Assembly: GCA_051599415.1 (NCBI GenBank)
Contig: AP039700.1
Location: 62,001-126,000, forward strand
Length of the DNA: 64,000 bases
DNA from: Savitreella phatthalungensis
Lineage: Eukaryota
Reading direction: 5' to 3'
In this document: positions 1 to 64,000 of the stretch, piece after piece
Layout: each line of letters starts with the position of its first letter
Position numbering within the stretch: position 1 is the stretch's first letter
Notes under the pieces: generated by a model
What the model was told of the DNA's origin: nothing
The model's input: only the letters and a program-made list of their open reading frames with translations
Databases searched by the model: none
Program-made: the position numbers and the translations under genes

Positions 1-196
1 TCCCGTGTAAGGCGCGATGAGCCGCCACGATGGCTGCCTGATGACGATTGGCCTGCGAGCTGTCACTTGTCGCGATCGTCCAGGCCTTTGTAGGCTTGGC
101 ACCTGGGATCGAAGTGATGCGAGATGAGCTGCCTGTCTGGAGGCTGTGGCCGGATGTGGTGGCGTTCGTGGTAGAAGGAGTATGAGAATCGCCCAT
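1..196 (-). CDS. Possible N-terminus of a gene running off the left edge (MGDSHTPSTTNATTSGHSLQTG...)
   Basis: ATG at 196 on the minus strand, with the frame open to position 1 (65 codons, S/T/A-rich). It is not in the ORF track because there is no stop in the window. No recognisable domain. Confidence 0.35.
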   Translation of the reverse strand, partial: MGDSHTPSTTNATTSGHSLQTGSSSRITSIPGAKPTKAWTIATSDSSQANRHQAAIVAAHRALHG

Positions 197-1496
197 AAGC
201 AGTCACAATCGAGCTTGCAGAGCTTGCCGATTCGAGTGTTCTTATACTGCAGAACACTGAAGCAGGAATATGTTCGGGTCAACGGCGATGTGCGAGGCCG
301 AGCAATAAAGTCCAGATAAACGCCTGTCGTATAAAGTAAGAGCTGTGGGCGTGGCGAGGTGTTCAACGTCGCAAGCCTCGTCTGACTCGTCAGGATACTC
401 GCGTGTCAGAGCTGATCTATCAAGCTGCTACTTGCGAGGTCGAGCTTGGGCTGTCTTGACCTTGAATCAGGAGGACGAAAGGTTGCAAGTGTGATGAGTG
501 TCCGTTTAGGATAGCTGTTGAACTCTTGTTCACCTGCCCGAGCTTGCAAGGTGAAATGAAGATGCGCACACGAGCGAGGCGACTGGAACGCACGCAAAGC
601 GAAGCGGAGATGTCGAGTTAGAGATTTCTGAATTTGCGTGCAAACGTGAGCAGAAGCGTGTGCGTGAGACGTGGTTGTAGCCTTGCTAGACTTGACCGGT
701 CTCGGGTTGACAGAGAGGCTGGCAGGGCGGCCGTCTGCAGGCGCAGATGTCTGATCACCGGCGCTCAGTCGCGGACACGATGGAACGTCAGGAGCAAAGC
801 CGACTGGATTCAAAATCTGATGGCTGTAACAGAAGCAATCAGAAACCTTGAAGTTTGGACAGGCGCAGTGGAGTCACAAGTCAAAGTGAAGCTCGTATTG
901 TTCACCTTCGATTGAGCCAGACAGTCAAAGACAACGTGGCTCGTGACCTTGTGGGATGACTTGCTGAGGACAAGCTGACCTGCAGGTTGAGTGAGAAAGT
1001 GCGATAGGTCCGTGCGTTGTGAGGGAATGCGTGGATTTTGATTGTCTAGATGTGCAATCTATGCGAAACGCTGGTGAGCAAGTCCGTGCGCGCAAGGTTG
1101 ATGCGGTCTGGTCGAAGCCTCTGTTTCCTGCACTACGACTGTGATTGTTGCAGGTAGACGAGTCAGGGAGACAGGTAAGAGAACAATCGTTCGAGTGTTA
1201 GAGTGGAGTACGGCAGAAGGGCGAGTAGGAGATTGTTCGATGGGCTTTGAGGGTCGATGACGGATAATTATATGACGATGAGAGATCGCCCTGCCTTGCC
1301 TATTGGAAGAGAGGGAACCGCAACTACAGGAGACCTACAAGGACACAGAAGGGGAAGTATGTGGGATCTAGAGATGGACGGAAATGGACGAGGTCGAATG
1401 CTGAGGATGTCGTGCCAATGCGTTTCAACTGCAGATCAATCACAGCAGCTATAGTTAACCATGTAAGCGCTCAAGCGTGGATCTGTGTTCGTATAG

Positions 1497-1569
1497 CCAA
1501 GCAAGGAAGCACGCAAGCAAGGCAAGGAAAGGCAAGGAAAGGCAAGGCAAGGCAAGCAAGGCAAGCAAG
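1497..1569. repeat. Degenerate (GCAAG)n/(GGAAA) pentanucleotide microsatellite
   Basis: ccaagcaaggaagcacgcaagcaaggcaaggaaaggcaaggaaaggcaaggcaaggcaagcaaggcaagcaag, read directly. Confidence 0.85.
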
Positions 1570-2877
1570 TAAGCGCATGAGAAAAGGTAGATCAAACTCG
1601 TTTAGCGCGGAAGTCTCTGAATCGCTACCTACCAATCTACGTGTCTGACCTATGATTGATTCCTCTGCAGGCTCTGGAGTAGTTGCATGGGTGCTGATTC
1701 CAGTCAACCGTGCAATTCATTCTCAGATAGGCTCGAATGACCTGTTCCACCTTCAAGGGAATTGCTTAAACACACTCATCAACCTGGCTGGGTTTGGATG
1801 CGTGGAGAGATGGATTGGATCGAGTCTGTACTCTTATTGGAGTAGCATTGCTATCTGGAATAGGTTGAATTTCCTCTTTTTCGAGTTCCAATGGAGTTGA
1901 GAGACGGCGGAGTCTATGGATCTGATTGAGCCCCTCCTGTGGATCTTAGAGGATGAATCCGCGTCATGGGACCACCGCGTCAATTTCCTCAGAATGAATC
2001 TATAGCCAAATAGACCCATGCTCAAACTGGCGCGCAGGAGAATCTACCGCAGGGAGATACTCACTTTACTCGGTTCCGTGATTGAATGATAAAATTCCCC
2101 GTGAATGACCAGCAAATATCATCTGATCACCCAATCAGATGGCAAATTCAAATCGTCTGTGATTTAGACTTTGCTGCGATTCAATTACATTCCACCAATC
2201 ATCAAGATCACAGGATTTAAGCGATACGCCGAATGCCAAGGCGGTCCGCGGCTTTCCAAATCGCTACCACTTGCGCAAACTGCCGGGAGATATAATTTAC
2301 ATTTTGAGCAAACAACCTTCTAGCAAGATCCGTCCCGGAAGCGAGCAAGCGAGAGACATGCACAGACAATCAGTCTCGATGACTGGATGGGTGACAGAGT
2401 GTGGACAGACAGGTGGTCTCGTATGATTGCGATGGATGACGGTTGTGGCCACCGCATCGATTCCTGCGGCTATGTTGACACTTTCGGCACACAGACAGCT
2501 CAGCCTCGCTACATTTTGCTCAGAAGCACTGGAAAGCCGAACGCTGAATATCTTGAAGTTCATGTCAGCTACCACCTCTGGCCAGCACGTTTCTTCAGCA
2601 CCATTGCATGAGCACATGTCATGTGGACGATGGGTCCTGCTTGCAGCCATCGTCTATTTGAATTGAGTGCCTAGACCGATCTCTGACATAAAATGTGACC
2701 TGTCGTTTACGTGTAATATTGGACCCCGGTCAGCTTTCTGGTCCCGCATAGACTATGGAAGAGCCTCGCTACGTGGCTATGAACAATTGCCGAAGATCGA
2801 GACCAAGCGATAGTCGTCATGGACGAGTCTCGAGCGTCTGCTTTCCTTCGTTTCACGTCTGTGGTTCTTGCGTGTGG

Positions 2878-4369
2878 TCAAATAGCGTCGTTAAGTAACA
2901 ATCGCCCCCGTGGGCTCGAAGACCAGGTTCGACCATGACGTTGCCAGACTTGCTGACCCGCTAGCCAGGACTCCTCGACCCGACCCCTCAATTGCCGGCC
3001 AACGTAGGGTGAAACCTTGTTCTTGAAGTACAGGTCATTTTCCGAGACGGTCCAGAGCGCATCTGGGTCAAAAATACACAAATCAGCATCGCTTCCAGCA
3101 GCTAGTCTCCCCTTCTGTGGCCATAATCGAACCTGCTTTGCCGTGTTACGTGTCGTCAGATCCCGCACTCGTCCTAGAGACCAGCCGCGGGCACTTGCAC
3201 CGGTCCATAGCACTTGCAAACCAAGTCCGAGCGCACTGACTCCTCCCCAGGCGTTCATGAATGACCCGCGTTTCAGGTCAACCGTGCACGGAGAATGATC
3301 ACTGACGACAGTCGTGATGATGCCACGCTCGATTGCATCCCAAAGCAGCTCCCTGTTTTTTCCATCTCTAATAGGTGGACAGCCTGAAAGGTGTCAGTAG
3401 TGGTCGAAATCATCTGGGGATGGTGGAGATTGTCCATCTGGACTTACACTTGTATTGTGTTGCTCGAGATGGGATCTCGCCAGAGTCGAATGTCAGGTAG
3501 TGGAAGCAGGTTTCAGCCGTGATGGCAACACCCGCGGCCTGCGCAGCTTCCAGAATCGGTAAAGCTTGAGCGGCCGCAAGATGAACGATGTGCAATCGCA
3601 AGCCAGGATGCCTTTTCGCCATCGCAATGATCTGCGTGATGGCATCCACCTCGAATGATTGCGGTCTGGACTCGAGGAAGGTCTTGTATAAATCAGGGTC
3701 TGACTCAGTATGCGACTCGTGAGTGGGACCACAACCTCCAGCGTCCACTTCTGCATGAAACATGAGGATCGATCCTGTGCCGTCAAGCTCGTCCATTGCA
3801 AGGTCAATGTCTTCAGGTCCGACGCACGGAAACTCGTCTACACCAGATTCGATTGTGAAGCATTTGAATCCGCGAACGCCAGCCTTGACAAGAGGCTTGA
3901 GCGAGTCCTGATTTCCAGGAATCACGCCGCCCCAGAACGCCATATCTGTATGACATTTGCCAATGGCAGCAGCACGCTTGATATCGAAATTCTCAATCGT
4001 CGTGGTAGGGGGAATCGCGTTGAGTGGCATATCTACGAGGGTCGTGACGCCTCCACTGATAGCCGCTCTTGAGCCTGTCTCGAATCCTTCCCAGTCTGTG
4101 CGGCCTCTTGCATATGATCGCGTCAGCACAGCCATTCCATCGGTTTGATAGCTCTGATCGAAATCTTACGGCTCGTTCAGATGTACATGAGCATCGACTA
4201 GGCCTGGCATGATGACAAGATCACCATAGTCGTGGTCGGCCGAGGCACTCTTTGTCTGTCTCACTTCCACGATCTTACCAGTGTCAGTGTCGATCACAAT
4301 GGTTCCGGGCGAAGGGTCATCATGCTCCTCGTGCAGCACACGATTGCTCGTGAGCTCGACCACCGGCAT
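2878..4369 (-). CDS. DAL1: Allantoinase (amidohydrolase); exons 4369-4170, 4106-3448, 3383-2878
   Basis: Spliced protein gives [40 protein letters not shown]...KCCPPIR, SDHSPC, WGGVSALGLGL and DADLCIFDP. Introns 4169-4107 (GTAAGA..CTGAC..AAG) and 3447-3384 (GTAAGT..CTGAC..CAG) restore the frame. Confidence 0.93.
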
Positions 4370-5375
4370 GAGAGAGACGAGATAGGTCTGAAGGTGACTA
4401 TAGTGTGCTTGTGCTAAGCGGCTCTTTGCACATGAGATTTGTAGGCAAATTTAAGCACTGTTGCTGCATCCACAACATAAAAACAGACCGTTATCTTTTG
4501 ATCTGTAGGAGATCTCCGAGGGTCTCATGAAAACAGCAAAGGCAAGCAAAGATGCAGGATAGATCTCCAGGTCACTAAGTATGGCAATAGGATAGTGAAG
4601 TTCACAGCCATACTTGAATTTTAGAGTGCAAGACTATCGAACTCTTCTCTCACCCAGTCGACTGGTGACGTTCTGCGCTCTGAGAAGGACTACAATCGTC
4701 CTATGAGATATTCTTTGGAAGGACGGCGCCCTGGTGGTCTTGCGGTGCAGTCGTAAGTCATGTAAATTAGATACTGTAGCTCAGAAGACTTCATTCAGAA
4801 GGAAATGAAACTGCACGTGTCAGCACAGGATCTATCAGTCATCGCAATTGTGCATCTCAATGCTTGCACCTGTGCTAGAATATCTCCTTCGCAATTTGGT
4901 ACCCTCCAATGGCAATTGGATTTTGCACTCATTCGAGGGGTGACTTATTTAGAAGCTCAACTGACTGGGATACAGTAAATCTGAATTTTATGCCGCTTTC
5001 GACAATCTTCAGAAGTGGCCTATATGTAATAATAGTTTGATTTCTGGAACCCAAAAAAAGCTGGCCATTTTATAAGAAAAGTCGATTTCTGCTTATAGAT
5101 CGGAGCTGGGATTGAGTAAATTATAGTGCAGATTGATCAGCATTGCAATTAAGATTCTATAGTTGGGTGGTCAAAAAACGCGCACGCGTAGCTTCGCATC
5201 ACTTTGCCAGCAGCGCGACTTTTATCGGCAATCTCACCAACAGGTCAACCGCAAGCCTCACACCACTTCGTAGCACGGCACGCAGGCAAACGAGCGAAAG
5301 CAAGACGCTTGATTTGTCCTCACCCTCTATCGGTCTGTTCATCCTTTGGCTCCAAGGCTTGAGGCCATAGAATAG

Positions 5376-8177
5376 ATGTCCGGCTACGACGCTTCGGCCA
5401 ACGGCCACAGCTACGGTGCAGACGACGGTCAACAGGGAGCAGGGGGACCGCCGCAAGCAGGAGCAGCACCGAGAAGAAAAGGAGGAAGACGATATGCTGC
5501 AGAGCAATACGACTTCAATGCTCAAAACCCAGGTATGGGACAGGGCACAGCCCAAATTCCGGCAGATCCCTCTCAGATGTTCGTCCCTGCCGGTGGAGCA
5601 CCATTCCAGCAAGGTCCGGGCCAGCAGTATCCAGGCGTTGGTCAACCATATGGTCAGCCGGTCGCTGCAGCGGGATACGGTGACTATGGAGCTGGCACAG
5701 GCTATGCACAGCAGCCCTCCGCAGCGCCTATGCAGCAGCCGCAGCAGCCTTACGGCGCAGGTGCCGGATATGGTGCCGCAGCACCTCAGAGCATGATGGC
5801 CGGCTTCCCTGGCCAGGCTCAGGGGATCAATGGAGCCACAAAGCAATTTTCTCAGATGTCCATCCGTGCACTGCCGCAGGTCGAGTCGATGGATCTCATG
5901 AATACTAGACCCGAAATTTCTGATCTGCAAGCTCCCCCTCCGACAGCAATACTTCCCGACAACCTGGCCTTGACACCATCGCCACACGCGGCGACCGACC
6001 CTCGCTTCTTCCGCAGCACGATCAACGCTTGTCCGACGAACAGCGGTCTTTTGAAGAAGTCAAAGCTGCCACTTGCACTCATTGTTCGCCCATTCCTGGA
6101 ACTTACAGGTCAAGACGGCGTGCCCATTGTGACCGACACAATCATTGCACGTTGTCGTCGGTGCCGCACATACATCAATCCGTATGTCTCATTCGTTGAG
6201 AATGGCTACAAGTGGAAATGCAACCTATGCGGATATCTCAACGAGACTCCGAGCGCCTTCGACTTCAATCAACTCGAGCAGAAGTCCGCTGATCGGTTTG
6301 CCCGAGTCGAGCTCAACCACAGCGTGTGCGACTTCCTTGCTCCGCAAGAGTACGCCGTGCGTCCGCCGACACCTCCGACATACGTTTTTCTGATCGATGT
6401 CTCCTTCTCGGCCGTCACTTCAGGACTTGTTGGCACGGCCGCTCGCGTCATCCTTGAGGCACTCGACCAGATCCCCAACGAACAGTCTCGCGCGAAGGTC
6501 GCATTTATCGCTGTTGACTCATCTCTACACTACTTCGCCCTCGGACCTGACAGTACTGAGGCACGCATGCTGGTTGTTGGCGATCTCGAGGAGGCTTTCC
6601 TTCCATCGCCCAGCGATCTGCTCGTTTCTCTCACCGATTGCCGTCCGGCCATCGAAAACCTGCTATCACGCTTCAATGAGATGTTTGCAACCACGCAGAA
6701 TGGCTCGAGCGCCATGGGTCCGGCGCTCAAGGCAGCCGAGCGCATGATTGCACACCAGGGTGGCAAGATCATCACGCTGATCAGCACTCTGCCGAATCTC
6801 GGCGAAGGCAAGCTGACGCCGCGCGAGGATGCCAAACTTCTGGGCACGGCAAGCGAGACGAAATTGCTGCAGCCGCAGAACTCGTGGTACAAGTCATTTG
6901 CTGTCGAATGCAGCAAGACACAGGTGACTGTAGACATGTTTTTGTTTGCCAGCAGCTACCAGGACGTTGCATCGCTGTCTTGTCTGCCGCGCTACACTGC
7001 AGGTGCTACACACTACTATCCAGGATGGAATGCCAACAACTACAACGATGTTCAGAGGTTCGGCACAGAGTTCACACGTCATCTCAGCCAGGAGATCGCC
7101 CTCGAGGCCGTCCTCCGCGTCCGTGCTTCGACAGGCTTGCGGATGAACGCATTCTATGGCAACTTCTTCAATCGGTCGAGCGACCTATGCGCCTTCCCGA
7201 CCGTTCCACGTGATCAGTCGTACGTTGTCGAGGTCGCGATCGACGAGAACATCGGCACGCCTTTCGTATACTTCCAGGCTGCCTGGCTCAATTCCACCCA
7301 CAACGGAGAGCGTCGGGTACGTGTACTGACGATGTGCATGCCGACCACGCAGTCACTGAGCGAGATGTACGCGTCAGCGGATGCTCCAGCAATCACGCAC
7401 TACTTTGCAGCCAAAGCTGCAGAGCGCTGTCTGTCTGCGACTCTTGACAATGCACGCGAAGCGGTCGGAGCGCGCGTCAATGAGATCATGGACACTTACA
7501 GGAAGCACCTGCTCAACACAAATACGGGTGCCTCTGTACCGTTGCGCATTTGCAGTAATCTGCGGCTGCTACCATTGCTGTCTCTATCGCTTCTGAAGCA
7601 TCTCTCGCTGCGCAAGTCCTCCCAGATCCCATCGGACCTTCGCAGCCAGGCGATCAACTACATTTCGACATTGCCGCTACCGCAGCTTATCACCTATCTA
7701 CACCCGCGTTTCTACTCGCTCACGGACATGGGTCCCGAGTGTGGTCTACCTGGAGACGACGGTCAGATTGTCATGCCGCCGACCTTGAACCTGACTGCTG
7801 CACAACTGCAGCCGTATGGCCTCTACCTGCTGGACGATGGCCTGATCCAGTTCCTATACATTGGAGGACAGGCTGTGCCGCAGTTATGCGAGGATGTGTT
7901 TGGGGTGAGCGACATCTCACAGGTTCGGGTGGGCAAGATGTCGCTGCCGGAAGACCTCGACAACGACTTCAGCATCCGTGTGCGCGCAGTGATTGCCAAG
8001 TCGCGCGAGCTCGAGCACGGCAAGATCTTCTTCCCACACCTTTACGTCGTCCGTCCTGACGCAGACGCCACACTCGTCCGCTGGTTCATCACATCCCTGG
8101 TGGAAGATCGTGGCGATTCGGCGGCCTCACCATCCTACGCTGAATACCTGCAGAGTCTCAAGGGTAAGCTCACTTGA
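5376..8177 (+). CDS. SEC24: COPII coat subunit Sec24
   Basis: 933-aa ORF with a Q/P/G-rich N-terminus, zinc finger RCRRCRTYINP...WKCNLC, trunk domain YVFLIDVS, EAVLRVRAS, GERRVRV and a gelsolin-like C-terminus. Confidence 0.96.
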   Translation: MSGYDASANGHSYGADDGQQGAGGPPQAGAAPRRKGGRRYAAEQYDFNAQNPGMGQGTAQIPADPSQMFVPAGGAPFQQGPGQQYPGVGQPYGQPVAAAGYGDYGAGTGYAQQPSAAPMQQPQQPYGAGAGYGAAAPQSMMAGFPGQAQGINGATKQFSQMSIRALPQVESMDLMNTRPEISDLQAPPPTAILPDNLALTPSPHAATDPRFFRSTINACPTNSGLLKKSKLPLALIVRPFLELTGQDGVPIVTDTIIARCRRCRTYINPYVSFVENGYKWKCNLCGYLNETPSAFDFNQLEQKSADRFARVELNHSVCDFLAPQEYAVRPPTPPTYVFLIDVSFSAVTSGLVGTAARVILEALDQIPNEQSRAKVAFIAVDSSLHYFALGPDSTEARMLVVGDLEEAFLPSPSDLLVSLTDCRPAIENLLSRFNEMFATTQNGSSAMGPALKAAERMIAHQGGKIITLISTLPNLGEGKLTPREDAKLLGTASETKLLQPQNSWYKSFAVECSKTQVTVDMFLFASSYQDVASLSCLPRYTAGATHYYPGWNANNYNDVQRFGTEFTRHLSQEIALEAVLRVRASTGLRMNAFYGNFFNRSSDLCAFPTVPRDQSYVVEVAIDENIGTPFVYFQAAWLNSTHNGERRVRVLTMCMPTTQSLSEMYASADAPAITHYFAAKAAERCLSATLDNAREAVGARVNEIMDTYRKHLLNTNTGASVPLRICSNLRLLPLLSLSLLKHLSLRKSSQIPSDLRSQAINYISTLPLPQLITYLHPRFYSLTDMGPECGLPGDDGQIVMPPTLNLTAAQLQPYGLYLLDDGLIQFLYIGGQAVPQLCEDVFGVSDISQVRVGKMSLPEDLDNDFSIRVRAVIAKSRELEHGKIFFPHLYVVRPDADATLVRWFITSLVEDRGDSAASPSYAEYLQSLKGKLT

Positions 8178-9495
8178 GCAATTCTCTTATCAGGTCAGGT
8201 TACGTCGTCAGCCGTAGATTTTGCTCTACCCAATATCATAAGAAAAAGATGTGGGTCATCAGGACTCAAATGAATTGCATCCCACTTTTGAAGTGCCTGC
8301 ATCATGGTGGCGGTATCGTGTCGATGATCCAGCATACCCTCCTTAACTATCTATGCAGCAGCACACATACGATTTCTCCACTTAGATAATCTAGTCAGTT
8401 CTACGCGTGCAACGAGCTATGCATCCATCTATGTCGAGGTGAAGTTACAGAGAGGAGTTCGCTAAAAGGTCGTCTGGGATGATTTTCCGACAATATACAG
8501 TGAATGGCTGTTGGTTTGAGTGTGGGTGTGGGGGCGATCGAGTGAAATGAAATCCATCGACCCACATGTGCACCCCAATCACCCACAACTAGCTCATTTT
8601 GAGTATGGCAAGAGACATTCCCGTCCGGATAGAGATAGCAAATTGAAGCTCCACCTACGAGTACGTAAATTAGAAAACTTCCTTTGAGGATTTCCGCTTT
8701 CGGTTTCATATGTTCTTGCCATTCACTCTGATCACCTGAAGGAATATCCAGTCAAAATCATCCATACAATCATTCTCGTGGTATACAGGGTCAATCTGAG
8801 AAGTGAAGATTGTACATATCCATACACAGCTGCCTCCGAGGTACACACTGCTTTTAGAGGTCAGGGCCAGTTCACAGCATATCTGATCCTCTGTAGATTG
8901 GAGTCTATTCGGAGCTATGAAATTTCGGCTATCCCGTGGCTGGCCCGTGCACCACCAGCACTTTGCAGCATGCATTTGATCGGAGATTATACAGCAGCTG
9001 GATATTGACATCGATAGCCGATGTGGCCACCCATCGACTCACTATCCATACATTGATAAATACATCCTCCTCCAGAGTCAGATTTACAGCGTGGCAGAGT
9101 TCACGGGTCAACTAAACATCTCCGACAAAGGAATCTCCAATTGGGGAAGTAAATACTATATCGAGCTAGCTGCACAGGTCAAAGCTTTAATCATTGATCC
9201 AGCACACTCCTACACTTTCTAACACATCCACATCCACGCTCATACGCGCATACGCTGACACGCCCACTCGACTCGTATACACCTCTCTCTCGCTACATAC
9301 ACTTCTTGGTTCGAGTGACGCTCAAGAACACAGGCACGCTCGAGCCACTAGCAAGACACTGCTCGGATCTTGTTCTCTCAGCACAGACAGGTCTCAGCCA
9401 GTCACAGACCCCTCCAGCTCTGAAAGTTCACGTGGAGGCCAAAGGTTCTTGTTCTCCCGCAAGCACCGCGTCGAGGTCAAACCTACGCATCTTAG

Positions 9496-11001
<1,506 letters not shown>

Positions 11002-11138
11002 CTAGAGAGACAGAGAGATTGGTATGATCTGAAATTGAATGAACTAGATTTGCCCAAATTCAGGGATTCCCACTCCTAACAAACCCGCTTCCATGCGCAC
11101 GCCTCCCACACCCCATGGCTAGGATAGACCGACGATGC

Positions 11139-14100
11139 TCAGACAACTGAATTCGTCAAACGACCGTGATCTGGTACGCGAATGCGGAGTGGCGAGTCCG
11201 AGACGATGTACAAGAGATACCACATCTCACGATCCCGGTACGCTTCAGTGTGTAGACCGCTGTCTTTCGCTGCTGCTGAGGAGAGCGATAATGAAGAGGA
11301 GGGAGGCGGTGAGACGACGGTCGTGGAGTTGCCGGGTTTGATCGGGACAAGGCTCTGCAGTCTACCGAACGAGATCCTCATATGCCATACATCAGCTCCC
11401 TTTCCGCGATCTTGGTCGATCGAGCCTGTAATCCCACCATCTATGGCTTTCCTCGCCGTCGATGGAACGTCAGGCGGCGTTGTTGGTCGGGCCAGTGTGA
11501 TTCTAGGTGGTGGGAGTTTGGGGACAGGTTTATCGGGGGCTGAGGTCGATGCGGGAGTAGATGAACGATCGGGAAGGTCCGAAAAGGTGCGCGGTTCGAG
11601 GTCTTGCGATGTAGCTGGCAAAGCGTCCGTCGATCTGACCTTTGACCCTTTCAAGAGTCCGAACAGTTTCCTCTTCCGAAGTGGCTTCGACGCTGAGGAA
11701 TCGGAAAGCCGGTCGGCAGAAATGTCATCGCTTCGCGAGACTGAAGCGTCCGGTAGAGAGACATCCGATGAAGCGCGACTGCGATTATATACAGATAAGT
11801 TGTCGGGAGTTGCCGGGCCAGGAGCGAGCTTCAGCACTCGTGATAGCTTGAGCTTGCGTAAGGACCGTTCAATTGCATCTGTGGGAGCGTTCTCACTCGT
11901 CAAAGACGCCGATCTGCGTGATCTCGCATCAGTAGTCGTGCTTGACGTCTCTAAACTCGGCAAAGGAAGTTGCATGTCAGTCTGCAGATCGAGGTGCTCT
12001 AGAGCCACGGATCTCTTGCCACTCGTCTCAGCAATCATTACCTCAGATTCGGAAAGTAGGGAGACAGCCTTGATCCATATTCTGGCTGTCGATCCACTGC
12101 CTGGGATGGGTTCTGGTCGTAATGCTAGCGGTGGATCCTCGAGTACTTCATCTTTGTCGGACGAGTTGCCAACAGAGGTCTTCCGAAAGACGTGGAGGAA
12201 GACCGAAACGTTGTTTCGCCGCTCGCTGGCCAGGAGGAAAGCTAGAGAAGCGCTCCCCTGAGACAGTTTGCCATAGATACGGCGCACAGAACGACCTGCA
12301 TCGACGTCGGGCAGCCTTGTGACTTTTACTTTGTCTCGAACAATTCCTGTAGCATAGATCGATAGGCGGAAAGGTCCGCTGCGTCCTGGCACGTATGTAC
12401 TAGGAACAACAGTGTAGCTTCCAGGTAGCAGTTCTCCTGATGATCGATCAGATGGACTGTCTTGACATTGCGACGCATCTGCCAGGCGCTCTGGCTGCAA
12501 TGTGGAGACGTGTGATAGCCCACAGAGGTATTCCGCCGGCGTGGCCGTGATATCACTGGCCGTGATCTCCGTTGGAATGCCACAACCCTTGAAGATATCT
12601 ACTTGGATGGCGTCTTCCAACGCATACGATCCAGGGGAGCTCTCAAGCACGACATCGATGACGGCCGACTGGTCCAGATCGAGATGGTAGCTTGGATTGT
12701 CCCGGAACGAGAAGCAATTCGCCGGACCACCGGCTGATGCTGGACTCCAGCTGTCCTCGATAGTTGTCATGAGTTGTGGATCTTTCAAATTCCTGCGTCG
12801 TTCTATGATCATTGGTTGCTCGAAATCATGGTTCTCGCCACCGGAAGCGAAGAACACAGAGCACGCGTGAGGCGTTTCGACAGATCGTACGATTAGTGAC
12901 AGCGTGGCGGAAGAACGTGCTGGTACGCTTATCCTGAAAGAGACGTCTCGACCAACGAGTTCGTCTGTGAGTTGCAGCGCATCTCGACATTTTGTCACTC
13001 GAATGTGTGCGCTATGAAGCGCCAAGCTTGTCTGGTGGCTGGGTGCGTCGCAATCGTTGTTCCTATGGTGTGAGACCACAACAAGCAGGCTAATCGCGTA
13101 GCTCGCAGGATTTTTGATGTCAAATTTGGGCACTGGCAAGAGATTTTGCGCCGACATGGGTGATTGCTGTGGCTGTATAAGGATGTGTTCAGCATGCCGG
13201 AATGTCCATACATCCGGGTGCCAATTGATCGATAGTGTTCCGAAGAGATCGATGATTTCTGAGAGTGGTAAGGTTTGCGTCTCGCATTCGCGTTGATCTG
13301 GATTACGCCACGGATTCCGAATTTCAAGCAACAGATCCGATTTGTCCGCGGTGTCAAACACATCAGAGACGGTGTATGCGTGTGCGCCCACGAGTGTGTT
13401 GCCTCCCGAAAGCGCAGCGACCTCAGATTTCGAGCCGACCATAAGCAGTACAGAGCCGTTCCGCCATTGTTGCAGCAGACGGACAAGCTCGTCGATGTTC
13501 GTGCGGAAGTGTTCAAGCTGCACGACTTCGGGCAGCCAGCCCGTTAGCATGAAAGTATCGCTCGCGCAGTGTGACCCTACAAAGGTTCTACTGAGCTTGA
13601 GGTAGGCCTTTTCAATCAGCGCAGGCCAGTAAATGTCGGGTGACGTCAGCGAACCGATCATGATCGATGCAAAGCCAACCGAGGGCGAGACTGGCAGCGT
13701 ATCTGTGACAGCAATCATTCGCCATGCTCCATTGACGAACAGTCTGCATAGGTGTCTGCCATTTGATGAAGCGATAGGGATACCATGATTCTGTGGCCAG
13801 ATGTTGTCGAGCACGAGCAGAGTGGCGAAGCGTTCAATCCACGTGCAACACGCCACCAATGAGGCAACGACTGCGCAGTCGTTTAGCGTTGTCTGATATA
13901 GACTGGCAGCAAAGCGAAGAGCTTGTCTGTGAATGCACGCATCTGGACGAATGTCTCTTGCTCTCCTCCAGCTCCAACCGTGGCCGATGAGTGATATCGG
14001 GCGATCATTGGCCTCAACGAAGTGCTCGTCGTTGCCTAGCTGCTGACTGACCTGTTCGCTGTTCCAAAGTAAAAGGCTCTGGCCAGCGACCTTGCTTGAC

Positions 14101-14204
14101 TTGAGCAGGATGATCTGTTGGTCCCGCGAAAGGGCAGCCACTGGTTGGCATAGTCGTGCGCTCTCTGGCGCTGGTGAGAGCGAGGTCGAAGCTGCACCAG
14201 GCAT
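11139..14204 (-). CDS. palB: Calpain-like cysteine protease (PalB/Rim13 family)
   Basis: Intact catalytic triad motifs QTTLNDCAVVASL (Cys), GAHAYTV (His) and IRNPW (Asn), plus WPALIEKAYLK and calpain III-like motifs (SAGGP..F.DNP.Y; PGSYTVVPST). The 5' end is uncertain because a GCTGAC..TTCAG acceptor-like signal lies just upstream of the ATG. Confidence 0.85.
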   Translation of the reverse strand: MPGAASTSLSPAPESARLCQPVAALSRDQQIILLKSSKVAGQSLLLWNSEQVSQQLGNDEHFVEANDRPISLIGHGWSWRRARDIRPDACIHRQALRFAASLYQTTLNDCAVVASLVACCTWIERFATLLVLDNIWPQNHGIPIASSNGRHLCRLFVNGAWRMIAVTDTLPVSPSVGFASIMIGSLTSPDIYWPALIEKAYLKLSRTFVGSHCASDTFMLTGWLPEVVQLEHFRTNIDELVRLLQQWRNGSVLLMVGSKSEVAALSGGNTLVGAHAYTVSDVFDTADKSDLLLEIRNPWRNPDQRECETQTLPLSEIIDLFGTLSINWHPDVWTFRHAEHILIQPQQSPMSAQNLLPVPKFDIKNPASYAISLLVVVSHHRNNDCDAPSHQTSLALHSAHIRVTKCRDALQLTDELVGRDVSFRISVPARSSATLSLIVRSVETPHACSVFFASGGENHDFEQPMIIERRRNLKDPQLMTTIEDSWSPASAGGPANCFSFRDNPSYHLDLDQSAVIDVVLESSPGSYALEDAIQVDIFKGCGIPTEITASDITATPAEYLCGLSHVSTLQPERLADASQCQDSPSDRSSGELLPGSYTVVPSTYVPGRSGPFRLSIYATGIVRDKVKVTRLPDVDAGRSVRRIYGKLSQGSASLAFLLASERRNNVSVFLHVFRKTSVGNSSDKDEVLEDPPLALRPEPIPGSGSTARIWIKAVSLLSESEVMIAETSGKRSVALEHLDLQTDMQLPLPSLETSSTTTDARSRRSASLTSENAPTDAIERSLRKLKLSRVLKLAPGPATPDNLSVYNRSRASSDVSLPDASVSRSDDISADRLSDSSASKPLRKRKLFGLLKGSKVRSTDALPATSQDLEPRTFSDLPDRSSTPASTSAPDKPVPKLPPPRITLARPTTPPDVPSTARKAIDGGITGSIDQDRGKGADVWHMRISFGRLQSLVPIKPGNSTTVVSPPPSSSLSLSSAAAKDSGLHTEAYRDREMWYLLYIVSDSPLRIRVPDHGRLTNSVV

Positions 14205-15087
14205 AGGTATGACTGAACAGTCAGCGTCGATGACATGCTCTGTCTAGCTCCGGAGCATGTTTCCGTGAAGATCAATTGGAACAACCGCACAACCCGCTGT
14301 AAGCGTCGTTTTGGAGAGATCGGAATCAAGAAGGATTCGGAGGACTGATTGCAAAACGTGTCTGATTTACGCCTGGAGTGAGTCGCCTCTTCCGCTCCAA
14401 CTGCTACTACACACGAGCTCGGCTGCACGTAAGAGCAACCCAGAATCGCAGAAGAGATACGCGCATATGCGCCAATCAATTGGACAGCTATGTAAATTAC
14501 ATATTGCATGTCTTGAATTGCCAATGAATATTGATCGATCTTGCATGGAGCAGTCGCACGTGTCTGTGGATAGTCTGATGGATTGAAAATTCCAATTAAT
14601 TCAAAAATCAATTGAAATTCAAAAATGCCATAGATCAGTTCATCAAATTGATCAATCATCGCGCGATCATGCATGCATTTGCAAGATCGACCCTGGACTT
14701 TGTGAATTCAGAAGTTTGCAACGAAATCTAAATCATATCGATCAATGAAGCAAGCAAGATCAAAGGATTGGTATGCATACCTGTATACTAGCTATGTATA
14801 CAGTATAGATACTGTACTCTGTGCGCTCCCTGGTCAGATCGATGCTGTTTTAATCTTTTTTCTCTTTTTGTTCGATGACGTCCAAGTGAAAGACAGCGAT
14901 CCACTCATGACGCTGTCTCAGAAGGCAACTAGTACTACAGTATGTTGAATAAACGCGTCGTGTGGACCACACAGAATCTCTTTGCACGCGCCAGCATTAC
15001 ATTATTCTCGAGCTTCCACCAAGGCCGATCCAGGGATCTAGCATAGCAAAGAAGGGGTATTGTCTTGAAAATTGCCTGGTAAACGAG

Positions 15088-16629
15088 ATGAATGACTACG
15101 AGAAAGCTCGTGCAGAGAACATTGCCAAAAATGAGGAGCTGCTTCGTGAGATTGGTCTGACAGGGGCAGCAGCGCGGATCAAGAGGGAGACACAGCCAAA
15201 ATCGACCGCTAGACGACCGAGACCGAAGCCCAAGCCAAGAGAAGAGAATGTTCCACGACGGACGTCTTCCAGATTGTCCGGACTGCCGGCAGATTCTGAG
15301 GTCGCTCGCAAGAAGGCGGAAGCTGAACATGAAGCACTCATGGAGCAGGAACGAGCAAAAAGACGGCGCGTCGAAGGGCCAATAGAGCTTGTTGATGTGA
15401 TTCAAGATGGAGGTACCTGGGAAATTGCGAAATCCATCCTCGCAGATGCCACGAGCACGTCAGTCAAGCGGGAATACCGCCCTCGTGGCGACAAGACGAG
15501 CAGCGCTCAGGAAGCCAAGGAGCTTGCAAGTCTGCGTCAAGAACTCTCTTCGCTCAACCTGCACACGAAATTCCATGTCAACGACGTTCGGATATGCCCA
15601 GAGCGTATCTACTGTACAACCATGCACCCTGGTGTGACGAAGAAGCTGGCAATCGCCGGCGACAAGGTCGGCTACCTCGGAATATGGGACATTGACAACG
15701 CTGAGATTAAGAGCGAAGGAGACGTCAAGGCCGAGGAAGTCGCAGAAGATGAAGAGGGCATCGACGATGGTGCGGGACCGGTCATTCATCATTTCAAGCT
15801 ACACTCCCGGGCAATTTCTGCTCTCGCATTTGACCCGATCAATGGCAATCAGATGTACTCTGCTTCCTACGACGGAAGCGTACGGTGTCTCGACCTACCT
15901 TCGGGGCGCGCTATCGAGACCTTCGTTTCAGAAGGCGATAGCGCGCTTTCACAAGTAGAAGTGCATCCAGACGGCCGCGGTCTGTACTTCAGTGACATTC
16001 AAGGCAACGTCAGTTTCAAAGATTTGCGATCGAAGGACGTGCAATCGTTCGAACTCCATGAACGGAAAGTAGGTGCCATGGGTATGCATCCGATGGAGCC
16101 GCATTTAATCTGTACTGCGTCCCTCGATAGGACCATGAAGGTCTGGGACTGGCGCGGAGCCTCAAGTTCTCGGGGCCGACGCAAGTCCGGCGGCGCAAAC
16201 GGGCCGACCTGCCTCGCCTCTTACACGTGTAATCTCAGCGTGTCGTCTGCCTTCTTCAATAGCGCTGGTGCAGTGCTTGCGACCGCCTATGACGACACGC
16301 TGTGCGTGTTTGACGGACCCTGGACAGACGTCGGGAAAGACGTCCAGGAATTGACACCGAGTACGATCGTGCGCCACAATAACCAAACAGGTCGCTGGCT
16401 GACAGTCTTCAAGGCACACTGGCAGACGAATCCTGCAGATGGACTGCAAAAGTTTTGCTGTGGCAATATGAAGCGAAAGGTCGACCTGTTCGATGCCAAG
16501 GGCAACGTGCTGGCTGAGCTAAAGGACGTCGATCAAGTGACTGCTGTGCCGGCCGTCGTTGAGTTCCATCCTTCCCAGAACTGGATTGTGGCTGGCAATG
16601 CTTCTGGCAAGTGTTTATTCTGGTCGTAG
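15088..16629 (+). CDS. CMR1: WD40 DNA damage-binding protein Cmr1/WDR76
   Basis: Start MNDYEKARAENIAKN, RRTSSRL motif, WD40 repeats (SASYDGS, TASLDRTMKVWD), HNNQTGRWLT, and C-terminal GNASGK. Confidence 0.9.
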   Translation: MNDYEKARAENIAKNEELLREIGLTGAAARIKRETQPKSTARRPRPKPKPREENVPRRTSSRLSGLPADSEVARKKAEAEHEALMEQERAKRRRVEGPIELVDVIQDGGTWEIAKSILADATSTSVKREYRPRGDKTSSAQEAKELASLRQELSSLNLHTKFHVNDVRICPERIYCTTMHPGVTKKLAIAGDKVGYLGIWDIDNAEIKSEGDVKAEEVAEDEEGIDDGAGPVIHHFKLHSRAISALAFDPINGNQMYSASYDGSVRCLDLPSGRAIETFVSEGDSALSQVEVHPDGRGLYFSDIQGNVSFKDLRSKDVQSFELHERKVGAMGMHPMEPHLICTASLDRTMKVWDWRGASSSRGRRKSGGANGPTCLASYTCNLSVSSAFFNSAGAVLATAYDDTLCVFDGPWTDVGKDVQELTPSTIVRHNNQTGRWLTVFKAHWQTNPADGLQKFCCGNMKRKVDLFDAKGNVLAELKDVDQVTAVPAVVEFHPSQNWIVAGNASGKCLFWS

Positions 16630-16668
16630 ATCACGCACTGAAAGCGCACGATCTTGGCATTCCACTGA

Positions 16669-17217
16669 TCACCTGTAGGTCGGAAAGTCATCAGCAGCGA
16701 TTAGATTAGATTCGCCATGGCCGGCAATCGACTCCTGCAGCTTATCGCGTCTCAACGGCCGACGCATATCAAAGGCGTCCTCATCCGAGCTGCCATCGGG
16801 ATTAGAATAGTAGTCGACGACTCTCCTGTAGCACACGTAGCCCATGCGCTTGTACATGTCAATGGCCAGGTAATTCGACGCCCTGACGAAGAGATCAACG
16901 AAGTAAGCGTCGTACGCATCCTCACTGCCTTGTTCAAGTGACTGCATGAGCTTGCGTGCGAGACCGAGTCTTCTGTATTCGGGTGCGATCGTGACCGCGG
17001 TCACATGGCCGTGCCAGTCATTACCCCTCCCCTCGCACTTTCCCATGATATATCCCATTAGTTTGGCATCCGCGGTCGATACGCAAGTGAAGAGGTCAGG
17101 CCATCGTGCCAGATAGCCGAGGTAGAATTGGATATTGTATGTCTCGGTCAACACATCGAGATTGACGTTGTTGAACTCGAGCAGGTCTGTTGCCCTGAAC
17201 CTTCTGCACGTCGTCAT
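16669..17217 (-). CDS. NAT3: NatB N-terminal acetyltransferase catalytic subunit
   Basis: MTTCRRF...NNVNLDVLTETY, WHGHVTAVTIAPEYRRLGLA, FVDLFVRASN, EDAFDMR. Confidence 0.95.
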   Translation of the reverse strand: MTTCRRFRATDLLEFNNVNLDVLTETYNIQFYLGYLARWPDLFTCVSTADAKLMGYIMGKCEGRGNDWHGHVTAVTIAPEYRRLGLARKLMQSLEQGSEDAYDAYFVDLFVRASNYLAIDMYKRMGYVCYRRVVDYYSNPDGSSDEDAFDMRRPLRRDKLQESIAGHGESNLIAADDFPTYR

Positions 17218-17795
17218 GCCCAGGAGCTTCCGCGAGAGTTCTGACTGCTTATATGACCATTCGATACAGTGATGAGCTACTGTACTCACAAGACGTCTCC
17301 AGCAGTCGTGGATATTGTGGTTGATTCGAATGCTGGACTCATCGACGTTTCGTCCACACTGGCTGTCACGTAGGCGCTACATCTCATACGACGTACTGTA
17401 CACACTTTGGTGAAGAAATGCATGCATCCAGCTGCAATTGATCTTGTGAATTCAGTCATTTGCGCTGATGATTATTTTTTTATAGGGTGGATAAATAACC
17501 CTTGACCAGCTTCTGCGTGCAGTTCATAGCTAGCTAGGTGTATAGTTGGCTAGCAGCTGTATTGGTCAATAGCGCCCGCGTGATTGATACATCATGCAAT
17601 ACTGTACTGTAATACAAACAGATCAATCACCGCGAGATCGAGAGACGTGGACCGATGCAGCTAGTTCAATAGAGCTATCCATGCGCAACGTCACCGGCGC
17701 GTGAATCAGCACGACACGATAGCCTACGAAAAGTTTAGAAAGCTCTTGGGATCGAACTAGTCGTGATCTGCGGGTCGCAGGTTCGAACCTCACAG

Positions 17796-19802
17796 ATGTC
17801 CGGCTATGTGTCGCCATACGAACAAGATAACCCTTTCGCCGATATGAGAGGGACTAGCCACCCTGTGGATACACAGTCCTCGAGCGATGTTGTGCGGCAA
17901 GAAGCTGTCACTTCGTTTGGTCTTCAGCAGCAGACGCAAACAGATTCATCAATCGATCACGCGGCCGAAGACCCCGTCGCCGCGATCGTGTCCGACAAAG
18001 GCTCACTCGACACCATGACCGAGTCCAGAGACGAAGTGGCAGCAGTGTCGAAAACAGCACACATTACGAGCTCTTCAAAGCCTATCTCGTCTCCGGTCAA
18101 AGCTGCAGGCAAGCGTACTTCAGCGCGCAGATCTAACCGAGCTGCTGCACTGTCAGCTCGCCTGGAAAATGTCGATCTCGACGTCGATCCGCTTGGACCA
18201 CTAGGCCACAGCAGCACGGATTTTTCTGAGCAGGTCTCTCCACAACTCCCCCAAGCAGTATTCTCCTCGACGGCAGCGACCGCATCCACACGACCATCAC
18301 GGGCTACGAGTGATGATGAAGGGCTAGCCGGCACCGTAGGAACAGCAAGCAGCCACGCAGCCGGAAATGTGCAGGCGGAACATACAACAAACCCTGTATT
18401 CCGCATCACCGTCGGCGACCCCACGAAGATTGGAGACATCACATCTGCACATACCGTTTACAGGGTCAACACACAGACGACGAGCAACGCTTTCAAGAAC
18501 AGCGAGATGAGCGTGACAAGGCGCTTCCGCGATTTCCTGTGGCTCTACGATCAATTAAACCGCAACTGTCCAGGCGCGATCGTGCCACCTCCGCCTGAAA
18601 AGCAGGCTGTTGGGCGCTTCGAAAACGACTTTGTCGAGCAGCGACGCTTCTCTCTCGAACGCATGCTTGATCGGATTGGCAAGCACGCGGTACTGTGCAA
18701 TGACGCTGATTTCAAGCTTTTCTTGGAGAGCGAGTCGTTCAGCAACGACGTGAAACATCGGCCCGTGGATCAGAGGCATGCTCATGAGCAGAATAAGGGC
18801 TTTCTTGGCCTCGGCAGCGCTTTCTCCTTCTCAGGCAAGTTTGTCGAGCCGGACGATTTCTTTGAGAAGAAGCGTACTTTGTTTGATACTCTTGAAACAC
18901 AACTAATCGCCATGGCTCGGACCATGCACACTGTCATGAGGCAACGCAACGAGCTGGCAAGCGCGACAAGCGAATTTGGGGCTGCACTTTCGAGCCTTAG
19001 TACTGTTGAACTTTCGAGATCTCTTTCTAATGCGCTGGGCAATCTTTCGGATTTACAAATCAAGATCAAAGAGCTGCATGAGCGGCAGGCTCAGCAAGAT
19101 TTCCTGACTTTAGGCCACACAATCGAGGAGTACGTTCGAGCGATAGGCAGTGTCAAAGCTGCCATGCAGGCTCGTCAAAAGCTCTGGGCCTACTGGCAGC
19201 AAGCTGAAAGCGATTGTTCCAAGCGGAAATCCACCTCCGACAAGCTCAAGCTGAAGGGAAAGACACAGCAGGACAGGATGGCGCAAGCCGCAGAGGGGCT
19301 TACTGAGGCTGAACGTCGTGTTCTGGCAGCCAAAACTGATTTTGAGCAATCTTCCAAGAGGCTCCGGCAAGAGCTTGTGCGATTCGATACCGAGAAAGTC
19401 GAAGACTTCAAAGCCAGCGTCGAAATGTATCTCGAGTCTGCAGTAGAAGCCCAGAAGGAAGTGATTGAGCACTGGGAATTCTTCAGCGACTTACTCACAC
19501 GGGAGCTCGATGATGATCATGCAGAAGCAGCTACGGGCTCAGATCGACCACCACCGGAGGTTGACAGCGTCGATCCCGTGGACACCCGTAGCCACGACCC
19601 TGGACCCGGGAGCTCTGCGGAACTCCAAGTACCGAGTCAAGATCCAGTGGTGGGGCACCCCGAAGAGTCTGAATCGACGACGCCGTCATCATCCGCGGCA
19701 TTAGGATCTACTCTCTCCCCTCCGGTATTCGATAGGCCGCTCACTGCATCAGCGGTGCCGATTCCTGCTGATGAGGCAAATCCTTTTGCTAGTGATAGAT
19801 GA
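17796..19802 (+). CDS. VPS5: Retromer sorting nexin Vps5 (PX-BAR)
   Basis: PX domain ITVGDPTKIGD...RRFRDFLWL...PPPPEKQAVGRF...FVEQRR followed by a BAR coiled-coil. Confidence 0.92.
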   Translation: MSGYVSPYEQDNPFADMRGTSHPVDTQSSSDVVRQEAVTSFGLQQQTQTDSSIDHAAEDPVAAIVSDKGSLDTMTESRDEVAAVSKTAHITSSSKPISSPVKAAGKRTSARRSNRAAALSARLENVDLDVDPLGPLGHSSTDFSEQVSPQLPQAVFSSTAATASTRPSRATSDDEGLAGTVGTASSHAAGNVQAEHTTNPVFRITVGDPTKIGDITSAHTVYRVNTQTTSNAFKNSEMSVTRRFRDFLWLYDQLNRNCPGAIVPPPPEKQAVGRFENDFVEQRRFSLERMLDRIGKHAVLCNDADFKLFLESESFSNDVKHRPVDQRHAHEQNKGFLGLGSAFSFSGKFVEPDDFFEKKRTLFDTLETQLIAMARTMHTVMRQRNELASATSEFGAALSSLSTVELSRSLSNALGNLSDLQIKIKELHERQAQQDFLTLGHTIEEYVRAIGSVKAAMQARQKLWAYWQQAESDCSKRKSTSDKLKLKGKTQQDRMAQAAEGLTEAERRVLAAKTDFEQSSKRLRQELVRFDTEKVEDFKASVEMYLESAVEAQKEVIEHWEFFSDLLTRELDDDHAEAATGSDRPPPEVDSVDPVDTRSHDPGPGSSAELQVPSQDPVVGHPEESESTTPSSSAALGSTLSPPVFDRPLTASAVPIPADEANPFASDR

Positions 19803-20285
19803 TGTAGCTAGTGAGCCTGCTTGGTTTGATCAAATCGTCGATGTTCTCTAGGAATCATCGAAAAATATCAACGAGCTCTTCGATTTCGACGTGGAAATTT
19901 CCGCCGACTCAGCTTGCAAATTGATCGTGGCTTGAAGGCTCCTGCAGTTGCACATGCTGATTGTCGAGATCCAGTCAAGGTGCATTTGAAAATCGCAGAA
20001 GATGGCACGAGCGATGAAATCGATAGCAAGCGCTCCGTCGTGCATTCGAAGATTGAACGAGATCGTCAGATCAGAAGGGATCAATGATCGATTGAATTGG
20101 ATTGAATTTATATACAGGCCATGACACGTGATTCTATCAAGCGTGTGAAAATACTCAATTCCGTGCTTGCAACGGCTCACTCCACCGCTACGACATTCAC
20201 TCGGGCAATCAGCATCGGGAGGGACAAGTAACCTGTAGCAAACAAAAATAACCCATAGAGCCTATTTTGTGCAGACACCGCAGAG

Positions 20286-20471
20286 ATGGCGAAGTCAAAG
20301 AACCACACGAATCACAACCAGAACAAGAAAGCTCACCGTAACGGTATCAGGCGGCCGAAGTCCAACAAGCACGCTTCCATGAAGGGTGTGGACCCAAAGT
20401 TCAGGCGCAATCTGAAGTACGCTCAGCAGGGAACTCAGAAGGCTCTGCGTGAAGCCAAGGCAGCTGCTTAG
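20286..20471 (+). CDS. RPL29: 60S ribosomal protein L29 (eL29)
   Basis: MAKSKNHTNHNQNKKAHRNGI...KGVDPKFRRN. Confidence 0.98.
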   Translation: MAKSKNHTNHNQNKKAHRNGIRRPKSNKHASMKGVDPKFRRNLKYAQQGTQKALREAKAAA

Positions 20472-21186
20472 ACCCATCACGAGATCGCGACAGAAGCTCA
20501 GGTTACGGCCAATGCTGTACAAATGGTGAAGAGTTCGCGCGACAATATAAGAACTTGAGCCAGCACATCACATCGAGAAACCTTCTCAACCTCTAATGGC
20601 ATTTTTCATGAACTGCGCAGGCGCGAAGCGGCCTCCTTGCACGATGCTGTGTACCCTTACTGAAGTGCGAGAGTGCTGTCACAATATTGGCGGCCAACGT
20701 GACATGTTCATGCATGGTGGCCGAGCTGCAAACGATGCCTAAATCATCAGCATTACATTGCGGCTACTCATCGATTCAAGCACGAGTGTGTAAGGCGCTG
20801 ACGAACCCTCCATCGTCATTGCGTCCTAAGGAATTTTTCCGTGCCAGAGAAACGAGCGACGAGGCTCAAGCCTACCGTTCATGTCACCGGTTTGATCTGC
20901 AATCATTTCAGAGCGTCTTCTTGCGCCCAGGATGTCGCTTTTACGCCAGTGATAACAGCTCCAGTGCAACGTGCCATCCTGCCATCGTGCGTGTATCAGT
21001 CGTCCATGCCAAAACTCTGCCATGTCTCCTAGATAGGAGCCCGCGCTTGCTGGAAAGTGTTGCTCATTTCTAAAATTACGGATATATTTTTGGACAGAAA
21101 CTGCTTCATGGTAAGAACCTAAAATCTTCCTCGTTCCTTGTGGTGAAACGCGGTTTTTGCGACTGTAGACAGAGTCGCCAGAGCCA

Positions 21187-23983
21187 TCACAGACCTCGGA
21201 CGACTATTGGCCACATCTCAGAATGCCACTCAGAGGCGTATGAGCTCGAATTCAGGGCCAAAGGCATGATTGCATGCATTATGAGCAGCCAGGATAGTGG
21301 CAAATTGGCTGTGATAGTGGCAATGCGGTCAATTGGTCGCGCGAAGTATGCAAAGTAGATTTGCATCAATGCCAACAGGACGCACGTAGCGTAAACGTAC
21401 TTGAAGTCACGCCAGATGCGCGGTAATTCGGTGAGGAAGTCGCTCTGTTCAAGTGTCTTGACAGTAGCTCCCCAGCTGATATCCTGTTAGAATCGTTAGT
21501 TAGCCAAATGATGTATACCGCATGCGAAGACTGTTGTACCAAGGTAAACATATGTGCGATGAGAGCATACGAAAGATGCATCGACAGACCGCCCAAGAAG
21601 ATCACGAGAGGGATCGACCATTTCAAATTCTCATACAATGCTCGCCAGAATCCTTGCCAACGGGCGCGATATTTGCTGGCTGCGTTGGAGATTGGGCCGA
21701 GGACGTTGAAGACCAAGAGAACTGAAACAAATACACCGAACCCTTCATTGAAGAACGCGTATGACTGTGACGTGAAGTACAGGTACCAGCCAATGACGAA
21801 GTAATTGACTATAAGCAAAGGCCAAGCAGCAATAGCATAATAAGTGCCAATGTACGAGACCATTGTGAACTTCGAGAAGGAATTCAGATCTGACTTCAGA
21901 AAAGAAATGAAGATGTCGGTGAACGGTCCTTGTCTTGGCCACTTGCTGAAAGGATTGAACACGAGCTCCGAGCACCCGTATGCATACTTTGACCATCGAA
22001 GGAGCTCATCGTAGCAAGTCAACGAAACACCTTCCTCGAAACCCTCTTCGGAATATGTTGCATATCGTGAAATATAGCCTTTGGTCAGTGGTATGAACCA
22101 GAGTGCAATAGAACATGCCAAACTCACCCTTAGTCTGCAACTTGAGCGACATCTCGAAGTCTTCAGACACATGTTCTTCCGACCAGTATTTCAATTTGCC
22201 ATCGACAGGGTCCCGCTTTGCGATCTCTTGCAATGCACTCCATCGAAGAAACGCATTGTGACCAACGAAAGCTGCTGTGTCTCCAGAAGCAGTCGCCCAC
22301 TGCAAGGAGAAATAGATGCACCGCGTAAAATACGCTGCAATTGTCAGTCAAAGTGTGCGTGACAGCGTTTCGAAGCTTACTGATAGCATTTTCCCAGAAA
22401 TCATGAACGACCTGCATCACGCCGGACTGATGCTGAAGTATGGCGACTTGTGGCGAGCGACCGAATTCACCTGACGCAATTGAGTCAGTGAATAGCTCTC
22501 AAATTGAGACCGACTCGAAGGTGTTACCTGCTGCGTCGAGAAAGCAATCCTCCGGAACTCGCGTGTCACTATCTATTAGCAAAATTATTTCTCCCATCTT
22601 GATAGCGCCTGCGGCCCATGCAATGTGGCCAGATTGTGCTTTGACCTCATCGATCGATTCTTGAAGTGATTGTTCGATAAGACGGGCTTCATCCTCCGCA
22701 GACCAGCCCGCGGATCGCCTGGAAACGCCGCGTAATCGCAATTCGACTCGATTTGACAAGTCCATTGCGAAATTCATGTTCGATGCCTTCTTGAACCGAC
22801 CTGCCCGTACAAATCCATCATGTCCATGGCCCGGACGGGCTACCCAGCCAATGTGATTTCGACGATAGAACTCTTTGCGCAGCTCACGTTCGTCGTCCTT
22901 GATGAGCTGTAAGCCATCATCATTGATGAATATAGATGCTGTGCCACCTTGTCGCTCATAAGTGGCGATCGCTCGCTGCAGACTATGAACAGTGGGCATG
23001 ATAACATCCGATAGACCTTCCTTGTAAACCGGGCATTGAACGGTGATATGCGGAAGCGGCCCTTCAAAGCGCAACGGCCGCCTGCAGGAGTAGAACTTGC
23101 TGTCCTGGAAGAGTTGATTGATCGGCCCAACAAAATTAATGACGGAGACAATAAGCATGAGGGAGAAGAAGCTCGTCATGAGGAAGAGAAAAGGGAAGTA
23201 AGTGACGAACCCAAGGCGAAAATAGGTTTTGCTTCTCAAAGACTCATAGACGATCGTCCTCGTAGCTAAAGATATGATGAAAAAGTTCAAGAGAATGGTG
23301 CAAAAGACCATGACAGGCAGAAGAATCTGTACCGGTCGCTCAACTTGACTGCTCGCTGCAGCACTGGTACAGGAAGCTTCGGCAGGTCCAGTCTTTGTGT
23401 GCGTCTTTCCTGCATTGATGAACGACGCAACACACTTTTCCGTTTCCCGAATGAGCATGCACATCTGATTGAAGTCTTCGCCCCAAACGAATAATTTCCC
23501 GTTGAGATAGGCTAATTGCTGGTAACGCCTACAGTGGAGAGCATCTTGGATGTCGTTCCATATCTGAATATGAAGATCGTCCTTGAGGGCCAGGTCAGAC
23601 AAGACCAGCTTCTGCTCGCGCATTTGTTCTTCATAATCCCGTAGGAGTGCTGAGTTGATGACAAGACAAATGGAGACATTCAAACCAGCGGCCACGGATA
23701 TGTGATCGCATGCAGAATGTGCGTTACTGCACATATAGCCTCGCTCTTTCCGGACGACAACGGCGCAGCAATCTTCGGGCGTAATCCAATCGCGCGACAT
23801 GCATGTTTCGCCTATATGTGTTAGCATGCTGGAATAGACATCTTTCCACGGCGGACTAGTCATTTGGTCCAAGTCCTCTTTAGCTTTCTTCACTAATTGA
23901 CCTTGTGATAGGCCGGCGGGCTCGCTACGGTTGCCTTTCTCTGCATCGTGGTCCGATGAGGACGTTTTTTTCAAGAATTTCAT
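21187..23983 (-). CDS. Membrane GT2-family glycosyltransferase, paralog A; exons 23983-22528, 22470-22381, 22334-22128, 22078-21540, 21483-21187
   Basis: ITVQCPVYKE, DDG, FKKASNMN, LLIDSDTRVPEDC, GHNAFLR, HVSEDF, ELLRWSKYAYG and multiple TM helices. Four GT-AG introns (22527-22471, 22380-22335, 22127-22079, 21539-21484) with CTGAC/CTAAC branch sites join the pieces in frame. Confidence 0.9.
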
Positions 23984-24426
23984 CAGTCCACGAGGTGCCT
24001 CAGCGCTTGACCTTTACGTCGGAAAACACAATAAGGCGGCCGCTGACTACTAGATAGTACCTCATGTCTTGTGTCAAAGGTGTCCAAGACTCTTGTAGCC
24101 ACCGTGGCACATCATTGATCGATCACTTTCAAAATTGCGACTAGCTGTCTTTGTTCGTGACGACCATTGTCTTAATTTTATATGTGATAATTCATTTGAT
24201 CGACTCGTGCTGCGAATCTGTTGATACGCTGCAGTGGCGACTTTACGTCCCGCGACCACATCATGGCCTGGAGTATGCATTTCGCCTCTTTGGAACTTAC
24301 ATACAGTAGGTACGCGCCACCATTTCGTGACTGATCATGATCTCGAAGAGACGAATACTATTTGCTGCAATGCTTCGTCGATAATTCAATCTTAGAGTGT
24401 GCGGGTGATGCTTCCGGGAAACTGGG

Positions 24427-25578
24427 CTACACTAACTGCCACATTCTCACAGATCGTATCTGCAAAGACGGAGATGACCAACTCGTTCGCCAACTCGAGT
24501 TTGCAGCGTAGAAAGACCGCATGGCAGGTTGTATGTCCATTGAATTGGACCAAGGCTTTGCCGCGACATCAGCAAAAATGCCACTGAGGCCGCCTGCGTT
24601 GATCCGCATGACAAGCTGAAATGGTACGTCGAAAGGTGCAGCCAGAGTCCCATTGCCCCATGGGTTCATAAAGTGATTGACACGTGGGTCATCGCGATTG
24701 TAGTGAACAATGTTCCAAAATCCAAGCGGCCATGTGTAATGCAGCATGATATTTGAAGGACGGTCGAGATATGTGATCACAGAGTCAGATGTCCACTGGA
24801 CGCCAAATGTATGGAAGGTCTGACTAAAGTCTCTGCCGTGACTTTGAATTGTGTTGCGCGCTTTGTAGTTGTTATCGCCCGCGACTTGCCCTGCCGCTCC
24901 AAAATGCAGCATCGTATCGAGCTTGTCTGTGCCGCCGGACTTGTATCCGGGCGCATTACCACGGACTTGGGCAATGTCGATTCGACCGGAGCCTGGGAAT
25001 TGTCCGTAGACAAGATCGGCAGGTTCGAGTGATATGGTGGAATAGAGCCAATCTGCGCGTGGAAATTTTGCCTCGACCTCGACTCGACCGAACGTGATAC
25101 TGCGCATTGTCCGCAATCTCGCGGTGTTGATCTGTGGCACAGCATCTGTTTCATTTGCGAATGCTACGCAGTCGGCTCGCAACTTGGATGTGCACGCGGA
25201 TCCCAGATCTACAGTCGCGCCAGCCATGTTCACAGGTTCCAATGTCGGTCGTAGATGCAACGTGCCACTTTGAACAAAAGCATTCAGAGCTGTCGAACGA
25301 TCAAAAGTCGCTTCGTGTTGCCCACGGAAAAATTGCTCTTGCTGCCACTCACTGTTCGCCAGACTGTGGAAGTGATCCTCGAATACAAGATGAAAACGGC
25401 GGTGATTTGAAGTGAGAGTGACCGTTAATGCCATCGCCACCAGCCACAGCGAGCCGACCAGCATGCCTGACCATACAATCCAGCGCGAACGTTTCAGATC
25501 CTTTGCTGTTCTGCGGTTGATGGAAACTACCTCGCGGCTGAGCCAGCCTGGTTGAGCAGGCTTTTTAAAGCCAGACAT
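24427..25578 (-). CDS. Membrane-anchored GH16 (laminarinase/beta-glucan-binding-protein-like), catalytically degenerate
   Basis: N-terminal TM (WIVWSGMLVGSLWLVAMAL), LVFEDHF, TARLRT..FGRVEVEAKFP, FHTFGVQWT, APFDVPF, IRSVRMWQ. The active-site motif reads SGRIDIAQ instead of SGEIDIxE. Confidence 0.88.
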   Translation of the reverse strand: MSGFKKPAQPGWLSREVVSINRRTAKDLKRSRWIVWSGMLVGSLWLVAMALTVTLTSNHRRFHLVFEDHFHSLANSEWQQEQFFRGQHEATFDRSTALNAFVQSGTLHLRPTLEPVNMAGATVDLGSACTSKLRADCVAFANETDAVPQINTARLRTMRSITFGRVEVEAKFPRADWLYSTISLEPADLVYGQFPGSGRIDIAQVRGNAPGYKSGGTDKLDTMLHFGAAGQVAGDNNYKARNTIQSHGRDFSQTFHTFGVQWTSDSVITYLDRPSNIMLHYTWPLGFWNIVHYNRDDPRVNHFMNPWGNGTLAAPFDVPFQLVMRINAGGLSGIFADVAAKPWSNSMDIQPAMRSFYAANSSWRTSWSSPSLQIRSVRMWQLV

Positions 25579-25879
25579 GCTTCTTGCGCGACTACCTGAA
25601 TATGAATATTACCAGATCTCGAGAGCAGCATTCCGCATGACCGCGTCGATGCTTGCTCTTGGAAACGTGCTGTACGTAAGACGATAGTGTGCCCCAAGGC
25701 GACTATCAAGGGCTGTATCGAAAATTTTGGGACAAAGTCTTTGTCTGACGATGCCATTGTTTTTACTGACGATGACATGTGATAAAACGAGCCTAAGACA
25801 ATTCATCATTTATGCTCCATGATTTCTCGATCAGAGCTCCTCCGTGTCCGTTCAGCTACTCAACAGAAGCATATCGGGT

Positions 25880-28256
25880 ATGGCTAGGTCAAACGATGAT
25901 GCGATTTTCCTTCGTCACACTCTCCAGTACGGATTACGCGAGCAATGGTTTGAACCGGAGTTGAAGGCCGTCGACAGCCAGATGTGCCTGATAGCGCTGA
26001 AGAATGCTACAGGTGAAATATTGACAAACGAGAATGTAGTCGATGAGCTTGTGGCTCTATTGTGTGCCTCAGATCAGTCAGTGATGGTTCGCTTGTTTAA
26101 CGCCAGTATTCGTCGCTTCATACGCTCACGTCAACCATTCGAACGGTCGGTCCAACTAGGCTGTTGGGGCACGTGCACGATCTTTGACGGGTGGAATGAT
26201 ATCGGAGAAGAATACGTCGCGAAACACGGCCTTGCTTTACTGCGAAGTGGATCGATTCTGGTATGGTGTTCGGATCCAGTTGACATTTTCGATACGGCCC
26301 AATCAGTACTTCGACTCGTGCTAGATTGTGTTCATGGAGAGCGGAAAGAATTCCACAAAGATCAGCTGGTCGAGCATGTGGAAGAACTTTTGGAGGATGA
26401 CGATCTTGGCCTTGACGGCACTGATTCCTGGAACGAGAGACCGGTACGGTGGATATGGTCTGTTATCGTTGGGCTGACCTTCACGCTGATAGGAGGGTCC
26501 TGGGGGGTAATACTGAGCGCTCTCTTACGTGTTGTCCTTATGGATCGATCGTGGTCTCAACTTCTTTACCTCTTCTACTTTCCATTTTCGGGATTCCTAT
26601 CGAGTTTCCTGATCTCCGTCATCGTCCTCGGCTGTTTCCAATGCTTTGGACCGATTTCCCATCTATCTCAGAACAGTCGCACTTACTCAGGCCAAAAGCC
26701 GCAAATTCGCCTTGCGGCATCGGATCTGCCACATATTACGATTCAATGCCCGGTATATCGGGAAGATTTGCAAAGCGTGCTTGAGCCGACATTTAAATCT
26801 GTTCAACGTGCCATTGCGACATACGAAAGCCAGGGCGGCTCGGCCAGAATTGTGATATACGACGACGGACTGCAGATCCTAGCCAATGAGGCACGTACTG
26901 AGCGTGAGCAATATTACACTCAACACGACATTGCTTGGATTGCTCGCCCTCCACACAACAAGGATGGATTTGTGCGGGCGGGGGCTTTCAAGAAAGCAAG
27001 TAATCTCAACTTCGGGATGAACTTCGCTGCTCAGACGCACGATCTTGGACGTGTCCCGGAAACTGATTACGTGGTCTCCCATGGTGGTAATTTTCTGCTT
27101 GGACCGATCATACTGCTAATTGATGCGGACACGCGGATCCCGGAAGACTGCTTCCTCGACGCAGTCAAAGAATTCGCAGAATCACCGGAAGTGGCAATTT
27201 TGCAGCACCCAAGCGGTGTTCTGCGCGTCATGAATAACTACTGGGAAAATGCACTGGCGCATTTCACCCAAAATAATTATTTCAGCACACGCTATATCGT
27301 AGCCGCTGGCGATGCGACGCCTTTCTTCGGCCACAACGCTTTCCTGCGTTCTGAAGCCATTGACAGTCTTGCCGTGACGGACAGCGACGGGACACGTCGC
27401 TGGTGGTCGGAGCGCCATGTAAGTGAGGACTTTGAGATGGCGCTCAAGCTGCAATCGACAGGCTATATTTTACGTATGGCTGGCTACTCAAACTACGATT
27501 TCAAGGAAGGCGTGTGTTTGTCCGTCTACGACGAAATCAGCCGCTGGGAAAAGTATGCATACGGGATCTCTGAGTTAGTCTTTCGACCGATCCGACAGTG
27601 GCATCACGGCCCGTTGACGCCTCTATTCTGTCAGTTCATCTCATCCTCGAGCGATCTTAGCGCAAAGTGTTCGTCACTCTTTTATATGGGAACATACTTC
27701 GGCCTCGCCTATGCTTGGCCGTTCAGCTTGCTGAACTACATCGCCTTGGGGTTCTGGCGTGAGGAAATCGGCAGCTATTTTGTCTCTGCGCCTGCAGATT
27801 CTAATCAGCGTGACGGTGATCTTCGGGCTGAAAGATGCTGTTGTCGGTACGCTGGTACAATATCGCTTAGGCGAGACGAGCTTGTGGCGCGGGCTTGCAA
27901 ATTCTATTCGAGCATTGTGCGTGACCACTCTGTTCTTCCAGGGACTCAGTCTCCACGTGGCCGGTTGTATGCTGCGTCATCTCTTAGGCCTACCCATGTC
28001 CTGGGGCGCAACGGCCAAATCGGCCACTCGGACGACTTTGCGAGCTGACATCGCCCTCTTCCTGAACCGGTACAAGTATATCTACGCAATGAACAGCGTA
28101 GTGCTTGTAGCGATCGTTTTGAACGGCGTGGCAACGCCACCGGCGTGGCGAGTCACATCATTTGCGGCGGTCTTTCCTCTGGCGTGGCAAGTTGTATGCC
28201 ACACACTGATGCCGCTCGTGCTGAACAATAGGTCAATTCTGAATGAACTGGGGTAG
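25880..28256 (+). pseudogene. GT2-family glycosyltransferase, paralog B; intronless, with a +1 frameshift at about 27791 (pseudogene or sequencing error)
   Basis: ITIQCPVYRE, FKKASNLN, LLIDADTRIPEDC, HVSEDF, EISRWEKYAYG. Homology to paralog C continues in another frame (LQILISV...FFQGLSLHV...SWGATAK...MPLVLN) after TCT GCG [C] CTG CAG. Confidence 0.8.
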
Positions 28257-28271
28257 TCATTGATAAGCTCA

Positions 28272-29171
28272 TTAAACGGCTCGCATGGGAACCTTTCGCC
28301 TGACGCTTGACATGATTTCGTCTCTTTTATAGTCGTTATCGTAATCAGAAAATCCGACAGGGTCGGCAGCGCTATCGAGGTCGGCCATCGGTGCACCGAC
28401 GAGTCGATCTAGATCGGAGCGTGATGACTTGGTCACTCGGTCGCGTGACAAAGATGTACTGCAATTGCCTTCGTGCTCGCGACTGATGTGTTTGCGCAGA
28501 GTCACAGCATGAGCAAAACGCCGACCACATTGTGTACAGGCGTGCAAACGCTTGCCATCATGTTTGATTGTGACGTGCTTGGCTAATGCATAAGCTTTCG
28601 TGTACCTTTTGCAACATCCGTCGTACGTGCATGTAAACACTTTGCGACTGTCGAGTGGGCGTTCGTGCAAAAGCTCATGTTCCCTCAATTGACGGGACTC
28701 GGGAAAGACACGTCCACAGGACCGACAAGAAGGCTTGTGATCGACGCGCTGATGTCGCAGTAGTTCCTGTCTGAGTCGAAAGCTTGCATCACATCGAGCA
28801 CAAAAATGACGGAGTTGCACATTGTGTACCTGCTTGATATGCCGCGTCAGGGCAGACGGAAAATCGAAAGTCTTATTGCATTGTGAGCACGCGTGAGCAC
28901 GCTTTCCATTGTGCTCAGACTCTAAATGAACTTTGCGCAACGAGTGCTTCGCAAATGACCGATGGCAGTCTGGACAGGGATATTTTGCGTGTGTAGATTC
29001 GTGGGCAGTCCTGTGCTGTTCGCTGTTGAATCGACGATTGCAGCCGCCAATGCGACACTCGAGCACACGTTCGAACTCCGCTTTGTGACCGGCCTCATGC
29101 GCGTCCAGGCGGGACTGATACGTGAATGTTTTCGGGCACCCTGGGTATGCGCAGCTTAGCCGCTGCGTCAT
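28272..29171 (-). CDS. C2H2 zinc-finger protein with 8 fingers, TFIIIA-like
   Basis: Eight CxxC/CxxxxC...H...H repeats. The RKVFTCTYDGC...KHVTIKHDG finger and the C-terminal LDRLVG resemble fungal TFIIIA (Pzf1/Sfc2). Orthology is inferred. Confidence 0.75.
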   Translation of the reverse strand: MTQRLSCAYPGCPKTFTYQSRLDAHEAGHKAEFERVLECRIGGCNRRFNSEQHRTAHESTHAKYPCPDCHRSFAKHSLRKVHLESEHNGKRAHACSQCNKTFDFPSALTRHIKQVHNVQLRHFCARCDASFRLRQELLRHQRVDHKPSCRSCGRVFPESRQLREHELLHERPLDSRKVFTCTYDGCCKRYTKAYALAKHVTIKHDGKRLHACTQCGRRFAHAVTLRKHISREHEGNCSTSLSRDRVTKSSRSDLDRLVGAPMADLDSAADPVGFSDYDNDYKRDEIMSSVRRKVPMRAV

Positions 29172-29650
29172 CGATCATATATTGACCGCTGCATAGGACT
29201 GCACGTACTTTTGTTCTACGGATCGTGTTTGTCCGTGCACGCAAAGCCTTTTCTGAATATGTGCGTGCGCATGATAAACTTGCCATTTATACAACAAAAG
29301 GTAAATTAAAATCAGCGAGCCGTGCAACTCGAGGGACACTCTGAATGCACAGAGGACTTGCGCACGCGCCTCATCAAGGACAAAGGCTTTCTGATCAGTC
29401 ATCATGAATTTTCGAAGCTTCGACGCACCGGCGTCGCCCACGGCTACGTGAACAGTACTAGCGAAATGAAATTGTCAGCATAGAATTTGTAGGTCGTCAC
29501 AGCTCGGGCTAGTGGTGAACGGCTATACTCAGGCAATCGAAGGACATCAGCTGAGAGAGCCGCTGTGGTCTCCACGGTTGTCGTAGACGCGAGGGCGACT
29601 GCCGGCGCATTCTAGGCATTCTGAGCTCAACAGCCGGAGTGCGATTGCCC

Positions 29651-32600
29651 TTAAGCACTGATATATTTGGCGAGATCGACCGTAAGACTCCGGGACGAAT
29701 TCATAGCCGAGTCTCTGTAAATGCCGACCAGACCGTCAGACTTATGAAACAATTTGTTTTTCAGACTTATGACCAGGAACTGGAGCTTGTCACCAGCATT
29801 TGCCTGGATGTAGTTCGCGATGCGTTCGACGTTGGCGTTGTCAAGCGCCGCATCGACTTCATCGAGCACGAAGAATGGCGACGGCGAATAATTGTGTACA
29901 GCGAAGAGTAAGGCAAGTGCGGCCATTGTTTTTTCGCCGCCACTTAGCTGATCCATGTCCCGGAAGCGTTTCATTGGTGGCATGGCGTGATACTTCACGC
30001 CGGCCAGATAAGGCTCATCAGAATCCTCGAGGCTCATATGAGCGGTGCCACCTATAGGTACCGCAGAGCTGCGAGTCAAGCTCTTGTACACTTCGTCGAT
30101 CGAGCCTGCAATGTGCTCATAGGCAGCATTGAAGAGCTGCAGACGCTTGCGCTTTACAGCGTTGAATTGCTCCTTTGCCAGTTTGACCGCCCGACGACTG
30201 GCGTCAAAATCGCGCTCGGTCTCTGAGTGGCGAAGCTCGACGCCCTGCAGCCGCTCGATGGCGCGAAGATTCGGCCGCAGTCGTTCAAGCTCAAGATCTA
30301 CGTCCTGCAGCTTTTGCTCCAAACGATTACCAGTCTCCTCGTCGGGCTCTCTGTAATTGTCATCTAGCTCCTCATAGTCGATCTGCAATGCCCAGCTCTC
30401 GATCATGTCGTTCAGGGATTGCTGCCGACTGCCTGTTTGTTCAAGGGGCACGGCGTCCAGGGAGCCACGTAGAAGTGGCAAATTGATCTCCTCAAGCTTA
30501 CATCTTTTCAAGATGGCATGAGCATTGTTGAGGCTCTTGGCGATAGCGGTCTCAAGATTGCTGGCTCGACTCAAGACCTGGTCCAGTTCGGAAGCCTTGT
30601 CAAAAGAGCTCCTGCGCGCGACGTCGACATTCACAGACCGTTCGTCAAGTGTTTGTGTCGCACGCGTCACTGCTGACTTCGCCTCCGCAAGCTCATTTTC
30701 GGCATGATGAACTCCATCGAGAAGAAGGTCGCGCTGTGCTTGCGTGTCTCGAAGCGCGGTTTCGTCACGGAGGTGCATATCTCGCAGTTTGGCGAGCCGG
30801 CTGGTTGTTTCCTCTCGCTTGAGTTGCTCGAACGAGAGAGAGTTCTCTAGCCGAGATCGATGAGCGGCGAACGTAGCGCGCTGTCTAGCAGCTTCTTGCC
30901 GTAGCTGCCCTTGAGAGCTTTCGTAATCTTGTATCGAAGAGAGACTCAGACGCGCACAGAAGTCACGAAAAAGGTCATTTTCGCGCGCAGTGACAACAGC
31001 GAGGACCTGATCGACGGTCCTGTCGACGGCGCTTTTCCGCTGCTGGACAGCGGCGAGGTCTGTTTGTGCAGTTTCCTCTAATGCAGCGATTTGCTCCCGG
31101 AGCCCATCGACTATGCGGCCTGCCGCGTCTCGATCTCGTTGGACAATCTGCAAGCGTGCGCGGATCGCATCGACCTCTAGCGCCGAAACGGTAGTCTCAG
31201 CAAGCTGCCGGCGTTTCTTCGTTAGCGTACTGAGTTGGCTCATCAGCGAATCCTGAACTCGTCGGAGTCCTTCAACGTCGGCCATTGATACGGAGGAAGT
31301 GGACGTTGTCCGCGGAGTCTGACCGCCAGTCAGATTGCCTGATTTGTGGATAATAGTGCCTTCAACAGTGATGACCTTCACGCCTATTCTGCGAGTGTAG
31401 GCCAGCTCACGGGCCTCCTCAAGTGTGTCACAGATCAGAGTGTCGCCGCATGCGTATTGTACAGCTCGCTCGATTGCTGCTGAATAGTGCAAGCAATTGA
31501 TAGCAAGCCTAGCATTCTTCCCGATACTGAGCAGCTCTGCCCTGAGGGGCTTCGGTGCAAGCGTATCCAAGGGTAAGAAGGTCGCTACGCCTGTCTGCTG
31601 CTCGCGCATGTACTCAATACAGTCGCGCGCAGTTTTCTCGGTGTCAACGATAAAGCTGTCCAGGTTTCGCCCCAAGGCTAGCTGGATGGCTGCATCATGT
31701 CTGCTTTGTGTTGCTTTGACGAGCTCGACTACGCGTCCCCGCACGCCGGGGAAGATGTTCCTGAGAGAGATGCCGAGGGCACGCATACGACCTTCCTTTT
31801 TCGTTTCGGCTTCTAGCGCACCGAGGTCGGCAAGCTCTTCCAAAGTCTCGCGCAACTTGTCGTTCAGATCAAGCTCTTGACGCTCCAGAGAGCTGCGTTC
31901 GTCTGCAATTTTCTGCGCGCGAGCCACGACGTCATTAAGCTCAGCTGAAGCGCCTTGTACATTCTCTTCCTGAGCATGAAGCTGCGCTATTGCAGCCTGG
32001 AGCGAGTCCTGCAAGGCCTGCCGGTGCATTTGCTCATCATGCGCGCGTTGCTGTAGGCTCGCAATTTGTTCTCCAAGGATGCGCTGGCGCTGGCGCTGGC
32101 CGTCCAATTGCTCCTTTTCTGCTGCAAGTGCCTTGTCGGCTTGGTCACGTAAACCACGGTACGCATCGTAGTCGGCATCAGACAGATCTGTCGTCTGGCG
32201 ATCCTTCATTTGTTGCTCGAAACGCGCTTCCGCAACGTGCAGTCGATCGAGATCGCGCTCGTACTCACTGATCTTGTTGTCAGCAAGCTCATGCTCCAAT
32301 TCGCGGATCTTGCGGTTTTGAGAGAACATAGCCTTCTGCAGAGCGGCCATTCGCTCTTCCGCGGCATCGATCTTCGGTAGCTGTTCACTTCTCGCGTCTT
32401 CGCGCTCTCTCACAGTCTGCTTAGCCTTACGCACAGCTTTCAGGGCCCGGAGGTGTTCCTGCTCAGCTCTTTTGAGCTCTGCATCCACACTGTCGAGTCC
32501 ACGTCTGGAATCGTCTGCCTCTGTATACCGAGCACGCAACTTAGAGCGGTCTTCTTCAATCTGAACGTCGATTCGTTTGAGCTTCCACAATATCTGTTGT

Positions 32601-33250
32601 TGCATTAGGCCTTCTCGCTCGTCCGCCTTGCGCTTATATGCTTTTGCTTCCCTCTGCTGGTCCGCAAATTGACGAAGATCAGAGTTGACACTTCGCTTGG
32701 CATGGAAGCTGAGCGCCGAAAGTTCGATTGCTTTTTCCTGTTCAGCTTTGAGCCGTTCGTATTCGGCTCTGTACTCGATCGACCCACTGATTTGTTCGAT
32801 CAGCTTCGTGAGGTCTTTAGGTGACTGGCTTGCGACCGCCTCCACGTCGCCCTGAAATACCAGGAAGTTACGCGCGCGGATTAGAATGTTGTGAGACTCC
32901 AGGATAGCGTTGTACTCGCTTGCAGAAACGCTGCGGCCATCAACCGAGTAATCGCTACCCTGAGTTGAGCCAATCCGACGGGAAAATCTCCAATCACGCG
33001 ATCCGTCGTTGAAAATCGCGGTGACGCTTGCATCTTGTTCACCAGTAGAAATCAAATCGCGCAGATGACTGCTGCGCAATTGACTAGATCGTATACCAAG
33101 AACAAAGCTGATAGCATCCATGAGGTTGGACTTTCCAGAGCCATTCGGGCCACATACTGAGCTGAAGTCGCGGAATGGACCGATGATCTGGACTCCTCTA
33201 TAGCTTTTGAAATTGTTGAGCTCGAGTGAGACGAGCCGGCCTTTAGACAT
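29651..33250 (-). CDS. SMC1: Cohesin subunit Smc1
   Basis: Start MSKGRLVSLELNNFKSY, Walker A GPNGSGKSNLMDAISFVLG, ARNFLVFQGDVE, hinge (GVRGRV, TFLPL), PPMKRFRDMDQLSGGEK, FFVLDEVDAALD. Confidence 0.97.
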   Translation of the reverse strand: MSKGRLVSLELNNFKSYRGVQIIGPFRDFSSVCGPNGSGKSNLMDAISFVLGIRSSQLRSSHLRDLISTGEQDASVTAIFNDGSRDWRFSRRIGSTQGSDYSVDGRSVSASEYNAILESHNILIRARNFLVFQGDVEAVASQSPKDLTKLIEQISGSIEYRAEYERLKAEQEKAIELSALSFHAKRSVNSDLRQFADQQREAKAYKRKADEREGLMQQQILWKLKRIDVQIEEDRSKLRARYTEADDSRRGLDSVDAELKRAEQEHLRALKAVRKAKQTVREREDARSEQLPKIDAAEERMAALQKAMFSQNRKIRELEHELADNKISEYERDLDRLHVAEARFEQQMKDRQTTDLSDADYDAYRGLRDQADKALAAEKEQLDGQRQRQRILGEQIASLQQRAHDEQMHRQALQDSLQAAIAQLHAQEENVQGASAELNDVVARAQKIADERSSLERQELDLNDKLRETLEELADLGALEAETKKEGRMRALGISLRNIFPGVRGRVVELVKATQSRHDAAIQLALGRNLDSFIVDTEKTARDCIEYMREQQTGVATFLPLDTLAPKPLRAELLSIGKNARLAINCLHYSAAIERAVQYACGDTLICDTLEEARELAYTRRIGVKVITVEGTIIHKSGNLTGGQTPRTTSTSSVSMADVEGLRRVQDSLMSQLSTLTKKRRQLAETTVSALEVDAIRARLQIVQRDRDAAGRIVDGLREQIAALEETAQTDLAAVQQRKSAVDRTVDQVLAVVTARENDLFRDFCARLSLSSIQDYESSQGQLRQEAARQRATFAAHRSRLENSLSFEQLKREETTSRLAKLRDMHLRDETALRDTQAQRDLLLDGVHHAENELAEAKSAVTRATQTLDERSVNVDVARRSSFDKASELDQVLSRASNLETAIAKSLNNAHAILKRCKLEEINLPLLRGSLDAVPLEQTGSRQQSLNDMIESWALQIDYEELDDNYREPDEETGNRLEQKLQDVDLELERLRPNLRAIERLQGVELRHSETERDFDASRRAVKLAKEQFNAVKRKRLQLFNAAYEHIAGSIDEVYKSLTRSSAVPIGGTAHMSLEDSDEPYLAGVKYHAMPPMKRFRDMDQLSGGEKTMAALALLFAVHNYSPSPFFVLDEVDAALDNANVERIANYIQANAGDKLQFLVISLKNKLFHKSDGLVGIYRDSAMNSSRSLTVDLAKYISA

Positions 33251-33482
33251 GACTGCTGTCCGGAGTCTTCTTTGGCCGCGAGCTTGCCCGTAAGTCCCTC
33301 TTGCTCTGGTGCGACGATCGCGGGCAGCTCTGCGAGACACGAAGCCCCTGTGTTCTTCAAGGGCGAGCACTTCGTGACAAGCTATTCTTATTTTGGCCGA
33401 TGGTCGATATGAACGCGTAGCCAATTCTAATAATGAGATGACAGTCAGACAAAAGGTAAATTCACAAAAAGTCGCGATTTTG

Positions 33483-33950
33483 ACGCGTCTTTACTCGACC
33501 CCATGCATCGATTGATCGATCGATGATCATGTGGGCAAGTATGATCGTGATCATCGATCCAACGAAGAGAACGCTCGATCATGAATCCATAATAATTTTG
33601 AACCGGACTGAACATATATTGCAACGTACGTATGGAATCGTGGTAATCGATATTAATTTACATTACACGCGTCTGATCATGCATACATACGTACGTATGT
33701 ACGTGCGTGAGTACTTACGTTGTAGGCGCACAAATTTATATCTCACCTCAGCTAGATTTCATTGGTAGCGCGGGACTGCAACCGCATGAAGTTTTCATCT
33801 AGCTGTATTTAAGGATTACGCTCAATTTGAATTTCAATTTGAATTTCAATTTGCACTTCAATTTGAATGAGATTTGTGAAATTTACAAGTTGATCTTCAT
33901 GCTGGGATTGCGTATATTGATATTCAGCTAGTCGATCCACAAGAACGCGT
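33483..33950. promoter_or_regulatory. Three ACGCGT (MCB-like) boxes in the SMC1/POB3 divergent promoter
   Basis: ACGCGT at 33483-33488, 33667-33672 and 33945-33950. Confidence 0.5.
33822..33869. repeat. Tandem 12-bp repeat x4 (TCAATTTGAATT)
   Basis: tcaatttgaatt tcaatttgaatt tcaatttgcact tcaatttgaatg. Confidence 0.85.
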
Positions 33951-34266
33951 TCCGGCGAGTATGCAGCATCAATGGAAAGAATCTCGACGTTGTTTCGCGA
34001 AGCCGTAGCTGCTGACGGCCAGAGGCACCAAAAGTCGGAAAGTTAGATTGAGCCCGCCGGAGTTCCGGCATCGAGCCGTGAGGACGGACCTGAAGCAAGG
34101 CGCACAAACGGTGGGACACAGGCAAGCATAAGCTGGCCGAGCAGGACGCTGGCATAGCTATCAGACGCGGATGCAGAGATAGTGTTGACCGAAGAAGACG
34201 AGACGCGCATCCTGTAAGTGATAAAGGCACGGTTGACTGTCTTCGCCAAAAGAGAAGACTCAAACT

Positions 34267-35826
34267 ATGGCTTCAGTAGTCCAATTCGACGACATCTACC
34301 TGAACCTGGGAAGCGAGAGAGGCAAGCTCCGGCTGAACGAGAGCGGCTTGGGGTGGAAATGCGCAAGTCAGTCCACACCGTTCACAGTGCCCACGAGCGA
34401 CATTCGCCAAGCGATTTGGCAGCGTGCTAGCAGAGATCACGCAGTGAAACTTTATCTCAAAGGCGGCGATACAATTACGCTTGATCATTTCCGAGAGGAC
34501 GACTTTGATGCCATCGCATCGGCTGTGCGCGACAAGCTCAAGCTAAGTCTGAACAAGCGTGAGATGTCTTTACGAGGTTGGAACTGGGGCAAAGCACAGG
34601 TCAAAGGATCTGAATTGCAATTCGACGTCAACAGCACACCTGCCTTCGATGTGCCGCTCAAACACGTCTCCAACACCAATTTGACAGGAAAGAACGAGGT
34701 TGCTATCGAATTCAATCTTCCTGACGATGGATCTGCTGCCGATGTCGACCAGCTTTCCGAAATGCGCTTGTATGTACCTGGAGATGGCAAGGAGGAGGAC
34801 TCTTCCGGCGAAGAGCAGGACGATGCGCCACGTGAGACAGCAGCCCAATTATTGCACGCCCGCTTGAAGGAGACAGCCGACGTTGGAGATGTCGCTGGCG
34901 ACGTCATTGCCTCTTTCGCGGATGTCGCTATTTTAACACCTCGTGGGCGTTACGAGATCGACCTTTTTGAGAACTCGATGCGAATGCGCGGTAAGACGTA
35001 CGACTACAAGGTTCAGTACAGCGCAATTCAGCAGCTCTTTGTCCTTCCCAAGAACGACGACTTGCACAATATTCTCGTGATCGGACTCGATCCGCCGATG
35101 CGTCAAGGACAAACGCGCTACCCATATGTTGTGCTGCAGTTCCCTCGGGAAGAGGAAATGGAGGTCGAGCTAAACGCAAATGATAGCTTGCTTGCCAAAC
35201 ACGATAAGCTGCAGAAGACCTATGATGCGCCAGCGCACGATGTGGTCAGTCAAGTGCTTCGCGGCCTATGTGGTAAGAAGATCACGGTCACCTCGTCCTT
35301 TCAGACGGTGGCAGGACATCCCTGCCTCAAGTGTAACAACAAAGCAAACGAAGGCGCCTTGTATTTGCTCGAACGCAGCGTACTGTTCGTCGTCAAGCCG
35401 ACTATCTTCATCGCATACTCGGAAGTCCTTCACGTGACTTTTTCGCGCGTTGCTGCATCAGCTAGCAAAACCTTCGATCTCACGTTCAAGCTGCGCAATG
35501 GTCAGGATCAGCAATTCACCTCCATCAACCGTGATGAACAGCAGGTGGTCGAGGACTTCCTCAAAGCACGTAATCTCAAATTGCGGAATGACATGCAGGA
35601 GGAAGCGGCACTAATTACCGCCGCCCTAGGGGTGGACTCTAGCGACGACGAAGACGTCCCCGCTATTCGTGGCGACAGTGGAGATGAAGGCGAGGAGTCA
35701 CCAGACGAGGACTTTGTCGATGGCGATGACGATTCCGAAGACGATCTCGAGTACAATTCGGATGCAGCCATGAGCGACGGCGATGGTGACGCAGAGGAGC
35801 CACCAAAAAAGAAGCGTAAGGATTGA
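34267..35826 (+). CDS. POB3: FACT complex subunit Pob3/SSRP1
   Basis: SLRGWNWG, GKNEVAIEF, LTPRGRYEID, LDPPMRQGQTRYP, acidic tail with NLS PPKKKRK, and no HMG box. Confidence 0.96.
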   Translation: MASVVQFDDIYLNLGSERGKLRLNESGLGWKCASQSTPFTVPTSDIRQAIWQRASRDHAVKLYLKGGDTITLDHFREDDFDAIASAVRDKLKLSLNKREMSLRGWNWGKAQVKGSELQFDVNSTPAFDVPLKHVSNTNLTGKNEVAIEFNLPDDGSAADVDQLSEMRLYVPGDGKEEDSSGEEQDDAPRETAAQLLHARLKETADVGDVAGDVIASFADVAILTPRGRYEIDLFENSMRMRGKTYDYKVQYSAIQQLFVLPKNDDLHNILVIGLDPPMRQGQTRYPYVVLQFPREEEMEVELNANDSLLAKHDKLQKTYDAPAHDVVSQVLRGLCGKKITVTSSFQTVAGHPCLKCNNKANEGALYLLERSVLFVVKPTIFIAYSEVLHVTFSRVAASASKTFDLTFKLRNGQDQQFTSINRDEQQVVEDFLKARNLKLRNDMQEEAALITAALGVDSSDDEDVPAIRGDSGDEGEESPDEDFVDGDDDSEDDLEYNSDAAMSDGDGDAEEPPKKKRKD

Positions 35827-36139
35827 GACAGCTGCTTTCCCATGCATTCAAACGATAAGCGGGTGATAGGCGGAGGTCTAACTCGATCAAGCCTTTAAGT
35901 CTTTGCGAGTTTCCAATCGAGCCCGGCCACGGCCGCGCGCGATCTGTTTGACATTTGCCGCGCCAGTGCCAGCATGAGGCTGGTAATCTCGCGCGATGAA
36001 GGACGCCAAGTTCACCATCCTAAAATATGCCTCTAGAACATGGCCGTCACTAGTTGATGCATATTGGATGTCAGTTACTTCATACTGCAAATACACTGAG
36101 GCCCAGCGAATCCTTCTGTTGCGGTCGGCCTCACCGCCC

Positions 36140-38434
36140 GGGTCTCACAGAGGACAGTCGCAAGGTCTCGGGGGAACAACAGAATCGACGCAAATACGGC
36201 AGACAAAGCAAGTTCAACCATAGGGTCGAGTCACACTGACTGGCTTTGTACAAGTTATGCGCATCGCCGTCACTTCTGCAACCAATGGTGGATGGTGACA
36301 TAGCCGCAGCTCTGTGAGCCAGGCTCTGCGAGGGAGATTGTTCTTGCGCTAGATACTGATCATATGCCATTTGCGTCCATATGCTGCATTTGTCATGACC
36401 GGTCAAGTCGTCTGGGCTGCTCGTATTCAATTTTACGCGATGCTGTCACTTCTGCAATCACTCAGTACTCTCTATGACCAGACTGTGGGCCCGTATGGAG
36501 CTGGCAAGTTGTATTGTTCTGTGCTAGGTTCTGGTGGTGGTGATATCTTGCTCACTGTCTGTATACAGCGTGCTCTGTCCTCTTATGCCTAGGTCCATAT
36601 GCAATCTGCCATGTCAACAGAGTCAAGACATGTATCAGCTAAAGCATCTGTACGGGTTGGGGCTGCTGACTTGATTCAATGTCTCATAGTCCTCCTGTTT
36701 CTATTTGTACTTTCTTGCAGACATTTGTGTCGCGGAGGACAATCGCAGAACCCAAGAGCGACAAACAAAGCAATCCAGACATGAACCAGACAGCACAGAA
36801 GGAAGGACCCAGACAGAGTCTGACAGGGGACACAGATGTCGCGGAGGACGGCCGCAGGACCCCAGAGCGACGGACGAAGCGACACAGACACGAGCCAGAC
36901 GACACAGGAGGACACAGACGGAGGCCACTGAGGAACACGGAGAGACACAAACAAGCACAAACAGATACAGAGGGACTACAAGGGACGGTCTTGGTGGTGA
37001 CACTGACCATGCTATAACTGATACATAACACAACTCTGCAAACGTGGCAGGTTGATAGGGGGCTACAAGAGGATGCAACACACCATAGGGAGACAGCGTG
37101 CCAGATATCACCAATACCAGGACCTAGCACAGGTCAATACTATTTGACAGCTCCATGAGGGGCTACTATTGTGTCATATGTAGACCAAGTGATTGCAGAA
37201 GTGATGGCATTGTGTACAAACCGTATACAATCAACTTGGACCACAGAGTGGTCGCGACAACTATCTTGTCATACATAGACTCAAGGATTGCAGAAGTGAC
37301 AGCAATGTGTATGGATTGTATACAATTGACCTGGACAACTTAGCGGTCGCAACATTTGGGTCACAAGCTGCATGACCGTGACAGTGTGCTCTGCATTTAG
37401 TTTTGACAAGCGACCAAGCGAATATCGATGATTTCGCACAGCAACAGAGTGAACGAGCAGTTACAGCGGTCGCGCTGGTTTTACGCGGCTGACATGTTGT
37501 TTACATGGCTGACAAGAAGTTCGAAGTCGGTTCGAGACGCAGCATATTCACTTCATTCTTGAATTCCATGACGAAAGTAATAACAACGTCAAACATTGTG
37601 TCTCCCGGTTGGATATGCAAAATGTTCTCCTTTAACGATTGGCAAATTCTGATAGGAATCATCTACCTTTTGGCATATTCTTAATATCTCCGGTCCAGAA
37701 TCGCTGATTCTGACATTTCGTAATCTCGAGCGACGCCGCTGCGGAAAGTCGCTAAGGCCAAGAAGCACGCGAAAAGGTCATTTAGACACATGTGTCAGAA
37801 TGCAGAGACATTGCTTCAACAACTCATGAAGAGAATAAAGAGAAGTCCTCAAGAGTCCTGAGTCTATTGGCCAGCATAGTTCCTAAAGGCGCCATTGTGA
37901 CGGACAATTCCACATTGCTCTGTCGAAAATCCGTGAGCACGTCAGTACACTATAAGGTGGGCGTCGCGGGGACAGTCGTAAGATCTGATGCCGATGCATC
38001 AAGCAACACGGACTCAAAACAGACAACACAGGACGACTGACATAGAGCTCACTGGACAACTCAAATGGACACAAATTTTCCCGACGGCTCGGTCCTCCAG
38101 GTAGATTATATACAATCCGTACACAACGCCCTCACTTCTGCAATCACTGGGTCTATGTATGACAAGAAAATAGCCCTGTATGGAACTGTTGGATAATATT
38201 GTTCTGTGCTGACTCCTGGGGTTGATGGAATTTTGCACGCTGCCCTTATATGGCTTGCTGTGTGTCCTTGTACTCAGGCCGACTTGCCATGTCAGCAGAG
38301 TTGTGGTATGTATGAGTTATGGCATGGTTTGGCACCACTATCTAGACTGGCCTCTCCTGTAGTCCTTCTATTATGTTTGTACTTGTTTGTGCACATCTGT
38401 GCCTGTCTGTTGATGCGGCCACTCCATGGCCCGG
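36140..38434. repeat. Degenerate copies of the same repeat family around and inside the inverted repeat
   Basis: Core TCACTTCTGCAA at 36270(+), 36446(+), 37193(-), 37288(-), 38132(+), 38466(+). Motif GTCGCGGAGGAC-like at 36144, 36729, 36838, 37963 (+) and 38821 (-). Copies of about 300 bp at roughly 36430-36725 and 38095-38430. Confidence 0.85.
36835..37235 (+). repeat. Left arm of a 401-bp perfect inverted repeat
   Basis: Reverse complement of 38435-38835 with no mismatches seen; paired coordinates sum to 75670 throughout. Spurious ORFs on opposite strands (36684-37130 minus, 38540-38860 plus) translate identically over the shared part. Confidence 0.95.
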
Positions 38435-38835
38435 GTTGATTGTATACGGTTTGTACACAATGCCATCACTTCTGCAATCACTTGGTCTACATATGACACA
38501 ATAGTAGCCCCTCATGGAGCTGTCAAATAGTATTGACCTGTGCTAGGTCCTGGTATTGGTGATATCTGGCACGCTGTCTCCCTATGGTGTGTTGCATCCT
38601 CTTGTAGCCCCCTATCAACCTGCCACGTTTGCAGAGTTGTGTTATGTATCAGTTATAGCATGGTCAGTGTCACCACCAAGACCGTCCCTTGTAGTCCCTC
38701 TGTATCTGTTTGTGCTTGTTTGTGTCTCTCCGTGTTCCTCAGTGGCCTCCGTCTGTGTCCTCCTGTGTCGTCTGGCTCGTGTCTGTGTCGCTTCGTCCGT
38801 CGCTCTGGGGTCCTGCGGCCGTCCTCCGCGACATC
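38435..38835 (-). repeat. Right arm of a 401-bp perfect inverted repeat
   Basis: gttgattgtatacgg...gtcctccgcgacatc is the reverse complement of gatgtcgcggaggac...ccgtatacaatcaac. Confidence 0.95.
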
Positions 38836-40007
38836 GAGTCAGTCTTCCAGTGTTCCCTGACTTGAGCATGTGTCATTTGTCCCTCACTCTTGGATCTTGC
38901 GACCGTCCTACGTAACGTGTGGCTGCTCATAGCAGGGACATTTGACCCACGGCGCTCTGTATTGAAAATAGTGGCATACTATCGGATGCAGCATGCTCTG
39001 CGTCCTCTTTTTGCCAGCTATCGGTTTCGCCACATGAGGAGACTCGATTGCTGTTTCGAATTTTGCCCTGCCGCAGGTATCAGGCATACTGTAGTGTTCC
39101 AAGAGGCAGGCTCCACTGTGTTGATCAGATCCGGGAGCAGCTGTCTTATGTGTGATACATGCCTTACTTCGCCCAATTCACATGCTAAGATTGCGATCAC
39201 GTGATAGGCTGCGTTACCTGCGACTAGCCGTAAACAAAGCAGGTTAGCTGCATAGGCCCCGATAGGCCAGAGGGACATAACCTGGAGCTCATCAAGAGAG
39301 ACACATGTCGCAAGTGGTCACAGAAGACGACAATAGTCGGACGTCATGCACAGAATTTGATCTGAAAGGGCGCTATGGAAGATGCAGTACATGCTAAAAA
39401 TACAGCATGGCCAAATGCAAACAGCGCGCCCGATCCCACTATAATCGGAGCGTTAGGTGCCACGGTCTTATCTGCATGCTATTGACGACACCAAACAAAG
39501 GGTACAAACGTCTGGGATATAGTAGTCAGTCACTGCGGAAGCGACGGTGGACGCATGCAATTGCAGACGCAAGGCCAGAGTGACCAGATTCGTTTTAAGG
39601 ACTTGGCCCGCTCTGCGTCCGCGGTGCTATACGTCCAGCACTCGGACTTTAGAAATCGCGCTTCGCGAGACAACGGCAATTTCAAGATATCGATGCAAAA
39701 AAACGAAGTATCACGATATACGTTGTGTGCTACAATACTTACCTAGTCGTCGAACTTTGTTTGTGGCGCAGCGAACGCAGAGTGTACCTACGGGTACGCA
39801 AACTAGCGCGCGCAATCGCGCTAGCACGATTGCCCAAAAATGGCAATAGACTTACGATTTTGACCCACTCATGGATGCAAAACGATTAGTGATCCATGAG
39901 CTTCAAAGTAGCGATGTTCGTGTATGCGCCACGATATTGCAAGCGAGTTTGACGCAAGTGCGCGGTCGGGAGTTGAGACGTTCGTACCTAGTCGCAAGTC
40001 CACGATG

Positions 40008-42658
40008 TCACATCCGGATCTCTGACAGGAAAGATTGTGGATTAAGAATCAGCGGCATCAATGCGTGACAGAGGAGCACCCATCCAAGAGGCAGACTTGC
40101 GAACACTGAAGGCACTGTCCGCCATGCAATCGGGGCAAATGGCGTGCTCAGAATCAAAGCCGCCACTCCGAAGAAACCGAGAATGGCGTACATCCATCGA
40201 AATCTTTGCCATATGTGCGGGATTTCGCGCCAAAAATGCGACTCCTCCAGCACCTTGGCAGTCGAGCCCCAAGAGATTGGGATCGAGAGAAGGTGCCACA
40301 CCAGAGCCTGGCTCACATGTAGCGAGAGTCCTCCGAAAAAAATGCTTAAGACAGCAATATTCTTGTAGTTGTCGACAATCGCGCTGACAGGTGAAGCACC
40401 GCGGCGCCAATTATGAACGGCATTTGCGAATGGAACGGCCACATCGAACAGAACCAGAACAGCAATGATCACTTGGAACGCCGACTGATAGAGTCTGGTA
40501 AGCTTGACATTGTACCAAGACACGAGAAAGAAGTTGAGAATGGCTAAGATCCACTGTGACCCAATCGCATAATAACTGCCCATGTATGCCAACGTTGTGA
40601 ATTTAGAGCTGAGAGGTATGTTCGAGCGGACGTAGCGCCGAAATAACGGAGTGAAGGGACCTCGCGTGGGCCAGTATTTTATTGGGTGAAACACAAGCTC
40701 AGAAACACCATATGCGTATTTTTGCCATCTGTCGACCTCGTCGTATAGTGTCAACGAAACCCCCTCACGGAACCCGTCCACGTATGTCGCGAGACGGACA
40801 ACGTATCCCATGTCCTGCAATTGCATGGATATTTCAAAATCTTCTGAGACATGCCCCTCCGACCATGGCGCTGCCCCTAATCGCATCAAGGCTGCCGTTC
40901 TCAAGAAAGCGTTGTGTCCGATGAATGGCGCCACATCGCCGCCTGCAGTCATGTACATCATCCCGTCGCTGACAAATTGCGTGAAGAAAGCCATTGTATC
41001 CTCCCAATAATTGTGCACGACTTGAAAAGCGAGCGAGTAATGCTGTAAAATCGCAAGTTCGGGCGATGCATCGAACTCTAGAGCGGCGGCTAGTAGGCAA
41101 TCTTCCGGTATTCGGGTATCGGCATCAATCAGAAGGATAATGTCGCCAAGTCTCACGTCTCCTTCTCCCATAGACTGTGGATGGCGCTCAAGAAGCACTG
41201 CATCGAGGCTCGATTGCAGGAGAATCTTTTCATGAATTCCGGGAGATTCATTGGCCTGCACACGCAAGCGCTGCGCGAGCGATTGTGCGATGCCAAGGCA
41301 AAAATTCTACCACGTCAACATCGAACCAAAAAGCTCAGGATTGCTGAATACCATATTTGAGGCCTTCTTGAAGCGTCCGGCACGTGCGAAGGAATCGGAA
41401 CTCGCGGGCCTAGCCACCCACGCAATATCTTGATGTCGATAAAAGTCGCGTCGCTTCAGCGCCTCTCCGGGCGAAATGACGGCCATGCCATCGTCGTTGA
41501 CGAAAAGCTGAGCCGTTCCTCCCTGCTTCTCATATGTTCGGATCGCGCTTTGGACAGACGCAAACGCAGGAATCAGGACGTCCTCGAGAGGCTCTTTGTA
41601 GACGGGACACTGAATTGTCACGCTGTGAATATTAGTATAGGCTCTCGGTCTGCAGACATAGGAATATAGGTCACGTACAGTGGCAGCTTAATTTTCCGTG
41701 CTTCTGGAACCTGCCCAGAGTAGAAGCGGCTGTTTCCTTTGAGGTGAGAAATAGGCCCAACGAGCTTCAAAATCGTGATACAGACAGTCTGCGCAAAGAA
41801 AGCGGAGAGCCATGCCACGATTGGCCAGTAGAGTAGGATGAGCATAGCGGCATAGTTGCTGTCAGCCTTGATCTCGAGTATTATTTCGTGAACATCCTGT
41901 CCCCAGAATGTGGCGATGATCAGAACGCTCAGGGCTGTTGATAGTGGCGTGAGCAGAGCCAAGCCACGGCGTGAAACTACACTTTCTTTCTTTTCATCCG
42001 CGAAGCTGTTCACGTTGATCGTCTTATTGAAGTAGGCTCGGACCAGCCGATTCTCTAGGCCACGTCCGTTTGAGATCAGATCGGATGCATTTTCAGCCCA
42101 GATAAGGACAGAGCCATGCTCTCGCACGAAAACGCTACCAGACGCTATCCGTAGTTCGTGGATATCTTCGTAGCTTTCCAGAACTTGGATCTGAAGGTCA
42201 TCATCGATATAAAGCGTTCGTACTCCAGGTGAAACATCAGCAAGTATTGCACGCGTCAAGACGTTGCAAAGCTCGGCAAGACAGAAACACTGGATATATC
42301 CGGCGATATCTGCGAGGTCGATCGAGTCATCGTGAGATGATGCAGAGAGAGATTCAGAGCTCTGGTGAGGTGCTGAGAGATAGCTCGCCTCCAGCCCTGA
42401 CTCTCGAATGACAACACGTGTGGCGTCCGGTCTGCCTGGATCTTCGAACCAGCCATCAGCCCGTGCATTGCGATATATGTACCTTAGTAGGAGCTCTTGA
42501 CGAGTATGCATTGTTTCATCGGCTTCGATTTCGAGATCGAATTCGGAGCAGTCCTGTTTGTCACCTGCGACAGACTCGCTGAGCTCGACGAAGGACAGCT
42601 CTGCCACATGTCTCTCAGATGCTGTCGCTTTTCGCCACTCGTGAGGCGGCCAACGCAT
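40008..42658 (-). CDS. Membrane GT2-family glycosyltransferase, paralog C; exons 42658-41679, 41622-41352, 41306-40008
   Basis: VTIQCPVYKE, FKKASNMN, LLIDADTRIPEDC, GHNAFLR, HVSEDF, EVDRWQKYAYG, FFGGLSLHV, SWGSTAK. Introns 41678-41623 and 41351-41307 restore the frame. Exact start codon is uncertain. Confidence 0.9.
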
Positions 42659-43005
42659 CACAACTATCGAGACAGTAGGCGACTCCTTTTTTCGTCTGTG
42701 AACTGCGCTGAGCGCACACGTTTTTCAGGGACTCTGTGGAAGTAGCAAGGTGCGCTCATGTGTCATGATCAGGGAACTTGTACACGAGGCCGATCGACGC
42801 AGACTTCATCTCCGAGGGAAGATGGACCTTGGTCAGACTATCTGTCGATGCGTCCGGCTCATTGAATGAACTTATATTCCCTTCCTGAGATGTTATGTGA
42901 TTGGACAGCAAGCCGCTTTCAACATAAAAACCATTGTCTAGAAACACGGCAAGGCGTGTGAGGCAAGACCTCAAAAATCTTACATGGACGGTACAAATAG
43001 TCGTC

Positions 43006-43045
43006 ACGATGTGGTATTGTTGAGACGATGTGGTATTGTTGAGAC
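43006..43045. repeat. Perfect 19-bp tandem duplication (ACGATGTGGTATTGTTGAG x2)
   Basis: Read directly; it ends 12 bp upstream of the first ATG of the GH16 gene. Confidence 0.9.
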
Positions 43046-43057
43046 AGTGGCATATTC

Positions 43058-44338
43058 ATGGTACGTCGCAAGTTGCGTCTGCTGCAGGGAGGCTCGATGT
43101 CTGATCAGGAGGAAGCCCTCTTATTTGAATCTCAGCAGCCCAGGCTCGCTCGAGAGCGGCAACATCAATTTGCCAAATGGCTTGAACGATTTCTCCCACG
43201 AATTGGTCTTGTGCTCTCGCTAGCAGTGCTGGCAGCATTCGGTATTACAGGTTGGCATGCATGGGAGTCAAATCACTTCTGCCTCGTCCTGGATGACGAC
43301 TTCATGGAATTCAACAGCGCTGTCTGGCTCCGAGAGAGTGAGCTGGGAGGATTTGGTACAGGCGAATTCGAATGGACAACAACTACTGACGAGAATTCTT
43401 TCGTCAAAGACGGTCGGCTGCATCTCTTGCCTTCGATCGATCCATTCTGGCCACCTCCAGATGGTACGGTACTCAATCTAACCTCCACGAATCAATGTAC
43501 CTCCATCGAGACAGGAGAGAGTCGGGAAAGGGCTTGTATCAGGACGCAAAACCTGACCACGAACTCGATTATACCCCCGCTACGAAGTGCTAGGCTGTCG
43601 ACACGGCTCTCGAGCAATATTAAATACGGACGTGTCGAAGTGAGAGCCAAATTGCCGATCGGCGATTGGCTTTGGCCGGCAATATGGATGATGCCGGTAA
43701 ACAGTACCTATGGAGGCTGGCCTCGCTCAGGTGAAATCGACATCCTCGAGTCTCGGGGAAACGGTATCGAGTACCGCGCCGTCAATGCACAGAATCAGGA
43801 ATTCCCGGGCGGCCACAACACAGCTTTCTCGACCTTGCATTGGGGTCCTGGCACACCATTTATTTGGGACGCATATCTGAAGACGACGAATGGCCTGACC
43901 TGGCCTTCCGGTAGTGACAGTCTCACTGATAGTTTTCACACTTTCGGGCTCGAATGGACACCTCGATCGATACACACGTATATTGACAGAAAATTGACGA
44001 GACTTGCTTACTTCCCATTTCCGACGCTCGGGTTCTGGGCTCATGGCCAATTCGACGAATATGCGACTGGGCTTGTCAATCCATGGGTCGGCGCGACCGG
44101 TCACGCACCATTTGACCAGGCTTTCTACCTTATCATCAATCTAGCCGTCGGAGCGACCAACGGATACTTCAAGACCAAGCCCGGCGTTCTCCCATGGGAT
44201 CCAGCTTCGCGGTCATCAGCTATGCAGGAGTTCATGGCATCTAAGGAGAAATGGCTTCCATCGTGGAAGCCGCAGACACTAGCATTTCAGATCGACCGAG
44301 TCAGGATGTGGAAGTTGTGCACGATAGATAGGCAATAA
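43058..44338 (+). CDS. Membrane-anchored GH16 beta-glucanase/transglycosylase (laminarinase-like), catalytic motif intact
   Basis: N-terminal TM, GGFGTGEFEWTT, SARLST..KYGRVEVRAKLPIGDWLWPAIWMMP, WPRSGEIDILESRGN, FHTFGLEWT, APFDQAFYLIINLAVG. The start may be 43097 (MSDQEE). Confidence 0.93.
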   Translation: MVRRKLRLLQGGSMSDQEEALLFESQQPRLARERQHQFAKWLERFLPRIGLVLSLAVLAAFGITGWHAWESNHFCLVLDDDFMEFNSAVWLRESELGGFGTGEFEWTTTTDENSFVKDGRLHLLPSIDPFWPPPDGTVLNLTSTNQCTSIETGESRERACIRTQNLTTNSIIPPLRSARLSTRLSSNIKYGRVEVRAKLPIGDWLWPAIWMMPVNSTYGGWPRSGEIDILESRGNGIEYRAVNAQNQEFPGGHNTAFSTLHWGPGTPFIWDAYLKTTNGLTWPSGSDSLTDSFHTFGLEWTPRSIHTYIDRKLTRLAYFPFPTLGFWAHGQFDEYATGLVNPWVGATGHAPFDQAFYLIINLAVGATNGYFKTKPGVLPWDPASRSSAMQEFMASKEKWLPSWKPQTLAFQIDRVRMWKLCTIDRQ

Positions 44339-44423
44339 TCACGGCTCGTGGGACGGCGACATGATGAGAGTTCATACATCGATTGAAGAGAGGAGGAAGT
44401 CATTATAACAGGCAAGCGTCGTA

Positions 44424-45398
44424 TCATACTGCGTCGACCTGCGAGATCCAGGTGGAGCCGAGAATCGTTTGCATCGTGTGGTCGAATGCCCAAGACCAGG
44501 CCAGGGCGTCGTCAGCATCCGGCTCTGATCCTGAGCACGTAATGTGCTGGGATTTGCTGGCCAAGTCCTTTTCCGAGATGACTGGGCGGCTGATCGTGCT
44601 AGCCACAAAGACGCTAGTAAATTGGTTGAGATTGAAGTCGAATTGAGACGTCGTCGATGGTGACAGTGGCCAGTCTGTCGCGAATTGCGAGCCAGCAGAC
44701 CAGGGGTTGATATCCTTCTGAAAGCTCTCGCGCGTCGGGATAAGGCCAATGTCTGGTCGTAGGTTAGGCGTTGCAGAACGGCTGCTGTTCGCGCGCGTGA
44801 GCATCGGGAGCATTGGCATGACCGCGTCATCAAGATTGCCGGACGTGTTGGAGGTAGACACTGCGATGCTTCTCTTTGTACCGATGTCCGTCTCACTCTC
44901 TTCGATTGTCAATTTGAGCTTCGAGAGCTCCGCCGCGAGTGACTCGTTTTCACGCCGAAGGTTTGCGACCTCCTGCTTTAACGTGTTGGCCTCCGAAGAG
45001 TGCGTATTTACGAGGGCTTCCAAGTGGTTGATGTACTCCTTTCTCCGAACTCGGAAATTACGCGCAGAGACTTTGTTGCGGAGCTGGCGTCGCTCCTTCG
45101 GCGTCATCTTCTTGGCTTCATCGCTATGCAGTAATCGACTGTCGTCGTCATCATCGAGGTCTGAGAGATCGCCGCCAATATGCGGAGATTTCTCGGACGA
45201 GATGTCAGATTTTGCATAACTCGGCGACAAGGCGCGACCGACCGCGGCAGTTGAGACACGCGGCGGCACGTCCTGATCCTCCACATCGAGTGCATTGTCT
45301 GACGGTATAGGACAGCGCTCGAGCATATGAGAATCGATACAATCTGCAGATGGATTTCGAGCGAGCATTGTGCGGAAAATCGTCGGGCTTTGAGTCAT
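44424..45398 (-). CDS. Fungal bZIP transcription factor
   Basis: KKMTPKERRQLRNKVSARNFRVRRKEYINHLE basic region followed by a leucine-zipper heptad. Confidence 0.88.
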   Translation of the reverse strand: MTQSPTIFRTMLARNPSADCIDSHMLERCPIPSDNALDVEDQDVPPRVSTAAVGRALSPSYAKSDISSEKSPHIGGDLSDLDDDDDSRLLHSDEAKKMTPKERRQLRNKVSARNFRVRRKEYINHLEALVNTHSSEANTLKQEVANLRRENESLAAELSKLKLTIEESETDIGTKRSIAVSTSNTSGNLDDAVMPMLPMLTRANSSRSATPNLRPDIGLIPTRESFQKDINPWSAGSQFATDWPLSPSTTSQFDFNLNQFTSVFVASTISRPVISEKDLASKSQHITCSGSEPDADDALAWSWAFDHTMQTILGSTWISQVDAV

Positions 45399-47353
45399 GC
45401 GTTCTAAAGCAGTCGTGTTGTGGACAGAGAGATTGCGGAATTGAACCTGGACGGCGATGATGTTCTGCGCCGGATGCCGAAGCGAAGTCTAGTAGTTATA
45501 CAGGCTCTTTCTTTCAGTCTGCGAAATGGCGCTGGAAGATGACCGTGCACTGTGTGATTAATCGGTGTTCAGTGTGTGCGTGTTAGATAATGTCTGTCGA
45601 TTGCAAGTGTCCGCCGTACGTGCTCCGCCAATGGTGCACAGTGTGCTACAACTTGATTCTCGCAGTGCTTACAAACTCGTATCAATCAAATCCACAACAT
45701 GAATCTGTCTGGCCTGTGGTAGAAATTGGAGCGGGCCAAGCAATTAATTTAACGCAGGTCAGATATCATACTTTCTGGAAGTCTCCTCGTCATCTGGGGA
45801 AAGTTCGAGATCGATCAGATTTCAATTGCGCGGATCAGGCAAATCTTGGGCAACTGGCATTGCCCTCGCATTTGAAATGTTCAGATTAGCTGTAATGACT
45901 CACGGACAGTGCGATCGTCAGGGTGGGTCTAATTTTCGCCATGCAATGAAGGGTCAGCCACAGGAGGCGAGCAATAACATCCTATCTAGGGATCATGCAG
46001 GCATGCATTTCTAGCATTGCCTCTGCCTTGACCTGATCATGCGGTTCTCTAGCCTAGATATTATTGCAATGGTGCTACGGACTGCCGCATGGATAATAAA
46101 TCCCGTCGACTGAAAGGCAGTGTTAACGCGACTTCCGAAAATTATGTCGTGCCGGAGCTGCTCGCCTCAAGATCCTATCACGTTGTCTTGAAAGGTGTGT
46201 ATTTACCTGCACCCGTATTTGATCGCATGAACGCGATCCTACGGTTCGCAAAAGCAGATCTCGTATACAAGCAAGCTCCGATCTAGTCGAGCCATGACAT
46301 TGGCTCGGCAAGGCTACACACATCAGGCGCTAGATGGGTTTTGCGCAGCCTTGGGCAGCATATACAGTCATGGCTAGTTCCCATCGACGCGATCATTTTC
46401 GCACGATCCATCAGCGCAGCTGTCCTGGACGACATCAGTGCGGCCCGGGCAGCATACACTTGGCGCTTTGGAAATTGGAACACATGCTCGACCTCCAGCG
46501 ACGACCATGGACACGAGTGACCACGACTGATCAGTAATGGTGCACAGCCGCCTGTCTCGTGCACACCATAGCTACCATGCAGTAAGTCCGCGCTATTGTC
46601 CTCATTGTGGCACGGATTGGTTCCGCACGCACAAACCAGAGGGTCCTCCTTAGCAGACAAAAACTTTCGCTGAATGGACAACAAAAAGTGACCAGCGATA
46701 TCAATGAGACATTGCATCAGCTGTGGAAGCTCAAGCTGATATTGGTATTAACCGCATTCAGCAAGGAATAAGCCAACTGCCAGGCCTCAATTTAAAGTGG
46801 CAAAGCTGCTCGGAAGGAGCTGTTAGCAACCCACTTTGCAGAACTTTGAGCTTATAGACATTCCTGCTCATGGCTGACTGGACTAATCCTTGTGTCTGAG
46901 CGTTGTCCCATAGTCTCATAGCTTGGTAGCTGGCTCGCACCGTGGCGGATGTTGGTGGAGCTGATCTCCGGAGAATTCCATTGCGTTCGGGCTGCTCAAT
47001 TGCGCATGAAATCAGACCTGATGATCACCTGTTGTTGTCCATTTAGTGAAGCTCGTTGTCCAACTGGGGAAACCCAGATCAATATTACAAATATAGCGCG
47101 GAAGCACTTATTTGATTTTGCAGCGAGCACCGGATATTTTTGCACAGTCCGAGTCAAGATTTCAAATTGGGTTCCAAGGGTTGCGCCACCGATACCCAGC
47201 CACGAAACTGCCGCAAGCTACCCGTTGGCTGCTTTCGAGCGCCGAGAGCGCGTGCATTCACCGGCAATTCTGCTAGACTGCTTGGTGTAGAGACAAGCAC
47301 AGTGGTGCCGCGCCGGACGACGACAACGAAAGGCTCGATATACTTGCTCGCCG

Positions 47354-47537
47354 GTAAGCATCGGCACAAAGCATATTCAACGTCTTCATCTTACTCAAGA
47401 ATTGATCAGCAAGTTGCATCTGAACACGGGATGCCACCACGCCTGAAAGGCGCGCGCGACGAACAAACAGCCTAGACGACGTCCCTTTGCATGAGAGCGG
47501 CTAGCAAGCCATACGCAGCCACTCACTAACCATCCAG
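47354..47537 (+). other. Probable 5'-UTR intron of CCR4
   Basis: GTAAGC donor at 47354, CACTAAC branch, and CAG acceptor 2 nt before the ATG; no in-frame ATG upstream. Confidence 0.55.
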
Positions 47538-47539
47538 TT

Positions 47540-49666
47540 ATGGCCGAAGATGGCAGGTATCCTTCGCTGGCACAACGCTTCCAACAATCGATCGCCTCGC
47601 CGCGATCGCTCGCAGGAACACCAAGTCCGCCTCCCCGAAGCCCGGCTGGTGGAGTCGGTCAAGCATATCATGCGGGCATCGTGGACGGCTACGCCAGCTC
47701 TGCAGTTCAGAATCTGACATCAAAGTTCCAGCAACACCAGACTCAACATCAGCAACAGCAGCAGCAGCAGCAGCAGCAACAGCAACAGCAACAACAGCAA
47801 CAACAGGGCGGCTTATCGATGAGCAACGGTTATGCTGGCAGCGGTGGAACAGACGTCAAATCAGAGTTTGTGCGGGCGGCCGAAGAGCGTCACAGCCGAT
47901 CGAGGGAGCTTGCCAAGCAAGGTCTTCATGTACAATCTCAACTTCAAGCGCAACAAGCGAGAAGTTCGACGACACACGTCATGACTAACATCAGCGGTAC
48001 TCCTGGCACGACAAGCGCTTCTGGGACAATCGTCTTCTCTCCGGAGGGTAACGGCGTCAGCGGACCGTCATCTGCGACTGTTGCCCATCGCAAGGACGGC
48101 CCGTCCGTGGAGCAGCGTATGACTGAGGACGCTATTGACGACGAAGCAGAGAAACAGCTGTGGTCAGCACTGGATCTGACGAACATTGGCATTGTCAATC
48201 TCAGCCAACAGATTTTTGGCTACTCTTTCTTGACGCATTTACACCTTGCGAATAACCAGCTCAGCAAAATACCGTCAAGCATCGGCTCTCTCAGACTATT
48301 GAGCCATCTTGACCTGTCACAAAATCAGCTTGTCTCAGTGCCTTCACAGATCGGCATGCTCAGCTTTCTCCGCGAGTTGTTGCTATTCGACAACAAGATC
48401 TCCTCGATACCGCCAGAATTTGGTTCGCTTTACCAGCTCGACTTTCTAGGACTCGATGGCAATCCGGTTCCTGATGCGGTCCGCGGAATGCTCGCTAGCG
48501 AAGGGACGACCGTGTTCATTCACTTCTTACGCGACAGTTGCCCAGTACCAATGCCGCCACCAGATCGTGAATGGTCCGTCATGACTGATGGACGCGAAGA
48601 TGGGGAGACATTCACGGTCTTCAGCTACAACATTCTAGCAGAAAGATATGCAACCGCGTCATTGTATGGCTACACGCCCAGCTGGGCGCTGGCCTGGGAA
48701 TATCGGCGAGAACTGATCTACCACGAGATCACCTCCTACAATGCAGACCTTATCTGTCTTCAGGAACTCGATAAGGACAATTACGAGACGTTCTTTCTAC
48801 CACAGCTGCAAAAGAAAGGTTATGAGGGGGTTTGGTGGCCAAAATCTAGAGCACGGACCATGAACGAATCTGAACAGAAGACCGTGGACGGATGTGCCAG
48901 CTTTTTCAAGTCGGACTTGTTCGAGCTCGTCAACAAGCAGCTGATCGAATTCAACCAGGTTCCATCCTTCCGACGCGACCCGACCTTCAAATACACCAAG
49001 GAGATCTACAATCGCTTCATGACCAAGGATAACATCGCCGTGGTTGCCATGCTCGAGCGGAAGGGCACGGGCTCGCGCATGATTCTGGTGAACGCACACG
49101 TTCATTGGGATCCGCGTTTCCGCGATGTCAAAATTCTTCAATGCGCTATGCTGATGGACGAATTACAGACTATGGCGAATGGTTTCTCGAAGAACCCTCC
49201 GCGCACTGTGACGAAAGAGAAGGCGCCTAAATATCTCGCGGGCACAGACATTCCTGTAATCATTTGTGGAGATTTCAACTCAGTGCCGCACTCCGGAGTA
49301 TACGAATTCATGACACGTGGTTTCATCGAAAAGGAGCACGAAGACTTCATGAATATGGATTACGGCAATTACCTCAAGGATGGTCGGCGACATGCTTTCA
49401 ACCTGCGCTCAGCATACTCACGCATCGACGAGCTCTCTTTCACGAATCATACTCCTGGATTTCACGGCGCTATCGACTACATCTGGCACTCGAGCAATCT
49501 AGATGTGATTGGTCTGCTCAAAGATGTGGATCATAATTACGTCGACAACATAGTCGGATTCCCGAACGCCCACTTCCCGTCCGACCACATCTGCATCCTC
49601 GCGGAATTCAAGGTCAAAACAATTGCGCCGGCAACCAAGCCTGACTTTGGCACAAGCAGCAAGTAA
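47540..49666 (+). CDS. CCR4: CCR4 deadenylase (LRR + EEP nuclease) of the CCR4-NOT complex
   Basis: 19-Gln tract (47750-47806), LRRs, SYNILAERY, YTPSWAL, CLQE, HWDP, CGDFNS, IDYIW, PSDH. Confidence 0.96.
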   Translation: MAEDGRYPSLAQRFQQSIASPRSLAGTPSPPPRSPAGGVGQAYHAGIVDGYASSAVQNLTSKFQQHQTQHQQQQQQQQQQQQQQQQQQQGGLSMSNGYAGSGGTDVKSEFVRAAEERHSRSRELAKQGLHVQSQLQAQQARSSTTHVMTNISGTPGTTSASGTIVFSPEGNGVSGPSSATVAHRKDGPSVEQRMTEDAIDDEAEKQLWSALDLTNIGIVNLSQQIFGYSFLTHLHLANNQLSKIPSSIGSLRLLSHLDLSQNQLVSVPSQIGMLSFLRELLLFDNKISSIPPEFGSLYQLDFLGLDGNPVPDAVRGMLASEGTTVFIHFLRDSCPVPMPPPDREWSVMTDGREDGETFTVFSYNILAERYATASLYGYTPSWALAWEYRRELIYHEITSYNADLICLQELDKDNYETFFLPQLQKKGYEGVWWPKSRARTMNESEQKTVDGCASFFKSDLFELVNKQLIEFNQVPSFRRDPTFKYTKEIYNRFMTKDNIAVVAMLERKGTGSRMILVNAHVHWDPRFRDVKILQCAMLMDELQTMANGFSKNPPRTVTKEKAPKYLAGTDIPVIICGDFNSVPHSGVYEFMTRGFIEKEHEDFMNMDYGNYLKDGRRHAFNLRSAYSRIDELSFTNHTPGFHGAIDYIWHSSNLDVIGLLKDVDHNYVDNIVGFPNAHFPSDHICILAEFKVKTIAPATKPDFGTSSK

Positions 49667-49707
49667 CTGTAGATAAAGTCTATCAACCAATTCCTTCCAT
49701 GAACAAC

Positions 49708-52281
49708 TCATGCCCGTCTGTCTGTGCTCTCGTCCTTTGCCAGGCCAGCTAGCAGCTCAAGGGCACTAATAAGGTCTTTCGGCTCAAGCAGGTGCCAAAG
49801 AGCTTTGGTCGGTTTGCTCGCAGCTCCGATCGTGACGGAAAAGCAAGCATCCAGCTGAATGTCTCCCTGTGTGGCGCATTTGCGCAACATCGCAAACATG
49901 TCCTCATCTGTTTTGTCGTCGCCAGCGCAGAGGACAAAATCGGGTCTCGCATGTGGAGCCAGACGTTCGAGCAGGCTTCGCACAATCTCTCCCTTATTGA
50001 TGTTGCGTGGTCGCACCTCGAGGTTGGCCTTCCCCGACAAGATCTCGACCGGATACTGTGTCACAATCGTTGACTCCAGATGCGCTTGGCATTCTTTTGC
50101 CTGAAACGCGCCGTAGTCAGGATCAGCTTTGCGATAGTGCCAGGTGATGGCGACCGCCTTCGTCTCAATAAATGACCCTTGGGTTCTTTCAGTGAAAAAT
50201 TGGAAAATGCGAATGACGTCCTTCTGCCATGACATATCGAGCTCTGATGTCAGATTGACCCAGTCTTGCGTTCCTGGAAAGCGGATAAAGCTACCGTGCT
50301 CAGCACTGAGACCCAATTCCTCGATGCCACCAAGCCATTCTTCCAGGAATCCTTTATCCCGACCGGAAATGATCCAGACCTGATTTACAGGATCCGCCGC
50401 GAGCTTCTTGAGCGATCGCAACATTCGATCGGTTGGAATCGCTGCACTTGGTTCGCGGACAATTGGTGTCAATGTACCGTCATAGTCGAAAAGCATGAGA
50501 CGCTGGCGGGCCTGCTTGTAACGCTGCAATATGAGGCTTCTGCTCAATGCCGGAGTCTGTTGGGCCTGTTCATGCATGTCGAGATTGGCAAGCAGGCGTG
50601 ACAGAAGCTTGTGGCTCCATGCCTGGACATTGTGACTCACTGTATGCGCAAAAAGCTGTTTGTGGCGCTCGACGCGTTCTTGACGCGTCATGGAAAGTGC
50701 GTGGTTCAGCGCCGCTGCCACGCCCGAAGCATCCCAAGGGTTCACCTGAATTGCCTGCTCCAAGCTACCAGCGGTGCCCGTGAATTCGGAGATGAGCACT
50801 GGACCCTGATTTTCCTCCTGGGCGACGACGTATTCGAGACTCGTCACATTCATCCCGTCGCGAACACTAGTGATCAGGCCAACGTCTGCCACCGTTAACA
50901 GCGCGTAGTACTCGTCCTCCTCGATGTGTTTGTGGTAATGATGTACGGGCGCATAGTCGAACGTCCCATATGTGCCATTGATCGTGTTGACGATTTCTGA
51001 AACATCGCGTTCTAGTTGAGTAGTGTCATGAACAGAGGGATTGGTGATCTGAATCAAGACCACCTGCTCGCGCCAGTCAGGGTACTCCTCAAGGAAGCGC
51101 AAGAAAGCCTGTAATTTCTGCACAACTCCGCGTACTTCATCAAGCCGATCGCGGCCAACGATTATGAGCTTACCACGAAGATTGTCACGAATGATCTTCA
51201 TCGAAGTCTGCACGCCAGGACGCCGCAAATGCTGTTGTACTTGCATTACATCGATGCCAATCGGAACTGCTTCCACGGCCACATGCACACCAAATGCTTC
51301 AACGGATCCTGTAGATGTATCGTACCCCAAGACGCGAGTGCATGACGAGATGAAGTGGTTCACGTATGCCGGCGACTGGAAGCCGACCAGATTAGCACCG
51401 AGCAGGCCGTTGAGAACTTCCTTTCGCTTTGGTAAGCATCGAAATATTTCTGACGACGGAAAGGGCGAGTGTAGAAAGAAGGTGACGAAAGCGCCACTGA
51501 AGCGCTGGCGCAGTAGTTCCGGAAGTAACATCAAATGGAAATCATGGACAATGATGATGTCTCCGGGACGGTAGATAGACGCGATGCGCTCCGCATAAGC
51601 ATTATTAAATGCCACGTAGTCACGCCACCACACCTTTTCCTGACGCCCGTCCGTCACTTCGTGCCACAACTTGTAATGAAGGATAGGCCATAATTGCTCG
51701 TCAGCATATTTGCGCCATCTTGATTGCCTATCAGCCGTTTCTGCAGATGAAAGTTCCGACAACCGGATCTTATCCATCATGCTGCCCGGCGGTTGCGGCG
51801 TTGAAGTCATCGACGAATTGAGGTCGATGGTATCCGGAGTGTATCCATTGCCCCCTTCATCTGTAGGCGCCAACATCCACACTGGTAGGATGCGGCCCTT
51901 TTGACCCGGCATAGATTGCAACTCGTCTTCGAAAGTGCGCATCTCGGACTGAGAAATACTAATCTTAGGTAGCGTCACATTGTGCTCGCGGCCGCTATCG
52001 TTGTTAGGCTTCGGCGAATTTGTCGGTTCGCAGCGCTTGACCGCGCCAATCTCGCCTGTCCATCCGACCATGATCGTCTCCCAAACCGAATCTGACTGCA
52101 GGTGCTTGATACTGCCATACATAGCTCTGGCACCTTTCCGCGGCCTGATGTCAAATTTGCGTTTGTTCAAGTCCAGGTCTACTTCGTAAGGAATTGCGAC
52201 AGCAGCATTGATGACTCTACCAGAAAGACCGAGCTTGCTCGGGGCGTCTTGTGGCCGACACGGCTTGGAAACGAGTTCCAT
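49708..52281 (-). CDS. TPS2: Trehalose-6-phosphate phosphatase (GT20 + HAD), Tps2/Tpp1
   Basis: Likely start MELVSKP. Motifs LWPILHY, VHDFHL, FLHSPFPSSE, GRDRLD, SVRDGMN, FDYDGTLTP, SGRD, AEHG and GDDKTDEDMF. Confidence 0.93.
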   Translation of the reverse strand: MELVSKPCRPQDAPSKLGLSGRVINAAVAIPYEVDLDLNKRKFDIRPRKGARAMYGSIKHLQSDSVWETIMVGWTGEIGAVKRCEPTNSPKPNNDSGREHNVTLPKISISQSEMRTFEDELQSMPGQKGRILPVWMLAPTDEGGNGYTPDTIDLNSSMTSTPQPPGSMMDKIRLSELSSAETADRQSRWRKYADEQLWPILHYKLWHEVTDGRQEKVWWRDYVAFNNAYAERIASIYRPGDIIIVHDFHLMLLPELLRQRFSGAFVTFFLHSPFPSSEIFRCLPKRKEVLNGLLGANLVGFQSPAYVNHFISSCTRVLGYDTSTGSVEAFGVHVAVEAVPIGIDVMQVQQHLRRPGVQTSMKIIRDNLRGKLIIVGRDRLDEVRGVVQKLQAFLRFLEEYPDWREQVVLIQITNPSVHDTTQLERDVSEIVNTINGTYGTFDYAPVHHYHKHIEEDEYYALLTVADVGLITSVRDGMNVTSLEYVVAQEENQGPVLISEFTGTAGSLEQAIQVNPWDASGVAAALNHALSMTRQERVERHKQLFAHTVSHNVQAWSHKLLSRLLANLDMHEQAQQTPALSRSLILQRYKQARQRLMLFDYDGTLTPIVREPSAAIPTDRMLRSLKKLAADPVNQVWIISGRDKGFLEEWLGGIEELGLSAEHGSFIRFPGTQDWVNLTSELDMSWQKDVIRIFQFFTERTQGSFIETKAVAITWHYRKADPDYGAFQAKECQAHLESTIVTQYPVEILSGKANLEVRPRNINKGEIVRSLLERLAPHARPDFVLCAGDDKTDEDMFAMLRKCATQGDIQLDACFSVTIGAASKPTKALWHLLEPKDLISALELLAGLAKDESTDRRA

Positions 52282-52812
52282 CGACAATTGCCTCGAGTGA
52301 GTACCTGCGGTCCAGATAGCTATCTCAGGGCAGCGTGGCCTAACAATGTTGCATGAACTTTCCTCTATGCTCAAGCACACAAGCCCTGTCACGTTGAGGA
52401 TGATTCAGCCGGAGCCTTCTGCGAGTGATAGCGTCGAAGCAAACTTGGTGTGCTTGAGATTGCGCCGGCTTGAGACCTACAGAGATGCGATCATCTAGGA
52501 TACTTGAGTGCAATTCGGTCGCGATCGAGTATGTAGGAGTATCTTTTACAGCACCATATGCTGCATTCATGGGTCTTGATCGACATATACCAAGATTCGC
52601 CAGGTCTCCCCAGAATAGGAATTCGCCGTGCATCGAGATCATGTTGATGTCGCGCTAGTAAGCGCATGCACCTATAACTGGATGCCAGCTACGTTATTCG
52701 GTAGCAGACGTCAGGGTCGGCGTGCTCCTACGAGCGAGCGACACACAGTCTTGAGCTCGTCGCCGGATGTGTCATTACTCAAAATAAGCAGTAGCGGTGC
52801 CTTCGAAGCTTA

Positions 52813-54705
52813 ATGGCTCAATGGTCGTCTGCGATCCCGCTACCCGCGACGCTGTCTGCCACGAGCAGCAATGCTGTCTCCACCAAGATACAAGCCGTGA
52901 TGGCCACTTCAGGACTTGACGGTGACCTCGCAAAAGCTCTGCAGATACTCGATATTGAGGCGGGCGAAATAATCAATGTCGGACAGGCCAGCGCGACTTC
53001 TGTTCGTAGATGCGTCAGGCGCAGAGCCGTTCTTCATGCGGCTTCCGCATTGGCAGAGTATGAGCCCTTGATATCGGAATTGCGGGCAATCAGATTCGAG
53101 ATTGACGGTATGAAGACGGCGTGCGGGAGGATGATGACTCAAGCCATGGGCGTACAGAAGGCCTCCGGCCACTTGCTCGAGCAGGTCGATACACTTCAGA
53201 ATACGAGACGCAAGATTACAGTCCGCCGTATGGTTCACGATGCTTTCCTTCGGCGATTCATGCTCTCAGAGGAACACACGCTCGCTCTGCTGAATCTGGA
53301 ACCAGCCGATAACAACTTTTTCGATGCTCTCAGCCAGACCGAAGCGGTGCACGGACGATGCCAGTCGCTGCTTTCGCTCGAAGATAACGGTTTGGGACTT
53401 GAGCTGCTCAAACAGCTCTCACAGCTGCAAGACTCGGCGTACGCGAAATTGTATCGCTGGTCGACATACCAGCTCAAACAAGCGCAGCTCATCAACTTGC
53501 ATAGTGAAACGCAGTTGGTAAAGGCTATCGGCGCTCTCAAAGCAAGGCCAACATTATTCGATCAGTGTCTGGAACATATAGCGTACGCTCGTAAGCGGCA
53601 GGCAGCGGAAAGTCTCGTTCAAGCATTGGTGCGAGGCAAGAATGGCGCCAGGCCTATTGAACTGGCCGCTCATGACTCGCTCCGGTTCGTCGGCGATCTT
53701 CTCGCTTGGCTACATGAGTCTGTCGCCACCGAGTACGAGGGTCTTGAGTTTCTCGTATCGTCAAGACAGAGTGGAGCTGCAGGCTCAGGAGGACCGCGAT
53801 CTGTAGATCGTAAGAAACTCACTCACTTGATAGACGACGTACTTTCGGAGGTAATGCCTACTCTCCAGCGCCGGGTCGACCAGGTTTTTGCCCACAGCGA
53901 TGTGTCTCGCGAGGTCAGTCTGCAGATCTCCACCCTCGTCCACTTCTACGCTACGCTGCTTTCGAAGATGCTTCTTGAAGAGTCAGCCGTACTACGTTCG
54001 CTGGATTCGATAGAGGCATCTGCGCAACGAAGATTCAGTCAACACACACAGGCGCTGCTCACTGCTGTGAGATCAGCTCCGCCGGTCATCGGACCAAGTC
54101 TCGCGACACCGGATTTTATTACAGATTTGACTGCAGATTTACACGTAGCCTGCAGAATTCTGCACGACTCCTTCTTGGCATTCGATGACAGAAGCCGGCA
54201 ATTGAACGAGATGTTCGAGGTGCAGATCCGCTCGGCGGTAGACCTTTGCGCAAAAGCCTCGAGCGAAATCGAACAGCCGGCGTCGTCCATTTATCTGCTT
54301 AATATCGCGAGACTCATCGAGCGGACGCTTGAAGGCTTCAATTTTGCGAACAACGCCGCCGACATTGTGTCATCCATCATTGCGAGATGTGAGCAATTAC
54401 TGATCGTGGATCAATCCGAGCACCTCATGCGCGAATCAGGCGTGTCATCTCTGCAGGAAATGCTCGACAACGGTCAACGACCTGACGAACACGCTCACCA
54501 GATAGTGCGTGAGCGCTTGATGACTTATTTGCCTCATGCAGCTGATGACCTGGACCGGCGCATCGAGCTCGTGGATGAGCGGCGCCGAATCAACAACATC
54601 AACAAAGCTGCGGCCCTGAAGTTCCTGGCCAGCCTCGAGCAGCCAGGCATCCTTGGCGATCTGAAGTACCCATCAGACCAAGCGCGCCTTTTGCTTGGCC
54701 TCTGA
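52813..54705 (+). CDS. COG6: Conserved oligomeric Golgi complex subunit 6
   Basis: FFDALS...C..LL, AYAKLYRW, ARPIELAAHDSLRFVGDLLAWLH signature. Confidence 0.88.
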   Translation: MAQWSSAIPLPATLSATSSNAVSTKIQAVMATSGLDGDLAKALQILDIEAGEIINVGQASATSVRRCVRRRAVLHAASALAEYEPLISELRAIRFEIDGMKTACGRMMTQAMGVQKASGHLLEQVDTLQNTRRKITVRRMVHDAFLRRFMLSEEHTLALLNLEPADNNFFDALSQTEAVHGRCQSLLSLEDNGLGLELLKQLSQLQDSAYAKLYRWSTYQLKQAQLINLHSETQLVKAIGALKARPTLFDQCLEHIAYARKRQAAESLVQALVRGKNGARPIELAAHDSLRFVGDLLAWLHESVATEYEGLEFLVSSRQSGAAGSGGPRSVDRKKLTHLIDDVLSEVMPTLQRRVDQVFAHSDVSREVSLQISTLVHFYATLLSKMLLEESAVLRSLDSIEASAQRRFSQHTQALLTAVRSAPPVIGPSLATPDFITDLTADLHVACRILHDSFLAFDDRSRQLNEMFEVQIRSAVDLCAKASSEIEQPASSIYLLNIARLIERTLEGFNFANNAADIVSSIIARCEQLLIVDQSEHLMRESGVSSLQEMLDNGQRPDEHAHQIVRERLMTYLPHAADDLDRRIELVDERRRINNINKAAALKFLASLEQPGILGDLKYPSDQARLLLGL

Positions 54706-54944
54706 ATTCACTGGTGACTTAATGAAAGCATGTGAACCATGACCTTGACAATCTCTTGAGTAAGGCGCGCGTTCTCAATAATTCTCTATCTGCACGTCGT
54801 CGAAACACCTCGCACGTGCTGTATCTAAATTTATACCGCGACGTCACACCAATCAAGGAATCCAGGGATGGCACCGCAATATCAGTCGTAGTAAGAGGTG
54901 TGGTAAGGCGTTGTTCACCGCGCGTCTGGACTAATCGAGTCAGT

Positions 54945-56186
54945 ATGCCGATTGAGGCTGCCGCCTATGCATTCGTTCAAGGCACACTACATCGTTCTTT
55001 GGAGGCAGACTACAAGATTTGGTCCGTGATCGTTCTATGCTGCTTTGTACTCGTGCGGCTCCTGCTGCAAGAGCCGAGCAATCCGCATGCTGACACAAAT
55101 ATGCATGGCAAGGTGGTGATTATTACCGGTGCGACATCCGGTATCGGTCTCGAAGTAGCGACGGCCTTGGCACGTCGCGGAACTCAGCTTGTCATACTTG
55201 TCTCGAAAGTACAGGACGGATGGACGCAGCAATTCGTGATGGACTTGCGACAGACGACGGGCAATCAGCTGATCTACGCCGAGGAGTGCGATTTGTCTAG
55301 TCTGCTCTCGATTCGTCGATTTGCGACGCGTTGGATTGATACGACGCCGCCACGGCGCCTTGATCAGGTGGTTCTTTGCCATGGCATCTCGCTACCACCA
55401 GGCAGCCAGCGTCGAACGACAAAAGACGGAACTGAAATTCATCTCGGCATCCACCATCTTGCGGTTTCGCATCTGCTCACTCTGTTGCAGCCAGCTCTGC
55501 GCTCGCAGCCTGCCGATCGAGACGTTCGGGTGATCGCAACCACCTGTACGTCTTACACTTTCGCTGAACTCGATATGGACGACATTGAATGGCTTGGCCG
55601 TGGCTATCCGTCCTGGACGCCATGGCGGGTTCTGGGTACAGCTAAACTACTGTCCATGGTCTCCGTGCTGGAGATGCAGCGACAGGTCGCCGCATCGCGA
55701 CGGCGAGCGACAGAACCCGAGCCAGCCGAGACCAGCCGATGGCGAAGAGATGATGGAATGCCTTCTCGAGTCAAATTTATCTTGGCTGATCCCGGAATTG
55801 CTTGCCGCACACCAGGATTCCGGCGATTTGTCAGCTGTGATTCTCTGGCTGGCCTATTATTTCTGTATGTCATCCCCTGGCCGCTCTGGTGGTTTGTGGT
55901 GCGATCAGCAGAACGAGGCGCACAGAGTGTACTGTACGCTTGCACAGCCCCGCCGTCCACAGCAGATCCAGGTGACGAAGATGTGGCAGTCGATCGAAGT
56001 TTGACAATCACAGAGCATAAAACCACGGTGGGCGGCGGAGAGATGATCCACAATGTGCAGCGTTCAGAGTGGCGTGGCACTGGGCTTGTCAAATCGCCAG
56101 AGTTTGCCCAGACGCTTGCAGCATGGACACGACACACGATCGAGACGACGGAACGACGAAGTGCGCAGCATGGTAAGAAGATATAA
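54945..56186 (+). CDS. Membrane-associated short-chain dehydrogenase/reductase, PBR1(YNL181W)-like
   Basis: Start MPIEAAAYAF preceded by an intron-like CTAAT..CAG. Motifs MHGKVVIITGATSGIG, LIYAEECDLSSLLSIRRFATRWIDTTPPRRLD, QPADRDVRVI. Confidence 0.8.
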   Translation: MPIEAAAYAFVQGTLHRSLEADYKIWSVIVLCCFVLVRLLLQEPSNPHADTNMHGKVVIITGATSGIGLEVATALARRGTQLVILVSKVQDGWTQQFVMDLRQTTGNQLIYAEECDLSSLLSIRRFATRWIDTTPPRRLDQVVLCHGISLPPGSQRRTTKDGTEIHLGIHHLAVSHLLTLLQPALRSQPADRDVRVIATTCTSYTFAELDMDDIEWLGRGYPSWTPWRVLGTAKLLSMVSVLEMQRQVAASRRRATEPEPAETSRWRRDDGMPSRVKFILADPGIACRTPGFRRFVSCDSLAGLLFLYVIPWPLWWFVVRSAERGAQSVLYACTAPPSTADPGDEDVAVDRSLTITEHKTTVGGGEMIHNVQRSEWRGTGLVKSPEFAQTLAAWTRHTIETTERRSAQHGKKI

Positions 56187-56274
56187 AGGTGCGCAAAGAA
56201 GCACCCGTAGCTCTTTCGACTCAGATAAACGCATGAATGAGTCATTCTTAATTGAGCCGTACGTCGCTTGCAAA

Positions 56275-56852
<578 letters not shown>

Positions 56853-58528
56853 TGCAACTTAGCAATCTATAGATGAGACTTGACACACTCTACGCGTTCA
56901 GAGAGCTGTTCTTGATGAGCAGCTTTGTAGCTGTAGGCTAAAGGCGGAATCAGGGAAAGCTGTTCACTGAACTGCGAGCTCGACTGAGGACGTGTGATTC
57001 TGCTTCAGCGGCTGGTCCCTCAGCTGTCTCGCGCGTAACGACAGATGGTTCCTGCGCGACGTTGCAGAGATTGTGTGCGTTGATGCTGACGTCTGAGCTC
57101 GAATGCTACGCCTGCTTAGCGGCTACGTAGTGCACTCAGTTAAAGAATGGCACGGCTGCCAGTTTGTCAATTCGTACATCTGAGCAGAAGCAGAACAAGT
57201 CAAAACTGAATAGATGACTACAGATTGAGGTCAGTAGCCTCAATTCACAGGTTCTAATGCGTTACTCCTGCATTGCGGTATCGGGTTATGGACAATTCTG
57301 TGTTTGATTTGCTTGAAGCTGCTTCAATAGAACCGCGCACTGAGGCTCTCGATCTCGCCGAGTCATAAGTATGATTTTGGCTTGAATTGAAAATTTGAAT
57401 TCGAGTTCATGCATACAGCACTAAGTCTAGCTTAGTTCGAAATCATATATGGCTGGGCTCGATTGTTTGCAAACGCAATTGGCATAAGTACACAGATTGA
57501 AAGTGATGATCACCGTGATCTGGCCCTAGTAAATTAGATCAATAATCTTGCTGCATCAGCAATAGTGGCAGCAAGCTGTCGACAGCAGTGCGAATCCTAA
57601 TTACATCAAAGTGCTGAATGCCTGTGCGGAAAACTGGCAGGAATCTCAGGACAAAAGATCTATACGTCATTCACATTAGTCTTGGCTAGCTCAACTCAAC
57701 TGAAAATGTGGAAATGTATGATACTCGTTATCGCTCGGAATCTGCTAGCAAGCTGACGTACACCTGGCATTGGAAGCCGCATTGCGTCCGCGCAATTGAT
57801 CGAACTCGTAGTCTGAGCAATGCTACGTACGAAGCACGACATGAGGCATACGGCCAGTAAGGTAAGCACTTCGTCTCAAACATGATCATCGATGGATCAA
57901 TTTGCAGTTTGCAATCATCATGTTAATAGGCTGTCGTTATTCCCAGTCCGAAAAAGGCATCAGTCATAACCTGATTCACGTTCTTAGATTTGTCTTCTGA
58001 CAAGATTCTGCATACACGCACGTACAATTGAATCATGAATTTTCAAGGTTTCCTTGTGCAAGATGAGTACAAAGCCAGGTGAGCTCAACGCATTCAGCTG
58101 AGGTTGATATGGTTTTGCCCTGGCCTGGCGCTGAAGAATCGAGCAAATGCGTCACTGCCGCCGCGCCCGCGAATCTCTATCAGTCCTGACACAGTATTGT
58201 AGGTCAGTCGTGACAGATCGAGACACAACATTAATCCTCAGCACGAGTTCTAGCAACCAGTAACGAAGGTGTGCTATCAGTGAGAGATTCAGCCAGGACA
58301 CATAAGCTACATAAGATCGATCGCGTGCGTGCCGCCGATCGACGTCAAACTAATAGGTTTTGTCTAGGAGACGGGCTACAATCGCCAGTTTGCACGCGAC
58401 ATCCACGTTCCTCTTTTTCCTAGAGGCACTGATCTTTTGAGGTCTTGACGTTTGAACCGGCAAATATTCTACCGATCAGCACATGCGCGTACGGCTTTAA
58501 CAAGTCCTCGCTCAGTGTCAGTCCATCC

Positions 58529-58565
58529 CAAGTTGCAAATTACCGCTGTCAAGTTGCAAATTACC
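58529..58565. repeat. Direct repeat CAAGTTGCAAATTACC x2 (21-bp period)
   Basis: Read directly, about 95 bp upstream of the AAA ATPase ATG. Confidence 0.85.
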
Positions 58566-58658
58566 ATTGGACACGATACACCAGGCCCGACTTCCTGGAG
58601 CGAGCATTGAGATCAGCAGGATTCTCGTTGCGGTGAGACTGCAGTTCACAATCGCACG

Positions 58659-61067
58659 ATGCCGGCATTCTGGGGAGCACGGAATGCGCAGCAGCAGGAA
58701 GAAGATAGGAAGGCTCAGATGAGCCTCGACATCTATCAACGCGCTTATGCAGAGTCCGACCTAGCCATGAAGGCAGAGGCTCGTGGCGATTTCAATAACG
58801 CTCTGGGAGCATATCGAAAGTGTCTACAGTGGATACAATCTGATCCATCGCGGCTGATGGACGATGATCTTGTCGGGAACGAAACGACGCAAAAGCTTAT
58901 GGCTGCTATTCGTACCATTGAGGACCACGCGAAAGATCGCACACATGCGCTCAGAGTGATAGTGGACGAGGAGGCGGCGCGACACCAACAAATTGGCACT
59001 ACACACCAAAATGCTGAGGTCCCTCCTGCCGTGCAGACTGCACCCATGATTCCGGTCTTCACACAGCCAGAGAAGCTGCAGAAACGGACAAGCTTTGAGC
59101 GCGATGCTCGCAACACCGCAGCCCGACCAAGGCGGAATCCATCGCCGACAAAAAAATTGTCTGAATCATTGCGTCCGCAGCCGAAACAGCGAGTCTCCAG
59201 CGATGCAAGTGCTCGTCAAGCAAATGCTGCGATTCCGACCGCAAACGATGGCTTCCAGAATGCCGGACATGTTGGACCGAATGCAGCCAAGCAGGCAGCC
59301 TCCAACGCTGCGATGCTCGCCTGGCCGAAGAACTCGACGACGAATAATGGTGTATACGGACACACCAATAGTGGCTCGAGCACTTCTGTCAATTCGCGTG
59401 GTGGCGTCTCGTCTCGACCTGAAAGCCGCAATTCTGTCAATCGCGGCTCTCGCGAAATGCCTCGCTATACCTTGACTGATGAGCCACTCAGACCGAGTTC
59501 TCGTGAGACAAGTTACGGGTCCTTCAACGGCCAAGCCATTAATCGATCGGGCTCCAATGCTGCTGCGGCAGCCTCCAAAAAACCGGCAACTTCCGCCGAC
59601 CCAGCTCCGACCGCCCAAATCAATCGCTTACCGCCGTCAGCACCACCCCCTTCAGTGCCTCAGTCACGTACTGCCTCAGGACAGATGCCCGCGCAACAGC
59701 GCGCGCCAATTACAAATGCGAACGCAGCTGCGCAAAGAGTCGTTGGGCCTGCACAAGCCCGACCCCATCAGGCAGCAGGTGCGATTAGACAAGTTACACA
59801 ACAGGCGCCCGTGAGATCAACAGCAGCCGCGCAATCTATTCCTCAGGGCAAGGCGCGGCCAGTCGTGCCACAAGTGCCACGGGCCGCGCCGAATGGACTT
59901 CAAGGAAACAGTCCAGCAGCGGGATCAAATGTCACGGGCGGCGCAGGAAATGCTCTGCGTGCAGCTGCGCCGGCGGCACTTGGGGGCACTAGGACCGGCC
60001 TCGCCGTGCCACCGCCACCTGCAAAGTCTGCTCCACTCACAACTGAGAAGGACGTGGTTGGTCCTGTCTCTAAGCAACTTCAGTCGCTCGATACCGATGA
60101 TCAGCCGCTGCCGGAAGACAAATATGCACGAGCCGAGCAAGCCCTGAAAAATGTCAAAGGCCTCGATGAGACGTTGGCTAAGACCATCATCAATGAGATT
60201 GTCGACCAGGGCGACGAGGTCTTCTGGGACGACATCGCCGGACTCGATGCAGCGAAGATGAGTCTCAAGGAGACTGTTGTGTACCCACTCTTGCGGCCTG
60301 ATTTATTCAGTGGGTTGCGCGAGCCTGTCACAGGAATGTTGCTATTCGGTCCGCCGGGGACTGGCAAAACGATGCTCGCTCGAGCTGTTGCGACACAGGC
60401 CAAAGCGACCTTCTTTTCCATCTCAGCATCTTCGCTCACTTCGAAGTACCTCGGCGAGTCGGAGAAGCTGGTCAGAGCGCTCTTTGTGCTCGCGAAGGAG
60501 CTGTCTCCGAGCATTATTTTTGTCGATGAGATTGACTCACTACTTTCGTCGCGCGGTGAAGGCGAGCATGAGTCTTCCCGCCGTCTCAAGACTGAGTTTC
60601 TCATTCAATGGTCTAATCTCGCAAAGGCTGCGGCCGGCAGCAAAAACGTCATGGATTCGCGTGTCCTTGTCTTAGCAGCAACAAATCTGCCGTGGGCCAT
60701 CGATGATGCCGCACGGCGACGATTCGTTCGCCGGCAGTACATCCCACTTCCGGAGGATTCTACACGACGGCAGCATCTCCGCCACCTGATCCGCCATCAG
60801 AAGCACACTCTTGCAGGAGACGAGATCGAAGAGCTTGTGCAGCTCACAGATGGCTTCTCGGGCTCAGATCTGACGGCTTTAGCGAAGGACGCTGCAATGG
60901 GCCCCTTGCGCAGTTTGGGCGACGCACTGCTTACAACAGACTTTGATAAGATCCGACCTATGGGAATTGATGATTTCCGAGCGAGCTTACGTACTATCCG
61001 GCCCAGTGTCGGCAAGACTGGCTTGGAGGAGTACGTGAAATGGAACGAGGAGTTTGGCAGTATGTGA
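58659..61067 (+). CDS. Meiotic-clade AAA+ ATPase (Sap1/Yta6, fidgetin/spastin-like) with an MIT-like N-terminus
   Basis: [59 protein letters not shown], and a Vps4-type C-terminus (WNEEFGS). Confidence 0.92.
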
Positions 61068-61203
61068 GATATGCTTACTGAGGACTTCTTAGAAGCCTTC
61101 CATCGTCGATCATTCATTGCATTAATTCAATAGCAGTATCTCCATAGCCTTAACCGTGTCGCTATGCTCGTCTTCTTGAATCCTTCGTGAAGTGTCATCT
61201 AGT

Positions 61204-62280
61204 TCAGTCATCGCGCCATTCGACAAAGACCTCATCCGTTCGGAAGCGCTGCGTGCACTGGCTATTATCCAAAGACGTGCGCTGGCGCATGCGATGGGCT
61301 AGTAGCCCGGCCTGCGCTATCATTATACCATTGTCGATGCAGAATCGCTCGTCAGTGGCAAAGACGCTACCGCCGCGCTCACGTGCCATGGCGCCCATCA
61401 TCTCTTGGAGACGTTCATTTGAACCTACTCCACCAACTATGAGCACTTGAGACGCGCCCGTATGTGCCATCGCACGCTCTGTAATTTCCACAAGCATAGC
61501 GAACAGTGTTTCCTGTAAAGAGAAGCATAGATCATCAGGAGTAATCGCATGTTTGCTCATGTACTGCTTCTGGGCAAGCGTCTCGATCGAGGCGAGGATG
61601 CCAGAGAAAGAGACATCCATCCCTTTGACTGTATAAGGAAGCTCAACATACTTCCTGCCACGCTTTGCCGATTGCTCGATGTTGTAGCCGGGCGCGGGAT
61701 CATTCGGCAGTCGGATAATGCGAGCGAAGCGATCTAAGCAATTCCCAACTGCCACATCGAGCGTCTCGCCAAAGATCCTGTAGCGCTGACCACTGTATGC
61801 AATCACTTGAGTGTTGCCACCGGAAACATACAACACGACAGGGTTTTGTGCGCCGGTTATCTCGCGTCCCATTTCAATGTGGCCCACACAATGATTAACA
61901 CCGATAAGCGGTTTCCTCCAGAGCAGTGAAAGTGCCCGAGCGACAAGCGCGCAGGATTGTAACGGGCCACCCATTCCAGGTCCCTGGGTGAAAGCGATGC
62001 AATCGATCTCCGCGGGATGCACGCCTGCTTCGTCAAAAGCATCGCGCACGAGCCGTGTGATGTGCTGCTTGTGATGTTTAGCGGTGTGATTGGGTTGGAA
62101 ACCTTCTCCTGGCGGGGTAATGTACGTGTGCCGAAGGTTGCTGAGCACCTTTGCCTTGCCTGTCACTCGCATGCTCTCTGGGCCGTCTGTCTCGAAATTG
62201 TCAATCGGGTGAGCGATGATGCCAATACCTAGCTTGTTCGCGGACCCTTCGATGCCGAGACATAGCTGGTAACCTTTCAT
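61204..62280 (-). CDS. KAE1: tRNA N6-adenosine threonylcarbamoyltransferase (KEOPS)
   Basis: [52 protein letters not shown]. Confidence 0.97.
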
Positions 62281-62701
62281 AGTTCCAACGTGTTGTATTC
62301 TCTCACACCAGTTGTATCCGAACTTTGGCAGCGGTCTTGAAAGTCTCTGTCGAGAACAACTGGATCACGCAACCTGGTAGATATTGATCGAATAGATATC
62401 CATGTCCCTAGCTCTACATTTGTATGCACGTTACATGACGAGCGCCTTATGCATTCAGTATATATATGTATAGTTGCATGAAGATCCAGATGCAAGGTAA
62501 ACGAATAATCATGAGCACTTTCAGTCGAGTCTACCAATGTAGTGGTAACGGAACAGCGGAAAACACGAGTTATCCGCGGATGTGCTAATAGTGGACATGA
62601 GTAGACACTTCGTCTATTGCCGACATTGACTCAGTAAGCAAGAGTATCAAACTTTGTCGATCATGCCATGAACAAGGAGCCAATCTTGATTGTCGAATCA
62701 G

Positions 62702-63952
62702 ATGCGCGTCGCTGGCGAGAGCACGGACGATGAGCACCGTCAGTGGTCTCCATCTTGCCCTCCGGGGCTCACAACGCCGCAAACGCGTCGATTTCAATCA
62801 TGCCATAGTCCGAGTCCATTGAGACATGACTCAGACGAAGGTGAGACGCGCCGCAGACCTACGGGCAATCTCGCGTCCGAATTAGCTGCGGTAATGGGGT
62901 TAGCATCAGTGCGATCGAAAACGGACCAGCCATGCGAGGGCTTTGACCACGTCACGGGATCGCCTTGCCTCCAATCTCCGATAACAACAGACGCCCTCCA
63001 CTCAGGAACATCAGGAACATCTCTCCCCTGGACTCCGAGGCAGCCTTTCGAGACGCCACCCGTGCTCACGCTCGCGACACGCGATCTTCGAAGTACAGCT
63101 CGGACTTATCGAAGTGAATATAGTGGGGATGACTGGGGCAGCCCAGTCGCGCCAAGACGCTCTGGGCTCGGCTTGTTACTTGATGACAGACAAATCAATG
63201 CGGAAGCTGCCGGAGACGAATTATTCACGATATCGGCTATCTGGAGAGATCTATCACGAGCAAGTGCGGCCTTGTCGCCGATGCTTGGTGCTATGCCGAC
63301 ATCGCTCAGTCACCAATGGTACATCGGCCCGAGTTCCAATATGACCACAAGCGACGAAAGCGGATTAAGCAGTTTGCTTAAGGATCATCTCGGACCACCG
63401 TGCGAACGCTCCGTCGTGGCTTCGCATCATGGCACTAGCCAGCAAGAGCAGGAAGCAATCGAACTCGGCTTGACCAGACTAATATGCACCAATACATCTG
63501 CGACCGCGCGCCGTGAGGCGGCTTGCGATACGCTCAGACACGAATTATCGATTTTGCGTGCTCATCAGCTGCAAGGCAGGGCGCTGCGAGTCAGAGCAGC
63601 CGAGAATGAGGGTGAAGCATTGCTGGAGAGCATCGATGAGCTGCTTGAGGAAGTCCGTGCAGCCGCGCCTTCAGCAGCTGTCTCGCCCGACTTTCATACG
63701 AGACCATTGTCGAACCTCGGTGCGCAGCTGGTATTTCTGCGACAGGAGACGACAGACGCTGCGAAGCATTTATCGAACGTCTCCGATTCGTTACAGAGCC
63801 AGCGACGTCTTCTAGTACGTGCCGAAGAGATGCTACGAGCGTCGACTGTTCTGACGAACGATCTCGTCCGGGAATACGACCTGATTGCGCGTCTTTGTGA
63901 GGTGGAAGGTATCGAAGAACCGCAGCTCCATGTCGCCACAAGGCTGTTCTGA
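62702..63952 (+). CDS. Hypothetical protein with a disordered N-terminus and C-terminal coiled coil
   Basis: About 416-aa ORF (first ATG at 62702), divergent from KAE1; S/P/T-rich, then helical heptads. No family recognised. Confidence 0.65.
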   Translation: MRVAGESTDDEHRQWSPSCPPGLTTPQTRRFQSCHSPSPLRHDSDEGETRRRPTGNLASELAAVMGLASVRSKTDQPCEGFDHVTGSPCLQSPITTDALHSGTSGTSLPWTPRQPFETPPVLTLATRDLRSTARTYRSEYSGDDWGSPVAPRRSGLGLLLDDRQINAEAAGDELFTISAIWRDLSRASAALSPMLGAMPTSLSHQWYIGPSSNMTTSDESGLSSLLKDHLGPPCERSVVASHHGTSQQEQEAIELGLTRLICTNTSATARREAACDTLRHELSILRAHQLQGRALRVRAAENEGEALLESIDELLEEVRAAAPSAAVSPDFHTRPLSNLGAQLVFLRQETTDAAKHLSNVSDSLQSQRRLLVRAEEMLRASTVLTNDLVREYDLIARLCEVEGIEEPQLHVATRLF

Positions 63953-64000
63953 GCCTCGTTCTTGCGCGCTCAATGGTCACCGGACAACCACGGCAAGCGC

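Follow-up and report, generated by a model that had tools for sequence, protein, structure and literature searches.

Three GT2 synthase genes and two membrane-anchored GH16 genes in Savitreella phatthalungensis: a possible Fks-independent glucan system

Some fungal wall and secreted glucan fractions have, to our knowledge, no assigned synthase. The window analysed here, a stretch of 64,000 nucleotides from contig AP039700.1 of Savitreella phatthalungensis, raises the question of whether clustered synthase and glycosidase genes could together make such a polymer. All five genes named in a preliminary description are real. GT2-A (23983..21187, reverse strand; 862 aa) encodes a DUF7928 head followed by a membrane GT2 synthase, in five exons (23983-22528, 22470-22381, 22334-22128, 22078-21540 and 21483-21187) with four introns, all GT-AG and 46-57 nt long. 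GH16-1 (25578..24427, reverse strand; 383 aa), a putative anchored pseudo-enzyme, and GT2-B (25880..28256, forward strand), a single-exon GT2 with intact catalytic motifs, diverge from an interval of 301 bp (25579..25879). GT2-C (42658..40008, reverse strand; 849 aa; exons 42658-41679, 41622-41352 and 41306-40008) has the same architecture as GT2-A, with its modelled head at 41990..42532 on the reverse strand, and diverges from GH16-2 (43058..44338, forward strand; 426 aa), predicted to be an anchored laminarinase-like enzyme, across 399 bp (42659..43057). These measurements agree with the short intervals of about 300 and 400 bp described earlier. The two halves of the cluster are 11,751 bp apart, and between them lie a C2H2 zinc-finger gene, an SMC gene, a POB3/SSRP1 gene and an ORF-poor repeat cluster (36200..38900). 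All three GT2s match PF13632 and DUF7928 (PF25550), the DUF7928 match of GT2-B falling under the Pfam cut-off (E 0.00085), and both GH16s match PF00722.

The three GT2s are members of a family, widespread in fungi, that combines a DUF7928 head and PF13632 with a BcsA-like fold. That they have the fold and motifs of processive GT2s, as had been proposed, is supported by both motif alignment and structure matches. DDG, KKASN, DxD, SED and ExxRW are present in all three, and D531, E631, D632 and E667 are unchanged in 127/127 aligned rows. The last motif had been given as QxxRW; it is in fact ExxRW, with E in all 127 aligned relatives, R/K in 127/127 and W in 100/127, a variant that occupies the position of QxxRW. 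The membrane-GT2 fold was compared using a model of P0008, a paralogue on contig C13 of the same genome (pLDDT 87.6), in which residues 289-902 align to BcsA. This model and the hydropathy of the window GT2s place membrane helices on either side of the GT domain, arranged as in BcsA. The best VIA structural matches are to BcsA (Z 20.8, rmsd 4.0, 395 aligned), and Foldseek concurs. Fks1, plant CesA, hyaluronan synthase and non-processive GT2s also match (Z 16-17.5), and the top Foldseek TMq (0.41) belongs to a cyclic glucan synthase; the modelled fold alone would leave sugar and linkage undecided. When P0019 alone served as query against solved structures, nothing beyond chance matches to membrane proteins came up. 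Among 7999 candidates scored there are at least 1171 close relatives, spanning ascomycetes, one mucoromycete and one chytrid, and the Atlas also holds a cluster of the family dominated by basidiomycetes. A profile of head-less relatives was scanned as well (49 loci), and a GTDB scan with P0071, which is fungal in the tree, returned no match. PF02364 (Fks/GT48) has no match in the five window proteins; the only match in the genome is on C10, and the only PF03935 (Kre6) match is on C14. Fks and Kre6 thus have their genes elsewhere in the genome, in agreement with the proposed independence from Fks. In the open-access literature we found no functional study or description of the GT2 family, nor of a named GT2-GH16 pair.

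The model of the GT2-C head (pLDDT 89.5) is structurally closest to 2irp_B (Z 13.4, rmsd 3.5, 157 aligned). Its top 15 structural rows are all class II aldolase/adducin (Z 9.7-13.4, with unrelated rows at most 4.6), and an adducin-containing entry is among the Foldseek matches. As modelled, DUF7928 has the class II aldolase/adducin fold. Members of that family form tetramers, and active class II aldolases bind metal through a histidine triad. No column of the DUF7928 alignment reaches 50% His in 96 aligned rows. The head matches adducin heads and aldolases of the FucA family in fold, but it is only 7-15% identical to them, has no conserved triad and is fused to a membrane GT2. For GT2 complexes, a polysaccharide synthase headed by a pseudo-aldolase would be a new design feature.

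Each GH16 has one hydrophobic segment by hydropathy (residues 34-52 in GH16-1, 45-63 in GH16-2), which suggests a type II topology, anchored once near the N-terminus and with an external C-terminus. GH16-2 carries WPAIW and an intact ExDxxE motif, reading EIDILE, and E-D-E is retained in 103/103 of its aligned relatives. At the same place GH16-1 has RIDIAQ, with both catalytic Glu replaced, and judged by its sequence it is a pseudo-enzyme. The preliminary description did not mention this loss, nor the frameshift of GT2-B or the fold of the DUF7928 head. The Glu loss is also found in the relatives P0423 (55% identical) and P0424 (39%), and GH16-1 groups with the pseudo-GH16 of a second cluster on C13, in a FastTree phylogeny with SH-like support, a method that joins long branches readily, which is a caveat for this clade. 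A conserved pseudo-GH16 partner would likewise be new for GT2 complexes. Among solved structures, GH16-2 is closest to those of laminarinases and beta-1,3(4)-glucanases (E 6e-19 for the best match). Neither window GH16 matches PF03935 (Kre6/Skn1/Ghs2), and both are, by these comparisons, laminarinase-like and not Kre6.

By analogy with known systems, we lean modestly towards a processive, Fks-independent synthase that, together with an anchored GH16, would make and trim a beta-1,3-containing glucan. In the cytosol, the GT2 would extend the chain with glucose drawn from UDP-glucose and push it through the synthase's own membrane channel. At the channel exit, the active GH16 would cut the chain to length or graft it by transglycosylation, the dead GH16 may bind or guide it, and the aldolase-fold head may regulate or oligomerise the synthase. 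The partner GH16 is of the laminarinase type, and this conserved partner gives the GT2 family a concrete product hypothesis. Such a route would not be expected to respond to Fks-directed drugs. It is possible, if on the unlikely side, that the GT2 is a processive synthase partnered by its GH16 and the product is another one, such as a glucan with beta-1,6 or beta-1,2 links, an oligoglucan that is short or cyclic, or a polymer built from a different sugar. The GT2 fold is almost equally near several synthase classes, a cluster named OpgH has a feature score of 0.93, automatic annotation calls one Protomyces member 'glucans biosynthesis glucosyltransferase H', and the anchored GH16 Kre6/Ghs2 serves 1,6-branching (PMC13612389). 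Against this, the GH16 here is laminarinase-like and outside PF03935, and N. crassa is said to be without beta-1,6-glucan (PMC6796803), yet has the GH16 orthologue.

The adjacency of the two genes, which the preliminary description had put forward for checking across fungi, is conserved across Ascomycota. Consecutive accessions or locus tags occur in 5/7 named fungi found in both match lists (P0008, P0019 and P0134, being the genome's own C13 genes, were excluded from this count), while the listed proteins of Exophiala and Saitoella are not linked. Among metagenome groups a GH16 is upstream in 14/22 and downstream in 0/16; it is missing within the flank in 8/22, and since the 22 groups are related, clustering at 80% reduces the linkage to only 4/6. 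In the 24 of 80 metagenome loci inspected, no conserved third gene lies between GH16 and GT2. Upstream of clostridial relatives there is a conserved 430-aa gene with no Pfam match and a weak GH88-named lead. It seems improbable that the genes are simply co-regulated neighbours of one pathway that do not act as a unit, with the GH16 remodelling Fks-made beta-1,3-glucan and the GT2 making, for example, a glycolipid or protein-linked glycan. In favour of such a reading, orientation and spacing vary (12 tandem and 2 divergent metagenome pairs, gaps of ~1.2-5.7 kb), only 1/58 bacterial and viral loci has a flanking GH16, and in fungi many divergent gene pairs are retained although no functional link between them is known (PMC2871058 Table 1). 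On the other hand, the pair outlasts reorientation and is present in Taphrinomycotina, Lipomyces and Pezizomycotina alike, and both families have expanded together, the conserved dead GH16 included. A published set, as far as the accessible part of it goes, pairs GH16s of this kind with an unnamed gene (12 pairs in 8 fungal species, including Coprinopsis, Clavispora, Botrytis and Fusarium). We infer that the unnamed partner is this GT2 family; unlike those pairs, the Fusarium-like loci here are mostly tandem. In Neurospora the putative orthologues NCU09904 and NCU09906, mapped by annotation name only, are consecutive and co-vary (log r 0.96 over 7 conditions), a correlation that is not specific, as r rises to 0.75-0.88 for unlinked pairs drawn from four genes induced by straw. 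Mutants of N. crassa with GH16 deletions show normal growth (PMC6796803). The recurrence of the pairing in many fungi makes the product directly testable, and a system for the GT2 family is ready in N. crassa deletions and in expression in K. phaffii, the host already employed for Tft1.

Within the same genome, the second cluster on C13 also has five genes and is paralogous gene for gene; the paralogue of GT2-A lies at 204 kb (53% identical) and that of GT2-C at 210 kb (45%). All six GT2-family genes found in the 12.7-Mb genome sit in the two clusters, as do 4/6 GH16s of this type, and the grouping is therefore more than chance. The other two GH16s are on C5, where the surrounding 655-686 kb hold no GT2. 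Both old copies of the cluster retain three GT2 subtypes along with an active and a dead GH16, and the GT2-C/GH16-2 head-to-head arrangement is also found on C13, while that of GT2-B and GH16-1 is not. The repeated head-to-head module proposed earlier thus gives way to a conserved unit of five genes, 12/14 metagenome pairs being tandem. Protomyces and Taphrina retain window-type genes in the tree, and the cluster duplication is older than the split from them. End branches of the window GT2s (0.62, 1.01 and 0.77) exceed those of the C13 paralogues (0.21, 0.36 and 0.13), and by this measure the window cluster looks to be the faster-changing copy.

GT2-B accounts for the longest of these branches (1.01, against 0.21-0.28 in its orthologues). 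GT2-A and GT2-C are open, but GT2-B is not a single open frame. Its frame shifts near 27790, and homology runs on unbroken through the shift; the unshifted frame ends at a stop at 28048, losing the last ~155 residues. A three-frame view revealed no intron as a cause. Contigs from two runs of one sample have no gap at the shift, though the DNA analysed here may itself have come from that sample. GT2-B is probably a pseudogene in this isolate, and a spliced antisense RNA probably covers it. In another reading, the whole window cluster would be a duplicate in decay next to a centromere, with only the C13 copy working. This would fit the frameshift, the long end branches and the antisense RNA, but is very improbable given that GT2-A, GT2-C and the two GH16 genes have open frames and canonical introns, that the GH16-1 motif change is common to orthologues at 55% and 39% identity, and that Protomyces and Taphrina keep the window-type genes. 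A bolder extension of the make-and-trim reading, tentative and itself rather doubtful, is a third kingdom-wide fungal beta-glucan route besides Fks and Tft1, in which the adducin-like head would assemble synthase oligomers docked to the anchored GH16. In Taphrinomycetes this would be a hetero-oligomer of three synthase subunits with active and dead GH16, fixed as a five-gene set since the old duplication and comparable to the three-isoform cellulose synthase complexes of plants.

Bacterial operons for the BcsA synthase carry the glycosidase BcsZ. The likeness to the window lies in the glycosidase gene beside the synthase gene, in BcsA being the closest solved fold (Z 18-21), and in D, DxD, xED and xxxRW following in the same order. 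The window GT2s differ in being only ~15-18% identical to BcsA, with SED for TED and ExxRW for QxxRW, and in their added N-terminal aldolase-fold head, and the hydrolase here is an anchored GH16. In S. pombe, Bgs3 and Ghs2 form a synthase-remodeller complex for which physical binding has been shown (PMC13612389). There, too, a multi-pass glucan synthase is joined by a single-pass GH16 with EXDXXE. In that system Bgs3 is a GT48/Fks enzyme and Ghs2 is of the Kre6 type, whereas the window has GT2s and laminarinase-like GH16s outside PF03935, adjoining synthase and GH16 genes, one predicted dead GH16, and a putative pairing of the proteins. Tft1 of A. fumigatus and CelA of A. nidulans, like the window GT2s, are fungal multi-pass GT2s outside Fks. 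Tft1/CelA is the fungal mixed-linkage glucan synthase, and Tft1 was discovered by BLAST with CslF/H (bioRxiv 10.64898/2026.09.17.752320; PMC4344333); CelA-like proteins bear a cellulose synthase domain (PMC4059230). PF03552 has no match in the window proteins (E<=0.01) or anywhere in the genome, and CslF6 is absent from the matches of the GT2 family profile at E<=1. These two absences set the window GT2s apart from the Tft1/CelA group, and the analogy with Tft1 drawn earlier does not extend to kinship.

A 7-mer is common to all six upstream intervals. This level was reached in 12/300 shuffles and in 32/500 random real sets, and the 7-mer is accordingly not accepted as a regulatory site. The repeat cluster between the two halves, of a kind present once per contig, has arms of 427 nt (36835-37261 and 38409-38835, 98%) that flank a core of 1147 nt in inverted orientation; it is a candidate centromere and not part of the synthase system.

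All five genes of the preliminary description were borne out in the window: the GT2 genes GT2-A (21187..23983, minus strand), GT2-B (25880..28256, plus) and GT2-C (40008..42658, minus), and the GH16 genes GH16-1 (24427..25578, minus) and GH16-2 (43058..44338, plus). The source genome is fungal and gene-dense (12.7 Mb, 27 contigs), and taphrinomycetes are the closest named relatives of the window proteins among the matches listed. GT2-A (862 aa) and GT2-C (849 aa) are open frames after splicing of canonical GT-AG introns, while GH16-1 (383 aa) and GH16-2 (426 aa) are each a single exon; pairwise identity is 35–39% among the three GT2s and 34% between the GH16s. The short divergent intervals, put at about 300 and 400 bp, measure 301 and 399 bp. 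It had been overlooked that the two cluster halves are separated by 11.75 kb, a stretch occupied by a repeat cluster and by genes for a zinc-finger protein, SMC and POB3. The flanking genes (28272-35826 and 44424-63952) are ordinary: C2H2 zinc finger, SMC, POB3/SSRP1, bZIP and LRR-exonuclease, and further trehalose-phosphate synthase/phosphatase, COG6, short-chain dehydrogenase, AAA ATPase and TsaD/Kae1. On balance we lean towards a synthase-remodeller reading, in which a GT2 would polymerise glucose from UDP-glucose and export a beta-glucan with 1,3 links, an anchored active GH16 would trim or graft it at the exit, and a dead GH16 would bind or guide it. This reading starts from demonstrated fold, motifs, gene linkage and paralogy; what we infer is the substrate, the type of linkage, the location, the binding and the life stage.

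The synthases belong to a widespread GT2 family, DUF7928 plus PF13632, for which the open-access literature searched yielded no functional study and no described function. Each window GT2 has this architecture. At E<=1e-10 there are at least 1171 relatives (7999 candidates scored); those listed (120) come from, among others, Pezizomycotina, Taphrinomycotina, Lipomyces, Bifiguratus and a chytrid, and Atlas clusters dominated by basidiomycetes, diatoms and bacteria are further leads. The 127 aligned relatives show little or no variation at the DDG, KKxxN, DxD, GH, SED and ExxRW positions, the W of ExxRW being kept in 100. The model of P0008, a single-exon paralogue (pLDDT 87.6), has BcsA as its top match (Z 20.8, rmsd 4.0, 395 aligned), against Z 15.8-17.5 for Fks1, CesA, hyaluronan synthase and CslF6. 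This closeness to BcsA argues for a predicted build like that of a processive, membrane-integrated synthase, though the fold does not fix the linkage. A product other than a beta-glucan with 1,3 links has a smaller but real probability.

The DUF7928 head of GT2-C, modelled alone (pLDDT 89.5, with the fragment's final residues poorly aligned), was compared with 48,161 chains: the 15 highest-ranking rows are class II aldolases, with Z up to 13.4, and nothing unrelated exceeds Z 4.6. Foldseek concurs on this fold. The head is probably non-catalytic and adducin-like, because no alignment column reaches 50% His. Proteins of the class II aldolase/adducin family form tetramers, and for this reason the head may, by analogy, serve in oligomerisation. 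The boldest reading seems rather doubtful: that synthase oligomers, built from three subunits in this lineage, form a third route to fungal glucan. Head-less relatives occur at 49 bacterial loci and at 9 loci on viral contigs (L158-L166, four of them labelled giant-virus MAGs), and the flanks examined contain a GH16 at 1 of the 58. At L122, L132 and other clostridial loci the GT2 relatives are fusion proteins with a protein kinase and DUF5050, and clostridial relatives are preceded by a conserved gene of ~430 aa without a Pfam match. In Omnitrophota, Elusimicrobia, Endomicrobia and Planctomycetia genomes (L109, L111, L112, L121, L148, L152, L157) the GT2 domain lies within huge ORFs of 1700 to over 4300 aa.

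Seven named species are in both the GT2 and the GH16 hit lists, leaving out three proteins (P0008, P0019 and P0134) identical to C13 genes of the source genome. In five of them the proposed adjacency of the two families is borne out by accessions or tags that follow directly on one another: Lipomyces orientalis (KAK9324902/901), Venturia (RDI79848/849), Protomyces (ORY80976/975), Caeruleum (M1817_001201/202) and Scytalidium (B7463_g5182/5181); in Exophiala and Saitoella the proteins listed are not consecutive. A Fusarium query had 140 confirmed metagenome matches, of which the best 80 fall into 56 groups when clustered at 90% DNA identity. Among groups whose upstream flank is 4.9 kb or longer, GH16 lies upstream of GT2 in 14 of 22; on the downstream side it is present in 0 of 16 (4/6 and 0/5 with 80% grouping). 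These counts overstate independence as the loci are related, and a partner can lie beyond a 6-kb flank. Head-to-head order did not hold up as a general arrangement, with 12 tandem versus 2 divergent metagenome pairs. PMC6796803 names the N. crassa GT2s ncu09906 and ncu04167, which go up in perithecia, and the GH16s NCU09904 and NCU04168; in that paper GH16 deletion strains grow normally. NCU09904 shares its annotation name with the GH16-2 homologue from N. crassa. In PMC4330645 the rows of NCU09904 and NCU09906 follow one another, and in these data the two co-vary over 7 conditions (log r 0.96, against 0.75-0.88 for unlinked pairs). PMC6921078 has the adjacent Epichloe genes EfM3.080040 (GT2) and EfM3.080050 (GH16), putative members of the present families, both up in stroma, and 10.1101/2025.04.07.647663 has NCU09906 up under phosphate starvation. 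We consider it unlikely that GT2 and GH16 are neighbours not acting as a unit.

A second cluster on contig C13 (197.5-214.1 kb) has three GT2s, an intact GH16 and a second GH16 that lacks the motif, and the two clusters hold all 6 GT2s of the family and 4 of the 6 GH16s of this type found in the genome. In FastTree trees (69 and 35 rows) GT2-A pairs with C13-204k, GT2-B with C13-200k, and GT2-C with C13-210k (support 100 each), and dead GH16 pairs with dead (99) and active with active (98); reciprocal best BLAST hits of the GT2s concur (53, 36 and 45% for A, B and C). The five-gene set was duplicated before Protomyces and Taphrina split from this lineage, as their proteins fall in both copies, with clustered accessions (ORY80971/75/76, ORY82425/29, CCG84105/07). 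The active GH16 faces GT2-C in both copies; the dead one faces GT2-B in the window, but the A paralogue on C13. Also overlooked before, GH16-1 reads RIDIAQ in place of the catalytic EIDILE. Both glutamates are lost too in its relatives P0423 (55% identical) and P0424 (39%), so that GH16-1 is, as judged from sequence, an old pseudo-enzyme and not fresh decay. A frame shift in GT2-B near 27790 had likewise been missed; contigs of the sequencing runs X1 and X2 match the assembly there, but both may be its source, and the contig pieces compared from two independent runs do not reach this site. We consider a decaying window copy very improbable.

Contigs of X2 (labelled 'DNA?') skip 26068-26123 and 27623-27697, which read as minus-strand canonical introns (GTATG...CTGAC...AG). 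This suggests a spliced RNA antisense to GT2-B, of which the contigs show neither strand nor level; its longest ATG frame is <=78 aa. The 7-mer AGACAAT is present once in every one of the two clusters' six upstream intervals (window 24166, 25796, 42933; C13 200602, 204857, 212092), and is only marginal against controls, being equalled by 12/300 shuffles and 32/500 real sets.

The five-gene system probably works like a synthase-remodeller module and stands apart from Tft1, Fks and Kre6 by the features tested. The genome has one Fks gene, on C10. The analogy with Tft1 was not borne out as kinship (Tft1/CelA sources: bioRxiv 10.64898/2026.09.17.752320, PMC4344333, PMC4059230). A Pfam search gave no Kre6-family match in GH16-1 or GH16-2; the one Kre6-family gene is on C14. 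PMC13612389 describes a Ghs2-Bgs3 complex. Two more anchored GH16s with intact catalytic motifs lie on C5 (664973-666349 and 679832-681079), with no GT2 near either; in the tree they join a Parajaminaea protein (support 85).

The repeat cluster between the halves (36200-38900) is ORF-poor, with 427-nt arms (98%) inverted about a 1147-nt core. Among 150 of 202 matches listed, its ~420-nt unit matches 27/27 contigs, in essentially one 1-10-kb locus per contig, with a weak second site on C17. The cluster is a candidate regional centromere; one literature search had no Taphrina/Protomyces centromere study among its listed hits. The rival, subtelomeric or LTR clusters, is favoured by several of them lying no more than about 7 kb from a contig end. 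One repeat copy is solo-LTR-like, with TGTCGCG at its start and CGCGACA at its end. The Fks match (C10:248164-250632) is about 1 kb from the C10 repeat cluster (244.6-247.0 kb), and GT2-C on C12 is likewise near its own.
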